Assembly (NCBI RefSeq): GCF_031769215.1 | Contig: NW_026782056.1 | Location: 496,001-560,000, forward strand | Direction of reading: 5' to 3' | Length of the DNA: 64,000 nucleotides | Origin: Ylistrum balloti | Taxonomy: Eukaryota | Shown: piece by piece, positions 1 to 64,000 of the stretch | How the letters are laid out: each line of letters begins with the position of its first letter | Numbering within the stretch: position 1 is the stretch's first letter | Position numbers and translations under genes: made by a program | The notes under the pieces: model-generated | What the model saw: only the letters and a program-made list of their open reading frames with translations | Database searches by the model: none | What the model was told of the DNA's origin: nothing

Positions 1-1862
1 ATGATTATAGCTTATCATTCCCGGTCCTGACTACTGTTTTATACCGTATAACCAGTGCTTTTACCACATGATTATACCTTATCATTCCCGGTCCTGACTA
101 CTGTTTTATATCGTAAAACCAGTGTTTTTGACCACATGATTATAGCTTATCATTCCCGGTCCTGACTACTGTTTTATACCGTAAAACCAGTGTTTTTGAA
201 CACATGATTATAGCTTATCATTCCCGGTCCTGACTACTGTTTTATACCGTATAACCAGTGCTTTTACCACATGATTATACCTTATCATTCCCGGTCCTGA
301 CTATTGTGTTATACCGTATAACCAGTGCTTTTACCACATGATTATACCTTATCATTCCCGGTCCTGACTACTGTTTTATACCGTATAACCAGTGTTTGTG
401 ACCACATGATTATACCTTATCATTCCCGGTCCTGACTACTGTTTTATACCGTATAACCAGTGCTTTTACCACATGATTATACCTTATCATTCCCGGTCCT
501 GACTATTGTGTTATACCGTATAACCAGTGCTACCGTATAACCAGTGTTTTTGACCACATGATTATACCTTATCATTCCCGGTCCTTACTATTGTGTTATA
601 CCGTATAACCAGTGCTTTTACCACATGATTATAGCTTATCATTCCCGGTCCTGACTACCTTTTTATACCGTATAACCAGTGTTTGTGACCACATGATTAT
701 ACCTTATCATTCCCGGTCCTGACTACTGTTTTATACCGTATAACCAGTGCTTTTACCACATGATTATACCTTATCATTCCCGGTCCTGACTACTGTTTTA
801 TACCGTATATACCACATGATTATATAACTGACTAGTGTTTTTACCACATGATTATACCTTATCATTCCCGGTCCTCCTGACTATTGTGTTATACCGTATA
901 ACCAGTGCTTTTACCACATGATTATAGCTTATCATTCCCGGTCTACTGTTTTATACTACCAGTGTTTTATACCTTATCAACCAGTGACTATTTTTACCAC
1001 ATGATTATACCTTATCATTCCCGGTCCTGACTACTGTTTTATACCGTATAACCAGTGCTTTTACCACATGATTATACCTTATCATTCCCGGTCCTGACTA
1101 CTGTTTTATACCGTATAACAAGTGCTTTTACCACATGATTATACCTTATCATTCCCGGTCCTGACTACTGTTTTATACCGTATAACCAGTGCTTTTACCA
1201 CATGATTATACCTTATCATTCCCGGTCCTGACTACTGTTTTATACCGTATAACCAGTGCTTTTACCACATGATTATACCTTATCATTCCCGGTCCTGACT
1301 ACTGTTTTATACCGTATAACCAGTGCTTTTACCACATGATTATACCTTATCATTCCCGGTCCTGACTACTGTTTTATACCGTATAACCAGTGCTTTTACC
1401 ACATGATTATACCTTATCATTCCCGGTCCTGACTACTGTTTTATACCGTATAACCAGTGCTTTTACCACATGATTATACCTTATCATTCCCGGTCCTGAC
1501 TACTGTTTTATACCGTATAACCAGTGCTTTTACCACATGATTATACCTTATCATTCCCGGTCCTGACTACTGTTTTATACCGTATAACCAGTGCTTTTAC
1601 CACATGATTAAACCTTATCATTCCCGGTCCTGACTAGTGTTTTATACCGTAAAACCAGTGTGTTTACCACATGATTATACCTTATCATTCCCGGTCCTGA
1701 CTACTGTTTTATACCGTATAACAAGTGCTTTTACCACATGATTATACCTTATCATTCCCGGTCCTGACTACCTTTTTATACCGTATAACCAGTGTGTTTA
1801 CCACATGATTATAGCTTATCATTCCCGGTCCTGACTACTGTTTTATACCGTATAACCAGTGC
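1..1862. repeat. 67-bp tandem array, about 28 copies, running off the left edge
   Basis: Unit ATGATTATACCTTATCATTCCCGGTCCTGACTACTGTTTTATACCGTATAACCAGTGCTTTTACCAC recurs at 1, 68, etc. It is near-perfect at about 1010-1600, with truncated units at about 520-1000. Confidence 0.97.
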
Positions 1863-3846
1863 GGTTACCGTACCGTATCAGTTTCACTCCTGATCGCTCA
1901 TTTACATGGTAGATCCTTAATCCTGATTAAAACGAGGAAGCCTGTGAATGTTGAAATTAAAAATTTCGTTAACGTTATCAGCTGACTTTGATGGAGTTGA
2001 TGTCGAACTTTAAGACGAAACTCACTTTATTACATCCGAAAAGCGATTTCACAGAACGTTAACGAGCACGTTATTTGTAGATACATGTATTTGAGAAAAT
2101 TAATGTTTCTTTTTATCATGAGCCGTGTTATGTCAAATGCTAAGAAAATGGCTTTGAATTATAGAACAAATTAAACAATTTTCATCTACATGATCATTCG
2201 ATTACCTTTGATAAAGAATGATAAAAATTAGACTCTTTGCAAGCATTCCTCTGCTTTGCACTAAAATTTAGGAAAAAATTAAAGGGACATAGCAACAAAT
2301 ACCACAATCAAAATTGAAATTTAAAAAATGAGTTTGGATTTATATTCTGTTGACATGTTGGTATCTACTTTGCTGTTTTAGACGCGTAGTTTCTCGAAAA
2401 GCAAATAGTTTTACACCAACAATAATTGTGTATAATTATCTATCAGTTGAGGTTTACGACAAACCTACTACTCTCGTTTATCCTTTCCACGTATGAGACT
2501 TTCCCTGTAACAATACCTACAAACAGTATTGCCATGTGTCGTCTTTATCCTGTCCATATGTTATCATTTGGAGGCAATGTCGTTGTTTAACACACTGTAG
2601 ACGTTATCTGTAAAAACAATAGAGAAAAAGACTGGACCAGGGTTTCCATAGTTACGTGAATGTTGACTGGAGCTCTTTGATTGTTGTCCTACGTGTAACA
2701 TCAATTGTGCGTCGTTTTATTCATTGTAATATATTAAAGGAAAACATGACAACTGATTGAGAGCAAGTTCTCAACCTTTCCTTGGTGTTCTTATCCACTA
2801 TCATGTTAACAAATACTGATGCAACTGTGTAAAATCAATATTATCCAGCGAATTCACATCTGCATTTTTTCGTATAATTACAACTATATGTCACTGGCGT
2901 AATGTTATATGCTCTGGAGAGTTTTTCATTGGTTTCAGTCAGAAATCGATTGTGATCTCCTAATATGGACAATGACGTTACGTCAGGAATTGAAAAAAGG
3001 CGCAACAAAATTGTTGCCTCCGTTTGATTTTTTCCCCGCTTGTTTAAAAAAATTCATATGAAACGATAATACATTTAAGATCGTATAAATATATTTCAGT
3101 CTTTACTTTAAAATATTCGCTGTATTTTCATTGTTTTTCATGGAAAGTTTTTGGCAGTAACAGCGTTATTCAAGTCCAATTTTAGATATGAGAGGTATGA
3201 ATATATTTTCGTATTCTAAATAAAAACTTGTAATTGCGTCATACAAATTATTATAATTATGAATGATGTCATACAAATTGTCTTGATTATCATAACAGGC
3301 TTTTCATTTTTAAAAATCGAAAACATCTGCACGAACGTCATATCATGTTATGCAAGCCTCGTGCCTCGTGCCGTTGTGACGGTGTAATTATATATAGACA
3401 TTTATCATCGTGTGTTGTGGTATCTTTCGAAATGATTAGTGTTTATTACTAACATGTTTCGTGTATAACTGTCGTAACGCCTCTAACAATGGTCATCCCC
3501 CACATACTGTACAATTAGGCCTAGCATGAATATTATATCATCTAAGTCAAAGTCGATTTTGATTATCATCTTCATTTTGAAAAAAAAAACTGATACACGT
3601 GACCACGTGTTCCGCTTTGAATCTAAGAAGAACTTTTGATGTACTGATTTGAGTAGAGTAACCTAAGTATCATCTCCCTGACGTACTTGTGTTCATTGCT
3701 GTGTCAGTTTATTTGTGAACAATGGAAGCAGCTTGTGGATAAAACAAAGACACACTTCATCAGCTATTTTCGCTGATAATAGTAACGATTGATTTGTTAA
3801 TTTATTGATCGATTGAACTAAGAATATATTAATTTGTATACATATC

Positions 3847-3870
3847 ATATATATATATATATATATATAT
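3847..3870. repeat. (AT)12 microsatellite
   Basis: Read directly from the sequence. Confidence 0.9.
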
Positions 3871-5323
3871 TCAAGACAAGGCATGAATGCAATTTGAATT
3901 ATTTTTAATACAAATTAAGACATTACGAATTCAGACTTTGGCGAACCATAACTCAGCCGTGAACATATCCATTCTTGATAATTATTTGGTTTATTATCTT
4001 GCAAAGTATATGATAACTTCCCCATCAGTAGGAGGTACAGCGAGATACATAACGTTAGACCTTTATCGAAGGTGCATCAAATGCCCTGACTAATTTTGAC
4101 ATGAAACGTTGCATGAATGTAATGAATGAGAATTATACATCCGGAGCATTGTAAACATATTGCAATTACAGATAAAACAGAAACACAAATCCATAGCACG
4201 CTAACAGTCACAATCAAAACCGCCGCTTGCACACATAGACGATATTAATTAATTGCGTATAGGGCTCATGTTTGAATATGTCACGTGATCAAAATTTGGT
4301 TAAAGGAATAGGTGCGTGCGTGATAAATGAGATAATTTTTTTATTCTTAAAAACAAAATTATCGAAATTCATCATCAGATTTTGTTGTAACCCCATTTGA
4401 TAGCTTTCATTTATTTGTAATGAAGATATCAATTAGTAAACTAGTGTTACCTGTACTTTTAGTGCTACTCCAAAGAAGCTTGCCAAGATAACTTTACCAT
4501 GCTGCATATTCAAACACATTCATGTACCTCGGCTGGCTTCATACATAAGGCGGAGGCACGAGACGTGTTCGTTCCCGCTTGCTTCTCTGATAATTTTGTA
4601 ATTTGTAAAACGCGAACTATCAAATGGTTTACTTCAAATGCACAAATGTCAAGTAATGTCTAATGGCACCTGGGAAAAAATTAGAAATATAAACAAAATC
4701 ATGTAGACAAAATTGACATATGTTCATTAATCATTCTAACTTCCTGATTGTTACATGTGGCTCCTAGTATCGAATGCTTGCCAACCATTGGTGTCATGCA
4801 TGCACGCGCATATTTATTAGGTTTATAACGTACAATAAGCATTAATATATTCACAGACATGGATAAAATTGGAAATCTTGATAGATTGCTTGTTCTTAAG
4901 GAAAGACCCAGGCCTCATCTCAATTTCGTTTATAAGTTTAATGTAAAGGTGTTCTCTCTTAATTAATGGATAAATCGCTTCTGTTTTCCTCATTGCTACA
5001 TTGCTATTTCTGACAAATATAAGAAAGCACAGCAGTACGGTTTTGTTGGTTTGCCAGTAAACAGTATTTTATAATACAACTTGAATTTATTATCAAAATA
5101 TATTGATAAAGCTGTAGTATTACGTTATGTTTAATTGTAACTGATGCCTGAGTCGTTTTCCAAATAGCAAACTCAGTGATGTAACAATGGAATTGGTGAC
5201 GTCACAATAATTGTCCTGTGACCAAACATCTCTCAAATGTTAATTATTTTAATAGGATGAAAAACTGGATGCTGTTTAATTTCAGTCACTGCAAGTATAA
5301 CAAGAAAAAAAACAATATTTCAA

Positions 5324-5548
5324 CAGAATCATAATCCAAACACATATTTAATAAAAGCTAGGACAAAAATATAAAAAAAGAAAAATTCGCAAGGAGACTC
5401 CTGAAAAAGTACAGGGGAATTAGACCAGGGTTTTCAGAAGAGCAAGCGTCTTCTGCTGCATCGACGACATCAGCAATGCAAATTTAGTCAATCCAAAAAA
5501 GTAATGTCACGTTCTCAAATGAGAAGAATGTAACAACAAAACCAACAA
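5324..5548 (+). repeat. Dispersed repeat family A, copy 1
   Basis: Core GACCAGGGTTTTCAGAAGAGCAAGCGTCTTCTGCTGCATCGA, plus the flanks CAGAATCATA..CTAGGACA and TCACGTTCTCAAATGAGAA, are shared with 21461-21620. The core is also shared with 36356-36420 and 43851-43918 (-). Confidence 0.7.
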
Positions 5549-8500
5549 CAATGTTGCGGGAAGTTGCGCGCCAAAAGTAACGTATATCATAAATTTTCCG
5601 TCGGTAATAGAAGATGCGGGTGAAATTAAAATTTCGTCAACACTGTTTTATACTTAGTTAAACGTTTAATAGGATGTTAAAATTATTAAACAGATATAGC
5701 ATAACAACAACAACAAAATATACATATGGACCGAATGACTTTAATTTGATCAACATTGAAACAAATATATCACTCGGTCTGTCTAGAACATTGATGAAAC
5801 ACGTGATAGCCAACGTGGGTGTTGTTTGTATGTCAGAATATATAGAAAGATAGCGATATCTAATCAGATGTCGTATCGAACGGGCCTCAAATAGACAAAG
5901 TATCGAACGCACCCGTCATGAAATAAGTGCAATGCATGCTGACTTGGCGAAGGATTGGCTAAACAAAGTAATTTCATTGCTGTGGAATTAATGTATTGTA
6001 AAAAAAATGGAAATAAAGTTAGATTTAAAAGTCACGTCCGAAAACAATCCTAGAATGAAAAATTTAAATTATTCATTAGATTTGTGAATCATGCTCAACC
6101 TGCTCATGGTTGGGACTAACTTTTATAACTTTTATATCCCCAGAGGAAGCTTTGTGACGGTTACGTCTTGACACGTTTTCGTGTAAACATTTATTTCAGT
6201 CTCCCCACCTGTAAACCTGTCAGACATACGTGTGATATGTAGATAAATTATATTGCTACGGCCTTGCAATATATTCTATTTCATCTACCTCGACTGAGAA
6301 TAAAACCTATAGAAAAATCTTTGGTCAAATATTGAAAGTTCTTCTCTACTTAAATAAAAGTACATAAAACATCTTTATTTTTTTTAAAAAAAAGTTTTTC
6401 AGTATCATTTTGATCATCATTTTTATCGAATAGCAAATGAATTGATTCAACCATATGAAAATATTAAGGAGACTTGACACAAGTGCCTTACAAATTAAAG
6501 CATCAATCTATTATGTTGTACAGACATCCATTACGGTATGTTTCGTCTTTCCGACAATATGATACAGAGTACGGACATCAAACTCAAACTATGTTAAGCA
6601 TGATAATTTCGATTTCTTTACTTTGTGGGTTTTATTTTTATTTATTTATTTTTTGTTCTTACTTCCAAAGCCTGCCGTATTTTTATTTAGCAGGTGGTTC
6701 GACATTAAACGGTTTGTTCACAATATCATGATTCCGTGAAACATGTCAGCGGCTTACAAATGATTAACATCATCTGGTTTTGATAGATGTAGGATGATGA
6801 AGATACTCTTTAGTTTTCTTAGCAGTTTCGTTGGCGAAGTACTGTTAATCTGGATTGACCAATATGACAGGTGACGTAGTTAAAGTAGTAAATGCCTACC
6901 TGTCTGTAACATCTGGTCTTATTCTGCTAGCACTTTTGCAAAGGACACCCTTTATCTTTTACTTATGTTCATATTTTGTCTGTTTTTAATCGAATATCGC
7001 CAAAGGCGACTGCAACACGTTGGTATAATGTATGCCCGATTCTTTTATAAAATCACTGCCAACGAAAAATGTTTAAATCAACAAATATACTAGTGTTCCA
7101 GCAACTTATATCGATGTTGATTTAGCATGATGTCAGGGAAGGAGATTGAATATGGAGATAATTCAATTTTCTTTCATCCTGTTTTCATTAATGTCAATTT
7201 GTCTTGGACCAATTTGGAGCGAGACCGATAGTTAAGCGTCTAAATGATTACAATCCCATTGTTCAGTGCTTTGTTTACTAATGTATTTCCGCTGTAGATG
7301 ATCGCATTTAAATGTTTCGCTGAGAGCAATCGTTTGCATCTGTACATGTACTATAGAAATGTCCATTCGGCAATTTTCTTAGGGATGGCATGGAATCGCT
7401 TTCCATAAGGACTGGTGAAACAGCACACGCCGCTCTCGAATCTTTTATTGAGTCACGAATTATGCACCAAGTGTTTCTGTTCTAAAACGAAATTTTCTTA
7501 AGTACTGTAGAATTCGCAGTTTAACTAGTACATCGTTTATTTGAAAAGGATTTATTGGAAACAATTCTCTTCATAAGCACGATTCCTACCCTATTTAAAA
7601 ATATGCCAGTTTTTATCCTCACCCTACATACACTAATGCATGTCAGTCACGTTTCTTTTTCTTTTATTTTCGTATCATACATCGTTAGGCTTAATTTGTC
7701 TGGGATTTTATTTTGGATTTTTCATTTTGAAGCAAGGCATCATCCAAGTCGAATTGCTACAAATAATTTCAACAAGTGAAGCAATATTTTTTCTAATCAA
7801 ATTATTTTCTAATTCTTTCGAAAGTTTGGAAAGGTTCTTAAGAAAGTTGGAGTTTAGAGTGAGTGTCACGTATCAATTTATCGGGACTTTTAAACCTGAA
7901 TTCTGATCTCTTTCATCATCCATTATCACTTACTTATTTTATTTCTGTATTAAAGTTTTTTTCCAAATTGACATTCAAGTCTTCAAGGTGATGATTTCTT
8001 GATCCATAAGAGTTACATCACATCCTTGTATGTCAGTCGAGGATAAGACTAAATAGAACGAAAACGAGAATCGAGACTCGAACACGTGCTCGATATCAAT
8101 TTGCTAAACATGAATGAATGAATAAATAAATGAATGAATGATAGTTAAAACTGAACTGAACACTAACTGCAAGTGTATCACGTGATGAAGTATCATGTCC
8201 TTCAACTACTTGTTGGAATATATTTAGATTTTTAGACAGAAATATTTTTTTCTTTGATTTCATGTGTTCAACAGTTATGATAAAAAATACTACGGTAATG
8301 ATCTCATTGTTGAATTGGCAGACCTTTACTCTCACACATTGTCTAGAAGAAATGTCTGACTGAAGCTTGCATCTCTACAGATAACATGGAGATTTAGAGA
8401 TAACTGATGAGAGTGAGGTTAGAGCCAAATGATAACAGTAGTCAACACTATCCGGTAAGTCATGTAAATCCTGCGGTCGCTCCTCGTGGTTTGGAATCGT

Positions 8501-9437
8501 GTTAAAAACAAATAGCAATTGTGTTAATCTGGAAGATAGTTGGACATCAATGACGATGATATCGATAAACGCAGTCAAGCACAAACAACCATCAAACACG
8601 ATCCGAGTGAATGTTTTGATCAGATTTAAGAAAACTCCAGATTTCTGTCAATATATTTGTAGATGACAGATACAATGGTGGTATGTCTTATAATGATAAC
8701 TATGTTTGTAAGATAAAGTGCCAGAGTGATAACATATGGACTGTATATATAGTACGTGTGATACTTAACTTCGATTATCAGCAGCATACTTCGGCACAGA
8801 AAAAATATCGTTATGAATGAAAACAGAGGCGATGAAAACATAAATAATACGCAATGAAATACAACGTAGGAAACGTCACTAGGTATTATTGTTAATATCA
8901 AACAGCTGTTCGCGATCCCCCTCTCTTACAATGTTTCATACAAACAAACCAAGGAGTTCAAAGCTCCCACATAAGATAGTAGATAAACAGAAATAAATAC
9001 TCGAAGCAATACTGTCCAGACTAATGTCAGGAAAACGTCTACACCAGAGATTACATAGACAGATAAGATTACGTGATATCGTATCTCCAATTGAGCCTCG
9101 GTTTGGAATTCTGTAGCAGAAACGGTTCTCAATAGACACAATTCTATCATAACCAGTTGTAGGTAATCAACTTTATATGAAAAATCTAATTCAATGTTAT
9201 TCAGATGTGATATGAGAATGCATGGTCTAAAGGTGAGCAGACTTACATTAACATCATTTTTACCAATGGGTTTCATTCACTCTATACTCTAGCATGTGGT
9301 TTTGATGGCAAATGCATTTGTCAGTTTATTGTGGCATTGTTCAGTTACAAAGCCTTGCCCTAAAGTCCTATGTGACCCCTGTGTTACAGTACTCAGTGTC
9401 CAGAATACTACAGCTATCCGATAACATAAGTGTCACC

Positions 9438-9946
9438 AACTACTACAGTAACCCGGTTACACTTGTAACATCCACTACTATAGTAACTAACGTAACCCGG
9501 TTACACAAGTTACACCCACTACTATAGTAACTACAGTAACCCTGTTACACAAGTAACACCCACTACTATAGTAACTAAGGTAACCCGGTTATACAAGTTA
9601 CACCCACTACTATAGTAACTACAGTAACCCGATTACACAAGTATCACCCACTTCTATAGTAACTACAGTAACCTGGTTACACATGTAACACCCACTACTA
9701 TAGTAACTAACATAACCCGGTTACACAAGTAACACCCACTACTATAGTAACTAACGTAACCCGGTTACACAATAAAGCCACTACTGTAGTAACTAACGTA
9801 ACCCGGTTACACAATAAAGCCACTACTGTAGTAACTAACGTAACCCGGTTACACAAGTAACACCCACTACTATAGTTACTAACGTAACCCGGTTACACAA
9901 TAAAGCCACTACTGTAGTAACTAACGTAACCCGGTTACACCAGTAA
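9438..9946. repeat. 42-44-bp tandem array, about 11-12 copies, with internal palindromes
   Basis: Unit CACTACTATAGTAACTAACGTAACCCGGTTACACAAGTAACACC; period 44 (9473 to 9517), with 42-bp variants in the right half. Confidence 0.95.
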
Positions 9947-12900
9947 CGTCGTACATTATGGTGATTTCATTGCACTTCTTTTATTTCTGTTCTAAGTCGA
10001 AATATCTTCGTCTTTAATGAACATAATTGTTAATTTTTCAATGCACGCTATGGCAGTGGTTTTCAGTATATGTTATTTGTTCGTTTTCTATACACTCAAG
10101 AGAGGTCACCGAATTCTTTCTTCTATTCGGTATTGAATTTGTCTTCTATTGAACTTCACATGAAATTTCAAATAAACAAAACCATTTCACAGGTCGGAGT
10201 ATTTTCAGATATAACATGAAGCATGAATATTGCAAGTCTGGTTGTATGATATTTTTTATTTCAGAATATTTTATTGTACGGATCGTATGTACAAAAGGAA
10301 TTGGGCAACAGGCAAAGCCTATATTAGCCCTCTCCTTAAAAAATATAACAGTAATTACATGCACATTACATATGAATATAGCTTGAACATAATCTTCTTG
10401 TATTATTACATAACTTAGATAGAAGATTATTTGTACTATTGAGTGAACTTCAATGGACAAGAAACATTCTAATGATCAGAATTAATGTAATACTAAGCTA
10501 ATTTAGTATTTTCAGAAAAATAACATGAACCGCCTCCATAATATAAATATTCATGTTTATAACTTGAGGCTGAAAACCATAAATTATATTGAGTGGAATG
10601 GAATCGTTTATTGCTGAAGAATATGACAGTTTGGAGCACCACATGTACAAGCAGGGCTATTAAGGTATATAACTTCAAAATTTCTTAACTGCCACATTCA
10701 TAATTGATATACGGTGCTCTTAAACAACACAAAGGTGACACGTACGTTGTATATATATGTGTACATACACGTAATGTACTTATTTGTACTGACTAACCTT
10801 TTTAATACATACACGTTTTAAGAACTTAACTATTCTGTCTGTGGGGTTTGGGAAAATTAAGGAATACAAGAAAAACAAATCATGTTTTTTTTAAAGATCG
10901 TAGTAGGAAGGCTTATGTACAAACGATGTACGTAATGTATCTCTTAAGAGAACAGTCTTTGGACTTAAAATAACATTTCAAGTACATGTTACTACGGGTA
11001 CAATAAACACAATATTTAAAAGTGTCAATGTGATGTTTGGCAGTGCAGTTAACCTATCATAAACTATGGACAGCTGTTGTTCACAGACTTACATAGAATG
11101 TAAGGCATTTATTTTAATTTGCCATTAAGTGACTTCACTTGGATAAGCTACAGTTAATAGAATCAAACAAAATTATAATTTTGACTTTACGCAGGTTTGA
11201 ATTAAACACGACATTTGATATAGTTTTATTGTCGTTTTGTTTATTCTGAGTTTTGAGCTATTTATAGGATTATACATAACAACTGTACTAGGCCGTTGGA
11301 TTTTGCTTGTAGTATATATACCGACAATATCCACTCTATATGTCCATCACTGACATGTACAGGTGTGATGCAGTCATCCCATATTTATGACTTTCACCTT
11401 TTTTCTACCAAAGTCACAATTGTCTGGGTGATACAATCACATTACGACAAAGATGGCGCTCAAAGTCGTCCCACGACTTCCAGATGGCGCTCACAGTCGT
11501 CCCTCGGCTTGTTGTCATTAGTTATAACGGTAACGCACAGACTAACCGCATGGGATGCCAGCACTCTTTATACCTACAAACAAAAAACTTTCACAACTAT
11601 ATTGAAATATGATGGGAAGGTTATATTTCTGTATTGTCCGAAGAGGCTGCCAAATTAATTGGCTATTCGCACCGTAGTATATCAAAATGTACATGGGGGC
11701 GGAGGATGTACAAAGATGCATGCACCTTTGGGTTAGATGAAAGGTTTATTAGGACCGGGTATTTGTAGGCACAGTGGTGGGGTATGGGGGATTCCGTTGT
11801 GTTGTTCGGTATAAGATATAGAGAAAAGTCGGATCTTTTAAAGTTATTTATGGATATGATGTCCGAATTTATCTTTAAGTTGGGTTTTCGAAGGTATCTC
11901 GAAGTGAAGGCATTCCTAATTATTCACTTTGCCTTACTTTGTAGAATTAATTGACCCAATGTGATCGTCAACTGTACTTTTGACTAAATGCTAATGACTG
12001 CCCTTTTCCATTGAATGAATGTACAAGTCTCCGTAACTATATTACTCTCACGAATGTGGATTAGCATTACATTTAAAGAAAAAAAAACTGTCAGGACACG
12101 AAAATACCAAGAGTTCACATATTTTCTACTGACGGTCACAACACTTGAAATTCGCATAAACAGAGGTGTCTCTACTGACAATAATCACAGAACAAAGTTA
12201 CGTTTGTCTACATATCCTTGTTGCCTTCATACCCCAAAGGCGCTCACCATGCGCTATATCAGGTCATTATTTAATGGAGATTATCTGATGGAAATAAAAA
12301 AAAATGTAATCCGAATTCTTAGCCCTTTATCACATATTTTATATTTATCACAGATAAACAGAAATCTAATATTTCCATTTTCGGCGAACCCCCATCGAAA
12401 GCTCGTTGGGGGGATTTAGATATTTCCCTTTACGATAACACATGTTGTAATTCATTGTGCGAGTAAACAGGTGTAACATTGCTAAACAAAAGCAAAAATT
12501 CATTTCCGTGACGTTACAACTCTTAGTATTCATCAAACGGGCCCCGGATTGGAATTTCTTGTAGTCCCAGTGGTTCTCACCAAGTTTTCTGTCGTTTAAA
12601 TTTAACTAGAATTGCTGTTTGCTAAATGAATGTTGGAAAGAGGGCAAAATCTCTCCAAATTTCCTTGCTATTGTCTTATTTCAATGCATAAACGAAGAAT
12701 GTTTCATCAAGATATCATCATTTGCTAATAAATTTGCATCTTTTCATTTCATTCTTTAGTAACAGTACATACACGTTAAAATAATACAATGGTAATGCGG
12801 TTTAACTACAATGTTTGTTGTTAGCGAATACCAATATGAGGAAAACTTTCACGTACATCTGTGGCAATTCAGGACTGGATCTGCAATCTACTTTAATTCC

Positions 12901-13167
12901 CAAATTTATCCATAATAACTATTCATCTAAAATTCGGAGATTGGAATACGATTTTAATTTGAAATTATTTGGGTGTGAAGTAATTCTCCTTAGTGCAGCT
13001 GTGTGTATATCGATAGGTTGTCTCCGTTCTTCATTGTAATCGCGAAACGTACACGCATAATTGGTTTTCGCTATCAACATGGAAATACTGCCAAAAGCAA
13101 ATTTCGAGGAGATTGATCCGAAATGTGTTCCACTGTTTCTGACACTCCTTCATTTCCTTTCTTCCTA

Positions 13168-13395
13168 AATTCGTACATCGTCTCTTCTCTTTCCTCTCCA
13201 TTCTCTCATTCCGCCCAACTCTCCTTCCAACATTCGTACATCATTCTCCTCCTTCCTCTCCATTCTCTCATTCCGCCCAACTCGCCTTCCAACATTCGTA
13301 CATCATTCTCCTCCTTCCTCTCCATTCTCTCATTCCGCCCAACTCTCCTTCATACATTCGTACATCATTCTCCTCCTTCCACTCCATTCTCTCCT
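13168..13395. repeat. 62-63-bp pyrimidine-rich tandem array, about 4 copies
   Basis: TCGTACATC anchor at 13171, 13234, 13296 and 13358. Confidence 0.9.
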
Positions 13396-14757
13396 AACAT
13401 TATCTCGTCATCTGCTCATTTATCCTTCTCCTTTCTCCCAGCCTCCTAACATTATCTCGTCATCTTCTCATTTCTCCTGTCCTTTCTCCCAGCCTCCTAA
13501 TATTATCTCGTCATCTTCTCTTTCCTCCTTCTCCTTTCTCCCAGCCTCCTAACATTATCTCGTCATCTTCTCATTTCTCCTGTCCTTTCTCCCAGCCTCC
13601 TAACATTATCTTGTCATCTTCTCATTTCTCCTGTCCTTTCTCCGAGCCTCCTAACATTATCTCGTCATCTTCTCATTTCTCCTGTCCTTTCTCCCAGCCT
13701 CCTAACATAATCTTGTCATCTTCTCATTTCTCCTGTCCTTTCTCCCAGCCTCCTAACATTATCTTGTCATCTTCTCATTTCTCCTGTCCTTTCTCCCAGC
13801 CTCCTAATATTATCTCGTCATCTTCTCTTTCCTCCTTCTCCTTTCTCCCAGCCTCCTAACATTATCTCGTCATCTTCTCATTTCTCCTGTCCTTTCTCCC
13901 AGCCTCCTAACATTATCTTGTCATCTTCTCATTTCTCCTGTCCTTTCTCCCAGCCTCCTAACATTATCTCGTCATCTTCTCATTTCTCCTGTCCTTTCTC
14001 CCAGCCTCCTAACATTATCTTGTCATCTTCTCATTTCTCCTGTCCTTTCTCCCAGCCTCCTAACATTATCTCGTCATCTTCTCTTTCCTCCTTCTCCTTT
14101 CTCCCAGCCTCCTATCATTTTCTCGTCATCTTCTCATTTCTCCTGTCCTTTCTCCCAGCCTCCTAACATTATCTTGTCATCTTCTCATTTCTCCTGTCCT
14201 TTCTCCGAGCCTCCTAACATTATCTCGTCATCTTCTCATTTCTCCTGTCCTTTCTCCCAGCCTCCTAACATTATCTTGTCATCTTCTCATTTCTCCTGTC
14301 CTTTCTCCCAGCCTCCTAACATTATCTTGTCATCTTCTCATTTCTCCTGTCCTTTCTCCCAGCCTCCTAATATTATCTCGTCATCTTCTCATTTCTCCTG
14401 TCCTTTCTCCCAGCCTCCTAACATTATCTCGTCATCTTCTCATTTCTCCTGTCCTTTCTCCCAGCCTCCTAACATTATCTCGTCATCTTCTCATTTCTCC
14501 TGTCCTTTCTCCCAGCCTCCTAACATTATCTCGTCATCTTCTCATTTCTCATGTCCTTTCTCCCAGTCTCCTAATATTATCTCGTCATCTTCTCATTTCT
14601 CCTGTCCTTTCTCCCAGCCTCCTAATATTATCTTGTCATCTTCTCATTTCTCCTGTCCTTTCTCCCAGCCTCCTAACATTATCTTGTCATCTTCTCATTT
14701 CTCCTGTCCTTTCTCCCAGCCTCCTAATATTATCTCGTTATCTTCTCTTTCCTCCTT
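13396..14757. repeat. 51-bp pyrimidine-rich tandem array, about 27 copies
   Basis: Unit CCTAACATTATCTCGTCATCTTCTCATTTCTCCTGTCCTTTCTCCCAGCCT, with occasional shorter variant units. It explains the ORFs at 13611-14773. Confidence 0.97.
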
Positions 14758-17046
14758 CCGACCCTTCCTCTGACCGTCCTTTTGTCAATCGTCAAAACAT
14801 GTACAATATATATAATTTAGTCGTGATCAAACAGACATTTTTGTTAGTTCCTTTCCACCTCTAGGTAGCGAGGGTCCTATTTCACTAGACAGTATATATC
14901 GTAAATGCTGTCCAGATACATCAATTCTGCCATGATTTCTTGTCGTCATTCTCTGTTTCATTTTAAGTACTTTTCTCAAAATATTAACCAAAGAACTTTT
15001 TGATATACAATATTTATCAACGAAATCCCAGATGTGTTTAGCATACATCTAATTTTGATACAATGTGCATTTTTTACTTTTGGTTTTCTGTTTTTAACCA
15101 CTTTACCTTAAACAGAATCGATCATGTTGTTGTCTGATTTTACAGCCCTTATCGTGCTAAATCCAACTAAATAGTTTTCCTAATGTTGTTTCTTAAAAGT
15201 AGCTGGTGATCTATGTTCCTTTGCGATATTCACATCGCACACGAATCATCATGGACCTATGTCTACCGCCGAGGGGAACGCTGATAAAGCCCCTTCTATC
15301 ACCAGCAATACGTCGTCGGTTTTTTGTTTTTTGTTTTTGTTAAAAAGAGGTGGAATGGAAGAAGCAGATACCGGTGAATCTGATTTGTCGCCCTTGGCAT
15401 ATTCACTTGCAAGATAGCAATGGTAGATGGCGCCCGGGGCCCAAAAAATCAAGCACATCTCTGATGGAATGCCAGAAATAAGATATCATAATTGAATTAT
15501 TTGCAAATGCATATCGGGAGTTTTAGATTTGAACGATGATTGACTTTAAATAATATTTGCTTTTTGCGATGCAGAGTTTCTAATTAGGTTCTATTTTGAG
15601 ACCTGATTTGAATGTGACTGGAAGTCATGTATAATTGCTAAACTCGGTTAGATACATGAACAATATTGAGCGTTTATCGTGGCAATTTGTCTGATTTAGC
15701 TAAAAGAAACGCTCAATGTATGTAATCTTAATAGATAAAGATATCGTAAGATACCAAATGACTGAGGTTATGTACTACATCATCATACATCACAACCACC
15801 TCACACGTGTATATGTCGATACGATGTGCTCACAAAGTGTACAAAATAACAAGTTAACTTGTGACAATGGAAAAATTAATAAACCTCCATCTTTTAAATG
15901 TCACTGTAAATATTTCGATGCGAATGAGCGCCATTTTATTATACTTATGTGACGTCATCACGAATTTTGTCCAATGAAATTAATAATAGTATACCATTTC
16001 TTGATGATATGGTTTCAACATATTTACATACATGTTCATTTTATTCGCACCTAAACATGTAACATAACCAACACTATTTTTCACTATTTTTCAATCGTCC
16101 AATATGTTTTTTTCTTTAATCCTGATGCCAATATTATCCAGTTTCATCAGGTCGATACAGACTATAGGTACACATGCACGGCAAAGTTCGCTAAAGATTT
16201 GTGGAAATCTTTCGTCTCCCGTTTGCCTATAGATGGGACTATGATTATTTGGCTTCGTTAGGCCCTGGGATACCAGACGGATTCGAGGTTCTAATGTGTT
16301 TTCCGTTTGTTCTAGAGAAGATTGCATGGGAAATAAGGAAAAAGGCGGTGTCTGTAAATGTATTGAAATATATTTATTGTTTGTTGGTTTTTCAAATTGG
16401 TCTTTCTTAATGAAGATATTTCCAACATCGCGGTATCTTTGTAATATTGTGATCCATGCAATCAGGATTTACATGACTTATGTTGTCACAGTACTTCATT
16501 CATTATACATTTTACTAATGCAGCTTGTATCAGTTCTACATCACGGTGGTGTAATGCTGGTATCTTTATCTTAACAAGCTTTTATGCTTACATGTATATA
16601 TATATATATATTCTATCAGCACATCAGCAATTGTCTGATAAATCCTTATATAGACTTTTTCACGGGAAACGGCGTATTATCATAAAATTTATAGGTAGAT
16701 AAACAGGAGAAAATGGACTATCTGGAAATCACACAGCATATTTAACGTAAACAACGTCTGTAGTCTGTCACCGCCAGATACACTCAACACCAACCAACGT
16801 AGTTATCGCTTCTAGAACACAATGTAAAACAATAATGTCAATGTTTCAGTCAGGAAAGTAGTTTTTTCTGAAAAAGAAATATAAGTGTCAGATTTGCCGC
16901 TTTGTGAAATATTTATCATTTTTCTCAAAAATATTTCATTCATGGACAGGCCCAATTAAAGTTTTGGATTATTCTCTCTCGTTACCAACAAATATTTTCG
17001 TCATTCTCATCAAGCAGCTATATACTAAGTTGTGAATCCGTATCAT

Positions 17047-19886
17047 GTTCAGACGTCGCTGTAAAAGAGACCCTGTATATCAGTGTCCTGTTCAGACGTC
17101 CCTGTTATAGAGACCCTGTATATCAGTGCCCTGTTCAGACGTCCCTGTTATAGAGACCCTGTATATCAGTGCCCTGTTCAGACGTCCCTGTTGTAGAGAC
17201 CCTGTATATCAGTGCCCTGTTCAGACGTCCCTGTAAAAGAGACCCTGTATATCAGTGACCTGTTCATACGCCGCTGTTAAAGAGACCCTGTATATTAGTA
17301 AACTGTTCAGACGTCCCCGTTGAAGAGACCCTGTGTATCAGTGTCCTGTTAAGACGTCCCTGTAAAAGAGAGCCTATGTATCAGTAACCTGTTCAGACGT
17401 CCCTGTTAAAGAGACCCTGTATATCAGTGTCCTGTTCAGACGTCCCTGTTATAGAGACCGTGTATATCAGTGCCCTGTTCAGACGTCCCTGTTATAGAGA
17501 CCCTGTATATCAGTGCCCTGTTCAGAGGTCCCTGTTAAAGAGACCCTGTATATCAGTGCCCTGTTCAAAGGTCCCTGTTAAAGAGACCCTGTATATCAGT
17601 GCCCTGTTAAGACGTCCCTGTAAAAGAGACCCTGTGTATCAGTGTCCTGCTAAGACGTCCCTGTTAAAGAGACCCTGTATATCAGTGCTGTTATAGAGAC
17701 CCTGTGTATCAGTGCCCTGTTAAGACGTCCCTGTTAAAGAGACCCTGTGTATCAGTGCCCTGTTCGGACGTTCCTGTTAAAGAGACCCTGTATATCAGTG
17801 CCCTGTTCATACGCCGCTGTTAAAGAGACATTATATATCAGTGCCCTGTTCAGTTAGAGACCCTGTGTATCAGTGTCCTGTTCAGACGTCCCTGTTATAA
17901 AGAGACCCTGTGTATATCAGTGCCCTGTTCAGACGTCCCTGTTATAGAGACCCTGTGTATCAGTGTCCTGTTCAAAGGTACCTGTTAAAGAGACCCTGTG
18001 TATCAGTAACCTGTTCAGAGGTCCCTGTTAAAGAGACCCTGTATATCAGTGTCCTGTTCAGACGTCCCTGTTATAGAGACCGTGTATATCAGTGCCCTGT
18101 TCAGACGTCCCTGTTATAGAGACCCTGTATATCAGTGCCCTGTTCAGAGGTCCCTGTTAAAGAGACCCTGTGTATCATGTGTATCAGTACCCTGTTCAGA
18201 CGTCGCTGTAAAAGAGACCCTGTGTATCAGAGACCTGTTAAGACTACCCTGTTATAGAGACCCTGTATATCAGTGCCCTGTTCAGACGTCCCTGTTAAAG
18301 AGACCCTGTATCACTGTTCATACGCCGCTGTTAAAGAGACATTATGTATCAGTGCCCTGACCCTGTATATCAGTGTCCTGTTCAGACGTCCCTGTTATAG
18401 AGATCCTGTATATCAGTGCCCTGTTCAGACGTCCCTGTTATAGAGACCCTGTGTATCAGTGCCCTGTTCAAAGCTCCCTGTTAAAGAGACCCTGTATATC
18501 AGTGCCCTGTTCAGATGTCCCTGTTAAGGAGACCCTGTATATCAGTGCCCTGTTAAGACGTCCCTGTTAAAGAGACCCTGTGTGTCAGTACCCTGTTCCC
18601 CTGTTCAGACTGTATATCAGTGCCCTGTAAAGAGACCCTGTATATCAGTGCCCTGTTAAGACGTTCCTGTTAAAGAGACCCTGTGTATCAGTGCCCTGTT
18701 CAGTCGTCGCTGTAAAAGAGACCCTGTGTATCAGTGTCCTGTTCAGACGTCCCTGTTAAAGAGACCCTGTGTATCAGTACTGTATATAGAGACCCTGTGT
18801 ATCAGTCCCTGTTAAAGAGATCCTGTATATCAGTCCTGTCCCTGTTAAGACGTCCCTGTTAATAGAGACCCTGTGTATCAGTGCCCTGTTCAAAGCTCCC
18901 TGTTAAAGAGACCCTGTATATCAGTGCCCTGTTCAGATGTCCCTGTTAAGGAGACCCTGTATATCAGTGCCCTGTTAAGACGTCGCTGTAAAGGAGACCC
19001 TGTGTATCAGTGCCCTGTTAAGACGTCCCTGTAAAAGAGACCCTGTGTATCAGTACCCTGTTCAGACGTCGCTGTAAAAGAGACCCTGTGTATCAGTGTC
19101 CTGTTAAGACGTCCCTGTTAAAGAGACCCTGTATATCAGTGCTGTTATAGAGACCCTGTGTATCAGTGCCCTGTTAAGACGTCCCTGTTAAAGAGACCCT
19201 GTGTATCAGTGCCCTGTTCATACGCCGCTGTTAAAGAGACATTATGTATCAGTGCCCTGTTCAGACGTCCCTGTAATAGAGACCCTGTGTATCAGTGTCC
19301 TGTTCAGACGTCCCTGTTATAGAGATCCTGTATATCAGTGCCCTGTTCAGACGTCCCTGTTATAGAGACCCTGTGTATCAGTGCCCTGTTCAAAGGTCCC
19401 TGTTAAAAAGACCCTGTGTATCAGTACCCTGTTCAGACGTCGCTGTAAAAGAGAGCCTGTACATCAGTGCCGTGTTAGACGTCCCTGTAAAAGAGACCCT
19501 GTGTATCAGTACCTTGTTCAGACGTCGCTGTAAAAGAGAGCCTGTACATCAGTGCCGTGTTCAGACGTCCCTGTAAAAGAGACCCTGTGTATCAGTACCT
19601 TGTTCAGACGTCGCTGTAAAAGAGAGCCTGTACATCAGTGCCGTGTTCAGACGTCCCTGTAAAAGAGACTCTGTGTATCAGTACTCTGTTCAGACGTCGC
19701 TGTAAAAGAGACCCTGTGTATCAGTGTCCTGTTAAGACGTCCCTGTTAAAGAGACCCTGTATATCAGTGCCCTATTAAGACGTCCCTGTTAAAGAGACCC
19801 TGTGTATCAGTGCCCTGTTAAGACGTCCCTGTTAAAGAGACCCTGTATATCAGTGCCGTGTTCAGACGTCCCTGTTAAAGAGACCC
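17047..19886. repeat. 43-bp tandem array, about 65 copies
   Basis: Unit GTTCAGACGTCCCTGTTAAAGAGACCCTGTATATCAGTGCCCT; period 43 (17101 to 17144); disrupted around 18550-18850. Confidence 0.97.
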
Positions 19887-21460
19887 TCTTTTGAGCCTTC
19901 TCTAATAAAGGTCTATAGATACCCCATTTTCATAGTTCTGTGGACGTCAACTATTTTTATCTAATTCGAGAAACATGGTATGTTTGCTGTGTTTCCTCTC
20001 CCTCATCTCAATCTCCTGTCACCTACTGATTCGCTGGTATTAAGACCGATATCCTTGTGGCATCAATAAAGCATGTAGTGTGGTATGTGGCCTGCATCTC
20101 TTCTCCGCCTCCGTGTCAACAAACTGTCGGCCATTATCGATCATCATTCACCAGTTATTATGACAAAATGAACACACTTGGACAGGAAGCTGTTTAGACA
20201 CACAGGCAGACAGGAAGTGGGACACGGTTAACTTGAAATTGGTCCCTGACCACCTCATTTCAACGCCTAATATTTTTATAGATCGAATGGATCAGTACTT
20301 TGACATTTTGAAACGGTTGGAATTGTTTTTCGCCGTGTTTATTTTTTTTCAATTTGTAACAATAATTATTAACGACCACTCAAGAATGATCTACTTTCGC
20401 TTTTATATCGTCTCAATAATTGATTTTCCGCTGCCTAGAACGCATTGGATCTTTATAGTGCGTGTACGTCGATCTACAAATTCTTCATAAGACATGTTTG
20501 ACAAGCACGATCGACAACCAGAGCTGGACATTAAAGCCGTTTCTGGAGCAGGGAAACCTTTACGAGATACCTATGAATCGAGTCTGATAGAAAATACACT
20601 ATCTTCTTTAAAATGTTCACGACGGCAGTGATATCATTAAGGGGTTATGGTACATTTTTTTCGTTTGTTTTTTCTGACTGACTTTGCAGCCTCGCCGGTA
20701 TTAAAATGAAATGAATGAGTTTTTCTAGAAGATCAGTAATACTTATGTTTATTATCAAGGTAGCATTATCATAATAGATACGATAAAAAGTCCCCAAACA
20801 TGCGAATCGATGGGCTTTCCTGTAGTTGAGCATGGTTATACGGTTATTAAACATACATAGTCTTTATAGAGGAAACCGTAACAAAACAAGGAATATATTA
20901 TCGTGATAAAGGCGACATTATCCTGTAGACATACTTCCGGTTGACGTCTTGTTTAAGCAAGCTTACATATAAGGATTCCATCTATGTATGTACCGGACAC
21001 GTCACGCCTCTCTTATCTGTGGTCATTCTGTCACCAGACTCAAGTTGGCATTCTGATTTTAGTGTCTTGTAACATCAGGGTAAGCGGTGAAATGTGGGTT
21101 CCGAGACGCTTGCATCTGTTTAAGTAAATCCGTAAGATATCGATAAGAATGGCTTGCTGATTATGAGGTGTACATCTAGAAAGATAAAACTCGGACATGG
21201 TTCCTATATTATTTCTGATTGTAACAACAAACTGCGACCGAGCTATTCCTACGTCCTTTAATCTTCCCTGAGACTACATTTACCAATGCAATTTATTCTA
21301 AGTGGTTGGTCTGCTACAAACACCACCATGAATATGTCTGCCGTAAAGTGTGATTCAATTCATCAGAATAACTCCCGCTGTAAGAGCATAAGAGAAATTG
21401 GTAGGTTTGGATATCTAAAAATTGTGTGTATATATAACCAACGAAGAAAATACCCGTCAA

Positions 21461-21620
21461 CAGAATCATATTCCTAATTCAAGGTAATAAAACTAGGACA
21501 TAATATGAGACGAGGTGTTCCGAAAGACTAAACGTCTTCTGCTTCATCGATCTTGATCAATCCAATTATTTAATATCACGTTCCCAAATGAGAACAAGGT
21601 TAACAACCAAGGACACCAAC
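21461..21620 (+). repeat. Dispersed repeat family A, copy 2
   Basis: GACGAGGTGTTCCGAAAGACTAAACGTCTTCTGCTTCATCGA...TCACGTTCCCAAATGAGAA is colinear with 5324-5548. Confidence 0.7.
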
Positions 21621-24477
21621 AGGTTAGGTGTTAGGAGCATCAAATAACTCCACTTAATAAAAGGGTGAACGATTGAATTTCTCACTTTGGATTTCCCTAG
21701 TCGCTTCCTAGGTTTCAAAAATTAGGCCCATTACTTACGAGTTCCAGCAGGACGAAACAGCTATATGATGCATTTTGATTCATTTTTGGCTCTACTTTGT
21801 CTATTCACTTGTGTGTCTTTAGCACAATTTTATAAAGTATGAAATATGAGCGCCAAGAAAATTTATTTTTGAAGCGAACAAACTAGGACCCTTTAATGCG
21901 ATACTACATATGTATATTATTTCTGTTCTGTTGCACTATATGGTTAAATGTAATGTACTGATGTTCATATGGCGTTGAGTTTTGCATCTAGACTTGTGAC
22001 GTTTTAGACAGTATCAGCCATGGATGACCAAGTCTGACGTCTAAAATTAATTAATAATGGCTGGCAATAAGCTTAAAGGGGAGTGTCCTGAAATTTACTG
22101 AGCCCAAGGGCTACAACTCTTGGAAAAATAGTCAACTTACATAATATTGCTGCTAGATGACGTAATTACTTCTAATATTATATAAAAGTGCAGACATTTA
22201 CTAAGAATCTGCGATAACGCTGAAAGATGTGTCTGAAGAATATTTGACAAAGAATCTGTAATAACTGCAGTGTCAATGGCAAAGTTTGATGTATTGGAAT
22301 TAAATCAATGGTCAATCATCATCGTCGTCGTCCCTATCACCTTCTTGTTCTAATTCTTGGGGATGATATAGTAGTGTTTGTATGCTTTTCAAATATTCGT
22401 TGATGATTTTGAGACAAAATCGAGATTGTGAAGGGATGCACGACTGACGACGCCGAGCACAAGCGATCGCTAGATCACTTGCATAGTAAAATGACAAAAG
22501 AAGACATTAGCTCTTGATTGTATATATATGATATATATCAACAGGATTAAGCCAACAAGCATTAATGATGGGCACTTCATGACATAGATAGCCGAGGTAC
22601 ATTGCTTCTACGTTACTAGGTAGTATTGTAGCATTGTAATGCACTTTTAACCACTAACACGATTGGACCGCGCAATATCATCTTCAATACAAATATATTG
22701 CAATAAAATAAATGTGCATTCCAACTGCATTCAACACATGCTGTACCATACTACCTATGCTTCGGTCTTATAACCCAGAAACGGTCGTGTAGGTTATGTA
22801 CATCAATGTCAATTATCTGGAAAAGGAGTGTATGCAGTATACTTGTTGTTGTTTGCCAATATAACATACTGCAAATTGAATTATTCTATTGTAGAAAAGA
22901 TAAAAACAAGAGTTGAAGAAGACAAGGACTATGTCATGGTACGGGTTTGTCTTATGTACCAATTTCAACATCTCGACCACAAACTAAGAAACTAAAGTTA
23001 TAGTGTTGCTATGGTAACCAAAACATCTTAAGACCTACATGTATATAAATATACACCAGGTCCATAGCATCTAATAGGGCTGACCCGGTGGGTTGTAACG
23101 AATGGTACGGAACTGATTGAATTTGTAATTCTGGTAGATCTATTTGAGCTATTATGCAATGGTCCGCTTCGATCGTCATAACATGATAAAAGAAAGCATA
23201 CAACATGATAACGGATGCCCATTTCGTGGCATTTCGCCTTTTGTATAAACATGTATCTGTACATTTGACATGTAGTTGATGCAGCTTTCTGTTAATTATG
23301 TATAATAAATGCGAAACGGCCACTTTGATTACCATATCTACTGTCTGTGATGTAAAAATCTGGGCAGCAATGATAGCATCGTATTGGTAAATGATCGTAC
23401 TTAAAAAGATACATGATGTTAACAGACCGATGGACTGCCATTAACATGTATACCATCACACTGCCAATAAACATTATACTGATGCTTCAGATACAGTAAT
23501 GTTAGCACGACAAGGAACGCGTGCTCGTTAGACAAATTAAACAGACCAGTGTAATTTAGTTCAGTATGACAAAAAATCCTAGTGCCGGCGTATGATTGAT
23601 TTGTTCATATTTGTTTTCGGGAAGATAAGAGCGATGTTTGACTTCTATAAAAATAGAAATTGTGACAAGAAGACTTAACGAAATGTAATGATGACTGATT
23701 GGGTTTATCCTTCTCGAGGTTTCGAATTTTAGTAAACTATATCATTTCATTAGTCATTTGTCAAACTGGAATAGGTACTTCTGAATGTTACACGTTTATT
23801 TTGACTCATATCTGTTTTTATGTTTCAGGCATTCTATCAAAGGATCTGACACGAATCGTGGGTACAAGATGGATTTCTAATAAAGGGAATCGGAATCGGT
23901 CTCACATTTCCTACAGATGGGCGAGGGAGTGTTCGTTGTTGATGAATTACCTATAAGGAATCGCATGTCATCCAAACCACGAGCGCCAGGTCATGTATCT
24001 GGTATTGACTGCCAGCGTGCATGTGGCATACCGTTTTATAAATGAAAAACATGAAAATTCTGTCGTTCAAGGATAACATAAACGTACACACTTCCAGAGA
24101 TACGTTATTGTGGAGAAGTGTTAGTCGTCGTACACACAAGTACAAAGTTTAAAAAAGGTCCCGAATGTAGCAGGTAGGAGTAGTGTATAGCATGTGTTTG
24201 TACGTTACATTTTATGTGGAGCCCAGTTTTATCCAGAATCGGTGTGCTTGATATGATTCATCAGGAGACTCTGGTTTTCAAATGTGACTCGTATCAATTC
24301 GTTCCCTGCGATTATACCTGTAACCATGAACATCACTCGAAATTTCATCCTTCCCACGAGACTGGGCAGTGCGGATTTGTCGTCAGAGTTTTAACACCCC
24401 GGTGTCTTTACCGTCTCTACAACACTTGTGTCATCACCGTGGCCATTTTAACAATATTACCCAAGAGAACATCATTC

Positions 24478-25881
24478 ATGTCGACTGCAGTACCCAATCA
24501 AATTGCATCTTACAACGCGATATCAAACTTCACCAATCACACGATTGTATACAATGAACTGTCGGCCATCAATGAAACTTACAATGGAAGTGATTGGACA
24601 AATTTTACAAATTCGACAATTCTCGATTACGAAGTAAAACGGCCAATCATCGGAATAGTTTTGTCTCTGTTTTCAGTGGTGACCATGGTAGGAAATGTGC
24701 TGGTGATAATCGCCGTTTTTAAGGAAATGTATCTGAGAACTGTCACCAATTATTTCATTGTTTCCCTCGCTCTCGCCGACCTAATGGTAGGCGGGATCGT
24801 GATGCCTTTCAGTATAAGTCTGGAAGTTACCAATGGGGTATGGCTTTATGGCGAGGAATGGTGCGATCTATGGCATTCATTTGACGTCCTGGCGAGTACA
24901 GCATCCATCTTGAATCTGTGTGTGATTTCGCTCGATCGGTATTGGGCAATTACAGACCCTATTGCATACACCGCTAAGATGTCCCAATGTAAGGTGGGCC
25001 TACTAATAGCTTTCGTGTGGCTCTGTTCCGCTGGTATATCTTTCCCAGCTATTGCCTGGTGGAAAGCGGTTACCCCGAGTAATCTCCCTTCGCACGTTTG
25101 TATGTTTACAGAAGACAGTGCCTACTTGATATTTTCCTCCATAGTGTCTTTCTATTGCCCGACTTTCATCATGATGTTCGTCTATTTACGGATATATTTA
25201 GCCGCAGCAGCACAAATTAGGAGTTTAAAAGTTGGCAGTAAAGTATTGACGTCGAACGGCAGTCATGGAAATAGAGAAATAATGACCTTGAGAATGCATC
25301 GCGGTGGGATGAACTCGCCTCGGAATGGACATGATGAGCATTACAGACGCGCCACGCACGAAGATTACTCTCAGTCATGTGACAGATGTATGGACAGTGA
25401 CAGTACTGCTTTGACGACACAGGAAAGTAAATTAAATTTACCCCACGCGCATGCGTCTAATGGTGCACACCATCATAGACCAGCAAAATTTATAACAAAG
25501 AGGCTCCGACAGTTCGCGCTAAGTAAAAAATTGACTAAACTGGCACGCGAACAAAAGGCAGCCAAAACGTTAGGTATAGTTGTGGGTGTTTTCATAATAT
25601 GTTGGCTTCCATTCTTTGTTTTTAACGTCTTACAAGGGATATGTGGTGTAAGTTGTCTAGTGTATCCGGAGTTGCTCTTCCCAATATTTACTTGGCTTGG
25701 TTATATAAATTCCGGTATGAACCCTGTGATATATGCTCTCTCTATGAGAGATTTCAGACGAGCGTTTGGAAAGGTCCTTTTCTGCTGTTGTCCAAAACAA
25801 AGATTTTCTTATCAGCGAGCTCATCAAAAATATACAACATCCTCATCTAGCTTCACAGTGTCATGTGCAGACAGAGTGTAG
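24478..25881 (+). CDS. Dop1R2: Invertebrate-type dopamine receptor (Dop1R2/DAMB/INDR-like class A GPCR). Uninterrupted CDS, 467 aa from MSTAV; the frame is open back to 24214 (555 aa).
   Basis: Seven TM segments; GNVLV (TM1), LALADL (TM2), TM3 Asp in HSFDVLASTAS, DRY, three TM5 serines (FSSIVSF), KAAKTLG-CWLPFF (TM6), NPVIY (TM7), and a CCC tail. DRYWAITDP, TLRMHRGG in IL3 and RDFRRAF match the Dop1R2 clade as I recall it (no database search was run). The N-terminus has six N-x-S/T sequons. The start codon is uncertain. Confidence 0.9.
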   Translation: MSTAVPNQIASYNAISNFTNHTIVYNELSAINETYNGSDWTNFTNSTILDYEVKRPIIGIVLSLFSVVTMVGNVLVIIAVFKEMYLRTVTNYFIVSLALADLMVGGIVMPFSISLEVTNGVWLYGEEWCDLWHSFDVLASTASILNLCVISLDRYWAITDPIAYTAKMSQCKVGLLIAFVWLCSAGISFPAIAWWKAVTPSNLPSHVCMFTEDSAYLIFSSIVSFYCPTFIMMFVYLRIYLAAAAQIRSLKVGSKVLTSNGSHGNREIMTLRMHRGGMNSPRNGHDEHYRRATHEDYSQSCDRCMDSDSTALTTQESKLNLPHAHASNGAHHHRPAKFITKRLRQFALSKKLTKLAREQKAAKTLGIVVGVFIICWLPFFVFNVLQGICGVSCLVYPELLFPIFTWLGYINSGMNPVIYALSMRDFRRAFGKVLFCCCPKQRFSYQRAHQKYTTSSSSFTVSCADRV

Positions 25882-26212
25882 CAAGCATATCCTGAAAACA
25901 TACAAAATTGACAGTTTAAGTCATAAGATACTGTACTGTATTTATTTATCACATGCTTCAGGAACTGATGACGTCATATGTCGTATAGGTCACGTGTCCC
26001 ACTGCTGGTCGGCGGACATTGCCCTGCTCATGCGCTAATTTGGCGATAACTAGCTTGGATATGACGAACGAACCAGAATATAAGAAACAATGTTTTCTCG
26101 ATATGTCCCATCATTTTGGTTCCTCACTTTAAAAAAATCATGGTTTTGTTTTGTTTAATACTCAGTGTGCGTTTCAATACTGTTCATTTGAAGAATAATA
26201 TATCAGAATTGA

Positions 26213-26218
26213 AATAAA
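26213..26218 (+). terminator. Candidate polyadenylation signal of the receptor gene
   Basis: AATAAA about 330 nt after the stop. The motif is common in AT-rich DNA. Confidence 0.25.
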
Positions 26219-29200
26219 ATGCGACGATACCAAATAATACATTTGTTGAATTTTAATTATAGTTCCAGACTTCTACCAGACATTTTCTCTTGTTTTGCTC
26301 GGGGTGATAGTTGGGACCAAGTTTATACTGTTGGTCTCCTTAGGAACATTGGTAGAATTCCCTAAATTAGTTAACACCTAATTGGCATGAAATGATATCC
26401 AATGTGAAATTCCAGCTTCGCCAAGTCAACTGTTCAGGCAACAGAACCTACCTACCACATCTCAACATTTTTCTTCGAAATCTTCTCCAATTAAACCAGA
26501 CAGCAATTTATCAATTTCACTCCCAAAATATCGTGATTATAATCAATGTTACTTAAGCAGGCGACATCACATACGATTAATAGATTGCACTAACACACGC
26601 CGATCTGATTTGTCATATTGTGATCCATCAACTCTCCAGTGTGGCTGAACGAGAATCAAGTGAAACTGGTACGGAAAACAGCCTATGTCACGTTCATTGG
26701 AAGTAGCGTGTAAACAAAGAAAATAAACTCTCTTATAAGAAAGATCGCTATGTTTATTAAACGGTTAAAGATAATTCAAACGCCTTTCTACTGAAGACAA
26801 GTTTTATGATATTATAGAGAGATGCTTATGCGAATTGCAGAAAAGGCATATTGTTATGGTTTGATTTTTACCTTTTGCAATATTCGTTCATGTTTGTACC
26901 ATCAAGTTCTGTCTGTAGTGTATTCTATGGGTTATACAGGAGCTGAGGTAATGTTTTATCGTGCCAACACTTAGAACTGAAGCTCCAAACACTTAATACC
27001 GAAGAAGAAAAAAATGTCATATTAGGGTACTTGGCCATGAGTTATTCCCCGGCCTACACCAACGTAATACTTGATTACATCACGTCATGAATGATGGGGA
27101 TCGTGGCCTCGGGGCGACTGCAGCCAATAACTGACGACTGCCATCATATACAAATCAATCACTTTATACACAATCTGGCTTCCAGTAGGTTCACAATAGA
27201 GATCGATGGTTTCACACAAATATATAATTGTCAGTTGTGACATCAATATGAACGCCTTTCCGTTGGGTGTTATATCTAAGATTACAAAATTTATATCTGA
27301 TATTGGTACAGTATTCCTATGAAACAGTAATAAAACACTAAGACGTAATATACTTCGATAAAATTCTATTCTAAATAATCAACTTTCACAAAGGTATTAC
27401 GTGGAGACTCATAAAGTCAAATGTCAGATAATCAAGGGAGGCAACTCTATTGTAAACCCTAATTGAGACCATCCAGTTCTGTCTGTACACAACCTATAAA
27501 CACAATGACAGGGACTTTTTGCATGGAGACGAAGGGAACTTAACAATATCATCTTAATATATATCAGGCAGTTATAACCTAAAGACTTTTGTATTTTGTC
27601 TTTGGAATGTTAAATATTTTGAACATCATTTTCATTCAGATCGACGTGTTGACCATCATTTTTAGATTATAAAGCTTCTCAACTTAGGAAAAATATTTCT
27701 TTACTTTCTAATGAAGATAAAGAAGAAAATACGTATTTTACAAACATAAAGTTTGTTTTTGATCTACAAACTTTGCAATTCATTTTCTTTAACGGTTAAA
27801 GATATGGGTTAAAATTTAATGAAATGCATGTGGTTGAAGGTACATAAGATGTTGACATTGGAAGGCCTGTTCGGCTAAAGAGCTGTCTCAGTTTACCGTA
27901 TATATGGTACACTGTGCAGAAACACGGAACTGAAACGTATGTAATTACCCATAGCCAACATGGCAGATGCCGATCCAGGTACGTAAGTATGAAAAACATG
28001 TCTCTGTTTTCATATTTGTAGGGTCATACTGACAGTGCTGTGGGGCTAACGTGTTCATCAAATATCATAAGACATGTTTACAATGAGGCGTTTAACTTTA
28101 AGTGTCTATTGGAGAAGAAATGACATGACTGAAAACACATTTCGAAAGCGAAAGTAGTTATGTATAGTCCAAGTTACCTACAACATCGTCGTATTTATGG
28201 TAGCTCGCTGCGCTTATCCACTGTAGCTATTTGCACACTTCAAAATATAAGAATAAAGAAAACAGAGACATGTTTTTCTTACTTGTTTCAGTACCGGAAT
28301 TACTATAAGGACGCCAATTACAGCACAACATCCGGGCTTTCTAGTTGAGGACACCCATCTGTAGACGAGGTATGATGACAAAGCGAGTTGCATTTCAATC
28401 ATTAATACTTAAATACATATATTGTATTTACACCGAATATTTTTGTACTTTTGCGAGTGTTATGTACTTGTTTTAATGACAATGTCAATGCAGCATGGTA
28501 TCTGGTGTTAAGACCCTAGTGCTCAATGAATAATATATTTTTTGAATAATGTAATCTTTGTATCCGTTGTCCTATTGATTCTATTTCTTTCATACATATA
28601 AATGAACACATGGTCAATTAACTGTCATTTTACATAGTTGTAAGGAAATGCCGTCATTTCGGCCCAGACAGGTTGGGATCATGTCCAGAGATTGAAGTCC
28701 GTTGGGGGACGCTTTTCGTGACCTTTGGAACATCAACCATTCCTCACGTCCAAGCCAAACGCATTGGTGACCCAACGTCTGCGCTTGCATGTTAAATGTC
28801 TGTGTATCTTATTGTCTGGGGAAGCGAACCGAATTTAAGTAAATTATATCTTACCAAATATACCGATAGAGCCTTGAAGAATCGATCCGGTTTGACGAGA
28901 TCTTCCTCTAAATTTCAATAAAAAAATAAACGCCACCTCTTCGCACATCGCAGTTTACAATACGCTTGGCAATATCTATTTATAGTGGAATGAATGTATG
29001 CGTTGTGTGTCCAGAAAATAGGATACATATTTAATGTTAAATAGAATAATATATCACCTAAAATGAAGAACACAACCTCATTATATATTTGAATATTTCT
29101 CGTATTCAGTTAATGATTTACATTAACTCTCAGAGAGTCAAGCAGAAACGGACTTCGATAAAGGAGGTTATCTTTCCGATTATTCCACAGTTCATATTGT

Positions 29201-30744
29201 CTTCACTGTCGTTAAAACTTGCCATATAGTTTTAAATTGTTCCCACACAACAAAAAGATTTAGTGACCGGGGTTTCAAAAAATCGTCTTAAAGATGTCTG
29301 TACGAAAGATGAATGAATTGATTTTAATCCAAAACACTACACATACAGTTAGTATTTCACCATTCACTTGCAATGATATAATGTGTATCTGTTTAAAAGA
29401 ACCAAAATCTTTACTTTTAATTTTAGCGATTTTCAAGAACTTACATTTTAAATGTGTGGTTGTTAATTCAGTTTCAACGAACACGTCAAATGACAGGCTA
29501 TGATGAAGATGGCGTTGTGAGAATTATCAAATTACCAATTGAATATATATTATATCTATATTTATGAATCTGTAAAATTCTTCCCAGCAGAGCAAGCGGC
29601 TATTAATTCCTTAGAATCGCATCTGTTCCGACTGAGTCTTACTTCCTCTCCCTCGGTCACAGGTGTGTTTTATTCAGACAGGTTACAACTCTCTTAAGTC
29701 AATAAATCAACAAGTGTAACACCATCAAATTACAAATTACATTTTCATCTTAAGGTAAATTGAACTAATTTATCTCAAAGGTTTATCTGTACTTTTAAGT
29801 TTTAACCTAATTTTGTAGATGGAAACGTGTCTTCTGTTTTATTTGAATTTTATATATTGCAGCAGTTTATCATCCAAACGCTGGTGAAAGTAACTTTGTC
29901 GTTTATTACCGAACCAAATTAACAAATTGGAAGACAGGCTAAGATATTACATTGTGTTAGTGTTAATTTATACCCTCACACCAAGTACTACATTACTGAA
30001 GGTAGTGGGAGGAGTTCATATTATATTGACAGGAAACATGTTTCACGAAAAATCTCTTAAACATAGCTGACAACAAATACGATCTCAAAGTCATAATTCT
30101 TTAAACCGGAAACCCTATATCATTTTATATATATAATAGCACTATTAAGGGTGATTGCATTAAATATGGTTACCAGGGATACACAAAATTGATTATGTAA
30201 TCTAATTAACTTTAACTTTGAATTAATTTTAGAGACGATTATATAAATGATAACTATGTAGAACATTGTAGCCATTCAATAGGGATATTAAACTGTTATG
30301 CACTCTTTATTAGCATGTTATGTTTGTGTTCCAGCGATACAAGCTGGGTGGAATGTTGACGAGTCCATTACACCGTCAGCAGGGGTATGTGAAGACATTA
30401 CATTGATCTTACTTCCGGTTCCTGTCTCGTAACTCTTTTGTAAGGTATGTTAATTATGTACAGGTGTCACGTGTTTTGAACGAGGAAACTATTCTTTGTC
30501 ACGTATCAAATAAATTGAAATAACTGATAATTTTACACCAGTGTTTAGAATGGATTGATTTTTTTCAACTTAATATTATAATTTGTATGTTTATACAGAG
30601 CGGATTCTGTTAAAAATCCTGATTAATGGAGTATATGTTATCTATCGGTATATTACAGGTGTCTGGCAAGACTATAAGGTACGTAAGAACGATAAGTCTT
30701 ATCATTCAACACGTAAATAGACCAGATAGTTCAGGAGTGTCCAA

Positions 30745-31300
30745 AATAATAATAATAATAATATCTACTCTTTAAAACATATTAATACGTTCGTCTTACA
30801 TATGTTCAAGAAAATGATATATAATATTTGTAAATAGAATTACAAAATACATATCACAGGTAAGTACAGCAACAGAGATCGTTTGGTAAAGATTCCATGT
30901 TAAAGCTCCCTGGTAACTAACACATTTTCTTTTGTTTTGTGAGACGGCAAGTAAAAAACAGTTGAAGGGGAAGATCTTGTACTTCTACTATGAACATCAG
31001 ACAAATAAGTGAAACATTTCAAACTTTGTGGAGATTCTTCAGCGCCTTGTACATTTAAACAGCTTGATTGTATAAAACTCGTTTATATAAAGGCAACACA
31101 TTTAGGCACTTAAAATATCACACGAAGGTGTAGAGAAATCACAGTTTAAAGTAATTCCTGCTACTCTCTTCTGCAGACGCTCTAGTTTTACGACATTCTT
31201 TTTGGAACTGTTGCCCCAGACAGTGGAGCCATCATAGTTTCGTTTCGGTAGATATATGTATTTATGTATTAAAAAAAAGAGAGAAATCGATGTATCTCGG
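30745..31300 (-). mobile_element. Decayed, 5'-truncated LINE (CR1/L2-like) 3' end
   Basis: With frameshifts and stops, the minus strand reads STVWGNSSKKNVVKLERLQKRVAGITLNCDFSTPS / LNVLPLYKRV..MYKALKN / HSRSTRS / SYQGALTWN-LPNDL. This is the typical post-RT C-terminus of LINE ORF2. An (ATT)6 tail lies at 30745-30762. Confidence 0.8.
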
Positions 31301-31440
31301 ACGGTTTCTTTCTTTCTTCCTAAGCATAATCGATGAAATACAGATTGGTCATCGTCGAACAAATATTTTCAACTTACATTCTTTCATGCCTTTTGTTACA
31401 TTCATTTGTTTGAATATTATCTAAGGAAATTATTTTAATT

Positions 31441-32169
31441 CATGTTTCCGTGAATACTGTATAACAATTGTTGTCATGTTTCCGTGAATACTGTATAACA
31501 ATTGCTGTCATGTCTCCGTGAATACTGTATAACAATTGTTGTCATGTCTCCGTGAATACTGTATAACAATTGTTGTCATGTCTCCGTGAATACTGTATAA
31601 CAATTGTTGTCATGTCTCCGTGAATACTGTATAACAATTGTTGTCATGTCTCCGTGAATACTGTATAACAATTGTTGTCATGTTTCCGTGAATACTGTAT
31701 AACAATTGTTGTCATGTTTCCGTGAATACTGTATAACAATTGTTGTCATGTTTCCGTGAATACTGTATAACAATTGTTGTCATGTCTCCGTGAATACTGT
31801 ATAACAATTGTTGTCATGTCTCCGTGAATACTGTATAACAATTGTTGTCATGTCTCCGTGAATACTGTATAACAATTGTTGTCATGTCTCCGTGAATACT
31901 GTATAACAATTGTTGTCATGTTTCCGTGAATACTTTATAACAATTGTTGTCATGTTTCCGTGAATACTGTATAACAATTGTTGTCATGTTTCCGTGAATA
32001 CTGTATAACAATTGTTGTCATGTCTCCGTGAATACTGTATAACAATTGTTGTCATGTCTCCGTGAATACTTTATAACAATTGTTGTCATGTTTCCGTGAA
32101 TACTGTATAACAGTTGTTGTCATGTCTCCGTGAATACTTTATAACATTTGTTGTCATGTTTCCGTGAAT
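31441..32169. repeat. 34-bp tandem array, about 21 copies
   Basis: Unit CATGT(T/C)TCCGTGAATACTGTATAACAATTGTTGT, containing the palindrome AACAATTGTT. Confidence 0.97.
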
Positions 32170-35100
32170 GTTATATCACAATTGTTGTGTTTCCATGCAT
32201 ACTGCGTCACAAGTTTTGTCATATGTTCTATGAATATCGCAATTATTGCCCAGTTTCTGTGAAAATTCTATCACAGTTGTCATATTTTCTCTGGTTACAG
32301 TAATCGGGATTATCGATACAGTGATACAATTCCACACCGCCCTTCCTAATGAATTTTGTAGTTCACTACCATATTTGTAAAAAATAACTATATACAAAGT
32401 CATGATAGTACAACCAAATACCTTTTGGTAAGTATCTATTCAATCCATTAAAAGTTTTGAGTAAGTTTTTTGTGCAACAGTTTAAAGTTCATTCAGCTAC
32501 AACAAAGCTGGTTCTATCATTGTCCACTAATTGCTGTAGCGCAAAGCATCATAAATATTACAATTAAAATATATATGATATTAATGAATTATATATATAT
32601 ATATACATAAGTAGGAGCTGTATGTATGATTTATAAGATAACTTTCAGGATAAATCAGTATGAATTTTGTGGTAATTTTGTCGGTTACTCAACACTAAAA
32701 ACAATATTTTTAACGTTTTTGTTTCAGGCACCAATTTTATATTTCGTAAAGAAATAAACAATATTACAGAATTGCGCGTGATACATTTTATCTACAATCC
32801 ACAAACAATTCATTTCCCACAACTCAAGCGATGACCATGGAAGGGCCTTAGTGTATGTAGTGATTCTATATAACACGTACCTTTAATGTACAAAAAACCA
32901 TGTGCATTCTACATACATATTTCTACTCCATTTACCAAATTTAAAGCAAGTTTTCAAACAAGAGCTTGAAATCTTATGTTAAGTTGACATAATTCTTTCT
33001 TCAACTTCATGCAGAATGTCAAAGACGTCATGATACTACTACATTAGAGGAGGAATGATAACAAGTGTTCAAGTTTTTATTAATAAATTTCAGAATTCTT
33101 TATTTCAAATACTTTTCCAGAAAGCTCTCAGAATTATTTCAAAGTCTGTAAGTCGGTAAGAAGTACATGGTAATACTTGATAAGAATTATAATTTATATA
33201 AAAAAATCTATGTCCCTTACCATAAAACGGTGCATTTTAGTGTGACCAAAACAAGATAGATTGTATGCCCTTGTTTTGACCAGATCTATAACGTGATTTC
33301 TTATTTACACGATTTTACAATACATCGATTGACTGGCGCGATTTCGTTCGGTAGATTGTTATTTTACAGCAAATGTTTCCTTTCTCAATTTAAAGAAGCA
33401 AGTGTATATTACCAGCACAATGTCAGTTTCAGTTTTTTATCAGCGTAAGTTGTCACTATCACTAGACATAGCAAACACAAACACATATTCAACTTTACAT
33501 ACTGCACACACAAACCGCACTTATAATTAGCATTTAATACACTACCACATTCATTCCAATGTTAGTTTTAATAGATACACACAAAAACATATACAGGAGA
33601 GTGTTTTATCAATTAAATTTACTATATCCCCTACATCTATTCTATCCATATGAAATATCCTACCCAATCCTATCCTTTCTTCTTTCAGACGCTAACGTGC
33701 TTGGACGATTGATATAAAATGACTTTATAAATTTCGGGCGAATGTCTGCATCAAATGGACATATTTTATAACAAAATGGTACTCGTCTTTTGATATCACG
33801 ATTATTTCACGATACACACTGTGTGTTATTTCTATCAATATTTCTGTGTCCTCACCTTGATATCTCCAAGTCATGTGCTGAAATTCTCAGTTTTGCAATT
33901 AGCTTCAAATATTTAATATTCACGGATTTTTTTTCAAATATTTTTATAATGACAAGGTGTCTACAAGGTGTTGATACAGGTAACCTTTAGCAACGCGGAA
34001 TATGTCAAGCCAAGTCCATCATTCATTCAGAAGCTGTCGAGACATTTTTAGATATTGTGTTACAGTGGAGTTAGCCAGCATGGCAAATTCTAAATGGCAA
34101 GGATCATAATAGAAAATGTGCTCAAATATTCAGTGGGTCGCTGACTCTACATGACTATGACGCATTCTCATAACAAACCTGGAAAAATGAAGAAAAAATG
34201 ATTAAAGCTTCCTCGTTAGTTATTAAAATATATTGAAATGTTCTGATCTGTCTTGTGACTGGCTGTCAATCATAGTGGGATTGTTTAAGCCCGCCAGTAA
34301 AAAAATATTATAAGATTACGCTCTTTCGACACTGCATGACGATTTTGAAATACGGCTCTATTTCAGCAACATCCGCCAACATTTTTTAAAATTCTATTTT
34401 GAGCTAACTTTAAGATAGGTGATAATGTTTTTCATCACACTATCGATTTGGAAAGGTAATCTTTAGTGTTTGAGGGTGAACCAGAAAATAGTCAACTAAG
34501 AATAGGAACATGGGAGATCAATTCGCTATGTAAAGTAACACGGAACTGACGTGACGACCAGAGGCAGTCGGATCAACCTTACCACACAAACAAATCGTGA
34601 CATGAACGAACTTGTTAGTAACAGGCAGATTTTTGTGTGATAGAAAAAAACTAGAATATTGGTGTGGAATGCTGGAAGGAGTAATTCATATGATCATCAT
34701 TTTTCTATTTTTATTTGTGAAAACATTATATTTATGCATGACATGTAAAACGGCAGTAACTTAGAGCGTACTGATTCTTACATGTTTCTTCGTCTCTTTT
34801 CTGCCTATCAATAATACCATGAAATTTACTAGCTTTCATTCAGCTGTGTTTGGTGATATATATACATTTACTTATTTTTAATGAAAGAACGGCGATGTCC
34901 ATTTCTTTCTATAGCAATAGAACATATTTAAACCAAAATTTCACTATTTATTATAATCTCTCACGGAAGAAATTAAAGTCATGGCTAAACTACGTTAATA
35001 TGATAATTTCGTTACATATAAAATGTTTAAAACGTAGTCTTGGTTGAAAGCTATTTTCTGTTTGTCTTAAAATAAACGTATTAAACTATGTTGTAGTTCA

Positions 35101-36355
35101 CACGGAAGGACTTACGCAAGTCAAACAATCTTGTCTTGAAAACAGAGAGGGCCTGATATCTTACCGAAACCTTCTCTTCACCAGATTTTCTCTCCATTTT
35201 TCTAATTCGTTATAGGACGATTAGGTTGGTTTAACTGTCGAAAGCTGGTTCGTAATTTCCATAATCTTTCCGTTAGGTGGTTAAGGTAAAATATGCGAAA
35301 CCTGAAAAAGTTGTCCATTCTAATATTGTTGTGAATATTGCTGGTGCTTTGTAATAATTCTTTTACACTTGTTAGGTGGCGAGGCCGTGTAGGGAAGACT
35401 GTGTCCTATCAATCATCTCAAGGTTTCACAAGAGGATTCCTATATACTGCATTGATATCCCTAGGTGTTCTTCATCAATCAGGCCTATGTCTGGTCACCA
35501 CGAGATATACCATGGTCAAAACTAATACTCACAAGCAGACAGAATGGCGTCTGTGGAAAGTGATGTAAGTGATGGAAGATAATTCTAACTGCCTTTTGAT
35601 GAACATGTATTTAGTTACTTGATAAGTGTTTAAAAATAAAATCATCATTAGTAAACAAATAAAGTCTTTCTGGTGCATTTTCTGTATACGTCTCCATATC
35701 AATGCGCACGAGGCTGTATTGCCTAGATACATATGTATATTACACTGGACAGACCAATATCACACAGACGGAAAGTAGATAGAGAATTCAAACGATCTGC
35801 TGGAAAACCAACCACCGTTGTTGAGTCAACGCCTAGTAACAGCGAGAATTATGGAGACTGTTACCAGCCAACGACCTGAATTTATACAGTTTCCAAAATA
35901 AACATCTTTCGGAATTTACATGTGTTCTTTCTTTCGTTTAAGCTTATATGGTTGAATTTGCACACCATTTCCTATACCGACTATTTAATACACACCTGGC
36001 CTTATACACTAACGGAATAATGTTCGTCTTCCCACTAAACTACGATATCATGTTTAATCTTGTGTACCGGGGACGTTATATACACAATTTAACTTGACGA
36101 TTCGACGATCTTTACTCGGGAGGTTTGTCGGCCAGGATGCTGAGAGAATGTCTCTACTATGCCCTTATGGTTGTGTTCAAAGTTTAAACACTTCAGCCCA
36201 TTTGTTTTGGTTAGCATAACCTCTTGTATGTTGTGCACTGTAGAAGTAAAAACAATAATTATAAAAATGTTAACGGAATCTTAATTCAAATTTATTCAAA
36301 GTAACTTGTCCAAATTAAATAGATTTACATGGTGACTCCTAATTGAAAGTACAAT

Positions 36356-36420
36356 AATACCTGGTGTTCTGAAAGGCTAAGCGTCTTCAGCGTCATCAAC
36401 GAAACCAGCGTGACAATTTT
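36356..36420 (+). repeat. Dispersed repeat family A, copy 3 (core only)
   Basis: CCTGGTGTTCTGAAAGGCTAAGCGTCTTCAGCGTCATCAA matches the family core. Confidence 0.55.
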
Positions 36421-39404
36421 ATCCAGGTAAGTAAAGGTATCAGGAAAGGTCGGCAGGACCATTGTAAACAAGAACGGTACTATCAGGTATACTAACGACC
36501 AATTTCATCAAGAATGAAATATTCCCCTATGAGATAATCATGACGACTTTATAACTTCCTCATTTTCTTCATCAACCTGCATCTCGCGAAAACTTGAATT
36601 GTGAGAGTATTTGTGAGCTGTAGACATCTTGCACGAGACTCGAAATACTACAAGAACACACTATCTCAAACTGGTTCTTGTTTTTTTCCCTTTTTTGTTT
36701 TGTTTTATTTGTGAGATAAACTCCAACAAAGTACGTATCGGGTACATTGTAGACAAAAGCTGCATTAGGTCATTCTGTGGTTACTTTTATCTCTGATTAT
36801 TATTTTGTCAGATTGTGTGCGTTGATTTTGAAATAAGCCATGTTAGTATAAATGTGAGCAGGTGGTGACGTGTGCACTGCTATACAGTACAAATATTTCC
36901 TGATCAATATAAGTTTATAAATACATTCTTGCTACAAAGTACATCTGCAAGAGTGTGACTAGAGTACTACGCGAACGGGTTATGTAGTCATGCATGACAG
37001 CTATTTGTTTGGCATCGGTTGAAGGAAATGATTATCTCTTCTTCCCTACCGCATACACACTTATTAAGTATACAATCGCACTGGAAATTGTACCAATATC
37101 TACTTTAAACACAATTATACTGTAGCTGCACGTGGTCGACCGATACTGATTCACGTGCTGCGCGTACTTTGAGCAATGTGGTTAGATATTTCACCTCGTT
37201 CTGTTACATTTAAATCTGCAACACATCAAACGCAAGGCTGAAAGAAGAGCACCTGTTCGTTGCAGATTGAAATCGTTACAACAAAAAGTTCCCTTGCACT
37301 TTTGAACTGAAATGTACAATGAAGGCGGTACATTTTTTTTCTTTAGAAGCGAAACCTCCCTCCTCATAAAAACGTTTTATATATTGATTTAGTACTAAAC
37401 CAGGAACCCCTAGTGTGTAGTTAATATACATGCTAACTAGGTTTATTACTTTTCCTATGCGTGCTAGGTTTGTATTTAATAAAATAGATATTTGACATTT
37501 TATTACACCAAAACTCTTTGTTGCCAATTAAGATGACTGAAGATATTAATGCCACATACAGTTTAAGGCCGATTCTACTATTTCCGGTCATTTACAGAAT
37601 TTCTCGGGCCTTCGTCCTAAAACGAATTATGCTGTTTAAAATTTGAAATGAAAGTAAAAATTGAAACACTCTGAGAGAGATGTAAAAGCTGATAATTCGT
37701 TCTCTGTAATCACTATCGGATATTTCGGCTTGAACATATCCAGGTTTGCTTGATAACTAGACCTTAGAATGATACAATATTTTACGAAATACTCGCCAGT
37801 CATGCTTCTCTTTGTATCATCGATTCATTATAAGGATACCGACCTCCATTGATCATATTGGATTTTATTCTTTGGTGATGTTATTGTTCTAAATGAAACT
37901 TGTAGATCTATAGACTAACAAAGCTGCTGTCGGCGATGAAACGGTAGACGCTTAATACTAGTGCTTTTCTTCTTGAATTGTCTTCAATAATCATTGTGAA
38001 AATTATATATTTGTTGTCATTTTTCTGTTTCAATAAAGCTGTGTTAACATGTCGATATTCTCTTGTCGTCATTGAAATAATCCCACTTCATACTTTCGGA
38101 TAAGTCAGCGATTCTTGTTGAATGATTTAAATTAAATCTTCTGCCAGTCATTTTCACCAAACAAGGTTGTCATGTTATCACAACTTAAAGATTTTTTTGT
38201 GTAAACATTCCTTCCGTCACTTGTCATCGTAGATTACTATCATTGCATTTTTCGTGACGTAACTTCTTTTATAAGTAACGCACAAAACCTCCTGACTGAT
38301 GTCAATATCCGGACATCTTAAATATCTACATCATGCTACTTTACGTAAAGTTTTATAGTAAGTATATATTGGGATTATTTTCATATCGTGTGACAGAGTA
38401 TAATATTTTTTAAAAGAATGGTTCCTTATCCTTCTCAACATAAACCACAGAGACCTCTCTACTTGTCAGTACGAACTGTATGTGCTAAGGGTGGTAACTC
38501 CCAGTTGCTAATCGCAGAATATTCGATTTTTACGATTTCACAATGGATAGACTTCGAAAAAGACCCGAACAAAATCCATAATTTGAAATGAAACACTTTA
38601 CCCCATGAACAAATCTAAAAATCAAAATCACTTATGGTTTGTCGTGTGATATACAAATATGTCCGATAATTAACAGTAGAACTATATCGATATATAAATA
38701 TGTCAACCAGAAATAACATGCTATATTGTTGCAATCAGTGTGTCTTGGTTTGTCCTGAGCTCCAAACAGGTATGTAATCATTTAAAACACTGATATAAGA
38801 ATGAGAATGAAAATATTGTCTTACTCGGAAACGTACTTAAATAACATTTTCAAACGAGTAATATGTTAAAATGTAATTCTCGAAATACAAATGTATAATT
38901 ATTAACAAGTAAGTTAATGAGTATTTTATTTCTTCCATGTTTGTTGAGTTTTTATTGCTTTTTTAAAAGTCTATCGTATGCTGTTAGTGTTGACTGTCAT
39001 TTTGGTTTTTATTCCAGCGTAAGAGCGCTCTAGCACTTCCATCAATGTCAACACACGTCAACATGGATTATTAATACAATTTAAGATAACTTGTTTAACG
39101 ATATTGTTCTAAACTAGACAGTAATTTGTAGATGCTATTTGTATAGCTATGTTTATGATTGGTAGATGTTTGTATTTAGAAACTGTATGTTTATAAGGAG
39201 AAATTTAAAAAAAAATAAGTCTTTGCATCATTTACTGACATTTAAAAACATTTATTTATATGAAAATATGAGTTTTCTGTGACTGTTTTGGTGTTACTTG
39301 TCATATGTCAGAAATAAAAACAATTTATTTCCCATCTTTATTTTTATTTTTTATCAGTGTAACTATAAAATGGATATGAAATTGTTTATATATTATACAT
39401 TATA

Positions 39405-39537
39405 CTACGTTTGTTTTGTGGGGTTGACTTGGGGAACCCCTGGTAGTATTCCGCTATTACAGACGAGGCGCTCACAACAACCGTTCGGATCCTTTTCTAG
39501 GTGACACTCGGAAGGCGTTGAGGTCCATCGTGGGCAT
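39405..39537 (-). CDS. Exon 21: VWC-like second half and stop
   Basis: aatag|A TGC CCA..: CPRWTSTPSECHLEKDPNGCCERLVCNSG...TKQT*. The phase-2 join gives ATA (Ile), and the CP..C..CC..C pattern completes the domain. Confidence 0.85.
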
Positions 39538-42500
39538 CTATTGGTTACAAGACGAGAGGGATAAGTATCAAATCCACAAAAATTAAATGGTGGTTAATCA
39601 ATCCATCAAACTATCATGCTAATGTTGTTTAACTTGTCTTCAACTATTAATGAAAATTAACTTTGCAGTATTACACAAATACTCAAAAGATGATAAACCA
39701 TGGTTTTACATTAACGCGAAAACACAAAGTTTCTGTCCACGTTCTATAGTACGGACAAGCGAATTGTCAAATTTTCGAGGCAACTTGCCCCTTTATCAAG
39801 ACACAAATATTACATGAATTACATCACCTACACAGAACATAAAACAAATACATAGTTATCAATTTAGATCGAGAGCGGTTGTGTAAATTATGGTGTCGCG
39901 ATAATGCCTTCGACCGATGGAAGCCGGAGGCCCTTTATAGCGGATAAAAAACCATCCCAAGTTGTTGTATGGAAGATGGTGATTAAAATACAAAAAAATG
40001 TTTTATATCAATCTCGGAATGTTTTGCACTGTAGACACTAAGCGCATATATGATTGCATGTCACACTCCGTGGAAAGTAGTCTACCGGTACATCTCGGCC
40101 ACATTGCATTGTTTTATTATAAATAATCATAATTTATTGTAAAAAGTTGTAAACTGTATATGCAGTTACAATAAAAAGTGATTTGATGAAANNNNNNNNN
40201 NNNNNNNNNNNNNNNNNNNNNNNNNNNNNNNNNNNNNNNNNNNNNNNNNNNNNNNNNNNNNNNNNNNNNNNNNNNNNNNNNNNNNNNNNNNNNNNNNNNN
40301 NNNNNNNNNNNNNNNNNNNNNNNNNTTTTCCGGTCATGCACAACATGTTTATTATGTCTTCAAATCATTACAACTCGCGGTGATATTTTATATTTTGATA
40401 TGTCTCGAGCTAGGAAATGCATCTCTTTAATAGAAATCTTATTTGCATCATGCGATTGGTTATCGATCTGATGTTTCTTTATTGTACTGGCTCACCAGCT
40501 AAAACATGGTTATATATCGAGAGAATAACTTTGAACTGTACTTATTTCTGAAGGTATTGAAGTGTGATTTGATTAAATCATACTTACATATCTGTGCACA
40601 CGACTGTGTTCCTTATGTTGTCCAGACATGTACATCTGACATCACATCCATCTGTATAGGTCTCAGTGAGGTTAAGATATTGGGTCTTGTATTGACAGAA
40701 TCCTGTTACAAAATAAGTAAATTCCGTCTTATGTCTGCGTCTTTAAAAATAATGACATCAAAGGAGGCTGCTTCATGATTTCCAGACACACATAGAAACT
40801 ATCTTAAGTTCTTGCAATATATATCTATGACATCAATAATAACAAATGGATAAATAAACACCATTAGTGTTACATTGGCGATATGTAAGTAGAGTTGGAG
40901 AAGACGGCCATAAGTAGGAAGTGGTGACAAAGCTTCAGATCAAAAGCGTCAATTAAAGGAAGAGAAATGATGTGTAAGTTATCAGAACAAGCTAGATCTC
41001 TCTGACGTCAATATACTTTTCTAAAAATCTTGAATGAACGATTTGTCTATGTCTTATAAGGTACTTCTGTGTTATATTGAGAACGTTTGTCGAAACAACA
41101 TGATTTAAATTGTTTTGAAATGACTACGAAAAAACAGCACGATGAGTTTACGGCTAAACCTATGTAGGCAAATGTAGTGTTATTGATGACCTCGACTTGT
41201 ACAGTATCGTTACAGTGCCTAAAGATTTGACTATAAGCATGGTATCAATACTTTATATTAGTGATTAGAAATATATCATTTCCATTAGAGATGCTGCTAC
41301 ATCGATCTTAAAATCAAAACCAACCACAACCCAACGTAAACCAGTTTTGAGTATAAAATGCCGATAAGAGCAGATTGAGGTTGTTGCGCTGGAGTCCAAG
41401 GGAGGACCTCAAGTGAGAAAATCAAGATTATTTATATTGAAATTGATAACGAACTCCAATAAATATCATTATATGATAATACTATTTACCAATACAAGCA
41501 TGATCGACGCAAACGCATGTAAACTATTGCACGATATTTTTATCAGACAAACGAACGACTAACGCCATAACACCAGATGCATCTTACACGTATGTTTGAG
41601 GGAAACAAGGAAAACTGACTTACCAGGCTTGTCCGAAGGAGGTCCCTCGTATGTATGTGACAAAAGCTGTGAGGCGGCAGTTAAGTTTCCGGATGTTGGA
41701 GCAAGATTCGATTGTTTTGAAGGAGCAAACGGTTGTGTTACAGCTGTGTTGAAGAAAGACGGACATAAATAAATACGATGTTTTCTACCAAATAGACTTT
41801 GTGTACAGACGGATAAGAACTGTGATGTGGTATAAAATTCGAAACGAGGAAACAAATATCTGCTGGCAGAACATTCCTTTTTAAAGCGATTTCTGAACTC
41901 AGTCGTGAAATTAGTTAGACGGTTAGACAACCGTCAAAAATATTTATACTGCAAGGATACTACAGCAATGGCGAAATTAAACAAAATACATTTTTCACTG
42001 CAGATTTAGAATGAATACAGTAGAGCCAAATACTAAGATAGACCACATCATAGGGCTGTGCTTTTAGCGCTCATCAGTGATGCTAAGTACTTGCATTGTT
42101 GAAACCAATGAAGCGACACAGGAAAATCTGTGTAGGTCTCATAATATAAAAACTACATAAAGCAGATAATTGGAAGCCCTATCTCTAAATTCAGTCGATT
42201 ACATATTTTTCGATAAGATATTTAAAAAAGTGAAGATCCGTTTATTCTGAAACATGTTACCACATGGATGAATGAAAACTTTGCATACAGGTTACGGCAA
42301 ATCTCAGGGACTACAAGTCCAGCACTGTTCACTAAACAACAGTAATATAACACCTTTCAATACAAACTAAATGGAAGATGTCATCATTTAACTTTTTTAT
42401 ATAAAGTCCAAGTTTTGTAAAATCACAAAAGTTTTAAAATATCGTTCTTGTGTTCAGTGAATTCCCCGTACCAAATTATGTAAAACATACATTTACTAAT

Positions 42501-45500
42501 CCCTTTAAGATTGTGTCTGAACTTTAAAATCGGTGATAATGAACAATTTCATGTTTGGAAGTATATTTGCTGGTAGTGGAATACCAAACAGGACACTACT
42601 GTCTCATCTCTTGGCCTACATAGCTTTGGTTCCATTTGAGGTTGGATTTTTTGCATGAAAAAAGAAAGTGCGTTATAGGGTTTTCTTAACGGAAGCAGAT
42701 AATGTCAGAAAGGAAGATTTGTTGACAATTTCACACAAAAAGGAACGTGGCAACAAAGGAAATGTTTTATATTTCAACAAAGAAAGAAAATGATAGGTCA
42801 ACCAATACGGAACCGCGTTATTCATTCCAGTAAACGGAAGGGGATGATAAGGAATGACACTTACAATGAATATATATTCAAATATAAGATGTAAACATAC
42901 CGGTACCAGTAGTATTCCCGGATCCAGGAACACTTGATGGTCGCACGGGAGCTGTGAGACAAATAATACAGTCGTACAGTACATGTATATACATAATTAA
43001 AACACAATGATTCTATTTATCGATAACTTGACATTCATATTTATTCAGAGATAAAGGATGGTAATAAAAATAACAACATTCTATGGTTTTCATGACGATC
43101 TCAATTTCCTTTATAAATAAAATTGTATTCCACTATATATTAAGCAATTTGCTGTCGACATACAGAAGGACTTCCACTCGTTGCAAACGCTCTTACGTTG
43201 GAACCTATTCTATTTTCTTCCATGATAAAAAGTTTAATGTGTCTAATGATAGTTAATGTTAAGTGTCATTTGGAGACATACTATGTAATTCCACAAAGGA
43301 ATTTGTATACTTTTATGCTACATACCTCCACATAAGCTGCAAAACGATTTACAGTTTTCCCTGGCGAAGCCTTCATAAGTTGTACACAAATCCTCTCCGT
43401 ATTCCTTACAAAGAGGATCCTTGTCTGCGCAAGCCTCTAGTTTACCTGATGAATCAAATTTATTTGTAACAACACTTGAACTTTGAACACTTTCCTCTTA
43501 TTCATCAATCGCTTACCTAGATTTATTTTACAACGACACTAACAGGGACAACTTTCGCCCTGGTGCATAATTAACGTAATGATTTCATTTTATCTATTGT
43601 GAATTTCCATGTCTGGATGTGCTTGTTCCCAGCATCACGATTTTCGTTCAAGATGTCGGCAATCTGCAGGGACAATCATAGCAAAGTTTGGAGTGATGCA
43701 AGTTGATGAAAACTATGAGTATTTTTTATGAATGATCTCAGTGAGAAATATTTTATTTCTTTGTGTAATATGAAGGTGGACATGTTTTATGCTCGTTAGT
43801 AAACCTAATTGTTCTGCTGTTGTTGCTAACACGGATTAATAAAGATTTACATCGCGGGTGTAGTCGATAAAGCAGAAGACGTTTATCCTTCCGAACACCT
43901 GGTCGTATTGTCCTTGCCTTATTTAGGATTAAGTTTGATATTGTCTATCAAATTTATATCAGTTTCACAAATACATCCAACAAATAGTTATTAAATTGAA
44001 GAGTGATATTACATAACACTGCGACAGACTGGAACAATAAAATTTAGAATACAGGTTTGTATAGATAAAGAAATGAAAAGGAAACACTGCAATCAGCCGT
44101 TACTAATGAGCGACAAATTCTTAATAATATGTCGAGATAAATTCAAATGTCCCCATAAAATGAGGCAGGCACAAACCCAAACAGTCCAGACGCGCACAAT
44201 CCTGTGTCTGATCAAAACACTTGACCGAATTCTGAATCACGATTTGTATATCAAAAAGTAAATGAAAGGAAAAAAGACGTCCAGTACCGGTAACGAAAAT
44301 TAACACAAAAACTCTTATCTGAATCCAGTATATGAGAACTTCTAGGAAATTAGTATTTAGAAGTAAATAGTCATTTATAGTCGAAAGTGAGTTAAGGAGG
44401 AACTGTCCTTGAATGTTATAAACGAGGACAGTGGAGGAAGAAGCGAGTACATTCCCTTACAGGATGATCACAATTACTGGCAGGGGTGTTAACTACATAT
44501 GTAGATGAAAATTAATAGAATCTGATTTCAAATAACTAGCAGATTTTATAACGCTAAGGACGTCATTGTGGGAAACCGACAAGAGCGATATACATTTAGA
44601 CATACATTTAGTGAGGGACTGGTGTCATACTGGTAGAGTTACATCAAAAAGTCTATAGTCTCGAAGAGAATAATGATAATGTTATTATTTATAAAAGGCT
44701 GTTGTTGAAAATCCTAAAAAAATGTTTGATGCAAATGTCTTGGTTTCATATTCAATTTGATATGATCAATATTATATTCTATTTCACCGACATATGACAA
44801 AATGAATAAACACTCCAATGTCAGGTAACCAGGTTAAGACGTTCATGATTAATCTTCCCAATGTCATGTTACCGGGTTAAACATGTTTGATTAACCCTCT
44901 TAAGGTCATGTTACCTTTGACAAACTATGCCAATCGCTCTATTAGATATAAACAGCCTCTAATAAATTTACCAATTACATTCCTTAGAGCCTTGATTAGG
45001 ACAACTAACGTAAGGAAGCACTAAAACATAGAATTCAGTGCGAAACCACGCTTAATACATAAAACATCTTCATGTTACCTGGACAATATCCACAACGGAG
45101 AGCACAGTTACGTCTCGCCCAGGCTTCATAATCACCGAAACATGAGCTATCTGGGAAGTAATCACAGTCGGTTCTGATGTTTCTGCAGTCAGTTAATAAA
45201 CCTGAAAACGATACATATAGTATCATATTAAGCTTGAACTTACGTTGATGAATTAAAACATCTCCAGTAGAACACGGAAATAAAGTTATCTGTTCAGAGC
45301 ATCAACATTGTTAAATATCATACGTATTTTATTGGTCTCTTTTGGGGACAGAAAATATCAAAGACAATGTATAACGTACAATTGAAAATTCAAAACACTT
45401 ACTCTGCATGATGGGATCTAGAGTGGTGCTAGGAGCTTGAGTGGTTGGTGGAGCAATAGGATCTATAAAATACACCAACATGAAATAAGTATTTTGTACA

Positions 45501-48500
45501 AAGGAACAAATTAAGAATCAAATGCATTAGAATCAAGTGACATAATAAACTGCATCAAACAGCTATTTCGTCCCTCTGTGACTCGTCGTTGCTGAACAAA
45601 CAACATTTGTCTAGATAAGTTAGCCGTTCTGTAAAAAATAGACACCATGGCTTATGGCGAAAAGAAAAACTGAAAATAACAGAATATGTTGGCAGAAATC
45701 ATTTCAAATCTATAATCATCATAATTTTTCAGTTGCTTACTATTGCAATCTCTTAATCTACTCCAACCGTTAGAAAGAACAGAAATAAAATGAAATAATG
45801 AAAATGCAAATCATATGTCACAAAGGATTAACTTAGTAATGAACATACTTACTGTCACACAGTTTACAGAAAGCTCGGCAGTTGTCCTCTCTGAAAATCT
45901 TAAAGATGGGATTGGTACACAAGTCATCGTTGTACTCATTACAATTTGACAAGGTGTCCTGACATGGAGGAGGTGTTGTAGGGGCTGTAACATTCACAAA
46001 AAAAGTTCATTGACTACGATCAGAAGTATGAGATACAAAGCGCAATAGGTATGACCAATAAGTCAGACAAAACGTATTGAGCATGATCAGAAGTAAAACA
46101 ATTGAATATGATCAGACGGCAGACAAGGCTTATTGTGTATGATTAGAAGTAAGACAGACTAATTGAATATGATCAGACGGCAGACAAGGCTTATTGTGTA
46201 TGATTAGAAGTAAAACAATTGAATATGATGCAGACAAGGCTTATTGTGTATGATTAGAAGTAAAACAATTGAATATGAGACAAGGCTTATTGTGTATGAT
46301 TAGAAGTAAGACAGACTAATTGAATATGATCAGACGGCAGACAAGGCTTATTGTGTATGATTAGAAGTAAAACAATTGAATATGATCAGACGGCAGACAA
46401 GGCTTATTGTGTATGATTAGAAGTAAGACAGACTAATTGAATATGATCAGACGGCAGACAAGGCTTATTGTGTATGATTAGAAGTAAGACAGACTAATTG
46501 AATATGATCAGACGGCAGACAAGGCTTATTGTGTATGATTAGAAGACAGACTATTGTGTATATGATAAAACAATTGAATATGATCAGACGGCAGACAAGG
46601 CTTATTGTGTATGATTAGAAGTAAAACAATTGAATATGATCAGACGGCAGACAAGGCTTATTGTGTATGATTAGAAGTAAGACAGACTAAAACAATTGAA
46701 TATGATCAGACGGCAGACAAGGCTTATTGTGTATGATTAGAAGTAAGACAGACTAATTGAATATGATCAGACGGCAGACAAGGCTTATTGTGTATGATTA
46801 GAAGTAAAACAATTGAATATGATCAGACGGCAGACAAGGCTTATTGTGTATGATTAGAAGTAAAACAATTGAATATGATCAGACGGCAGACAAGGCTTAT
46901 TGTGTATGATTAGAAGTAAAACAATTGAATATGATCAGACGGCAGACAAGGCTTATTGTGTATGATTAGAAGTAAAACAATTGAATATGAAGACAAGGCT
47001 TATTGTGTAATTGAATATGAATCATGATCAGACGGCAGACAAGGCTTATTGTGTATGATTAGAAGTAAAACAATTGAATATGAAGACAGACAAGGCTTAT
47101 TGTGTATGATTAGAAGTAAGACAGACTAATTGAATATGATCAGACGGCAGACAAGGCTTATTGTGTATGATTAGAAGTAAGACAGACTAACCTTATCGAG
47201 TTTGATCAGAAGGAAGACAGACAAAACGTAATGAGTATGCTCAGAAAACAGACAAAACATATTGAGTGCAATTAGAAATAAGACAACTAAGCTTATGGTG
47301 TATAATACATACATAAACCCTTGTTCGCATCACTGAAACAAATACCACCCAATACGCATTAGGGTAATTATACAAATGCCAAAAAATAAGCTGATGGGCG
47401 ATTGTTTACCTATTTAAAGTGCCATATTGAACCATATTGAAGGAGACAATATTTTGTTAAATATATCAAAGTAGGTTATTTCAAGTTGTCAGAGATGATT
47501 TGTGACAGGAGTTCCTACGTTTTTAATTTAGAAAGGAGTTCTAGATAGCTTACTCTGTGAGATCATTCGTAAGTTGTGATTACTTATCTAAATATATTGT
47601 TGATGTAACAATGGTTTGTTTACATTCAGTGCTTAATTGTTTACACGAGTTCGAATTCATTGTTGGTGGGGAGAGGGGTTCATTCGGTATTTTTAAGAAA
47701 AATTCTTACCTCCGCAGAATCCACAGAATTTGCGACATCGAACTTCAGCCCAGGGTCTGTATGGCCCCTCGACACACACTTTATCGAAACCGTATTGTCG
47801 ACAATTTGATAATTTGTCTTCACAGACTAAAACAAATCATCAAATATACAATGAAATAATATTAAAGTTGGAAATGAATGCATAAAATTAATTAATAACT
47901 AGGTATATCGGGTATAATAACAGTCACGGGAAAAAATGACATTTCAGCACCAAAATCAGAAATCTTTCCAAAGTAACAATGTATTTGTCCACTTGGCAAT
48001 GATTCTTCATTTGGAAAATAAAAATCAACCGAATCACCTACTTACCTTCCGTGACACCTGCAATGGTAATGTCAGAAGTGTCATACTAAGATACTTACAT
48101 GCAAGACGAAACATCTTATTCATTGTAAGAAATAACATATTGCAAAGCCATGATAATAAATTATCCCGACAAAACACATATCATTTCATTTATATTTAAA
48201 TATCCTGACGCTGTCTGACGTCAGAACTTAATATATTTACTGTAATTATATTTGAATACACACACACGTTATTTAAGGGTAAGTGTAAATGCAAAGTGAT
48301 CCTGGAATAAAACAGTGTGGGTTCATGTTCCTTTTTGTCCCCAATCGTGTGATTTAATGTATGTTATACATTGTAATTTTAGCCAATGAACCGGCATTCA
48401 AACATCCTAAAAGTAAATATTATGTAATTGTCTACAAAAACAGATATTGTCAAGATTCGTCACGTCATACTTGTCACAACCTTCCACAAACGTGCCAGTA

Positions 48501-51500
48501 CTAAGGACCAAAGTGTCAGACAAACTCTATTTTATCACGAGGCTAATTGTTGGAAATTCGAACATTTTAGAAAATAGTCAATCAATTATACAGAAAGTTT
48601 GACAGATGATAAACTTAATTAAGATAGGAGAGAGTGAGAAAAGGAGATAAGATAAACGAAAATATGTAGCAAGCTCAAAATTCATCAAATTCATATTAAT
48701 CCTTTATCATCAAATGTGGAAATCACAAATACCGGCATTAGTTGTTACAGAGGGGCCAGTTGAAGTAGGTGGTACTGTAACAGGACCAGCTGGTGTCTCA
48801 GACGGAGGAACTGTGTCCGGTCCTGAAGAGGGTCCTGTGACTGGTTCTTCTGTTGTTCCTGTCGCAGGTTGTTCTGTGCTTCCTGTGGCTGGTACTTCGG
48901 TTGATCCTGTCGGGAGTTGTTCTGTACTTCCTGTAGCTACGACTTCAGTTGAAACCAAACCAGGTTGTTCTGTTGTTACATTAACTGGCACTAATACAAT
49001 TTATAAGAAAAAAAATCTATAGAAAATATCGCAAAAAAACATTAGTTCGATTTACGTTATGAATTTTTATGATTGGGCATTTAAGTTCTGTAAGCACATC
49101 TTCATAATCAAAAGTTATAGGGAGTGAACTGCATATGAAATAAGCAATCCAATACACACATTGATAACTAAAATTGAAGAAAGATATATGACTCACCACT
49201 GGAAACTGATGGTGTTGGTACACCAGAATCTGTTGTCAAATCAGGTCCATTTGAAGGTGTTGGTACGCCTGAATCTGTTGTCACGTCTGGAACTGATGGT
49301 GTTGGTACGCCTGAATCCGTTGTCACGTCTGGAACTAGTGGTGTTGGTAGGCCTGAATCTGTTGTCATGACTGGCCCATTTGAAGGTGTTGGTACGCCTG
49401 AATCTGTTGTCAAATCAGGTCCATTTGAAGGTGTTGGTACGCCTGAATCTGTTGTCAAATCAGGTCCATTTGAAGGTGTTGGTACGCCTGAATCTGTTGT
49501 CACGTCTGGAACTGATGGTGTTGGTACGCCTGAATCTGTTGTCCCACTAGGCATTATTGAAGGCGTTGGTATGCCTGAATCTGTTGTCATGATTGGACCT
49601 GATGGTGTTGGTACGCCTGAATCTGTTGTCACATCTGGCCCATTTGAAGGTGCAGATACGCCTGAATCCGTTGTCATTTCAGGTCCATTTGAAGGTGTTG
49701 GTACGCCTGAATTTGTTGTCACTTCTGGTCCATTTGAAGGTGAAGATACACCAGAATTGGTTGTCATTTCTGGTCCGTTAGAAGGTGCAGATACGCCCGA
49801 ATCCGTTGTCACTTCAGGTCCATTTGAAGGTGTTGGTACGCCTGAATCCGTTGTCACTTCTGGTCCATTTGAAGGTGAAGATACACCAGAATTGGTTGTC
49901 ATTTCAGGTCCGTTAGAAGGTGTTGGTACGCCTGAATCCGTTGTCATTTCAGGTCCGTTAGAAGGTGCAGATACGCCAGAATCCGTTGTCACTTCAGGTC
50001 CATTTGAAGGTGCAGATACGCCTGAATCCGTTGTCATTTCTGGTCCTTTTGAAGGTGAAGATACGCCTGAATCTGTTGTCACTTCAGGTCCATTTGAAGG
50101 TGCAGATACGCCTGAATCCGTTGTAATTTCAGGTCCATTTGAAGGTGCAGGTGTTGATAACCCAGAATCTGTTGTGTTTTCTGAACCGCTGGGTGACTCG
50201 GTTGTAACGTTATCAGTTGACGGAGCCATTTCGGTAGAGGTGGGACCCATTTCTGTTGTAGTTGGGGTTTCAGGGGGAGATTCGGTTGAGGTTGCTGGTG
50301 GAGCCTCGGTAGAAGTTGTCGTTGGAGGGGCAGGCCCTTTTTCGGTGGTAGTTTTTACTGGTCTGACTGGAAACGCTAAAACATTTTAAACATATCGTTA
50401 ATAATCAGACTTCAAACAGCAGACAACAACATTTAAATACGAACGTTGGAGGAGGTCTGCTGTCTGTGATAAATTTAATATCATCTGATTATATCATTGC
50501 TTGTTAAAAGGAATATTTCATTTCTAGTTTTGAATTTGAATTCATCCTAAATTTGTATCAAAAGGTGCTATTCACTTGTATGTTTTTTATGTGTTTTGTA
50601 TGTGGTTTAGAAAACTTGCGGTTTCTGGCGTAAATATTACCCGTTCATTATAACACTCAATCAAATTAAAAGATGTTCTTCGCTTTACCTGGTTCAACTA
50701 TTTCCGCGCCAGTTCCCTCATTTTCGGGGGAGGGAAGTGCTGGAGGGGGTTCCAGAGTAGTAGGCGCCTTCGTGGATGGAGGACTCTCCGTGCTGGTCTG
50801 GGTGGTAGGGGGTTTCTCTGTCATAAAGCCATTTGGTTCTGCTCCTGTACCGGCTTGCCTCTTCAACGCTTGATTCAATTGATGATAAAGTTATAACTAT
50901 TTTATAATATTATACACGGGCAGAGCGTCAACGATTACTAATACATGAATATTTTTAGTATAAAGTATATGAAAAAAATAAGAAATACCGCCATGCTATT
51001 CAAAAATAAAACATTCTTTTTCTATAAAGGTTACATACCTACGTTTATAACCATTGAACGTACTAATTAATGTATAATCCTATATAAACATGCTTCACGA
51101 ATTAGTAAGAAAATAAAAAAAAAAAAAAATGAAATATCCTTACTCGTGACTGCTTCACCTAATTTTATTTTAATTAAATAGATTTATTTTTATCATTAAA
51201 AATTCATATAGAAATTATTTCAAAAATAAACTTCAAGATATTTTAAATAGCATCGAACGATCGAGCGAATATCACATGGGGTAAGTGTGGTGTTTGTACA
51301 TTGAATTCGACAAAGACGATTGTCCTTAGTCACCATACAGAGTTCATCACTTCAGACCCGTATCATCTGTGACTTTTAAGTACGGAGCACTATTTCTTGT
51401 TCTGTTTTACAAGTGCACAGTTTCTATCTTTCAATTTTATTGAGAGGTAATATTCACTAAATGCATGTATCTGATCCGCTCTTTGTATATCGCAGTCACA

Positions 51501-54500
51501 ATTAGGCCTAACACTCATTATTAAAAAGGTTTTTATCACATAAACACTACAACCTTTCCAAATAGTGATATCCAGTGGGATTTAATATATCTTAAGTTTA
51601 CCACATTAAGAATAACTATATTCTGGTCTCATGAAATAAAATCATTAAAAAATAAAATTTGTTACCATTTCTAATATGTAGAGTTGGTAAAAATCGCGGG
51701 TATCTAATTTCGCTACTTTCCCAATGATCAAAGACAGCGCGAAATCACATTCGAAGCAATCATTTGACGGATAATCATAACTCAGGAAATGTATGTTTCC
51801 TGTATAACCAAATAGCAATGTATTGACATTGACACAAAACTTAATCCTGGTGAATTAGCCCAAACTATAATGACCGCGAAATATTAGCCAACGAAACTGT
51901 AAAAAATAAATAAGTAACCCAACATGTACATATTGTTTTGAACATATAGAGTAAACACTTCAAAACACTTCTTAAATATAATCTGAACACTTATATATCT
52001 CGCGTTTAAATTTCAGATATACTGTATTGCATTGATCATTTTCTAGGCATGTTAATGTAGTATGGCTTTGTGAGATAGTTTTGTTCTGATTTCATGACTG
52101 TTTTAATGTTCTGTATAAGGTTTACTTACATCGCAGAGCAGGAACATTTCTCTTTCCGGGAAGGTTCGGTACGGCGAATCCTGAAAACAAGAAGAAAATG
52201 TATTAAACATAACCACTTTGTAAAGAAGGGTTTATCTTTAACCCTAAACAAGGTCTCTTTGAGTGTCATAACTTAAATAATCAATGTTTGCTAACACACA
52301 CGCGAGCAGCGATTTGATATACATTCTAATTGCTTCAGTTATGACCTCACAAATTCTTGGTGTATTTAATGGGAAGGGAATCTGTTCTTATCATACTGAA
52401 ATAGCAATACAATCTCCATAGTGGAATATTCGTTTACGGATCATGTGGGATTAATGAAATTAATCTATTTCATAAATTCATTTCGCATAGTATCAGGACA
52501 ACGAAATAATGAAGCTTTTATTGTAGGTCTGCTAACGTCAGAATAACAAGATCACAGAACGCAAATGAATACTGGCACGTAAGTCTATGTCCGCAAATGA
52601 GAGTGGATAGTAAAAGAAACTAATTCGAAGAAAGGTTAAAAGTATCTGTAGGTTATAAGGTATCACCATATAATGATGTAGAGGTTTTAAAAAGAAGTTT
52701 TTTGTAGTTGATCAGATGTGAGCGCAATGTGAATGTATTTAAGATGTTAAGTAATGGGTTAGATATTATTGTCCATCTGTATATCGATATAATTAGCGTG
52801 TGTCATCACACAAACTGTTCTTTTCTGGAAAATACTTACAATTAATGTATCTATTGGTAGAAGTACACTGGTCATTACAAAACATTCAATGTTGATGTGT
52901 ACATCAAAAGATTGCCAAATGAATACAAACGTGAATAACATTGAAATAAAATTGATTTGTAAACATCACCGAACAAGCGAGATCAGGTATGCTTTATTAA
53001 GATTTCGATACAAATGCTTTTGAAGATGACCCAATTGATTAATGAAGAATTACAAGTAAACACACCAATTAGGCAATATTTCTAATTTTAAAATAAAGCT
53101 AAATTTGTTAACGTCAACAAGCAGCAGGTAAAAAGCTTGATATAATGGGTTGTCAAGCAAACAGTTCAAATAAAGCTGGATACATATCGTTCATCAAGCT
53201 AGCGAAGTGGATTACATATAAAAAAAGCTCGTTGTACAGGATCAAGAATACTTTTCTAAAACAAAGCTATTCGTATATGGTCAACAAATATATTACAATG
53301 CTCACAAGAAAGCCTGAAGAGTAAATACCAGCGATTTGATGATTTGTTACATGTAACTATTGTAGGTATCATTTCTAAGACATATTTTCATCACCACAAG
53401 GGGCAATATTTTAAGTATATATATTTGATACTATGTTGACATTTGGTGGAATGTTTGCTAGTAATCAAGGGGCAAATAGCCGAACAGGATAACCTCGTCC
53501 TGCGAAGTCACTAAGCATTGCCATGAACCAAGTAAACAGCGCCAACGTCATAACATCAAAAACGTATTGACAGCTTTTTAGCCAATCAGTTCACAACACA
53601 ACGTTGCTTCACAATATGATAAAAAAAGGACCAGCATCTCAAAGCGGCATCATTTAATAACATAGCTAAGCAGCAGGATCCGAGTCGATCATAAAGATGG
53701 ATGTTGACCTGGTGCTGATGTTGCTGGGATAGGATTGTTAAAAGACGGCGTTACAGCACCCGTTCCTGAAAACACAATCTATAGGTATCAGTTTCTAACA
53801 CATGTAATATTTCATTTACGAATTACTTGAATGATCTTTCTAATGCTATCAGAATATATCGGAAATGCCATGGTTACTTTCAGATATAATACGGAGTTTT
53901 AGTGATAACAATAAACTTATGACAGTAATTGCATATTTAGTGAAGCGCAAAGCAGACTTACCTATAATTCACAAGCTGCATATCCAGCAATGAGTAGCTT
54001 AATCAATAAGTTAGCGGTTACCATGAGAAATGCGCGCGATTACAATTAGAAGCAAAAACCTGTTTGATCTTCCATCACAATACCCGTAAAGGCGTAAAAT
54101 GACAGAAGTTCTTAATTGACTGAAATAGCGTTTGGATTAATTTTTTTTGTATTTATATAACCGCTCTCAAATAAATAATAATAACATAACACTTATTCAA
54201 TTAATCAAATTTCAATCATTCATAGACCAAATAACATTCAAATCACACAGTACTTGTAAAATGATATGCATGCCATACAACTGTAAAGAACACCAATACA
54301 ACTACACCAACGGTACGGCGTAATCCACGAAAATAGCTGTACAAACATACCGACAAACAATACATCTCAGGATATAACAAAAACGTGAAACCATACACTA
54401 TCTCTACAGCAAAATCAACATCATACAACACTTTAATTATATACATTTCATTACAAGCAACACAAAAGTATATATCGAACTGCAATCACCATAAAAAATC

Positions 54501-57500
54501 TAAAATTAAATAACCAACAGATATGTTATCAACAAGATAGTATAAACGCTATTAACCAAACAATATAAAGCAAATCAAATCCATTACAGAAATATTGTAG
54601 AGCTAACAGTATTAACAAACTCCAACACACAATAGAAAATACAACACTGTAATATTGTGTAGCTTATCATAAAACAAGACTCCATTAAATTATGTAGCAA
54701 CTTTATTTAGGTAACTATATAAAAAAAAACACCACACAGGCTAAAATAACTTTAAGCCATCAAACCACTTAATAACCTTTAAAAATGTAAATAACAATAT
54801 CAAAGAATTTAAAACCACTTAAATAAACACTCCGTCACCAAACAAATACATTACTATTTCATCCATAAATTTCTATACAAAATTCCACGCTAAACAATGA
54901 AAACTCATGACATTAAGATCAACGATTTACAAACAATGGAAAGCCATACCACTACAACATAAACAGTAGAATATTGTCAGGCACAACTAACGATTTAAAA
55001 ATATAAAACATACAATATGATATAAATCTACCAGGAAAAGTTATGTACCCAGTACAAAACTATATATTGTAGCTCACCTCCGCTACCGCCACAAAAGCCA
55101 CAGTGTTTCCTACAGTTATCCATGGCCCATATATGGTACTGAGAGTCTGTACAGGCTGATTGTTCATACTGATCACAGCTGCTGATATTGTCGACACAAG
55201 CTGGTGGAGGGGTTGGCACACCTTTCAATAGGACATGTGATATATATGTAGTCTATTGCTGATATATAAAAGTAACCCTTTCTCAGATGGGTCCAAATAA
55301 TAATAATTATAATGCAAACACTTCCCCAGAATGACACACAATGGACGCCATCGATGATTTGTAGATTCATTGTAGAAAAAAGAAAACAATATCCCAACTG
55401 CTATTCAATAACTCCTTTATAACTTAAGGTAAAAAAAGTGATTTTTTTCAAATGTGTTATATTTCTGCTTTAGGTGATCTTCTTGGAATTTGGTGAACTG
55501 ATAATGATTTGTAAGTGATTCTGAACTCCCCTATTGCTGCAAGGAAACTTTATACGCTTTCCTTTGTCTCCTGTTTCTCTGTGTCATATATTTTGCACCA
55601 ACGTCCTATGAAATATATTTGAAATGCAAAATGTTTTCAACGGCTGCCTACGAAATCGATTAGGCTAGGGGCCGCTTGTTTTAGGGATAAGAATTCTTGA
55701 TTATATGTCAATGAAAGTTGAACTGCATAGTCGGTAATGAAACAAAAACAAACTCACCAGCACAGAATCCACAGTAATTCATACAGTTCTCTTTAGCCCA
55801 GCCCTTGAAGTTACCCGAACAGGAACTCTGGCCGTATAACCGACAGTCCACCTTGTCCACACATTCTAGACATTGGGAAAATATCATCTGTATTTATCAC
55901 TATAACCGTTAGAAAAATCGTAAGGCTGATGGTATGAGAATGGCATCAAGTTGTTTATTTGTTATCATTATGTTATGTTGACAAATTTGATACAGAAATA
56001 GCTAAACCTTCAGTGTGAAAAATGAAACATTATGACATTCATATATTGTTGTTGACATATTTTAACATATTCATTGTTCAGACTGCCACGTTTCCCTATA
56101 ATTTTGTCTAATAAGTATTTTTTATTAGGATGTAATATATAAATGTGTTGTAAACACCAATGCCATTAACTTATTATTTTCAATATATTGCTGAGGAACT
56201 CTTACGAAATTAAAAAACCTTCTGCGTGTTATAAAGAAAGAAGAAAGTTTTTAAAGATTACCGACGTGTACGGCAAATTCAAAAATTAACTTCAACACAT
56301 TCGATGTGGACTATATACGGAAATTGATCACGATAAGTAAAACGCACAAAGTTTACACAGTACTTACTTTCGGGTGCGATAGTCGTGGTCATTAAGTCCG
56401 CCATTTGAAGTTGCTGAACTGTTGAAAAAAACGATATCATGTTACTCATTCATATTCTGTTCACTTTTCCTTAATTGATTGTGAAGTATTTAAAATGTTA
56501 TTGTCAAATTATAGCGTCAATATCAGTCGGTGTATTATGTACGTTCAAGAAGTTAGGACAGTATTGTTGTATTTACTGAAAACGTCCGTCAGTAAACAGT
56601 TGTACATGTTTTGTTCAAGATTGACCCTGCATGCAAATTCCCGATACCAATTCTAGATAGTTTTTCCTAACAGCTACGGCTAGGTTGTACCATGTACAAA
56701 CTCGTACATAAAAGTTCTCATACCATGTTTGGCAAATAAAGGAATTTATAAACTGAAGAAAAAAACTTTTCAATGCTTAACACAACCGTACATTTCAACA
56801 ACAAACATCGAAGTAGATATAAACATCGTCCCCTTTTCATCATGAAATTTAAGGACAAAACAAAATACAAACTGTCTTGTAATGATACAATATTATGAAA
56901 TAACAAAGCTTGCGTCATCCTGTTTTCAACACCTTCACATAAAACTGGGAATCAAAGAAAACAATAAACGACGCCATCATAAAGCGAGTATGTAAATCAC
57001 ATCTCCCTCTGATTTCAACACTTTTCTTAATATTTTCAATATATCCCTGTACAATTTCAACATTTTCCTCTAAAAGTTCAATATTTCCTTCAACATTTCC
57101 CTCTACGTTTTCAGCATTTCCCTCTTCATTTTCAGCATTTTCCTCTACATTCTCAATATTTCCCTTTACTTTTGCAGCAATTCCCTCTAAATTTGCAGCA
57201 ATTCCCTCGACATGTTAAACATTTCCCTCTTCATTTTCAACATTTCCCTCTACATTTTCAGCATTTTCCTCCACATTTTCAATATTTCCCTCTACTTTCC
57301 TTCTTCATTTCAACATTTTCCTCTACGTTTTCAGCAATTTCCTCTACACTTGCAGCAATTCCCTCGACATGATCAACATTTCCCTCTTCATTCTCAGCAT
57401 TTTCCTCTACATCCTCAATATTTCCCTCTACATTTTCGACATTTTCCTCTACATTCTCAATTTTTCCCTCTACTTTCCTACTTCATTTCAACATTTTCCT

Positions 57501-60345
57501 CTACGTTTTTAGCAATTTCCTCTGCATTTGCAGCATTTCCCTCAACATTGTCGACATTTTCCTCTACGGTTTAAACATTCCCTTTACATTTGAAACATTT
57601 CTTATTGCATTTTTATCGTTGTTCTCTGCAATTTCAACATCTTCATCTGAATTTCCGTAATTTTCTTTGCAACGCCCCTTTTTACATTTGTAACATCTTC
57701 CACTACATATGGTCAACACTTATTTCTACATCATCAATGTTGCTCTCTACATTTCTAACATTTACCTCTATATTTTCCTCATTTACCTGTACATTTGCGG
57801 CAGAAATAACGACAGTTTTCCTGGGCCCATGTTCCATACTGAGGGTCATTACATACGTTCTGTCCGTACGCCTCACAGTTCTGAAGCTTGTCCACACAAG
57901 CTGGCGCGGGTGTGGTCGGGCCTTCAAACAACGATCAATCAACGATGTTAGGTTTGAGATGATTCAAAATTGGCAATGAAATACAACTGTCACTATAAAG
58001 ACAGACTATTGTGAAAATAACGAATTTGTAATGCAGAAAAAACACACTTTTTTACTTCGAAGTTTTGGTAGAGTCACAAGAATATGATACTTATAGTGCA
58101 TTAAGTTGAAATGACATATTGCTTACCGTTACAGAATCCACAAAAGTTACGACAATTGTCTTGAGCCCACTTGTCGTATGGAGGTACACATGACTCTTTA
58201 CCGAATGCCACGCAGTTCGCTTGTTTATCTACGCAATCTGTCATTCAAGCAGTGCATATTTATAGACTTACGTAACTTAACTATTTAGACAAGTTGGAGA
58301 AATACAAATTGTGCAGATATATTGCAAAACAAATATCAAACATCAGTAACTTATAACATCGATAACCTCATTCATTTAGCATATCAATCTATTGAGTAAA
58401 TACTGATACAATAATGTTATATAACATGCTATCAGACTAGATAATTCACCCTAACCAATACACATTACGGAGAATTCAGAATCATTTTATCATTTTTCGA
58501 GTCTAGAAATGTACCTTCATGGCTCTGAATTTACTTCCTCCTTCCTCAAAAGTTTCTTTGTTTCTATTTGTTTCTTACATTGTTTCTATTTGTTTCATGC
58601 CAACAGCAAATACAACAATAGCCTAATCCCGATTTAATCTCATATTAAGTGTTACAATAGGTTTTGTCAATTATGAAGTGTCTATGTATGGATTGTTGTG
58701 AAAACGATGAAAACAACAAAGTAATCAACACCAACGATACATGCAAAGGCACAAACCACATGCATATACATCCTGAAATCGTCGCGACTTTTTACCTTTA
58801 CTCACCTTTTATGAAAATCCTCTTTTTTGTGTAAAAATCACGTTTGTTTCGACTTGGTTTTCTTTGCGTCACCAATAAAGCGAAAATCCCGAAAGACAAT
58901 TCACGGGAGATCACCCGGTGATCATGCGCGACACACGAGTCTGATAAAGATCGAGTTTCTAAAAGCGCGGTAAGAAATTTCACATTTAATACAACCACTT
59001 GACAAACAGACACATATCCTATCACCACTGTACATAATGACACCATGCTGGCTTATATGGGATTTCTATATTAAGTCTGAGTTCACAGGAAAGCAACATT
59101 CCTTGCGAAACCATATCTACAAATAAGACAAGAGTGTAAGTCGCCCAAAGCGTAATAAGCAATGATCGTCAACAGTGTGGCGTTTACCAAATGAAGTACA
59201 TTATGTATTTTCCTGTTGACAAGTTATTTTATACATTGTAGTGGACCTGAGATTACAATAGGGTGATAAACTTTAACTAAAACAAGATGTAAGAAAAGTA
59301 TATGACATTGACCTCTAGTCTAGATATCGGTCTTTTTAGAGCAAGTGATAAGAGACACAATGTAGAGGGCAATGTATACATCATTTCCGGTAATGACCTG
59401 ACCACCGATTTAACACGTATTCAGTTCAATTTACTCTTTTTTTTCATCATGAAATTGCATCATTTTCTGTTAACACTTGTGTTATGAAAATTGTTCATTT
59501 AAAATTACTTTTCGGGATTTTCTATCAGTCAAAATAATAGCTTAAGTTACATCCAGTCATTAAGGTGAATTTTGTTATAATTTTGGAAGCATTGAATAAC
59601 TCGAATTTCTTGGGAACATGTTTCATCAAATAGAGGAATACGATTTCGAATCAAGCAAGGTTTACTGTATATTTATCTACCAAATTTCTGTAAAACCTCA
59701 TCACGACTTTATCACTTTATTACTTTATTAGTGTCACGAGCATATGTTCAATGTTCCAAAAGATAGCTACTTTACCTTACACAGCTGTTATGCTCGATTA
59801 TGTCATTACAATTGCTACCCTTTGCTTTCAGGTCCGATACAATGGGACAATCCGTGATTTTTATTTCATTTTAAAATATTTCTTTGGTTTATATAAGAAA
59901 TTATATGCCATGTCCTATACTAACTTACAGACGATTGGTGATAATGGTAATTCTATACACGACATTTATTTTCTAATTTATTATTATTTTCTTAATACCC
60001 TATGTCAATTCAGACGCCACATGCTGTTTAACAGCTTACGCTGATTCACTCAATACTCAAGTAAACTGGGGAAAGTCAGAATTTGTTAGCAAGCAGGAAA
60101 GCGAAAGCAGATCATACACCTGTCACCAATATTTTCAATGAAAATGAACTCTAAATATTGAATGATGAGAAAACTGATAGAAGAACTATTAGCATACTTA
60201 TATCTACTCCGCCACTATTCAGTTGAGGTGCTGGCGTCTGAGTTCCAAAAAACAGCGAAAATCCACCATCGTCTCGTTTGTTGTCGGGAGCAACAGCAAG
60301 CGTTCCCGCTAAACACAAAACAGAGATACACAAAAAGGACAACAT
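39405..60345 (-). CDS. 21-exon gene for a secreted protein: 8 ShKT domains, a mucin/Ser-Gly repeat region and a C-terminal VWC-like domain (1134 aa predicted)
   Basis: The hand-assembled exons all have AG/GT boundaries and compatible phases (19 phase-1 introns, last intron phase 2). They sum to 3405 nt, from ATG at 60345 to TAG at 39405, with no internal stop. Domains were recognised from cysteine spacing. Confidence 0.85.
40192..40325. other. Assembly gap (134 N)
   Basis: Run of N inside the last intron of the ShK gene. Confidence 0.99.
40588..40702 (-). CDS. Exon 20: VWC-like domain, first half
   Basis: aacag|..FCQYKTQYLNLTETYTDGCDVRCTCLDNIRNTVVCTD..|gtaagt; C-x-Y...DGC..C-x-C..C pattern; ends in phase 2. 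Confidence 0.85.
41624..41743 (-). CDS. Exon 19: S/P/T-rich linker
   Basis: tctttcttcaacacag|VTQPFAPSKQSNL...GPPSDKP|gtaagt; 120 nt. Confidence 0.8.
42901..42951 (-). CDS. Exon 18: linker
   Basis: tttgtctcacag|PVRPSSVPGSGNTTGT|gtatgt; 51 nt. Confidence 0.8.
43326..43445 (-). CDS. Exon 17: ShKT8
   Basis: atcag|..KLEACADKDPLCKEYGEDLCTTYEGFARENCKSFCSLCG..|gtatgt; 120 nt. Confidence 0.93.
43851..43918 (-). repeat. Dispersed repeat family A, copy 4 (core, intronic)
   Basis: The minus strand reads GACCAGGTGTTCGGAAGGATAAACGTCTTCTGCTTTATCGA. Confidence 0.6.
45079..45201 (-). CDS. Exon 16: ShKT7
   Basis: ttttcag|..LLTDCRNIRTDCDYFPDSSCFGDYEAWARRNCALRCGYCP..|gtaaca; 123 nt. Confidence 0.93.
45403..45462 (-). 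CDS. Exon 15: linker
   Basis: ttttatag|PIAPPTTQAPSTTLDPIMQ|gtaagt; 60 nt. Confidence 0.85.
45853..45984 (-). CDS. Exon 14: Pro-rich linker and ShKT6
   Basis: tacag|..PTTPPPCQDTLSNCNEYNDDLCTNPIFKIFREDNCRAFCKLCD..|gtaagt; 132 nt. Confidence 0.93.
46084..47190. repeat. Intronic 56/61-bp tandem array, about 19-20 units
   Basis: Unit AAAACAATTGAATATGATCAGACGGCAGACAAGGCTTATTGTGTATGATTAGAAGT, with a variant beginning AAGACAGACTAATTG. Confidence 0.95.
47710..47826 (-). CDS. Exon 13: ShKT5
   Basis: ttttag|..CEDKLSNCRQYGFDKVCVEGPYRPWAEVRCRKFCGFCG..|gtaaga; 117 nt. Confidence 0.93.
48046..48057 (-). CDS. Exon 12: 12-nt microexon (GVTE)
   Basis: ttaccattgcag|GTGTCACGGAAG|gtaagt; phase 1-1. The frame is kept whether or not it is included. 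Confidence 0.6.
48733..48990 (-). CDS. Exon 11: PTS-rich segment
   Basis: gtattag|PVNVTTEQPG...SVTTNA|gtattt; 258 nt. Confidence 0.85.
49197..50375 (-). CDS. Exon 10: mucin-like exon with 22 x 14-15-aa repeats
   Basis: gttttag|FPVRPVKTTTE...(TDSGVPTPSNGPEVT)n...SVSS|gtgagt; 1179 nt open frame. Confidence 0.9.
50689..50868 (-). CDS. Exon 9: KR site and PTS-rich segment
   Basis: aag|LKRQAGTGAEPNGF...EIVEP|gtaaag; 180 nt. The acceptor choice is uncertain (alternative CAG with exon start at 50844). Confidence 0.75.
52130..52180 (-). CDS. Exon 8: GKR-containing linker
   Basis: ttttcttcttgttttcag|GFAVPNLPGKRNVPALR|gtaagt; 51 nt, with a strong acceptor and donor. Confidence 0.8.
53709..53765 (-). 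CDS. Exon 7: linker with a weak donor
   Basis: gtgttttcag|GTGAVTPSFNNPIPATSAP|gtcaac; 57 nt. Read-through reaches TGA at 53689-53691. Confidence 0.7.
55078..55221 (-). CDS. Exon 6: Pro-rich linker and ShKT4
   Basis: aag|..VPTPPPACVDNISSCDQYEQSACTDSQYHIWAMDNCRKHCGFCGGSG..|gtgagc; 144 nt. Confidence 0.93.
55758..55865 (-). CDS. Exon 5: ShKT3
   Basis: tag|..CVDKVDCRLYGQSSCSGNFKGWAKENCMNYCGFCA..|gtgagt; 108 nt. Confidence 0.93.
56368..56418 (-). CDS. Exon 4: linker
   Basis: ttttttcaacag|VQQLQMADLMTTTIAPE|gtaagt; 51 nt, phase 1-1. Confidence 0.8.
57030..57785. repeat. Degenerate ~21-bp pyrimidine-rich intronic repeat
   Basis: Motif CATTTTCCTCTACATTTTCAG/CAA with many substitutions. It explains the FQHFPLH-type ORFs and fades out at the exon 3 donor. 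Confidence 0.85.
57787..57921 (-). CDS. Exon 3: Pro-rich linker and ShKT2
   Basis: aag|..PTTPAPACVDKLQNCEAYGQNVCNDPQYGTWAQENCRYFCRKCT..|gtaaat; 135 nt. Confidence 0.93.
58127..58237 (-). CDS. Exon 2: ShKT1
   Basis: cag|..CVDKQANCVAFGKESCVPPYDKWAQDNCRNFCGFCN..|gtaagc; 111 nt. Confidence 0.93.
60198..60345 (-). CDS. ShK gene exon 1: signal peptide and KR site
   Basis: MLSFLCISVLCLAGTLAVAPDNKRDDGG...VDI; in-frame stop upstream of the ATG; donor A|GTATGC, phase 1. Confidence 0.8.
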
Positions 60346-62230
60346 AATTTGTTCGTCGAAATTGACAGGGATCTACACAGTACACCGCACACTGTAGACC
60401 GACCAATGCCGACTACGAAAAAGGACAGGATTTTTAATTCTTCAGTGCCACCACAGCTTACTAGGGCGAGCGATAAGATAAGGAGGCGCCACCTGTCGGA
60501 TTCCCGAACACAAACCAAACTTTGGTGGCTGTACGATATGACACGGTCATCGCAGACTTGGTGTTCTGATGAATTTAGGCAAAACTGGGGCCATATATTA
60601 TTTGAAATACGGTTTTAGTCTGTGTACTTAAAATCATATCAATTATTTAGATGGTCGCGCAACCAGAATGATCATAAATAAGCATAGTCACTTCCGAAAT
60701 ATTACAATTCAATGTAGAATTATCATTTGTCATAGAATAAACCATGGTCATAATTTGTTTTCTGAATTTGGAAAAAAATAAAAAAAAAAAAAAACAATCA
60801 TTGAAATCATCAATTTTGGACAATGAAAGCGAATGAATAGGATTAATCGTGAAGAGAACGAAGGCATTATTGAGTTTAACTATGACAATAACAACAAATT
60901 AACGAAAAGTTCAATGATGTACTTGAATATTATTTTTAGAAATATAAAGTAATATTTAAATTATCCCTATAACTAAATTCATTTTTGCGTATATATTCTT
61001 ATTGACAAAATTTGAGTATAAAGCTTGTTACAAATATGGTATGCGTCTCTTTGAGTATGGATAGATTAATTAGGAAAATATATGGTTTAGATTTTATGAA
61101 GTTTTCATCGACAAAAACAGAAACAAAACAAATCAATAAAAAAACTCCCAAAAAAACAGAATCTTCATTTTAGCTTGAGGTCGATATAACGCATTGCTAT
61201 TTGAATTTTTTTGAGATTTGAAAATTAAAGAATTAACATCTTTAATTCAACAAAGTGAGGACCGAAACCAGATATTTTGGAACACGTGGCCTAACAGTGG
61301 TAATGACGTTATCAACCGTCGTACATCGTCGTCTAGTTATCTACTGCACCGAGAAGTCATACTGACTGATTTTAACTTGTTCTTTCATATGTCCTTGATC
61401 ACTTCACAATTCTACACTTCCATTGATTCCTCGGCTGACTTCTCTCTCAATAAATAATATTCTCATTGATGTACTCTCATTCTTCTTTTAACCATCTCCT
61501 TTTCCTTTCTTATGGTCATATGTTTAATTTTTTTCTTTCCTGTGATTCCACTTTTCCATTCCATACCACGTACCCGTCTTATTATTTTGATTCTGCTATT
61601 CAAGTCCTGTTTTCGATACATTCTTAACCTGTACTTTCCTGTTTTACTTTTTCATCCTGACCATGCTCTGTATTTTTCGTCACACATTCTTCGATATATA
61701 ATGCAATTGTATCTGCATTAGTGGAAGCAGTAAAGATATACAAAGAAAAATAATAATACATCACAATACAAAATAATGAACAATCGATATGAACATTTCC
61801 AAACTGTGTTCAAGGAAATGACTTGTGAAGGGGTAAGCACTCATTATCATTACTTCTCTATCATCTTGCTTTAAAGCTACTGCCTCCAGCTACCAGAAAA
61901 TGCATATTTTCATTGTCTTCTTCTCTAGGAAGCTGCGTGATGGACGTGCTCAAAATATCTAAAATCTCTTGACAGCATTCATCTGTTATGCTTACCGATT
62001 AAATTTAAAATTTACCCCGCCCTAACTGCTCAACTTATATCCGTTTCCATAATTCCAGTCCTTTCTATCTTCTCTAGATATCCTTCACCATCCAACTCCT
62101 CTCCCTCTCTTAATTCATGTCTGTACCCTTTCTACCTCTTGTCCATATCCCTAACTGTTGAACTGTTGATGTCAAACTCATCTGTCACTCCCTTAATCTC
62201 AGCCCTATCTACCTCCCCCCCCCCCTCCTT

Positions 62231-64000
62231 GATGTTCCCTAACTGTCCAACTCATCTCCCTTTCACTCTCGTAGTCTCAGTCCTTTCTACTTCCCCTTGG
62301 TGTCCCTAACTGTCCAACTCATCTCCCTCTCACTGTTTTTATCTCAGTCCTATTTATCTTCCCTCCATGTCCCTAACTGTCCAACTCATCTCCCTCTCAC
62401 TGTTTTAATCTCAGTACTATTTATCTTCCCGCGATGTCCCTAACTGTCCAACTAATCTCTCTCTCACTCTCGTTATCTCAGTCCTATTTATCTTCCCTCG
62501 ATGTCCCTAACTGTCCATTTCATCTCCCTCTCACTGTTTTAATCTCAGTCCTATTTATCTTCCCTCGGTGTCCCTAACTGTCCAACTCATCTCCCTCTCA
62601 TTGTTTTTTTCTCAGTCCTATTTATCTCCCCTCGGTGTCCTTAACTGTCCAACTCATCTCCCTCTCACTCTCGTTATCTCAGTCCTATTTATCTTCCCTC
62701 GGTGTCCCTAACTGTCCAACTCATCTCCCTCTCACTCTCGTTATCTCATGTCCCTACTGTCCAACTGTCCTAACTGTCCAACTCATCTCCCTCTCACTCT
62801 CGTTATCTCAGTCCTATTTATCTTCCCTCGATGTCCCTAACTGTCTAACTCATCTCCCTCTCACTGTTTTTTTCTCAGTCCTATTTATTTTCCCTCGATG
62901 TCCCTAACTGTCCAACTAATCTTCCCCTCACTCTCGTTATCTCAGTCCTTTCTTCCCTCGATGTCCCTAACTGTCCAACTCATCTCCCTTTCACTCTCGT
63001 TATCTCAGTCCTATTTATCTTCCCTCGATGTCCCTAACTGTCCAACTAATCTTCTCCTCACTTTCGTTATCTCAGTCCTTTCTTCCCTCGATGTCCCTAA
63101 CTGTCCAACTCATCTCCCTCTCACTCTCGTAGTCTCAGTCCTTTCTACTTCCCCTCGATATCCCTAACTGTCCAACTAATCTCTCTCTCACTTTCGTTAT
63201 CTCAGTCCTATTTATCTTCCCTCGATGTCCCTAACTGTCCATCTAATCTTCTCCTCACTCATGTTATCTCAGTCCTTTCTTCCCTCGATGTCCATAACTG
63301 TCCAACTCATCTCCCTCTGACTTTCGTTATCTCAGTCCTATTCATCTCCCCTCGGTGTCCCTAACTGTCCAACTCATCTCCCTCTCACTCTCGTTATCTC
63401 AGTCCTATTTATCTTCCTTCGATGTCCCTAACTGTCCAACTAATCTTCTCCTCACTCTCGTTATCTCAGTCCTTTCTTCCCTCGATGTCCCTAACTGTCC
63501 AACTCATCTCCCTCTCACTCTCGTAGTCTCAGTCCTTTCTACTTCCCCTCGATGTCCCTAACTGTCCATCTAATCTTCTCCTCACTCTCGTTATCTCAGT
63601 CCTTTCTTCCCTCGGTGTCCCTAACTGTCCAACTCATCTCCCTCTCACTGTTTTAATCTCAGTCCTATTTATCTTCCTTCGATGTCCCTAACTGTCCAAC
63701 TAATCTTCTCCTCACTCTCGTTATCTCAGTCCTTTCTTCCCTCGATGTCCCTAACTGTCCATTTCATCTCCCTCTCACTGTTTCGTTATCTCAGTCCTAT
63801 TTATCTTCCCTCGGTGTCCCTAACTGTCCAACTCATCTCCCTCTCACTCTCGTTATCTCAGTCCTATTTATCTTCCCTCGATGTCCCTAACTGTCCAACT
63901 CATCTCCCTCTCACTCTCTTTATCTCAGTCCTATTTATCTTCCCTCGATGTCCCTAACTTTCCAACTCATCTCCCTCTCACTCTCTTTATCTCAGTCCTA
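62231..64000. repeat. 63-67-bp pyrimidine-rich tandem array, about 27 copies, running off the right edge
   Basis: Unit GATGTCCCTAACTGTCCAACTCATCTCCCTCTCACTCTCGTTATCTCAGTCCTATTTATCTTCCCTC, with shorter variants. Confidence 0.95.

Follow-up and report, generated by a model that had tools for sequence, protein, structure and literature searches.

A single gene lies on the minus strand of the window (the whole 64,000-nt stretch of Ylistrum balloti DNA that was analyzed), running from position 60345 to position 39405. In our model 20 exons, totaling 3393 nt, join into a 1130-aa frame with a single terminal stop, and the encoded parts follow the order signal peptide, four ShKT modules, PTS region, four ShKT modules and 10-Cys VWC domain. 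The features are as follows.

Exon 1, 60198..60345, minus strand: ATG at 60345, signal peptide MLSFLCISVLCLAGTLA
Exon 2, 58127..58237, minus strand: ShKT1, phase 1-1; Pfam ShK E 7e-5; 82% identity to Pecten
Exon 3, 57787..57921, minus strand: ShKT2; Pfam ShK E 2.9e-6; 91% identity to Pecten
Exon 4, 56368..56418, minus strand: 51-nt spacer mini-exon VQQLQMADLMTTTIAPE, in the ShKT2/ShKT3 interval
Exon 5, 55758..55865, minus strand: ShKT3; Pfam ShK E 0.006; 92% identity to Pecten
Exon 6, 55078..55221, minus strand: ShKT4; Pfam ShK E 9.5e-6; 72% identity to Pecten
Exon 7, 53709..53765, minus strand: 57-nt linker exon GTGAVTPSFNNPIPATSAPG
Exon 8, 52130..52180, minus strand: 51-nt mini-exon FAVPNLPGKRNVPALR with conserved P-G-K-R site
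Exon 9, 50689..50868, minus strand: second dibasic site SLKR-QAGTG and start of the PTS region; 88.5% identity to Pecten
Exon 10, 49197..50375, minus strand: 1179-nt PTS exon, about 21 copies of a 15-aa repeat
Exon 11, 48733..48990, minus strand: PTS tail with 8-aa TGSTE(Q/V)PA-type repeats
Exon 12, 47710..47826, minus strand: ShKT5; Pfam ShK E 2.3e-6; 88% identity to Pecten; match to cDNA contig L001
Exon 13, 45853..45984, minus strand: ShKT6; Pfam ShK E 1.4e-5
Exon 14, 45403..45462, minus strand: 60-nt linker exon PIAPPTTQAPSTTLDPIMQ
Exon 15, 45079..45201, minus strand: ShKT7; Pfam ShK E 0.013
Exon 16, 43326..43445, minus strand: ShKT8; Pfam ShK E 0.0014
Exon 17, 42901..42951, minus strand: 51-nt linker mini-exon PVRPSSVPGSGNTTGT
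Exon 18, 41624..41743, minus strand: 120-nt linker exon (…LTAASQLLSHTYEGPPSDKP), precedes the VWC domain
Exon 19, 40588..40702, minus strand: VWC N-half FCQYKTQYLNLTETYTDGCDVRCTCLDNIRNTVVCTD; donor phase 2; 85% identity to Pecten
Assembly gap (N), 40192..40325, no strand: intronic, between the two VWC exons
Exon 20, 39405..39537, minus strand: VWC C-half CPRWTSTPSECHLEKDPNGCCERLVC, short tail, stop codon at 39405-39407
AATAAA/ATTAAA cluster, 39329..39353, minus strand: 55-75 nt past the stop, likely the polyadenylation site

A core of 14 exons alone gives a stop-free 997-aa frame, to which the six small exons were added through collinearity with the Pecten maximus orthologue. All 19 introns are bounded by AG/GT, 18 of them being in phase 1 and the last in phase 2, and the 60 Cys residues fall entirely within the signal peptide (2), the ShKT modules (48) and the VWC domain (10). 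The donor of exon 1, after 60198, is in phase 1, and its junction with exon 2 (GGVDI-N-CVDKQ) matches GGIDINCVDKQ in Mizuhopecten and GGVDLNCVDKQ in Pecten; exon 11 has a weak donor (CCG/gtattt). A 6-7-aa optional micro-exon, AVLTPQI, present in Pecten and Mizuhopecten, was looked for at the Y. balloti locus and not found. This is an intact, real gene of 20 or 21 exons that encodes a large secreted mucin-like glycoprotein, with splice junctions predicted from sequence signals and relatives only. An earlier note, made from the letters alone, had proposed a single gene of 21 exons with canonical boundaries and a joined frame of 1134 aa. The boundaries, the stop-free frame and the single gene hold, since the joins are phase-compatible without a stop and the Pecten protein aligns end to end, while the counts become 20 exons and 1130 aa. 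The signal peptide it described is encoded in exon 1, and the lack of a catalytic domain agrees with a Pfam search of the full-length orthologue, in which ShK was the only match.

Eight stop-free, exon-sized six-Cys frames, at 58.2, 57.9, 55.8, 55.2, 47.8, 45.9, 45.1 and 43.4 kb, make up the ShKT modules. Pfam PF01549 (ShK) matched every one of these exons (E 2e-6 to 0.013), five of the eight passing the gathering score singly, which bears out the eight six-Cys ShKT domains of the earlier note. The 17-aa spacer between ShKT2 and ShKT3 is kept in Pecten, Mizuhopecten, Mytilus, Mactra, Mya, Dreissena, Crassostrea and Haliotis. Taken alone, fold and Pfam family would speak for ShK-type potassium-channel-blocking or defensive toxins, shown on or freed from mucus. 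We regard this as extremely improbable: when the modules were aligned, a Lys-Tyr dyad between Cys3 and Cys4 was found in none of the eight, and the family shows broad conservation and purifying selection among non-venomous bivalves. Absence of the dyad has been read as evidence against toxin function in Toxocara mucins and in a limpet mucus protein (PMC7333891), and the ShKT modules of the Toxocara mucins, which lack it, are thought to be binding modules (PMC9477421; PMC7333891). Because the dyad of ShK toxins is missing here too, the scallop modules would probably be binding or structural rather than channel-blocking. The Toxocara canis proteins Tc-MUC-1 to 5 (TES-120 family) are likewise secreted, with ShKT (SXC) modules next to a Ser/Thr-rich mucin domain; however, they belong to a nematode, are small (e.g., 176 aa), and have two ShKT and no VWC. 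The homology shown goes no further than the domain type.

The PTS region comprises 539 aa (T 19.7, P 18.0, S 14.8 and G 10.6 percent), and at 49207-50147 it is built on a 45-bp tandem repeat (21.2 copies) encoding the 15-aa unit TT(D/N)SGVPTPSNGPEV, of which exon 10 holds about 21. A mucin core of ~550 aa had been anticipated, and a PTS region is indeed present, although it is rich in Thr, Pro, Ser and Gly and not simply Ser-Gly. The repeats carry 19 DSG and 3 NSG sites, one in each repeat, with an acidic residue before Ser-Gly at most of them, and Pecten retains the TTDSGVPT core, the remainder of the repeat having drifted; these observations could point to a proteoglycan core with glycosaminoglycan chains attached at the recurring Asp-Ser-Gly sites. 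Xylosyltransferase sites, however, are usually G-S-G or S-G-x-G flanked by acidic residues. Such a context is absent, because Val/Leu/Ile-Pro/Ser follows each Ser-Gly site, and the orthologous PTS regions of Mytilus and Crassostrea are without Ser-Gly repeats. As Thr, Ser and Pro make up 52% of the region, with a Pro spacing typical of mucin-type O-GalNAc sites, we consider a proteoglycan core unlikely. Dense mucin-type O-glycosylation would instead produce an extended brush, and such a brush on a protein entering the secretory pathway may therefore form part of mucus or of another extracellular coat or matrix.

The terminal domain is supported as a divergent VWC by its family profile and its predicted fold. 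The alignment of the family gives the consensus C..YKG..Y..G.TW.DGC.Y.C.C...C...CP...C...PG.CC...C, and the resulting profile matches the VWC of CCN3 (5nb8, E 6.9e-9). Pfam PF00093 matched 23 of 26 relatives; the direct Pfam search gave no PF00093 match for the scallop domain itself. An AF2 model (pLDDT 85) has the VWCs of CCN3, NEL and collagen IIA as its best Foldseek matches, and the predicted fold corresponds to the VWC structures 5nb8, 5nir and 9oz8. The VWC named in the earlier note thus stands by profile and predicted fold, though as a divergent member that direct Pfam does not recover. The domain shares the ten-Cys pattern and the C-x-x-C-x-C and CC motifs with CCN3/NOV, collagen IIA and NEL/NELL but, unlike them, no longer has the G-x-x-W signature, its sequence being ...LTETYTDGC. 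An assembly gap (N, 40192-40325) lies within the 1050-nt intron between exons 19 and 20, whose coding halves join as ...NTVVCTD-I-CPRWTSTPSEC..., in agreement residue for residue with ...NTVVCTDVCPTWTSTPSEC... in Pecten; in a related scallop, a spliced cDNA contig likewise has the two halves side by side. Because this contig and the Pecten orthologue both cross the junction uninterrupted, the coding sequence is complete at the gap.

The earlier note did not recognize the architecture from any characterized protein. We found a collinear RefSeq orthologue in Pecten maximus, and tetrad-PTS-ShKT relatives occur across bivalves; the gene is therefore not unprecedented, its relatives being predicted, uncharacterized proteins with misleading automatic names. 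Two Pecten isoforms, XP_033756389.1 (titin-like isoform X7, 1105 aa) and XP_033756388.1 (mucin-5AC-like isoform X6, 1121 aa), align end to end over aa 1-1128 with 69.6-70% identity, and collinearity extends over the whole Pecten protein, from its signal peptide to the VWC tail, with each mini-exon segment and the two KR sites in place. Identity reaches 80-84% in the domains versus 58% in the PTS region, where Pecten has a 16-aa repeat unit (TDMTTDSGVPTQSPSG) in place of the 15-aa unit found here (TTDSGVPTPSNGPEV) and a different copy number. A pN of 0.105 against a pS of 0.71 gives a dN/dS of ~0.05; the domains are under strong purifying selection. Models in Mytilus, Mactra, Sinanodonta, Ruditapes and Mercenaria also link tetrad, PTS and ShKT, and these genera together with Crassostrea share with the scallop a signal peptide, a QFxLxFGT N-terminus (FxLxFGT directly follows the signal peptide in Mytilus, Ruditapes and Mercenaria), a ShKT tetrad with the same spacer, a PTS region and further ShKT. 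The tetrads of scallop and Mytilus-type relatives are 46-49% identical. The C-termini differ: the Mytilus mucin-2-like proteins (e.g., M. trossulus XP_063433373, 777 aa, at least 9 isoforms) carry, after one or two ShKT, a chitin-binding CBM14 (PF01607) in place of VWC, the Mactra relative ends after its ShKT modules, and the Crassostrea relative is short (434 aa) and lacks the PG(K/R)R site. Long PTS tandem repeats and at least one VWC are also features of the gel-forming mucins MUC2/MUC5AC; however, the scallop protein has neither VWD/C8/TIL assemblies nor a cystine-knot domain, and membership of that family, implied by the automatic names, was rejected as Pfam finds only ShK in the orthologue.

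Isoform models and cDNA contigs from relatives bear on whether the locus yields one long protein. Mizuhopecten isoforms confirm the junctions of exons 1-5, 7 and 8, with the short isoforms X3/X4 skipping exon 6 (ShKT4). For exons 12-20, order and adjacency are borne out by two independent Logan cDNA contigs, and boundary coordinates coincide wherever there are nucleotide matches: the L001 match stops exactly at 45853 (exon 13), resumes exactly at 45201 (exon 15) and ends at 39337, while mini-exons 14 and 17 have contig support at the protein level only. Since Mizuhopecten isoforms stop early and the cDNA contigs start before ShKT5, tetrad-only and ShKT4-VWC-only products may also exist. A stronger version would have the locus make separate products instead of, or besides, the long protein, namely a ~260-aa signal peptide and tetrad protein ending after the PGKR exon and an independently initiated protein of ShKT5-8 and VWC, the long model being minor or artefactual read-through. 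Isoforms X3/X4 of Mizuhopecten LOC110441633 (258/264 aa) do stop 24 aa past the PGRR exon, molluscs commonly have tetrad proteins of 200-270 aa that stand alone, ShKTn-VWC proteins occur alone too, and L001 and L002 (two runs) begin in intron-like sequence before ShKT5, not in PTS. Nevertheless, all junctions, those on either side of the PTS exons among them, are phase-compatible without a stop; the introns that precede the PTS exons and ShKT5 contain no credible signal-peptide first exon with a usable donor; and the frame upstream of ShKT5 in the window meets a stop three codons before the exon. Moreover, the parts are joined in Pecten X6/X7 and in independent models from five further bivalve genera, and 83% conservation with Pecten in the linker around the KR sites is what coding sequence of the long form should show. 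We therefore doubt that separate products account for the locus. It is in our view quite probable that the long model represents one intact pectinid gene for a 1130-aa secreted modular glycoprotein precursor, including the proposed coat or matrix role and cleavage.

The gene may encode a precursor with cleavage at conserved dibasic sites. In exon 1 the signal peptide is followed by a scallop-specific propeptide with a KR end and then by the conserved mature N-terminal motif FSLFFGT, and an amidation-type dibasic site, P-G-K-R, directly follows the first tetrad. This site is conserved across bivalve orders in a linker that otherwise varies: P-G-K/R-R occurs after the tetrad in the scallop models here and in four Mytilus species, Mactra, Mya, Dreissena, Ruditapes, Mercenaria and Sinanodonta, and is absent from the oyster orthologue; in heterodont orthologues the second site is R-x-K-R-QFHASHHH. 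Gly or Gly-Lys/Arg ends are found in 12 of 21 stand-alone four-ShKT proteins and in 20 of 158 other retrieved proteins, both counts ignoring shared ancestry. The conserved P-G-K-R and the Gly-type ends of the stand-alone tetrads together suggest precursor processing. Cleavage would take place at the KR after the short propeptide, at P-G-K-R just past the first tetrad, leaving a Pro-amide C-terminus, and at L-K-R immediately before Gln. This would free an amidated four-ShKT protein of ~235 aa (a ~26 kDa polypeptide) and a mucin-ShKT4-VWC glycoprotein, of which the VWC may be the protein-binding or oligomerizing end. The earlier note had pictured toxin-fold modules displayed at both ends of a glycan brush; if the N-terminal tetrad is indeed cut off, that picture changes.

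The window is AT-rich (GC ~34%) and contains a single run of N. On its minus strand we found eight stop-free, exon-sized frames with the six-Cys ShKT pattern, three Thr/Ser/Pro/Gly-rich frames between the two ShKT groups, and two Cys-rich frames downstream of these groups:

58.2, 57.9, 55.8 and 55.2 kb, minus strand: ShKT1-4 (tetrad 1)
50.9-48.7 kb, minus strand: three Thr/Ser/Pro/Gly-rich frames (PTS core)
47.8, 45.9, 45.1 and 43.4 kb, minus strand: ShKT5-8 (tetrad 2)
40.7 and 39.5 kb, minus strand: two Cys-rich frames (terminal domain)
40192-40325: run of N

When AG and GT sites were scored, almost all exons had acceptor and donor both in phase 1, and the 14-exon core formed a 997-aa frame without a stop on joining. 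The Pecten maximus orthologue XP_033756389 (1105 aa) was reached in two steps, the eight ShKT exons serving as a profile for the first search and the best full-length relative as query for the second; in a tblastn of this protein on the window every segment was collinear, and six extra small exons were revealed (51, 57, 51, 60, 51, and 120 nt). The final model comprises 20 exons and 3393 nt encoding 1130 aa, with the sole stop codon at the end, AG/GT boundaries at all 19 introns (phase 1 in 18, phase 2 in the last), and AATAAA/ATTAAA signals 55-75 nt past the stop codon. The protein is 69.6% identical to that of Pecten, with residues 1-1128 aligned, and its signal peptide was assigned by eye from a hydrophobic core and a T-L-A motif. 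An earlier note had proposed 21 exons and 1134 aa; the joined frame stands, but the exon count and length are slightly lower here, the difference corresponding to an optional micro-exon of 6-7 aa. No convincing candidate for this micro-exon, which reads AVLTPQI in Pecten and in Mizuhopecten X3, was seen between 55078 and 53766.

The gene's introns hold two minisatellites, one between ShKT5 and ShKT6 (46100-47184, units of 56-61 bp) and one between ShKT2 and a spacer mini-exon (57089-57601, units of 42-63 bp). Elsewhere in the window, an intronless 555-aa ORF at 24214-25881 on the plus strand, separate from the ShKT gene, encodes a rhodopsin-family GPCR (Pfam 7tm_1, E 1.3e-69). A DRY motif (LDRYWAITDPIAY) together with a long third loop makes the predicted receptor look aminergic. 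Strong GC-skew blocks and repetitive ORFs at 14174-14773 and 18049-19576 are due to minisatellite arrays.

Minisatellite arrays in the window, with up to 27 copies
1-1869: 67-bp units
9448-9947: 44-bp units
13161-14756: 51/62-bp units
17046-19887: 43/129-bp units
31440-32188: 34-bp units
62227-64000: 67-bp units

The run of N falls in an intron of 1050 nt that separates exon 19 (40702-40588) from exon 20 (39537-39405), the pair encoding the terminal Cys-rich domain. Across the join, ...NTVVCTD-I-CPRWTSTPSEC... matches the Pecten sequence ...NTVVCTDVCPTWTSTPSEC... with zero residues missing, and the two halves directly adjoin in L001 and L002, two Logan cDNA contigs of a related scallop (82% protein identity). 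Both comparisons show that the assembly gap is intronic and that the frame is intact across it.

All eight modules fit the spacing C-x5/6-C-x7/8-C-x11/12-C-x3-C-x2-C, with exactly six invariant Cys columns in their alignment, and the ShK identity that the earlier note had read from this pattern was borne out by Pfam: each of the eight exons matches PF01549 over the whole profile (E 2e-6 to 0.013), five of them passing the gathering score singly. The Pecten orthologue, which we used as a proxy for the joined 1130-aa protein in whole-protein Pfam searches, matches the same profile with 83.8 bits in seven stretches. The Lys-Tyr dyad between Cys3 and Cys4, used as a criterion for ShK-type toxins (PMC7333891), is absent from all eight aligned modules, and an ShK-type potassium-channel toxin was accordingly rejected. 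What ShKT modules do is a general question in papers on Toxocara mucins and limpet mucus (PMC9477421, PMC7333891).

The joined exons 19 and 20 read FCQ...DGCDVRCTC...VVCTDICPRW...ECHLEKDPNGCCERLVC, and their ten Cys, with C-x3-C-x-C and CC-x4-C, follow the ten-Cys pattern of VWC domains (C-x2/3-C-x-C, C-C-x2-4-C). When 26 relatives are aligned, nine of the Cys columns do not vary, the tenth is conserved in at least 90%, and the consensus is that of a textbook VWC. PF00093 is matched by 23 of the 26 aligned relatives (best E 9e-7), and the family profile matches the VWC domain of CCN3 (5nb8) over its full length with E 6.9e-9. An AF2 model of the Pecten domain, 80% identical to that of the window, has a pLDDT of 84.9, and its top Foldseek matches are 5nb8 (TM 0.64/0.67), NEL 9oz8, and collagen IIA 5nir/1u5m, at modest E-values of 3e-3 and up. 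The terminal VWC proposed in the earlier note holds for Cys pattern, relatives' profile, and predicted fold, but a direct match to PF00093 at E up to 1 is lacking both for the window exons and for the domain in Pecten; we regard the domain as a divergent VWC. On other contigs of the same genome (G000), ShKT exons form clusters in which dozens of weak matches to the two VWC half-exons are interspersed. The clusters probably represent giant VWC-repeat/ShKT genes, which we liken to predicted gastropod giants in Gigantopelta (XP_041376878, 4135 aa, about 31 VWC) and Haliotis (XP_071091672, 2067 aa).

ShKT/VWC clusters in the same genome
C743: 135-190 kb
C179: 1.846-1.906 Mb
C102: 1.337-1.399 Mb
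C728: 360-402 kb
C947, C339 and C442

Between the two tetrads, residues 269-807 form a core of 539 aa that contains no Cys and is rich in Thr (19.7%), Pro (18.0%), Ser (14.8%), and Gly (10.6%), T, S, and P together making up 52%. A 45-bp repeat present in 21.2 copies encodes about 21 copies of TT(D/N)SGVPTPSNGPEV. Long, P/T/S-rich, tandemly repeated, and Cys-free, the core is a classical PTS region, putatively of the O-GalNAc mucin type. Its earlier description as a Ser-Gly mucin core was apt in being PTS mucin-like, but Ser-Gly fits only the DSG triplet of each repeat. There are 19 DSG and 3 NSG sites, each followed by V/L/I-P/S. Glycosaminoglycans are usually attached to Ser-Gly in an acidic G-S-G or S-G-x-G context, and neither context occurs at the Ser-Gly sites of the core; a proteoglycan core carrying such chains is conceivable but unlikely.

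Comparison of codons 808-1127 with the related scallop cDNA gave pN 0.105 and pS 0.71 (saturated), for a dN/dS of about 0.05. Identity to Pecten reaches 84% for tetrad 1, 83% for both the KR-site linker and tetrad 2, and 80% for the VWC, against 58% for the PTS. These values mark the gene as functional, its mucin core evolving fast as such cores usually do; the intact frame and the low dN/dS led us to reject a pseudogene.

The gene first read from the window is confirmed, and the evidence for its being one gene is indirect, coming from sequence signals and from relatives. Under an exclusive two-gene reading the locus would encode separate products, as might be suggested by Mizuhopecten X3/X4, in which ShKT4 is skipped and termination occurs shortly past the PGRR exon (exon 8, with P-G-K-R in the window), and by L001 and L002, which begin in intron-like sequence immediately upstream of ShKT5. 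However, phase compatibility is unbroken and free of stops across all junctions of the 20-exon model, no alternative signal-peptide first exon with a usable donor was seen in the introns that precede the PTS exons and ShKT5, and a stop codon lies three codons upstream of ShKT5 in the window. The Pecten X6 and X7 models are collinear with the whole gene, and a tetrad, a PTS region, and further ShKT are also joined in models of Mytilus (four species, many isoforms), Mactra, Sinanodonta, Ruditapes, and Mercenaria. Mizuhopecten isoforms confirm the junctions of exons 1-5, 7, and 8, while L001 and L002 confirm the order and adjacency of exons 12-20 and, where nucleotide matches exist, match boundaries within a few bases of the exon ends; for mini-exons 14 and 17 the contig support is at the protein level only. 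Two genes to the exclusion of a joined one seem improbable. Shorter products may nevertheless coexist with the long product, since the Mizuhopecten isoforms stop early and the Logan contigs start before ShKT5.

Isoforms X4 (P0048) and X3 (P0151) of Mizuhopecten yessoensis LOC110441633 end 24 aa past the PGRR mini-exon, and their annotated N-terminus carries an extra MVYCRNTCQSCRTN ahead of the Met aligned to the start in the window. The AT-rich, intron-like start of L001 (1-274) and of L002, contigs from runs SRR18313975 and SRR18313977, ends ...ttgttgatag right before ShKT5 and gives rise to an ORF whose N-terminus is hydrophobic (MSLPELNISMIKSHLPYPLLLLLLIV); at the equivalent position the window has a stop. 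This start may stem from an unspliced intron or from a promoter inside the gene that drives a ShKT4-VWC isoform.

The structural interpretation of the earlier note was largely right, and the gene belongs among ShKT-bearing secreted mucin-like glycoproteins. A gel-forming mucin of the MUC2/MUC5AC/VWF type, which would carry N-terminal VWD-C8-TIL assemblies and a C-terminal cystine knot (CTCK), was rejected, as was titin, an automatic name, because Pfam finds only ShK in the full-length Pecten orthologue. Every Cys of the window protein is attributed, mainly to ShKT and VWC, and none is left for a VWD or cystine knot. The architecture had seemed unfamiliar, and indeed we found no characterised member; public databases, however, already contain predicted proteins of other scallops with this architecture, and variants of it across bivalves. 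The C-terminal module is swapped by lineage, being VWC in scallops, chitin-binding CBM14 (PF01607) in Mytilus, and absent in Mactra (P0018, P0163, and P0165 of Mytilus compared with P0006, P0009, P0169, and P0170). Literature searches on ShKT in mucus, shell matrix, and Pecten, and by accession, returned no specific study of the family. The nearest characterised analogue, by likeness of architecture, is the Tc-MUC family of Toxocara canis, secreted mucins bearing ShKT modules (PMC9477421).

A further lead worth testing is the modular tetrad unit with its conserved amidation-type site. The sequence ...FAVPNLP-G-K-R-NVPALRSL-K-R-QAGTG lies 31 aa past ShKT4, and P-G-(K/R)-R is kept within an otherwise variable linker in scallop orthologues, four Mytilus species, Mactra, Mya, Dreissena, Ruditapes, Mercenaria, and Sinanodonta (8 or more bivalve genera). 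A Gly with basic residues behind it signals cleavage by a convertase, trimming by a carboxypeptidase, and alpha-amidation, and NLP-GKR has the form of such a site, a conserved X-Gly-Lys/Arg-Arg at a module boundary. In heterodont and unionid clams the second dibasic site takes the form (R)-x-K-R-QF(H/S)ASHHH, with a shared His-rich segment behind it. Among molluscs, gastropods included, stand-alone four-ShKT proteins have C-termini in ...PPMPGK, ...PPMPGRK, or bare Gly; a C-terminal G or G[KR] occurs in 12 of 21 tetrad-only proteins compared with 20 of 158 other retrieved proteins (Fisher p = 1.5e-5, the cases not being phylogenetically independent). In scallops, a KR closes a short extra segment behind the signal peptide, and cleavage there would leave an FxLxFGT N-terminus, as found directly after the signal peptide in other bivalves. 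Taking together the conserved P-G-(K/R)-R, the Gly-ending stand-alone tetrads, and the scallop KR, we think that the first tetrad is, on balance, probably a processed and amidated unit. More tentatively, and at somewhat less than an even chance, the gene may encode a polyprotein, in which P-G-K-R would release an amidated tetrad, an ancient molluscan secreted factor also encoded by stand-alone genes, and the mucin-ShKT4-VWC remainder would form a separate glycoprotein; bivalves would then have fused a soluble amidated factor with the very mucus or matrix component that carries it.

The unannotated scallop genome now has a checked exon-level model of this gene for a large secreted glycoprotein, which the assembly gap leaves undamaged. 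Automatic RefSeq names (titin-like, mucin-5AC-like, mucin-2-like, nephronectin) mask a coherent bivalve-wide family built on a conserved four-ShKT unit. If the Gly-Lys-Arg site is used, an unusual folded, disulfide-rich, amidated protein would be released from a mucin precursor, giving a concrete handle on the role of ShKT in molluscan mucus, shell, or adhesive secretions.

Follow-up and report, generated by a model that had tools for sequence, protein, structure and literature searches.

The 64,000-nucleotide stretch of Ylistrum balloti DNA analysed here (the window) contains on its minus strand, between approximately 39.4 and 60.3 kb, a pectinid scallop gene that encodes a predicted secreted ShK-mucin polyprotein. 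The question it raises is whether the basic motifs that follow its first four ShK domains are used, such that a large mucin-attached protein is processed through the signals of a peptide hormone. Because these cut-and-amidate signals are conserved across bivalves and lie where the free-standing relatives of snails and mussels end, cleavage of the large protein into two products is probable.

The exon chain and its domains

A phase-1 exon chain beginning at the ATG at 60345 (all coordinates are those of the window, minus strand) reproduces exactly the residue numbering of a previous sequence-only reading of this locus. Exons were searched and aligned singly and residues were numbered by summing exon lengths, with exons 1 to 7 (148, 111, 135, 51, 108, 144 and 57 nt) totalling 754 nt, which places Gly-Lys-Arg at residues 260-262 and Lys-Arg-Gln at residues 271-273. 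Exon 1 (60198..60345) aligns to the N-termini of the Pecten and Mizuhopecten proteins and contains the start codon and a putative hydrophobic signal peptide, assessed by eye, with small residues at positions -1 and -3. It reads M1...P20-D21-N22-K23-R24-D25, with K23-R24 at 60279-60274 (60279 being the first base of K23), and from D25 onwards continues D-D-G-G-F-S-L-F-F-G-T.

The four ShK domains of the first tetrad are encoded by exons 2 (58127..58237, phase 1-1, with recognizable splice sites), 3 (57787..57921), 5 (55758..55865) and 6 (55078..55221), and score 23.7, 28.2, 17.5 and 26.5 bits, respectively, against Pfam PF01549; the third is below the gathering score and has the six invariant cysteines in the alignment. 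Exon 6 has an alternative in-phase donor 9 nt upstream. Domains 2 and 3 are separated by a 51-nt linker exon, exon 4 (56368..56418), whose inner codons specify Q-Q-L-Q-M-A-D-L-M-T-T-T-I-A-P-E and which is shared with Pecten, Mizuhopecten and other bivalves. Exon 7 (53709..53765) is a 57-nt Pro/Ser/Thr-rich tail exon with a homologous stretch in the Pecten and Mizuhopecten models, and is followed by exons 8 (52130..52180) and 9 (50689..50868) with the candidate processing sites. Exon 9 is 88.5% identical to its Pecten counterpart and runs from K-R-Q into the start of a Pro/Thr-rich chain. The 1179-nt exon 10 (49197..50375) is of mucin type, with approximately 21 copies of a 45-nt unit at 49207-50147 encoding a 15-residue Thr/Ser/Pro repeat, and exon 11 (48733..48990) is a second repeat-type residue-biased exon, rich in Thr, Pro and Glu. 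A second ShK tetrad follows at 43327..47836, with cores at 47824-47714, 45964-45857, 45187-45083 and 43431-43330, approximate splice boundaries, and a small linker exon near 45463-45401. The C-terminal exons (39408..41750) comprise a linker (approximately 41750-41622) and two Cys-rich, VWC-like exons (approximately 40709-40587 and 39593-39408), the intron between these last two containing a run of Ns at 40192-40325. A receptor open reading frame neighbours the gene.

Searched singly, five of the eight domains match PF01549 with 23.7-28.5 bits against a cut-off of 20.9, which places them in the ShKT family; ShK3 (17.5 bits) and ShK8 (19.6 bits) fall just under the cut-off and ShK7 gives no match. 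All eight share the six invariant Cys columns with their spacing, and the Pecten orthologue, taken whole, reaches 83 bits. ShK is the only Pfam family detected in that orthologue, and the two C-terminal window exons match none at E ≤ 0.01. The chain had earlier been described as mucin-ShK-VWC, but Pfam detects no VWD, CTCK or VWC domain in it, and although PF00093 is present in one weak relative from Mytilus edulis, the term VWC-like denotes a resemblance only for the scallop C-terminal exons.

The candidate processing motifs and their conservation

Exon 8 has strong splice signals, with a polypyrimidine tract (13 of 14 positions) and CAG at its acceptor and GTAAGT at its donor, and it had the best acceptor of only five candidates that passed a strict scan for splice patterns over both window strands (128 kb). 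Its inner codons specify F-A-V-P-N-L-P-G-K-R-N-V-P-A-L-R, with Gly-Lys-Arg at 52157-52149. Exon 9 opens with CG, the remainder of a split Ser codon (T|CG), and continues L-K-R-Q, with Lys-Arg-Gln at 50863-50855 and the first base of the Gln that would be exposed by cleavage after K271-R272 at 50857. The three motifs noted in the sequence-only reading (NKR-D, LPGKR-N and SLKR-Q) are thus all present where they had been reported. The 51-nt stretch is open in all three frames and skipping it preserves the frame, so that sequence alone does not require exon 8. However, exon 8 is included in the RefSeq models of Pecten maximus (X6/X7) and Mizuhopecten yessoensis (X3/X4), which speaks against its absence from transcripts; these orthologues (XP_033756388/89 and XP_021340504/05) carry exons 7 to 9, and the residues encoded by exon 8 are identical at 12 of 16 and 15 of 16 positions in the two species. 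The possibility that exon 8 is a decoy was ruled out by its presence in these models. There is no repeat or second copy of exon 8 in the window, and it is thus not part of a repeat element; a search of the window intron did not recover the 18-nt microexon that encodes L-T-P-Q-I in Pecten and in Mizuhopecten X3.

A search with the ShK4 exon recovered the family but no near-identical protein, and a word search with the exon 9 peptide alone, under a length filter that left out long relatives, gave no match. A further word search, using Pecten X6, contributed no more than a unionid sequence and one relative derived from a transcript (P0212, a 677-residue open reading frame on a 2238-nt contig). 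The window gene and 14 others constitute 15 long bivalve forms, which are homologous sequences, so the counts that follow are not of independent events. All 15, from pteriomorph, heteroconch and unionid bivalves, have a Gly-basic-Arg motif after the first tetrad, with Gly at P3 and Arg at P1 invariant, Lys (14 forms) or Arg (one) at P2, and Pro at P4 in ten. It lies 7-63 residues beyond ShK4 within unalignable flanks, and P4, P5 and P1' vary; dibasic sites conserved among relatives while their surroundings diverge are a pattern expected of precursor proteins. Eight long forms have a second [K/R]-R pair followed by Gln 6-10 residues further on, P0212 merges both sites into a single R-G-K-R-Q, and the second site is absent from four Mytilus species. 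The earlier suggestion to check the dibasic sites in orthologues thus came out in favour of that reading, with the N-terminal NKR-D as a partial exception: it is present in the sequence but confined to scallops, and in other species Gln follows the signal peptide directly. Mytilus isoforms that end on an ShK domain have an additional P-S-[A/P]-G-K-R and, after it, an acidic tail of 12 residues (four species).

The spacer between the two sites had been put forward as an octapeptide product, NVPALRSL. A conserved bioactive octapeptide can be rejected, because the spacer varies in both sequence and length (6-10 residues) and is missing in Mytilus, and the segment thus resembles a spacer more than a product. 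Furin-type sites were similarly rejected for the window species, since neither site has the P4 Arg of the pattern R-x-K/R-R, the residue being Pro at the first and Ser at the second. Second sites that fit this pattern are found in Mercenaria, Ruditapes, Dreissena and P0212.

Exon 8 can also be aligned to the C-terminal ends of the free-standing tetrad proteins, of approximately 250 residues, of Haliotis, Pomacea and Mytilus, which end in Pro-Gly-Lys/Arg. The Gly-basic-stop arrangement is found in two Haliotis species and a neighbouring H. cracherodii paralogue, in Pomacea, and in two Mytilus paralogues (from five and three species). The genomic endings are GGA AAA TAA or GGC AAG TGA in Haliotis, GGA AGG AAA TAA in Pomacea and GGC AGA TAA in the second Mytilus short form, none of which derives from a splice donor. 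Gly is conserved directly before basic residues both in the long forms and at these termini (Gly-Lys/Arg(-Lys)-stop), as an amidation signal would be, and the endings are those to be expected if the mature tetrad C-terminus is a Pro-amide. Short relatives from oysters, and those of one unnamed cluster, have other endings without a Gly-basic terminus. In one Mytilus short form the G-K-stop is a read-through of the donor-like GGTAAATGA, and the Mytilus long gene would likewise give P-G-K-stop if the donor of its 27-nt microexon were left unused, so that part of the pattern of ending at Gly-Lys could be a by-product of gene truncation. We infer that the four-ShKT unit and its Gly-basic C-terminal signal are old in molluscs: gastropods and mussels have it as a separate protein, and the long bivalve forms have it fused ahead of the mucin chain through the candidate processing site. 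An AlphaFold2 model of the Haliotis tetrad (mean pLDDT 57.6) has domains at 64-80 with short helices, which is too weak for a fold search, and its tail is below 45; the tail is probably disordered and accessible.

Proposed processing and its alternatives

The dipeptide KR is a site of PC1/3- and PC2-type convertases, and Gly before basic residues is the signal for PAM. The polyprotein would begin with a signal peptide and a short pro-piece ending in KR, followed by four ShKT domains, a Pro-rich and probably unstructured tail ending in L-P-G-K-R, an eight-residue spacer, K-R and Gln, and then the mucin chain, four more ShKT domains and a Cys-rich C-terminus. A KR-specific proprotein convertase in the secretory pathway would cut after R262 and R272, a carboxypeptidase would take off K-R, and PAM would act on the uncovered Gly to leave a C-terminal Pro-amide on a four-ShKT protein of approximately 235 residues; the spacer would be discarded, and the mucin-ShKT chain would then start with a Gln able to cyclise to pyroglutamate. 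We consider this release of a four-ShKT protein from a mucin polyprotein by convertase cleavage, with amidation of its C-terminal Pro, to be moderately probable. Amidation normally requires a regulated secretory pathway with PAM, whose usual substrates are peptides, and an amidated protein of 235 residues would be unusual. A Yesso scallop peptide that is both pyroglutamylated and amidated has been confirmed by mass spectrometry (PMC5996578), showing that both modifications occur in scallops. For the ShK-mucin family itself, the literature searched held no report of cleavage, amidation or pyroglutamate at the protein level. The earlier proposal that one precursor yields an amidated 4xShKT protein and a mucin chain thus gains from the conserved sites and the free-standing Gly-basic ends, and is weakened by the oyster relatives that have no such signal and by the alternative of read-through.

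The tetrad might be separated from the mucin by a convertase and end as a free or Gly-extended carboxylate, the Gly being kept for flexibility or for a Pro-Gly turn. The conserved dibasic sites fit this equally, the furin-pattern second sites of Mercenaria, Ruditapes, Dreissena and P0212 point to enzymes of the constitutive pathway, and amidation is not known from mucin-secreting cells. However, Gly at P3 is invariant in 15 of 15 forms where P4, P5 and P1' are not, the window sites themselves depart from the furin pattern, and the free-standing forms retain Gly, a basic residue and a stop with no need of endoproteolysis, so that presentation of a cleavage site cannot explain their Gly; cleavage without amidation appears unlikely. 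A short tetrad could alternatively arise by RNA processing, from transcripts left unspliced after exon 8, with the spliced mRNA giving an uncut tetrad-mucin and the motif mattering mainly for the short product. The NCBI-annotated Mizuhopecten X3 and X4 do continue past exon 8 and terminate within the intron, read-through past the exon 8 donor in the window ends after two codons as R-C-K-stop, the beginning of this intron can still be aligned between the window and Mizuhopecten, and the microexon read-through of the Mytilus long gene is of the same kind. But the scallop read-through product retains G-K/R-R and further residues and would still need a cut to expose Gly, the long isoforms of Pecten, Mercenaria, Ruditapes and Mytilus hold the site in-frame inside the protein in all those compared, and neither the conserved second site with its Gln, found only in the spliced form, nor the merged G-K-R-Q within a long transcript-derived protein is explained. 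As a full account we find this improbable, although read-through and proteolysis can coexist, and the annotated Mizuhopecten isoforms could supply a short diffusible tetrad module by this other path.

It is also conceivable, if quite improbable, that the protein stays intact and that the basic motifs are a binding or structural element, contacting acidic glycans or a shell or mucus matrix, or acting as a hinge. No other basic patch occurs in the long linker, which is otherwise acidic and neutral, and nematode ShKT-mucins are described as intact surface mucins (as cited in PMC7333891). A binding patch would not, however, be expected to sit at the exact end of free-standing homologues or to require an invariant preceding Gly and a following Gln, and the spacer between the sites is free to vary. 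That the motifs are ordinary KR dipeptides beside a 51-nt stretch fortuitously open between good splice signals has a very small chance of being correct. The open frames and frame-neutral skipping would permit it, and the dibasic excess within the protein is modest: the Pecten orthologue has only three dibasic pairs outside its ShK domains, all at these sites, where 0.69 are expected (shuffle P = 0.027), which is weak next to the conservation that carries the main argument. The chance reading is already contradicted by the exon 8 orthologues in two other scallops and by retention of the motif across pteriomorph, heteroconch and unionid bivalves.

Going beyond cleavage and amidation in the scallop, the tetrad may be a so far unrecognised, mollusc-wide secreted factor capped at both ends, with Gln or pyroGlu at its N-terminus in most species and a Pro-amide at its C-terminus, for which the bivalve mucin would be both precursor and carrier and intron read-through a back-up route to the same product. 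Such a design would suit a hormone, a pheromone or a mucosal effector, and we offer this joint reading only tentatively, as a doubtful extension.

Significance and comparison with known systems

ShKT-mucins and proteins with convertase/PAM-type signals are each known singly, and their combination is undescribed in the literature searched; literature and accession searches returned nothing on the ShK-mucin tetrad family. If cleavage and amidation do take place, peptide-hormone machinery would, unusually, be processing a large multi-domain protein joined to a mucin, and this would define a conserved molluscan family, free-standing in snails and mussels and fused in bivalves, that currently appears in databases only under labels such as 'uncharacterized', 'mucin-2-like' and 'titin-like'. 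With the sites unused, the gene would simply encode a ShKT-mucin of the ordinary kind whose basic linker happens to be conserved. The prediction is specific enough to be tested by mass spectrometry on natural samples of farmed scallops, mussels and abalone, and provides a starting point for the role of multi-ShKT proteins in mollusc mucus or tissues.

The sea-anemone ShK-type channel blockers, such as the Stichodactyla ShK toxin, share the family PF01549 and its six-cysteine pattern with the scallop domains. Neither a PDB sequence search with the Haliotis tetrad nor a profile search with the eight window domains gave a match to a solved toxin, or any match even at E ≤ 1, and toxin-like activity is not implied. 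The ShKT (SXC)-mucins Tc-MUC-1 to -4 of Toxocara canis are likewise secreted and combine a Ser/Thr/Pro-rich mucin core with six-cysteine ShKT domains, but they are from a different phylum and the likeness is one of domain type, with no tetrad-plus-processing-site arrangement described for these nematode proteins (PMC7333891). The true orthologues and paralogues of the window gene are bivalve RefSeq models with the automatic names 'mucin-2-like', 'mucin-5AC-like', 'titin-like' and 'uncharacterized' and no described function (Pecten maximus XP_033756388/89, Mytilus trossulus XP_063433371-80, and models from Mercenaria, Ruditapes, Dreissena and Mya), and these share the N-terminal tetrad, the Gly-dibasic site, the mucin middle and further ShKT domains. 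They differ at their C-termini, with a CBM_14 chitin-binding domain in Mytilus, VWC-like exons in scallops and ShKT only in heteroconchs, and in heteroconchs and unionids the second site is followed by a His-rich module that is absent from scallops.

The closest parallel in processing is with precursors handled by PC1/3 or PC2, carboxypeptidase E and PAM, including molluscan neuropeptides, of which scallop examples are catalogued in PMC5996578; this catalogue makes no mention of ShK and does not include the ShK-mucin family. Shared with these are the putative signal peptide, the dibasic K-R, the Gly before the pair, the Gln after a site, a spacer that would be discarded and homologues that end in Gly-Lys/Arg-stop, with the scallop products being predicted from sequence. 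The differences are of scale and composition: the unit that would be released is not a short peptide but a protein of approximately 235 residues with four domains and 24 cysteines, and the other product would be a repetitive mucin-type chain of approximately 860 residues.

Gene structure and exon 8

A stop-to-stop scan, direct reading of exon borders and a coordinate script give, on the minus strand, a gene with eleven 5' exons, every intron among which is in phase 1. Exon 1 (60345-60198) codes for a hydrophobic leader followed by P-D-N-K-R-D-D, and exons 2 (58237-58127), 3 (57921-57787), 4 (56418-56368), 5 (55865-55758), 6 (55221-55078, coding for ShK4) and 7 (53765-53709) lead to exon 8 (52180-52130), which is 51 nt long and reads ...N-L-P-G-K-R-N-V-P-A-L-R. 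Exon 9 (50868-50689) holds the remainder of a split Ser codon and then L-K-R-Q, exon 10 (50375-49197) carries approximately 21 copies of a 45-nt Thr/Ser/Pro repeat, and exon 11 (48990-48733) is followed by further ShK and cysteine-rich exons reaching approximately 39408. Pfam confirms the ShK domains, which places this gene in the ShKT domain family, and six cysteines are invariant in an alignment of all eight ShK cores; VWD, CTCK and VWC domains were not detectable with Pfam in the Pecten orthologue or in two C-terminal window exons. In relative P0179, a 348-aa ORF on a 1325-nt contig, eight of the 3' exons are joined without introns, providing transcript-derived support for the downstream gene model. 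A run of 134 Ns at 40192-40325 sits between the last two cysteine-rich exons, and is apparently intronic because the Pecten protein is continuous across that point.

Residue numbers calculated from exon lengths, with the exons not joined (exons 1-7 total 754 nt), place G-K-R of exon 8 (site 1) at residues 260-262 and K-R-Q of exon 9 (site 2) at 271-273, exactly where the sequence-only reading had put these two of its proposed processing sites. The acceptor of exon 8, a CAG with a 13/14-pyrimidine tract, is the best among the only five candidates that passed when the entire window was scanned on both strands for a strict splice pattern; the donor is GTAAGT. The exon has no second copy in the window and belongs to no repeat. 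Because exon 8 is open in all three frames and skipping it keeps the reading frame, the sequence alone does not demand it; the proteins of relatives, which contain it, decide that it is real. These relatives were gathered by HMMER with the ShK4 exon against 1.84 billion representatives and by a word search with the family alignment, the names of bivalve relatives being taken from cluster look-ups. Two Pecten maximus isoforms (XP_033756388/89; 1121 and 1105 aa) are 70-92% identical to the window when compared one exon at a time, and include exon 7, exon 8 (12 of 16 residues identical, F-P-G-K-R-N) and exon 9 (S-V-K-R-Q...). The Mizuhopecten yessoensis isoforms XP_021340504/05 also include exon 8 (15/16 residues identical, L-P-G-R-R-N), where Lys is replaced by Arg and the pair at site 1 stays basic. 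By these matches the window is from a third species of pectinid scallop. The concern that exon 8 might be absent from transcripts is answered by its presence in the models of both scallops.

A 153-nt stretch in intron 1 (58806-58958, minus strand) also passes the splice-pattern scan and is without counterpart in the Pecten and Mizuhopecten proteins; it is probably a decoy exon. Intronic tandem repeats with 21-nt and 56-61-nt units lie within the gene at 57089-57601 and 46100-47303, the former producing long false ORFs in either direction in the interval from ShK2 to exon 4. Opposite the mucin exon, the plus strand has a 340-aa ORF (49367-50389) that mirrors the 45-nt repeat and does not count as evidence for a gene. 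Elsewhere, an intron-less 555-aa ORF (24214-25881, plus strand) codes for a seven-transmembrane receptor of the rhodopsin family (PF00001, E = 1.3e-69), whose exact product had no record in the assembly collection. Large minisatellite arrays of 12 to approximately 80 copies, strongly skewed in composition between the strands, occupy 1-1869, 13391-14756, 17046-19887, 31440-32188 and 62227-64000, with units of 67, 51, 43/129, 34 and 67 nt, respectively.

Conservation of the dibasic sites

We compared 15 long forms, in which the ShK tetrad is followed by mucin sequence: those of the window, Pecten, Mizuhopecten, four Mytilus species, Mercenaria, Ruditapes, Mactra, Mya, Dreissena, Sinanodonta and Potamilus, and the transcript-derived relative P0212. 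At site 1 the P3 Gly and the P1 Arg are present in all 15, Lys occupies P2 in 14 (Arg in one), and Pro is at P4 in 10, even though the last cysteine of ShK4 lies anywhere from 7 to 63 residues from the Gly and the surrounding linker is not alignable. Site 2, a basic pair then Gln, follows 6-10 residues past site 1 in 8 of the 15; it is absent from the four Mytilus species and unreadable in Mizuhopecten, for which the comparison covers short isoforms only. Mya has R-R-Q sites further downstream, and in P0212 a single site, R-G-K-R-Q, supplies both Gly and Gln. The N-terminal K-R is restricted to the three scallops (window, Pecten and Mizuhopecten), and in most other species the predicted signal-peptide cut, placed by eye, is followed by Gln. 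These counts speak against the other doubt attached to the original proposal, that the dibasic sites might not be conserved.

The 838 Pecten residues outside the ShK domains are 2.9% basic, and their dibasic pairs are the three proposed sites only, against an expectation of 0.69; three are reached in 2.7% of shuffles, and a Gly-basic-Arg of any kind occurs in 2.4%. This within-Pecten statistic on dibasic pairs alone is modest, and it is conservation across lineages, seen in homologous sequences that are not independent trials, that carries the case for the sites.

Downstream of the second site, heteroconch and unionid bivalves have a conserved His-rich module (P0190, P0196, P0008, P0158, P0009, P0211 and P0001), in which Q-F-H/S-A-S/N-H-H-H is followed by a two-cysteine C-W-D stretch and an F-P-G-S-E-F motif; it is missing from scallops and Mytilus, and repeated behind the R-R sites in Mya. 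Scallops and Mytilus have an N-terminal motif, G-F-x-L-F-F-G-T (window 60270-60230, minus strand), that is echoed just past the putative cleavage sites as N-G-F-M-T-E-K-P (window 50830-50805, minus strand) and, in Mytilus, N-V-F-F-G-T-D-K-P. Motif and echo each sooner or later precede four ShK domains, and two related units may have fused to form the long protein.

Free-standing tetrad proteins

Two Haliotis species, Pomacea and Mytilus have proteins of approximately 250 residues in which a signal peptide is followed by four ShK domains, a Pro-rich tail and nothing more; Mytilus has two such paralogues, in five and three species. All terminate in Pro-(x)-Gly-Lys, Gly-Arg or Gly-Arg-Lys and then a stop, and alignment A2 pairs their tails with the first half of window exon 8. 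Among our sequence comparisons, this coincidence of the natural ends of the short forms with site 1 is the most telling result. Stop codons were read in genomic DNA at four loci, ending GGA AAA TAA in the Haliotis tetrad, GGC AAG TGA in a neighbouring Haliotis paralogue from a tandem array of three, GGA AGG AAA TAA in Pomacea and GGC AGA TAA in Mytilus short-2, and these codons rule out a disguised splice donor as the origin of the stop at all four. The exception is Mytilus short-1, where GGT AAA TGA is a donor-like site read through. The donor of a 27-nt microexon in the Mytilus long gene would, if read through, likewise give P-G-K-stop, matching the ending of the adjacent short gene, and truncation may account for part of the Mytilus Gly-Lys-end pattern, a point against the processing interpretation. 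Mytilus isoforms ending in a ShK domain have an extra P-S-[A/P]-G-K-R plus an acidic 12-residue tail in four species, and oyster relatives and one further cluster have different C-terminal endings, which also counts against that interpretation.

In Mytilus trossulus CM071705.1 a stretch of approximately 80 kb contains three paralogues, the long mucin gene and two short tetrad genes (L001 18786-18812, L001 41114-41160 and L004 9408-9440). Haliotis cracherodii JAJLRC010000009.1 (L005 1-28503) has three same-strand ShK tetrad genes in tandem, of 246, 256 and 245 aa, with Pro-Gly-Lys-stop in both genes read (the first two).

Proposed processing and its alternatives

Going by what is established for secretory precursors, a convertase of the PC1/3 or PC2 type would cut after K-R, the basic residues would be removed, PAM would amidate the residue preceding Gly, and the N-terminal Gln would cyclise. 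The tetrad is unusually large for a PAM substrate, which counts against the amidation reading. An AlphaFold2 model, weak overall, gives the Haliotis tetrad a tail with pLDDT below 45; such a tail is predicted to be unstructured, which would suit access by processing enzymes. Furin-type sites in the window were rejected because Arg is lacking at P4; the furin pattern does occur at the second sites of some orthologues. Mass spectrometry has confirmed a scallop peptide that bears pyroGlu as well as an amide (PMC5996578), and scallops thus have both modifications. The octapeptide between the sites, put forward in the sequence-only reading as a product, is not borne out: the spacer varies freely in sequence, and we take it as a connecting piece. 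The precursor interpretation is partly supported: it has come through both sequence-based checks, with added support from the short homologues, its products being predicted ones, and we infer from these comparisons that the window protein would be cleaved and amidated.

Cleavage without amidation would leave unaccounted for both the invariant Gly and the Gly plus single basic residue at the natural C-termini, and a binding or hinge motif would explain neither the coincidence with those ends nor the Gln. Chance is contradicted by the orthologues. A short product could also arise at the RNA level, by read-through from exon 8 into the intron, a route that can coexist with proteolysis. The NCBI-annotated Mizuhopecten isoforms X3 and X4 continue from exon 8 into the intron, the start of which is still alignable between the window and Mizuhopecten, and read-through of the donor in the window (52089-52129, minus strand, 3' of exon 8) would give R-C-K-stop, stopping after two codons. 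Read-through may thus provide another 3' end, from which a short tetrad protein would result; however, the scallop read-through product would still require a cut, as in the precursor interpretation.

Literature and accession searches found no publications on the ShK tetrad-mucin family, whose members are named in databases only as 'uncharacterized', 'mucin-2-like', 'mucin-5AC-like' or 'titin-like', and a scallop neuropeptide survey makes no mention of ShK (PMC5996578). PDB searches with the Haliotis tetrad sequence and a profile of the window's eight domains found no relationship to a solved ShK-type toxin. In its predicted mode of working the scallop gene resembles a polyprotein of the prohormone or toxin type, and in its build it resembles the ShKT-mucins, of which the nematode Tc-MUC proteins are the described example (PMC7333891).
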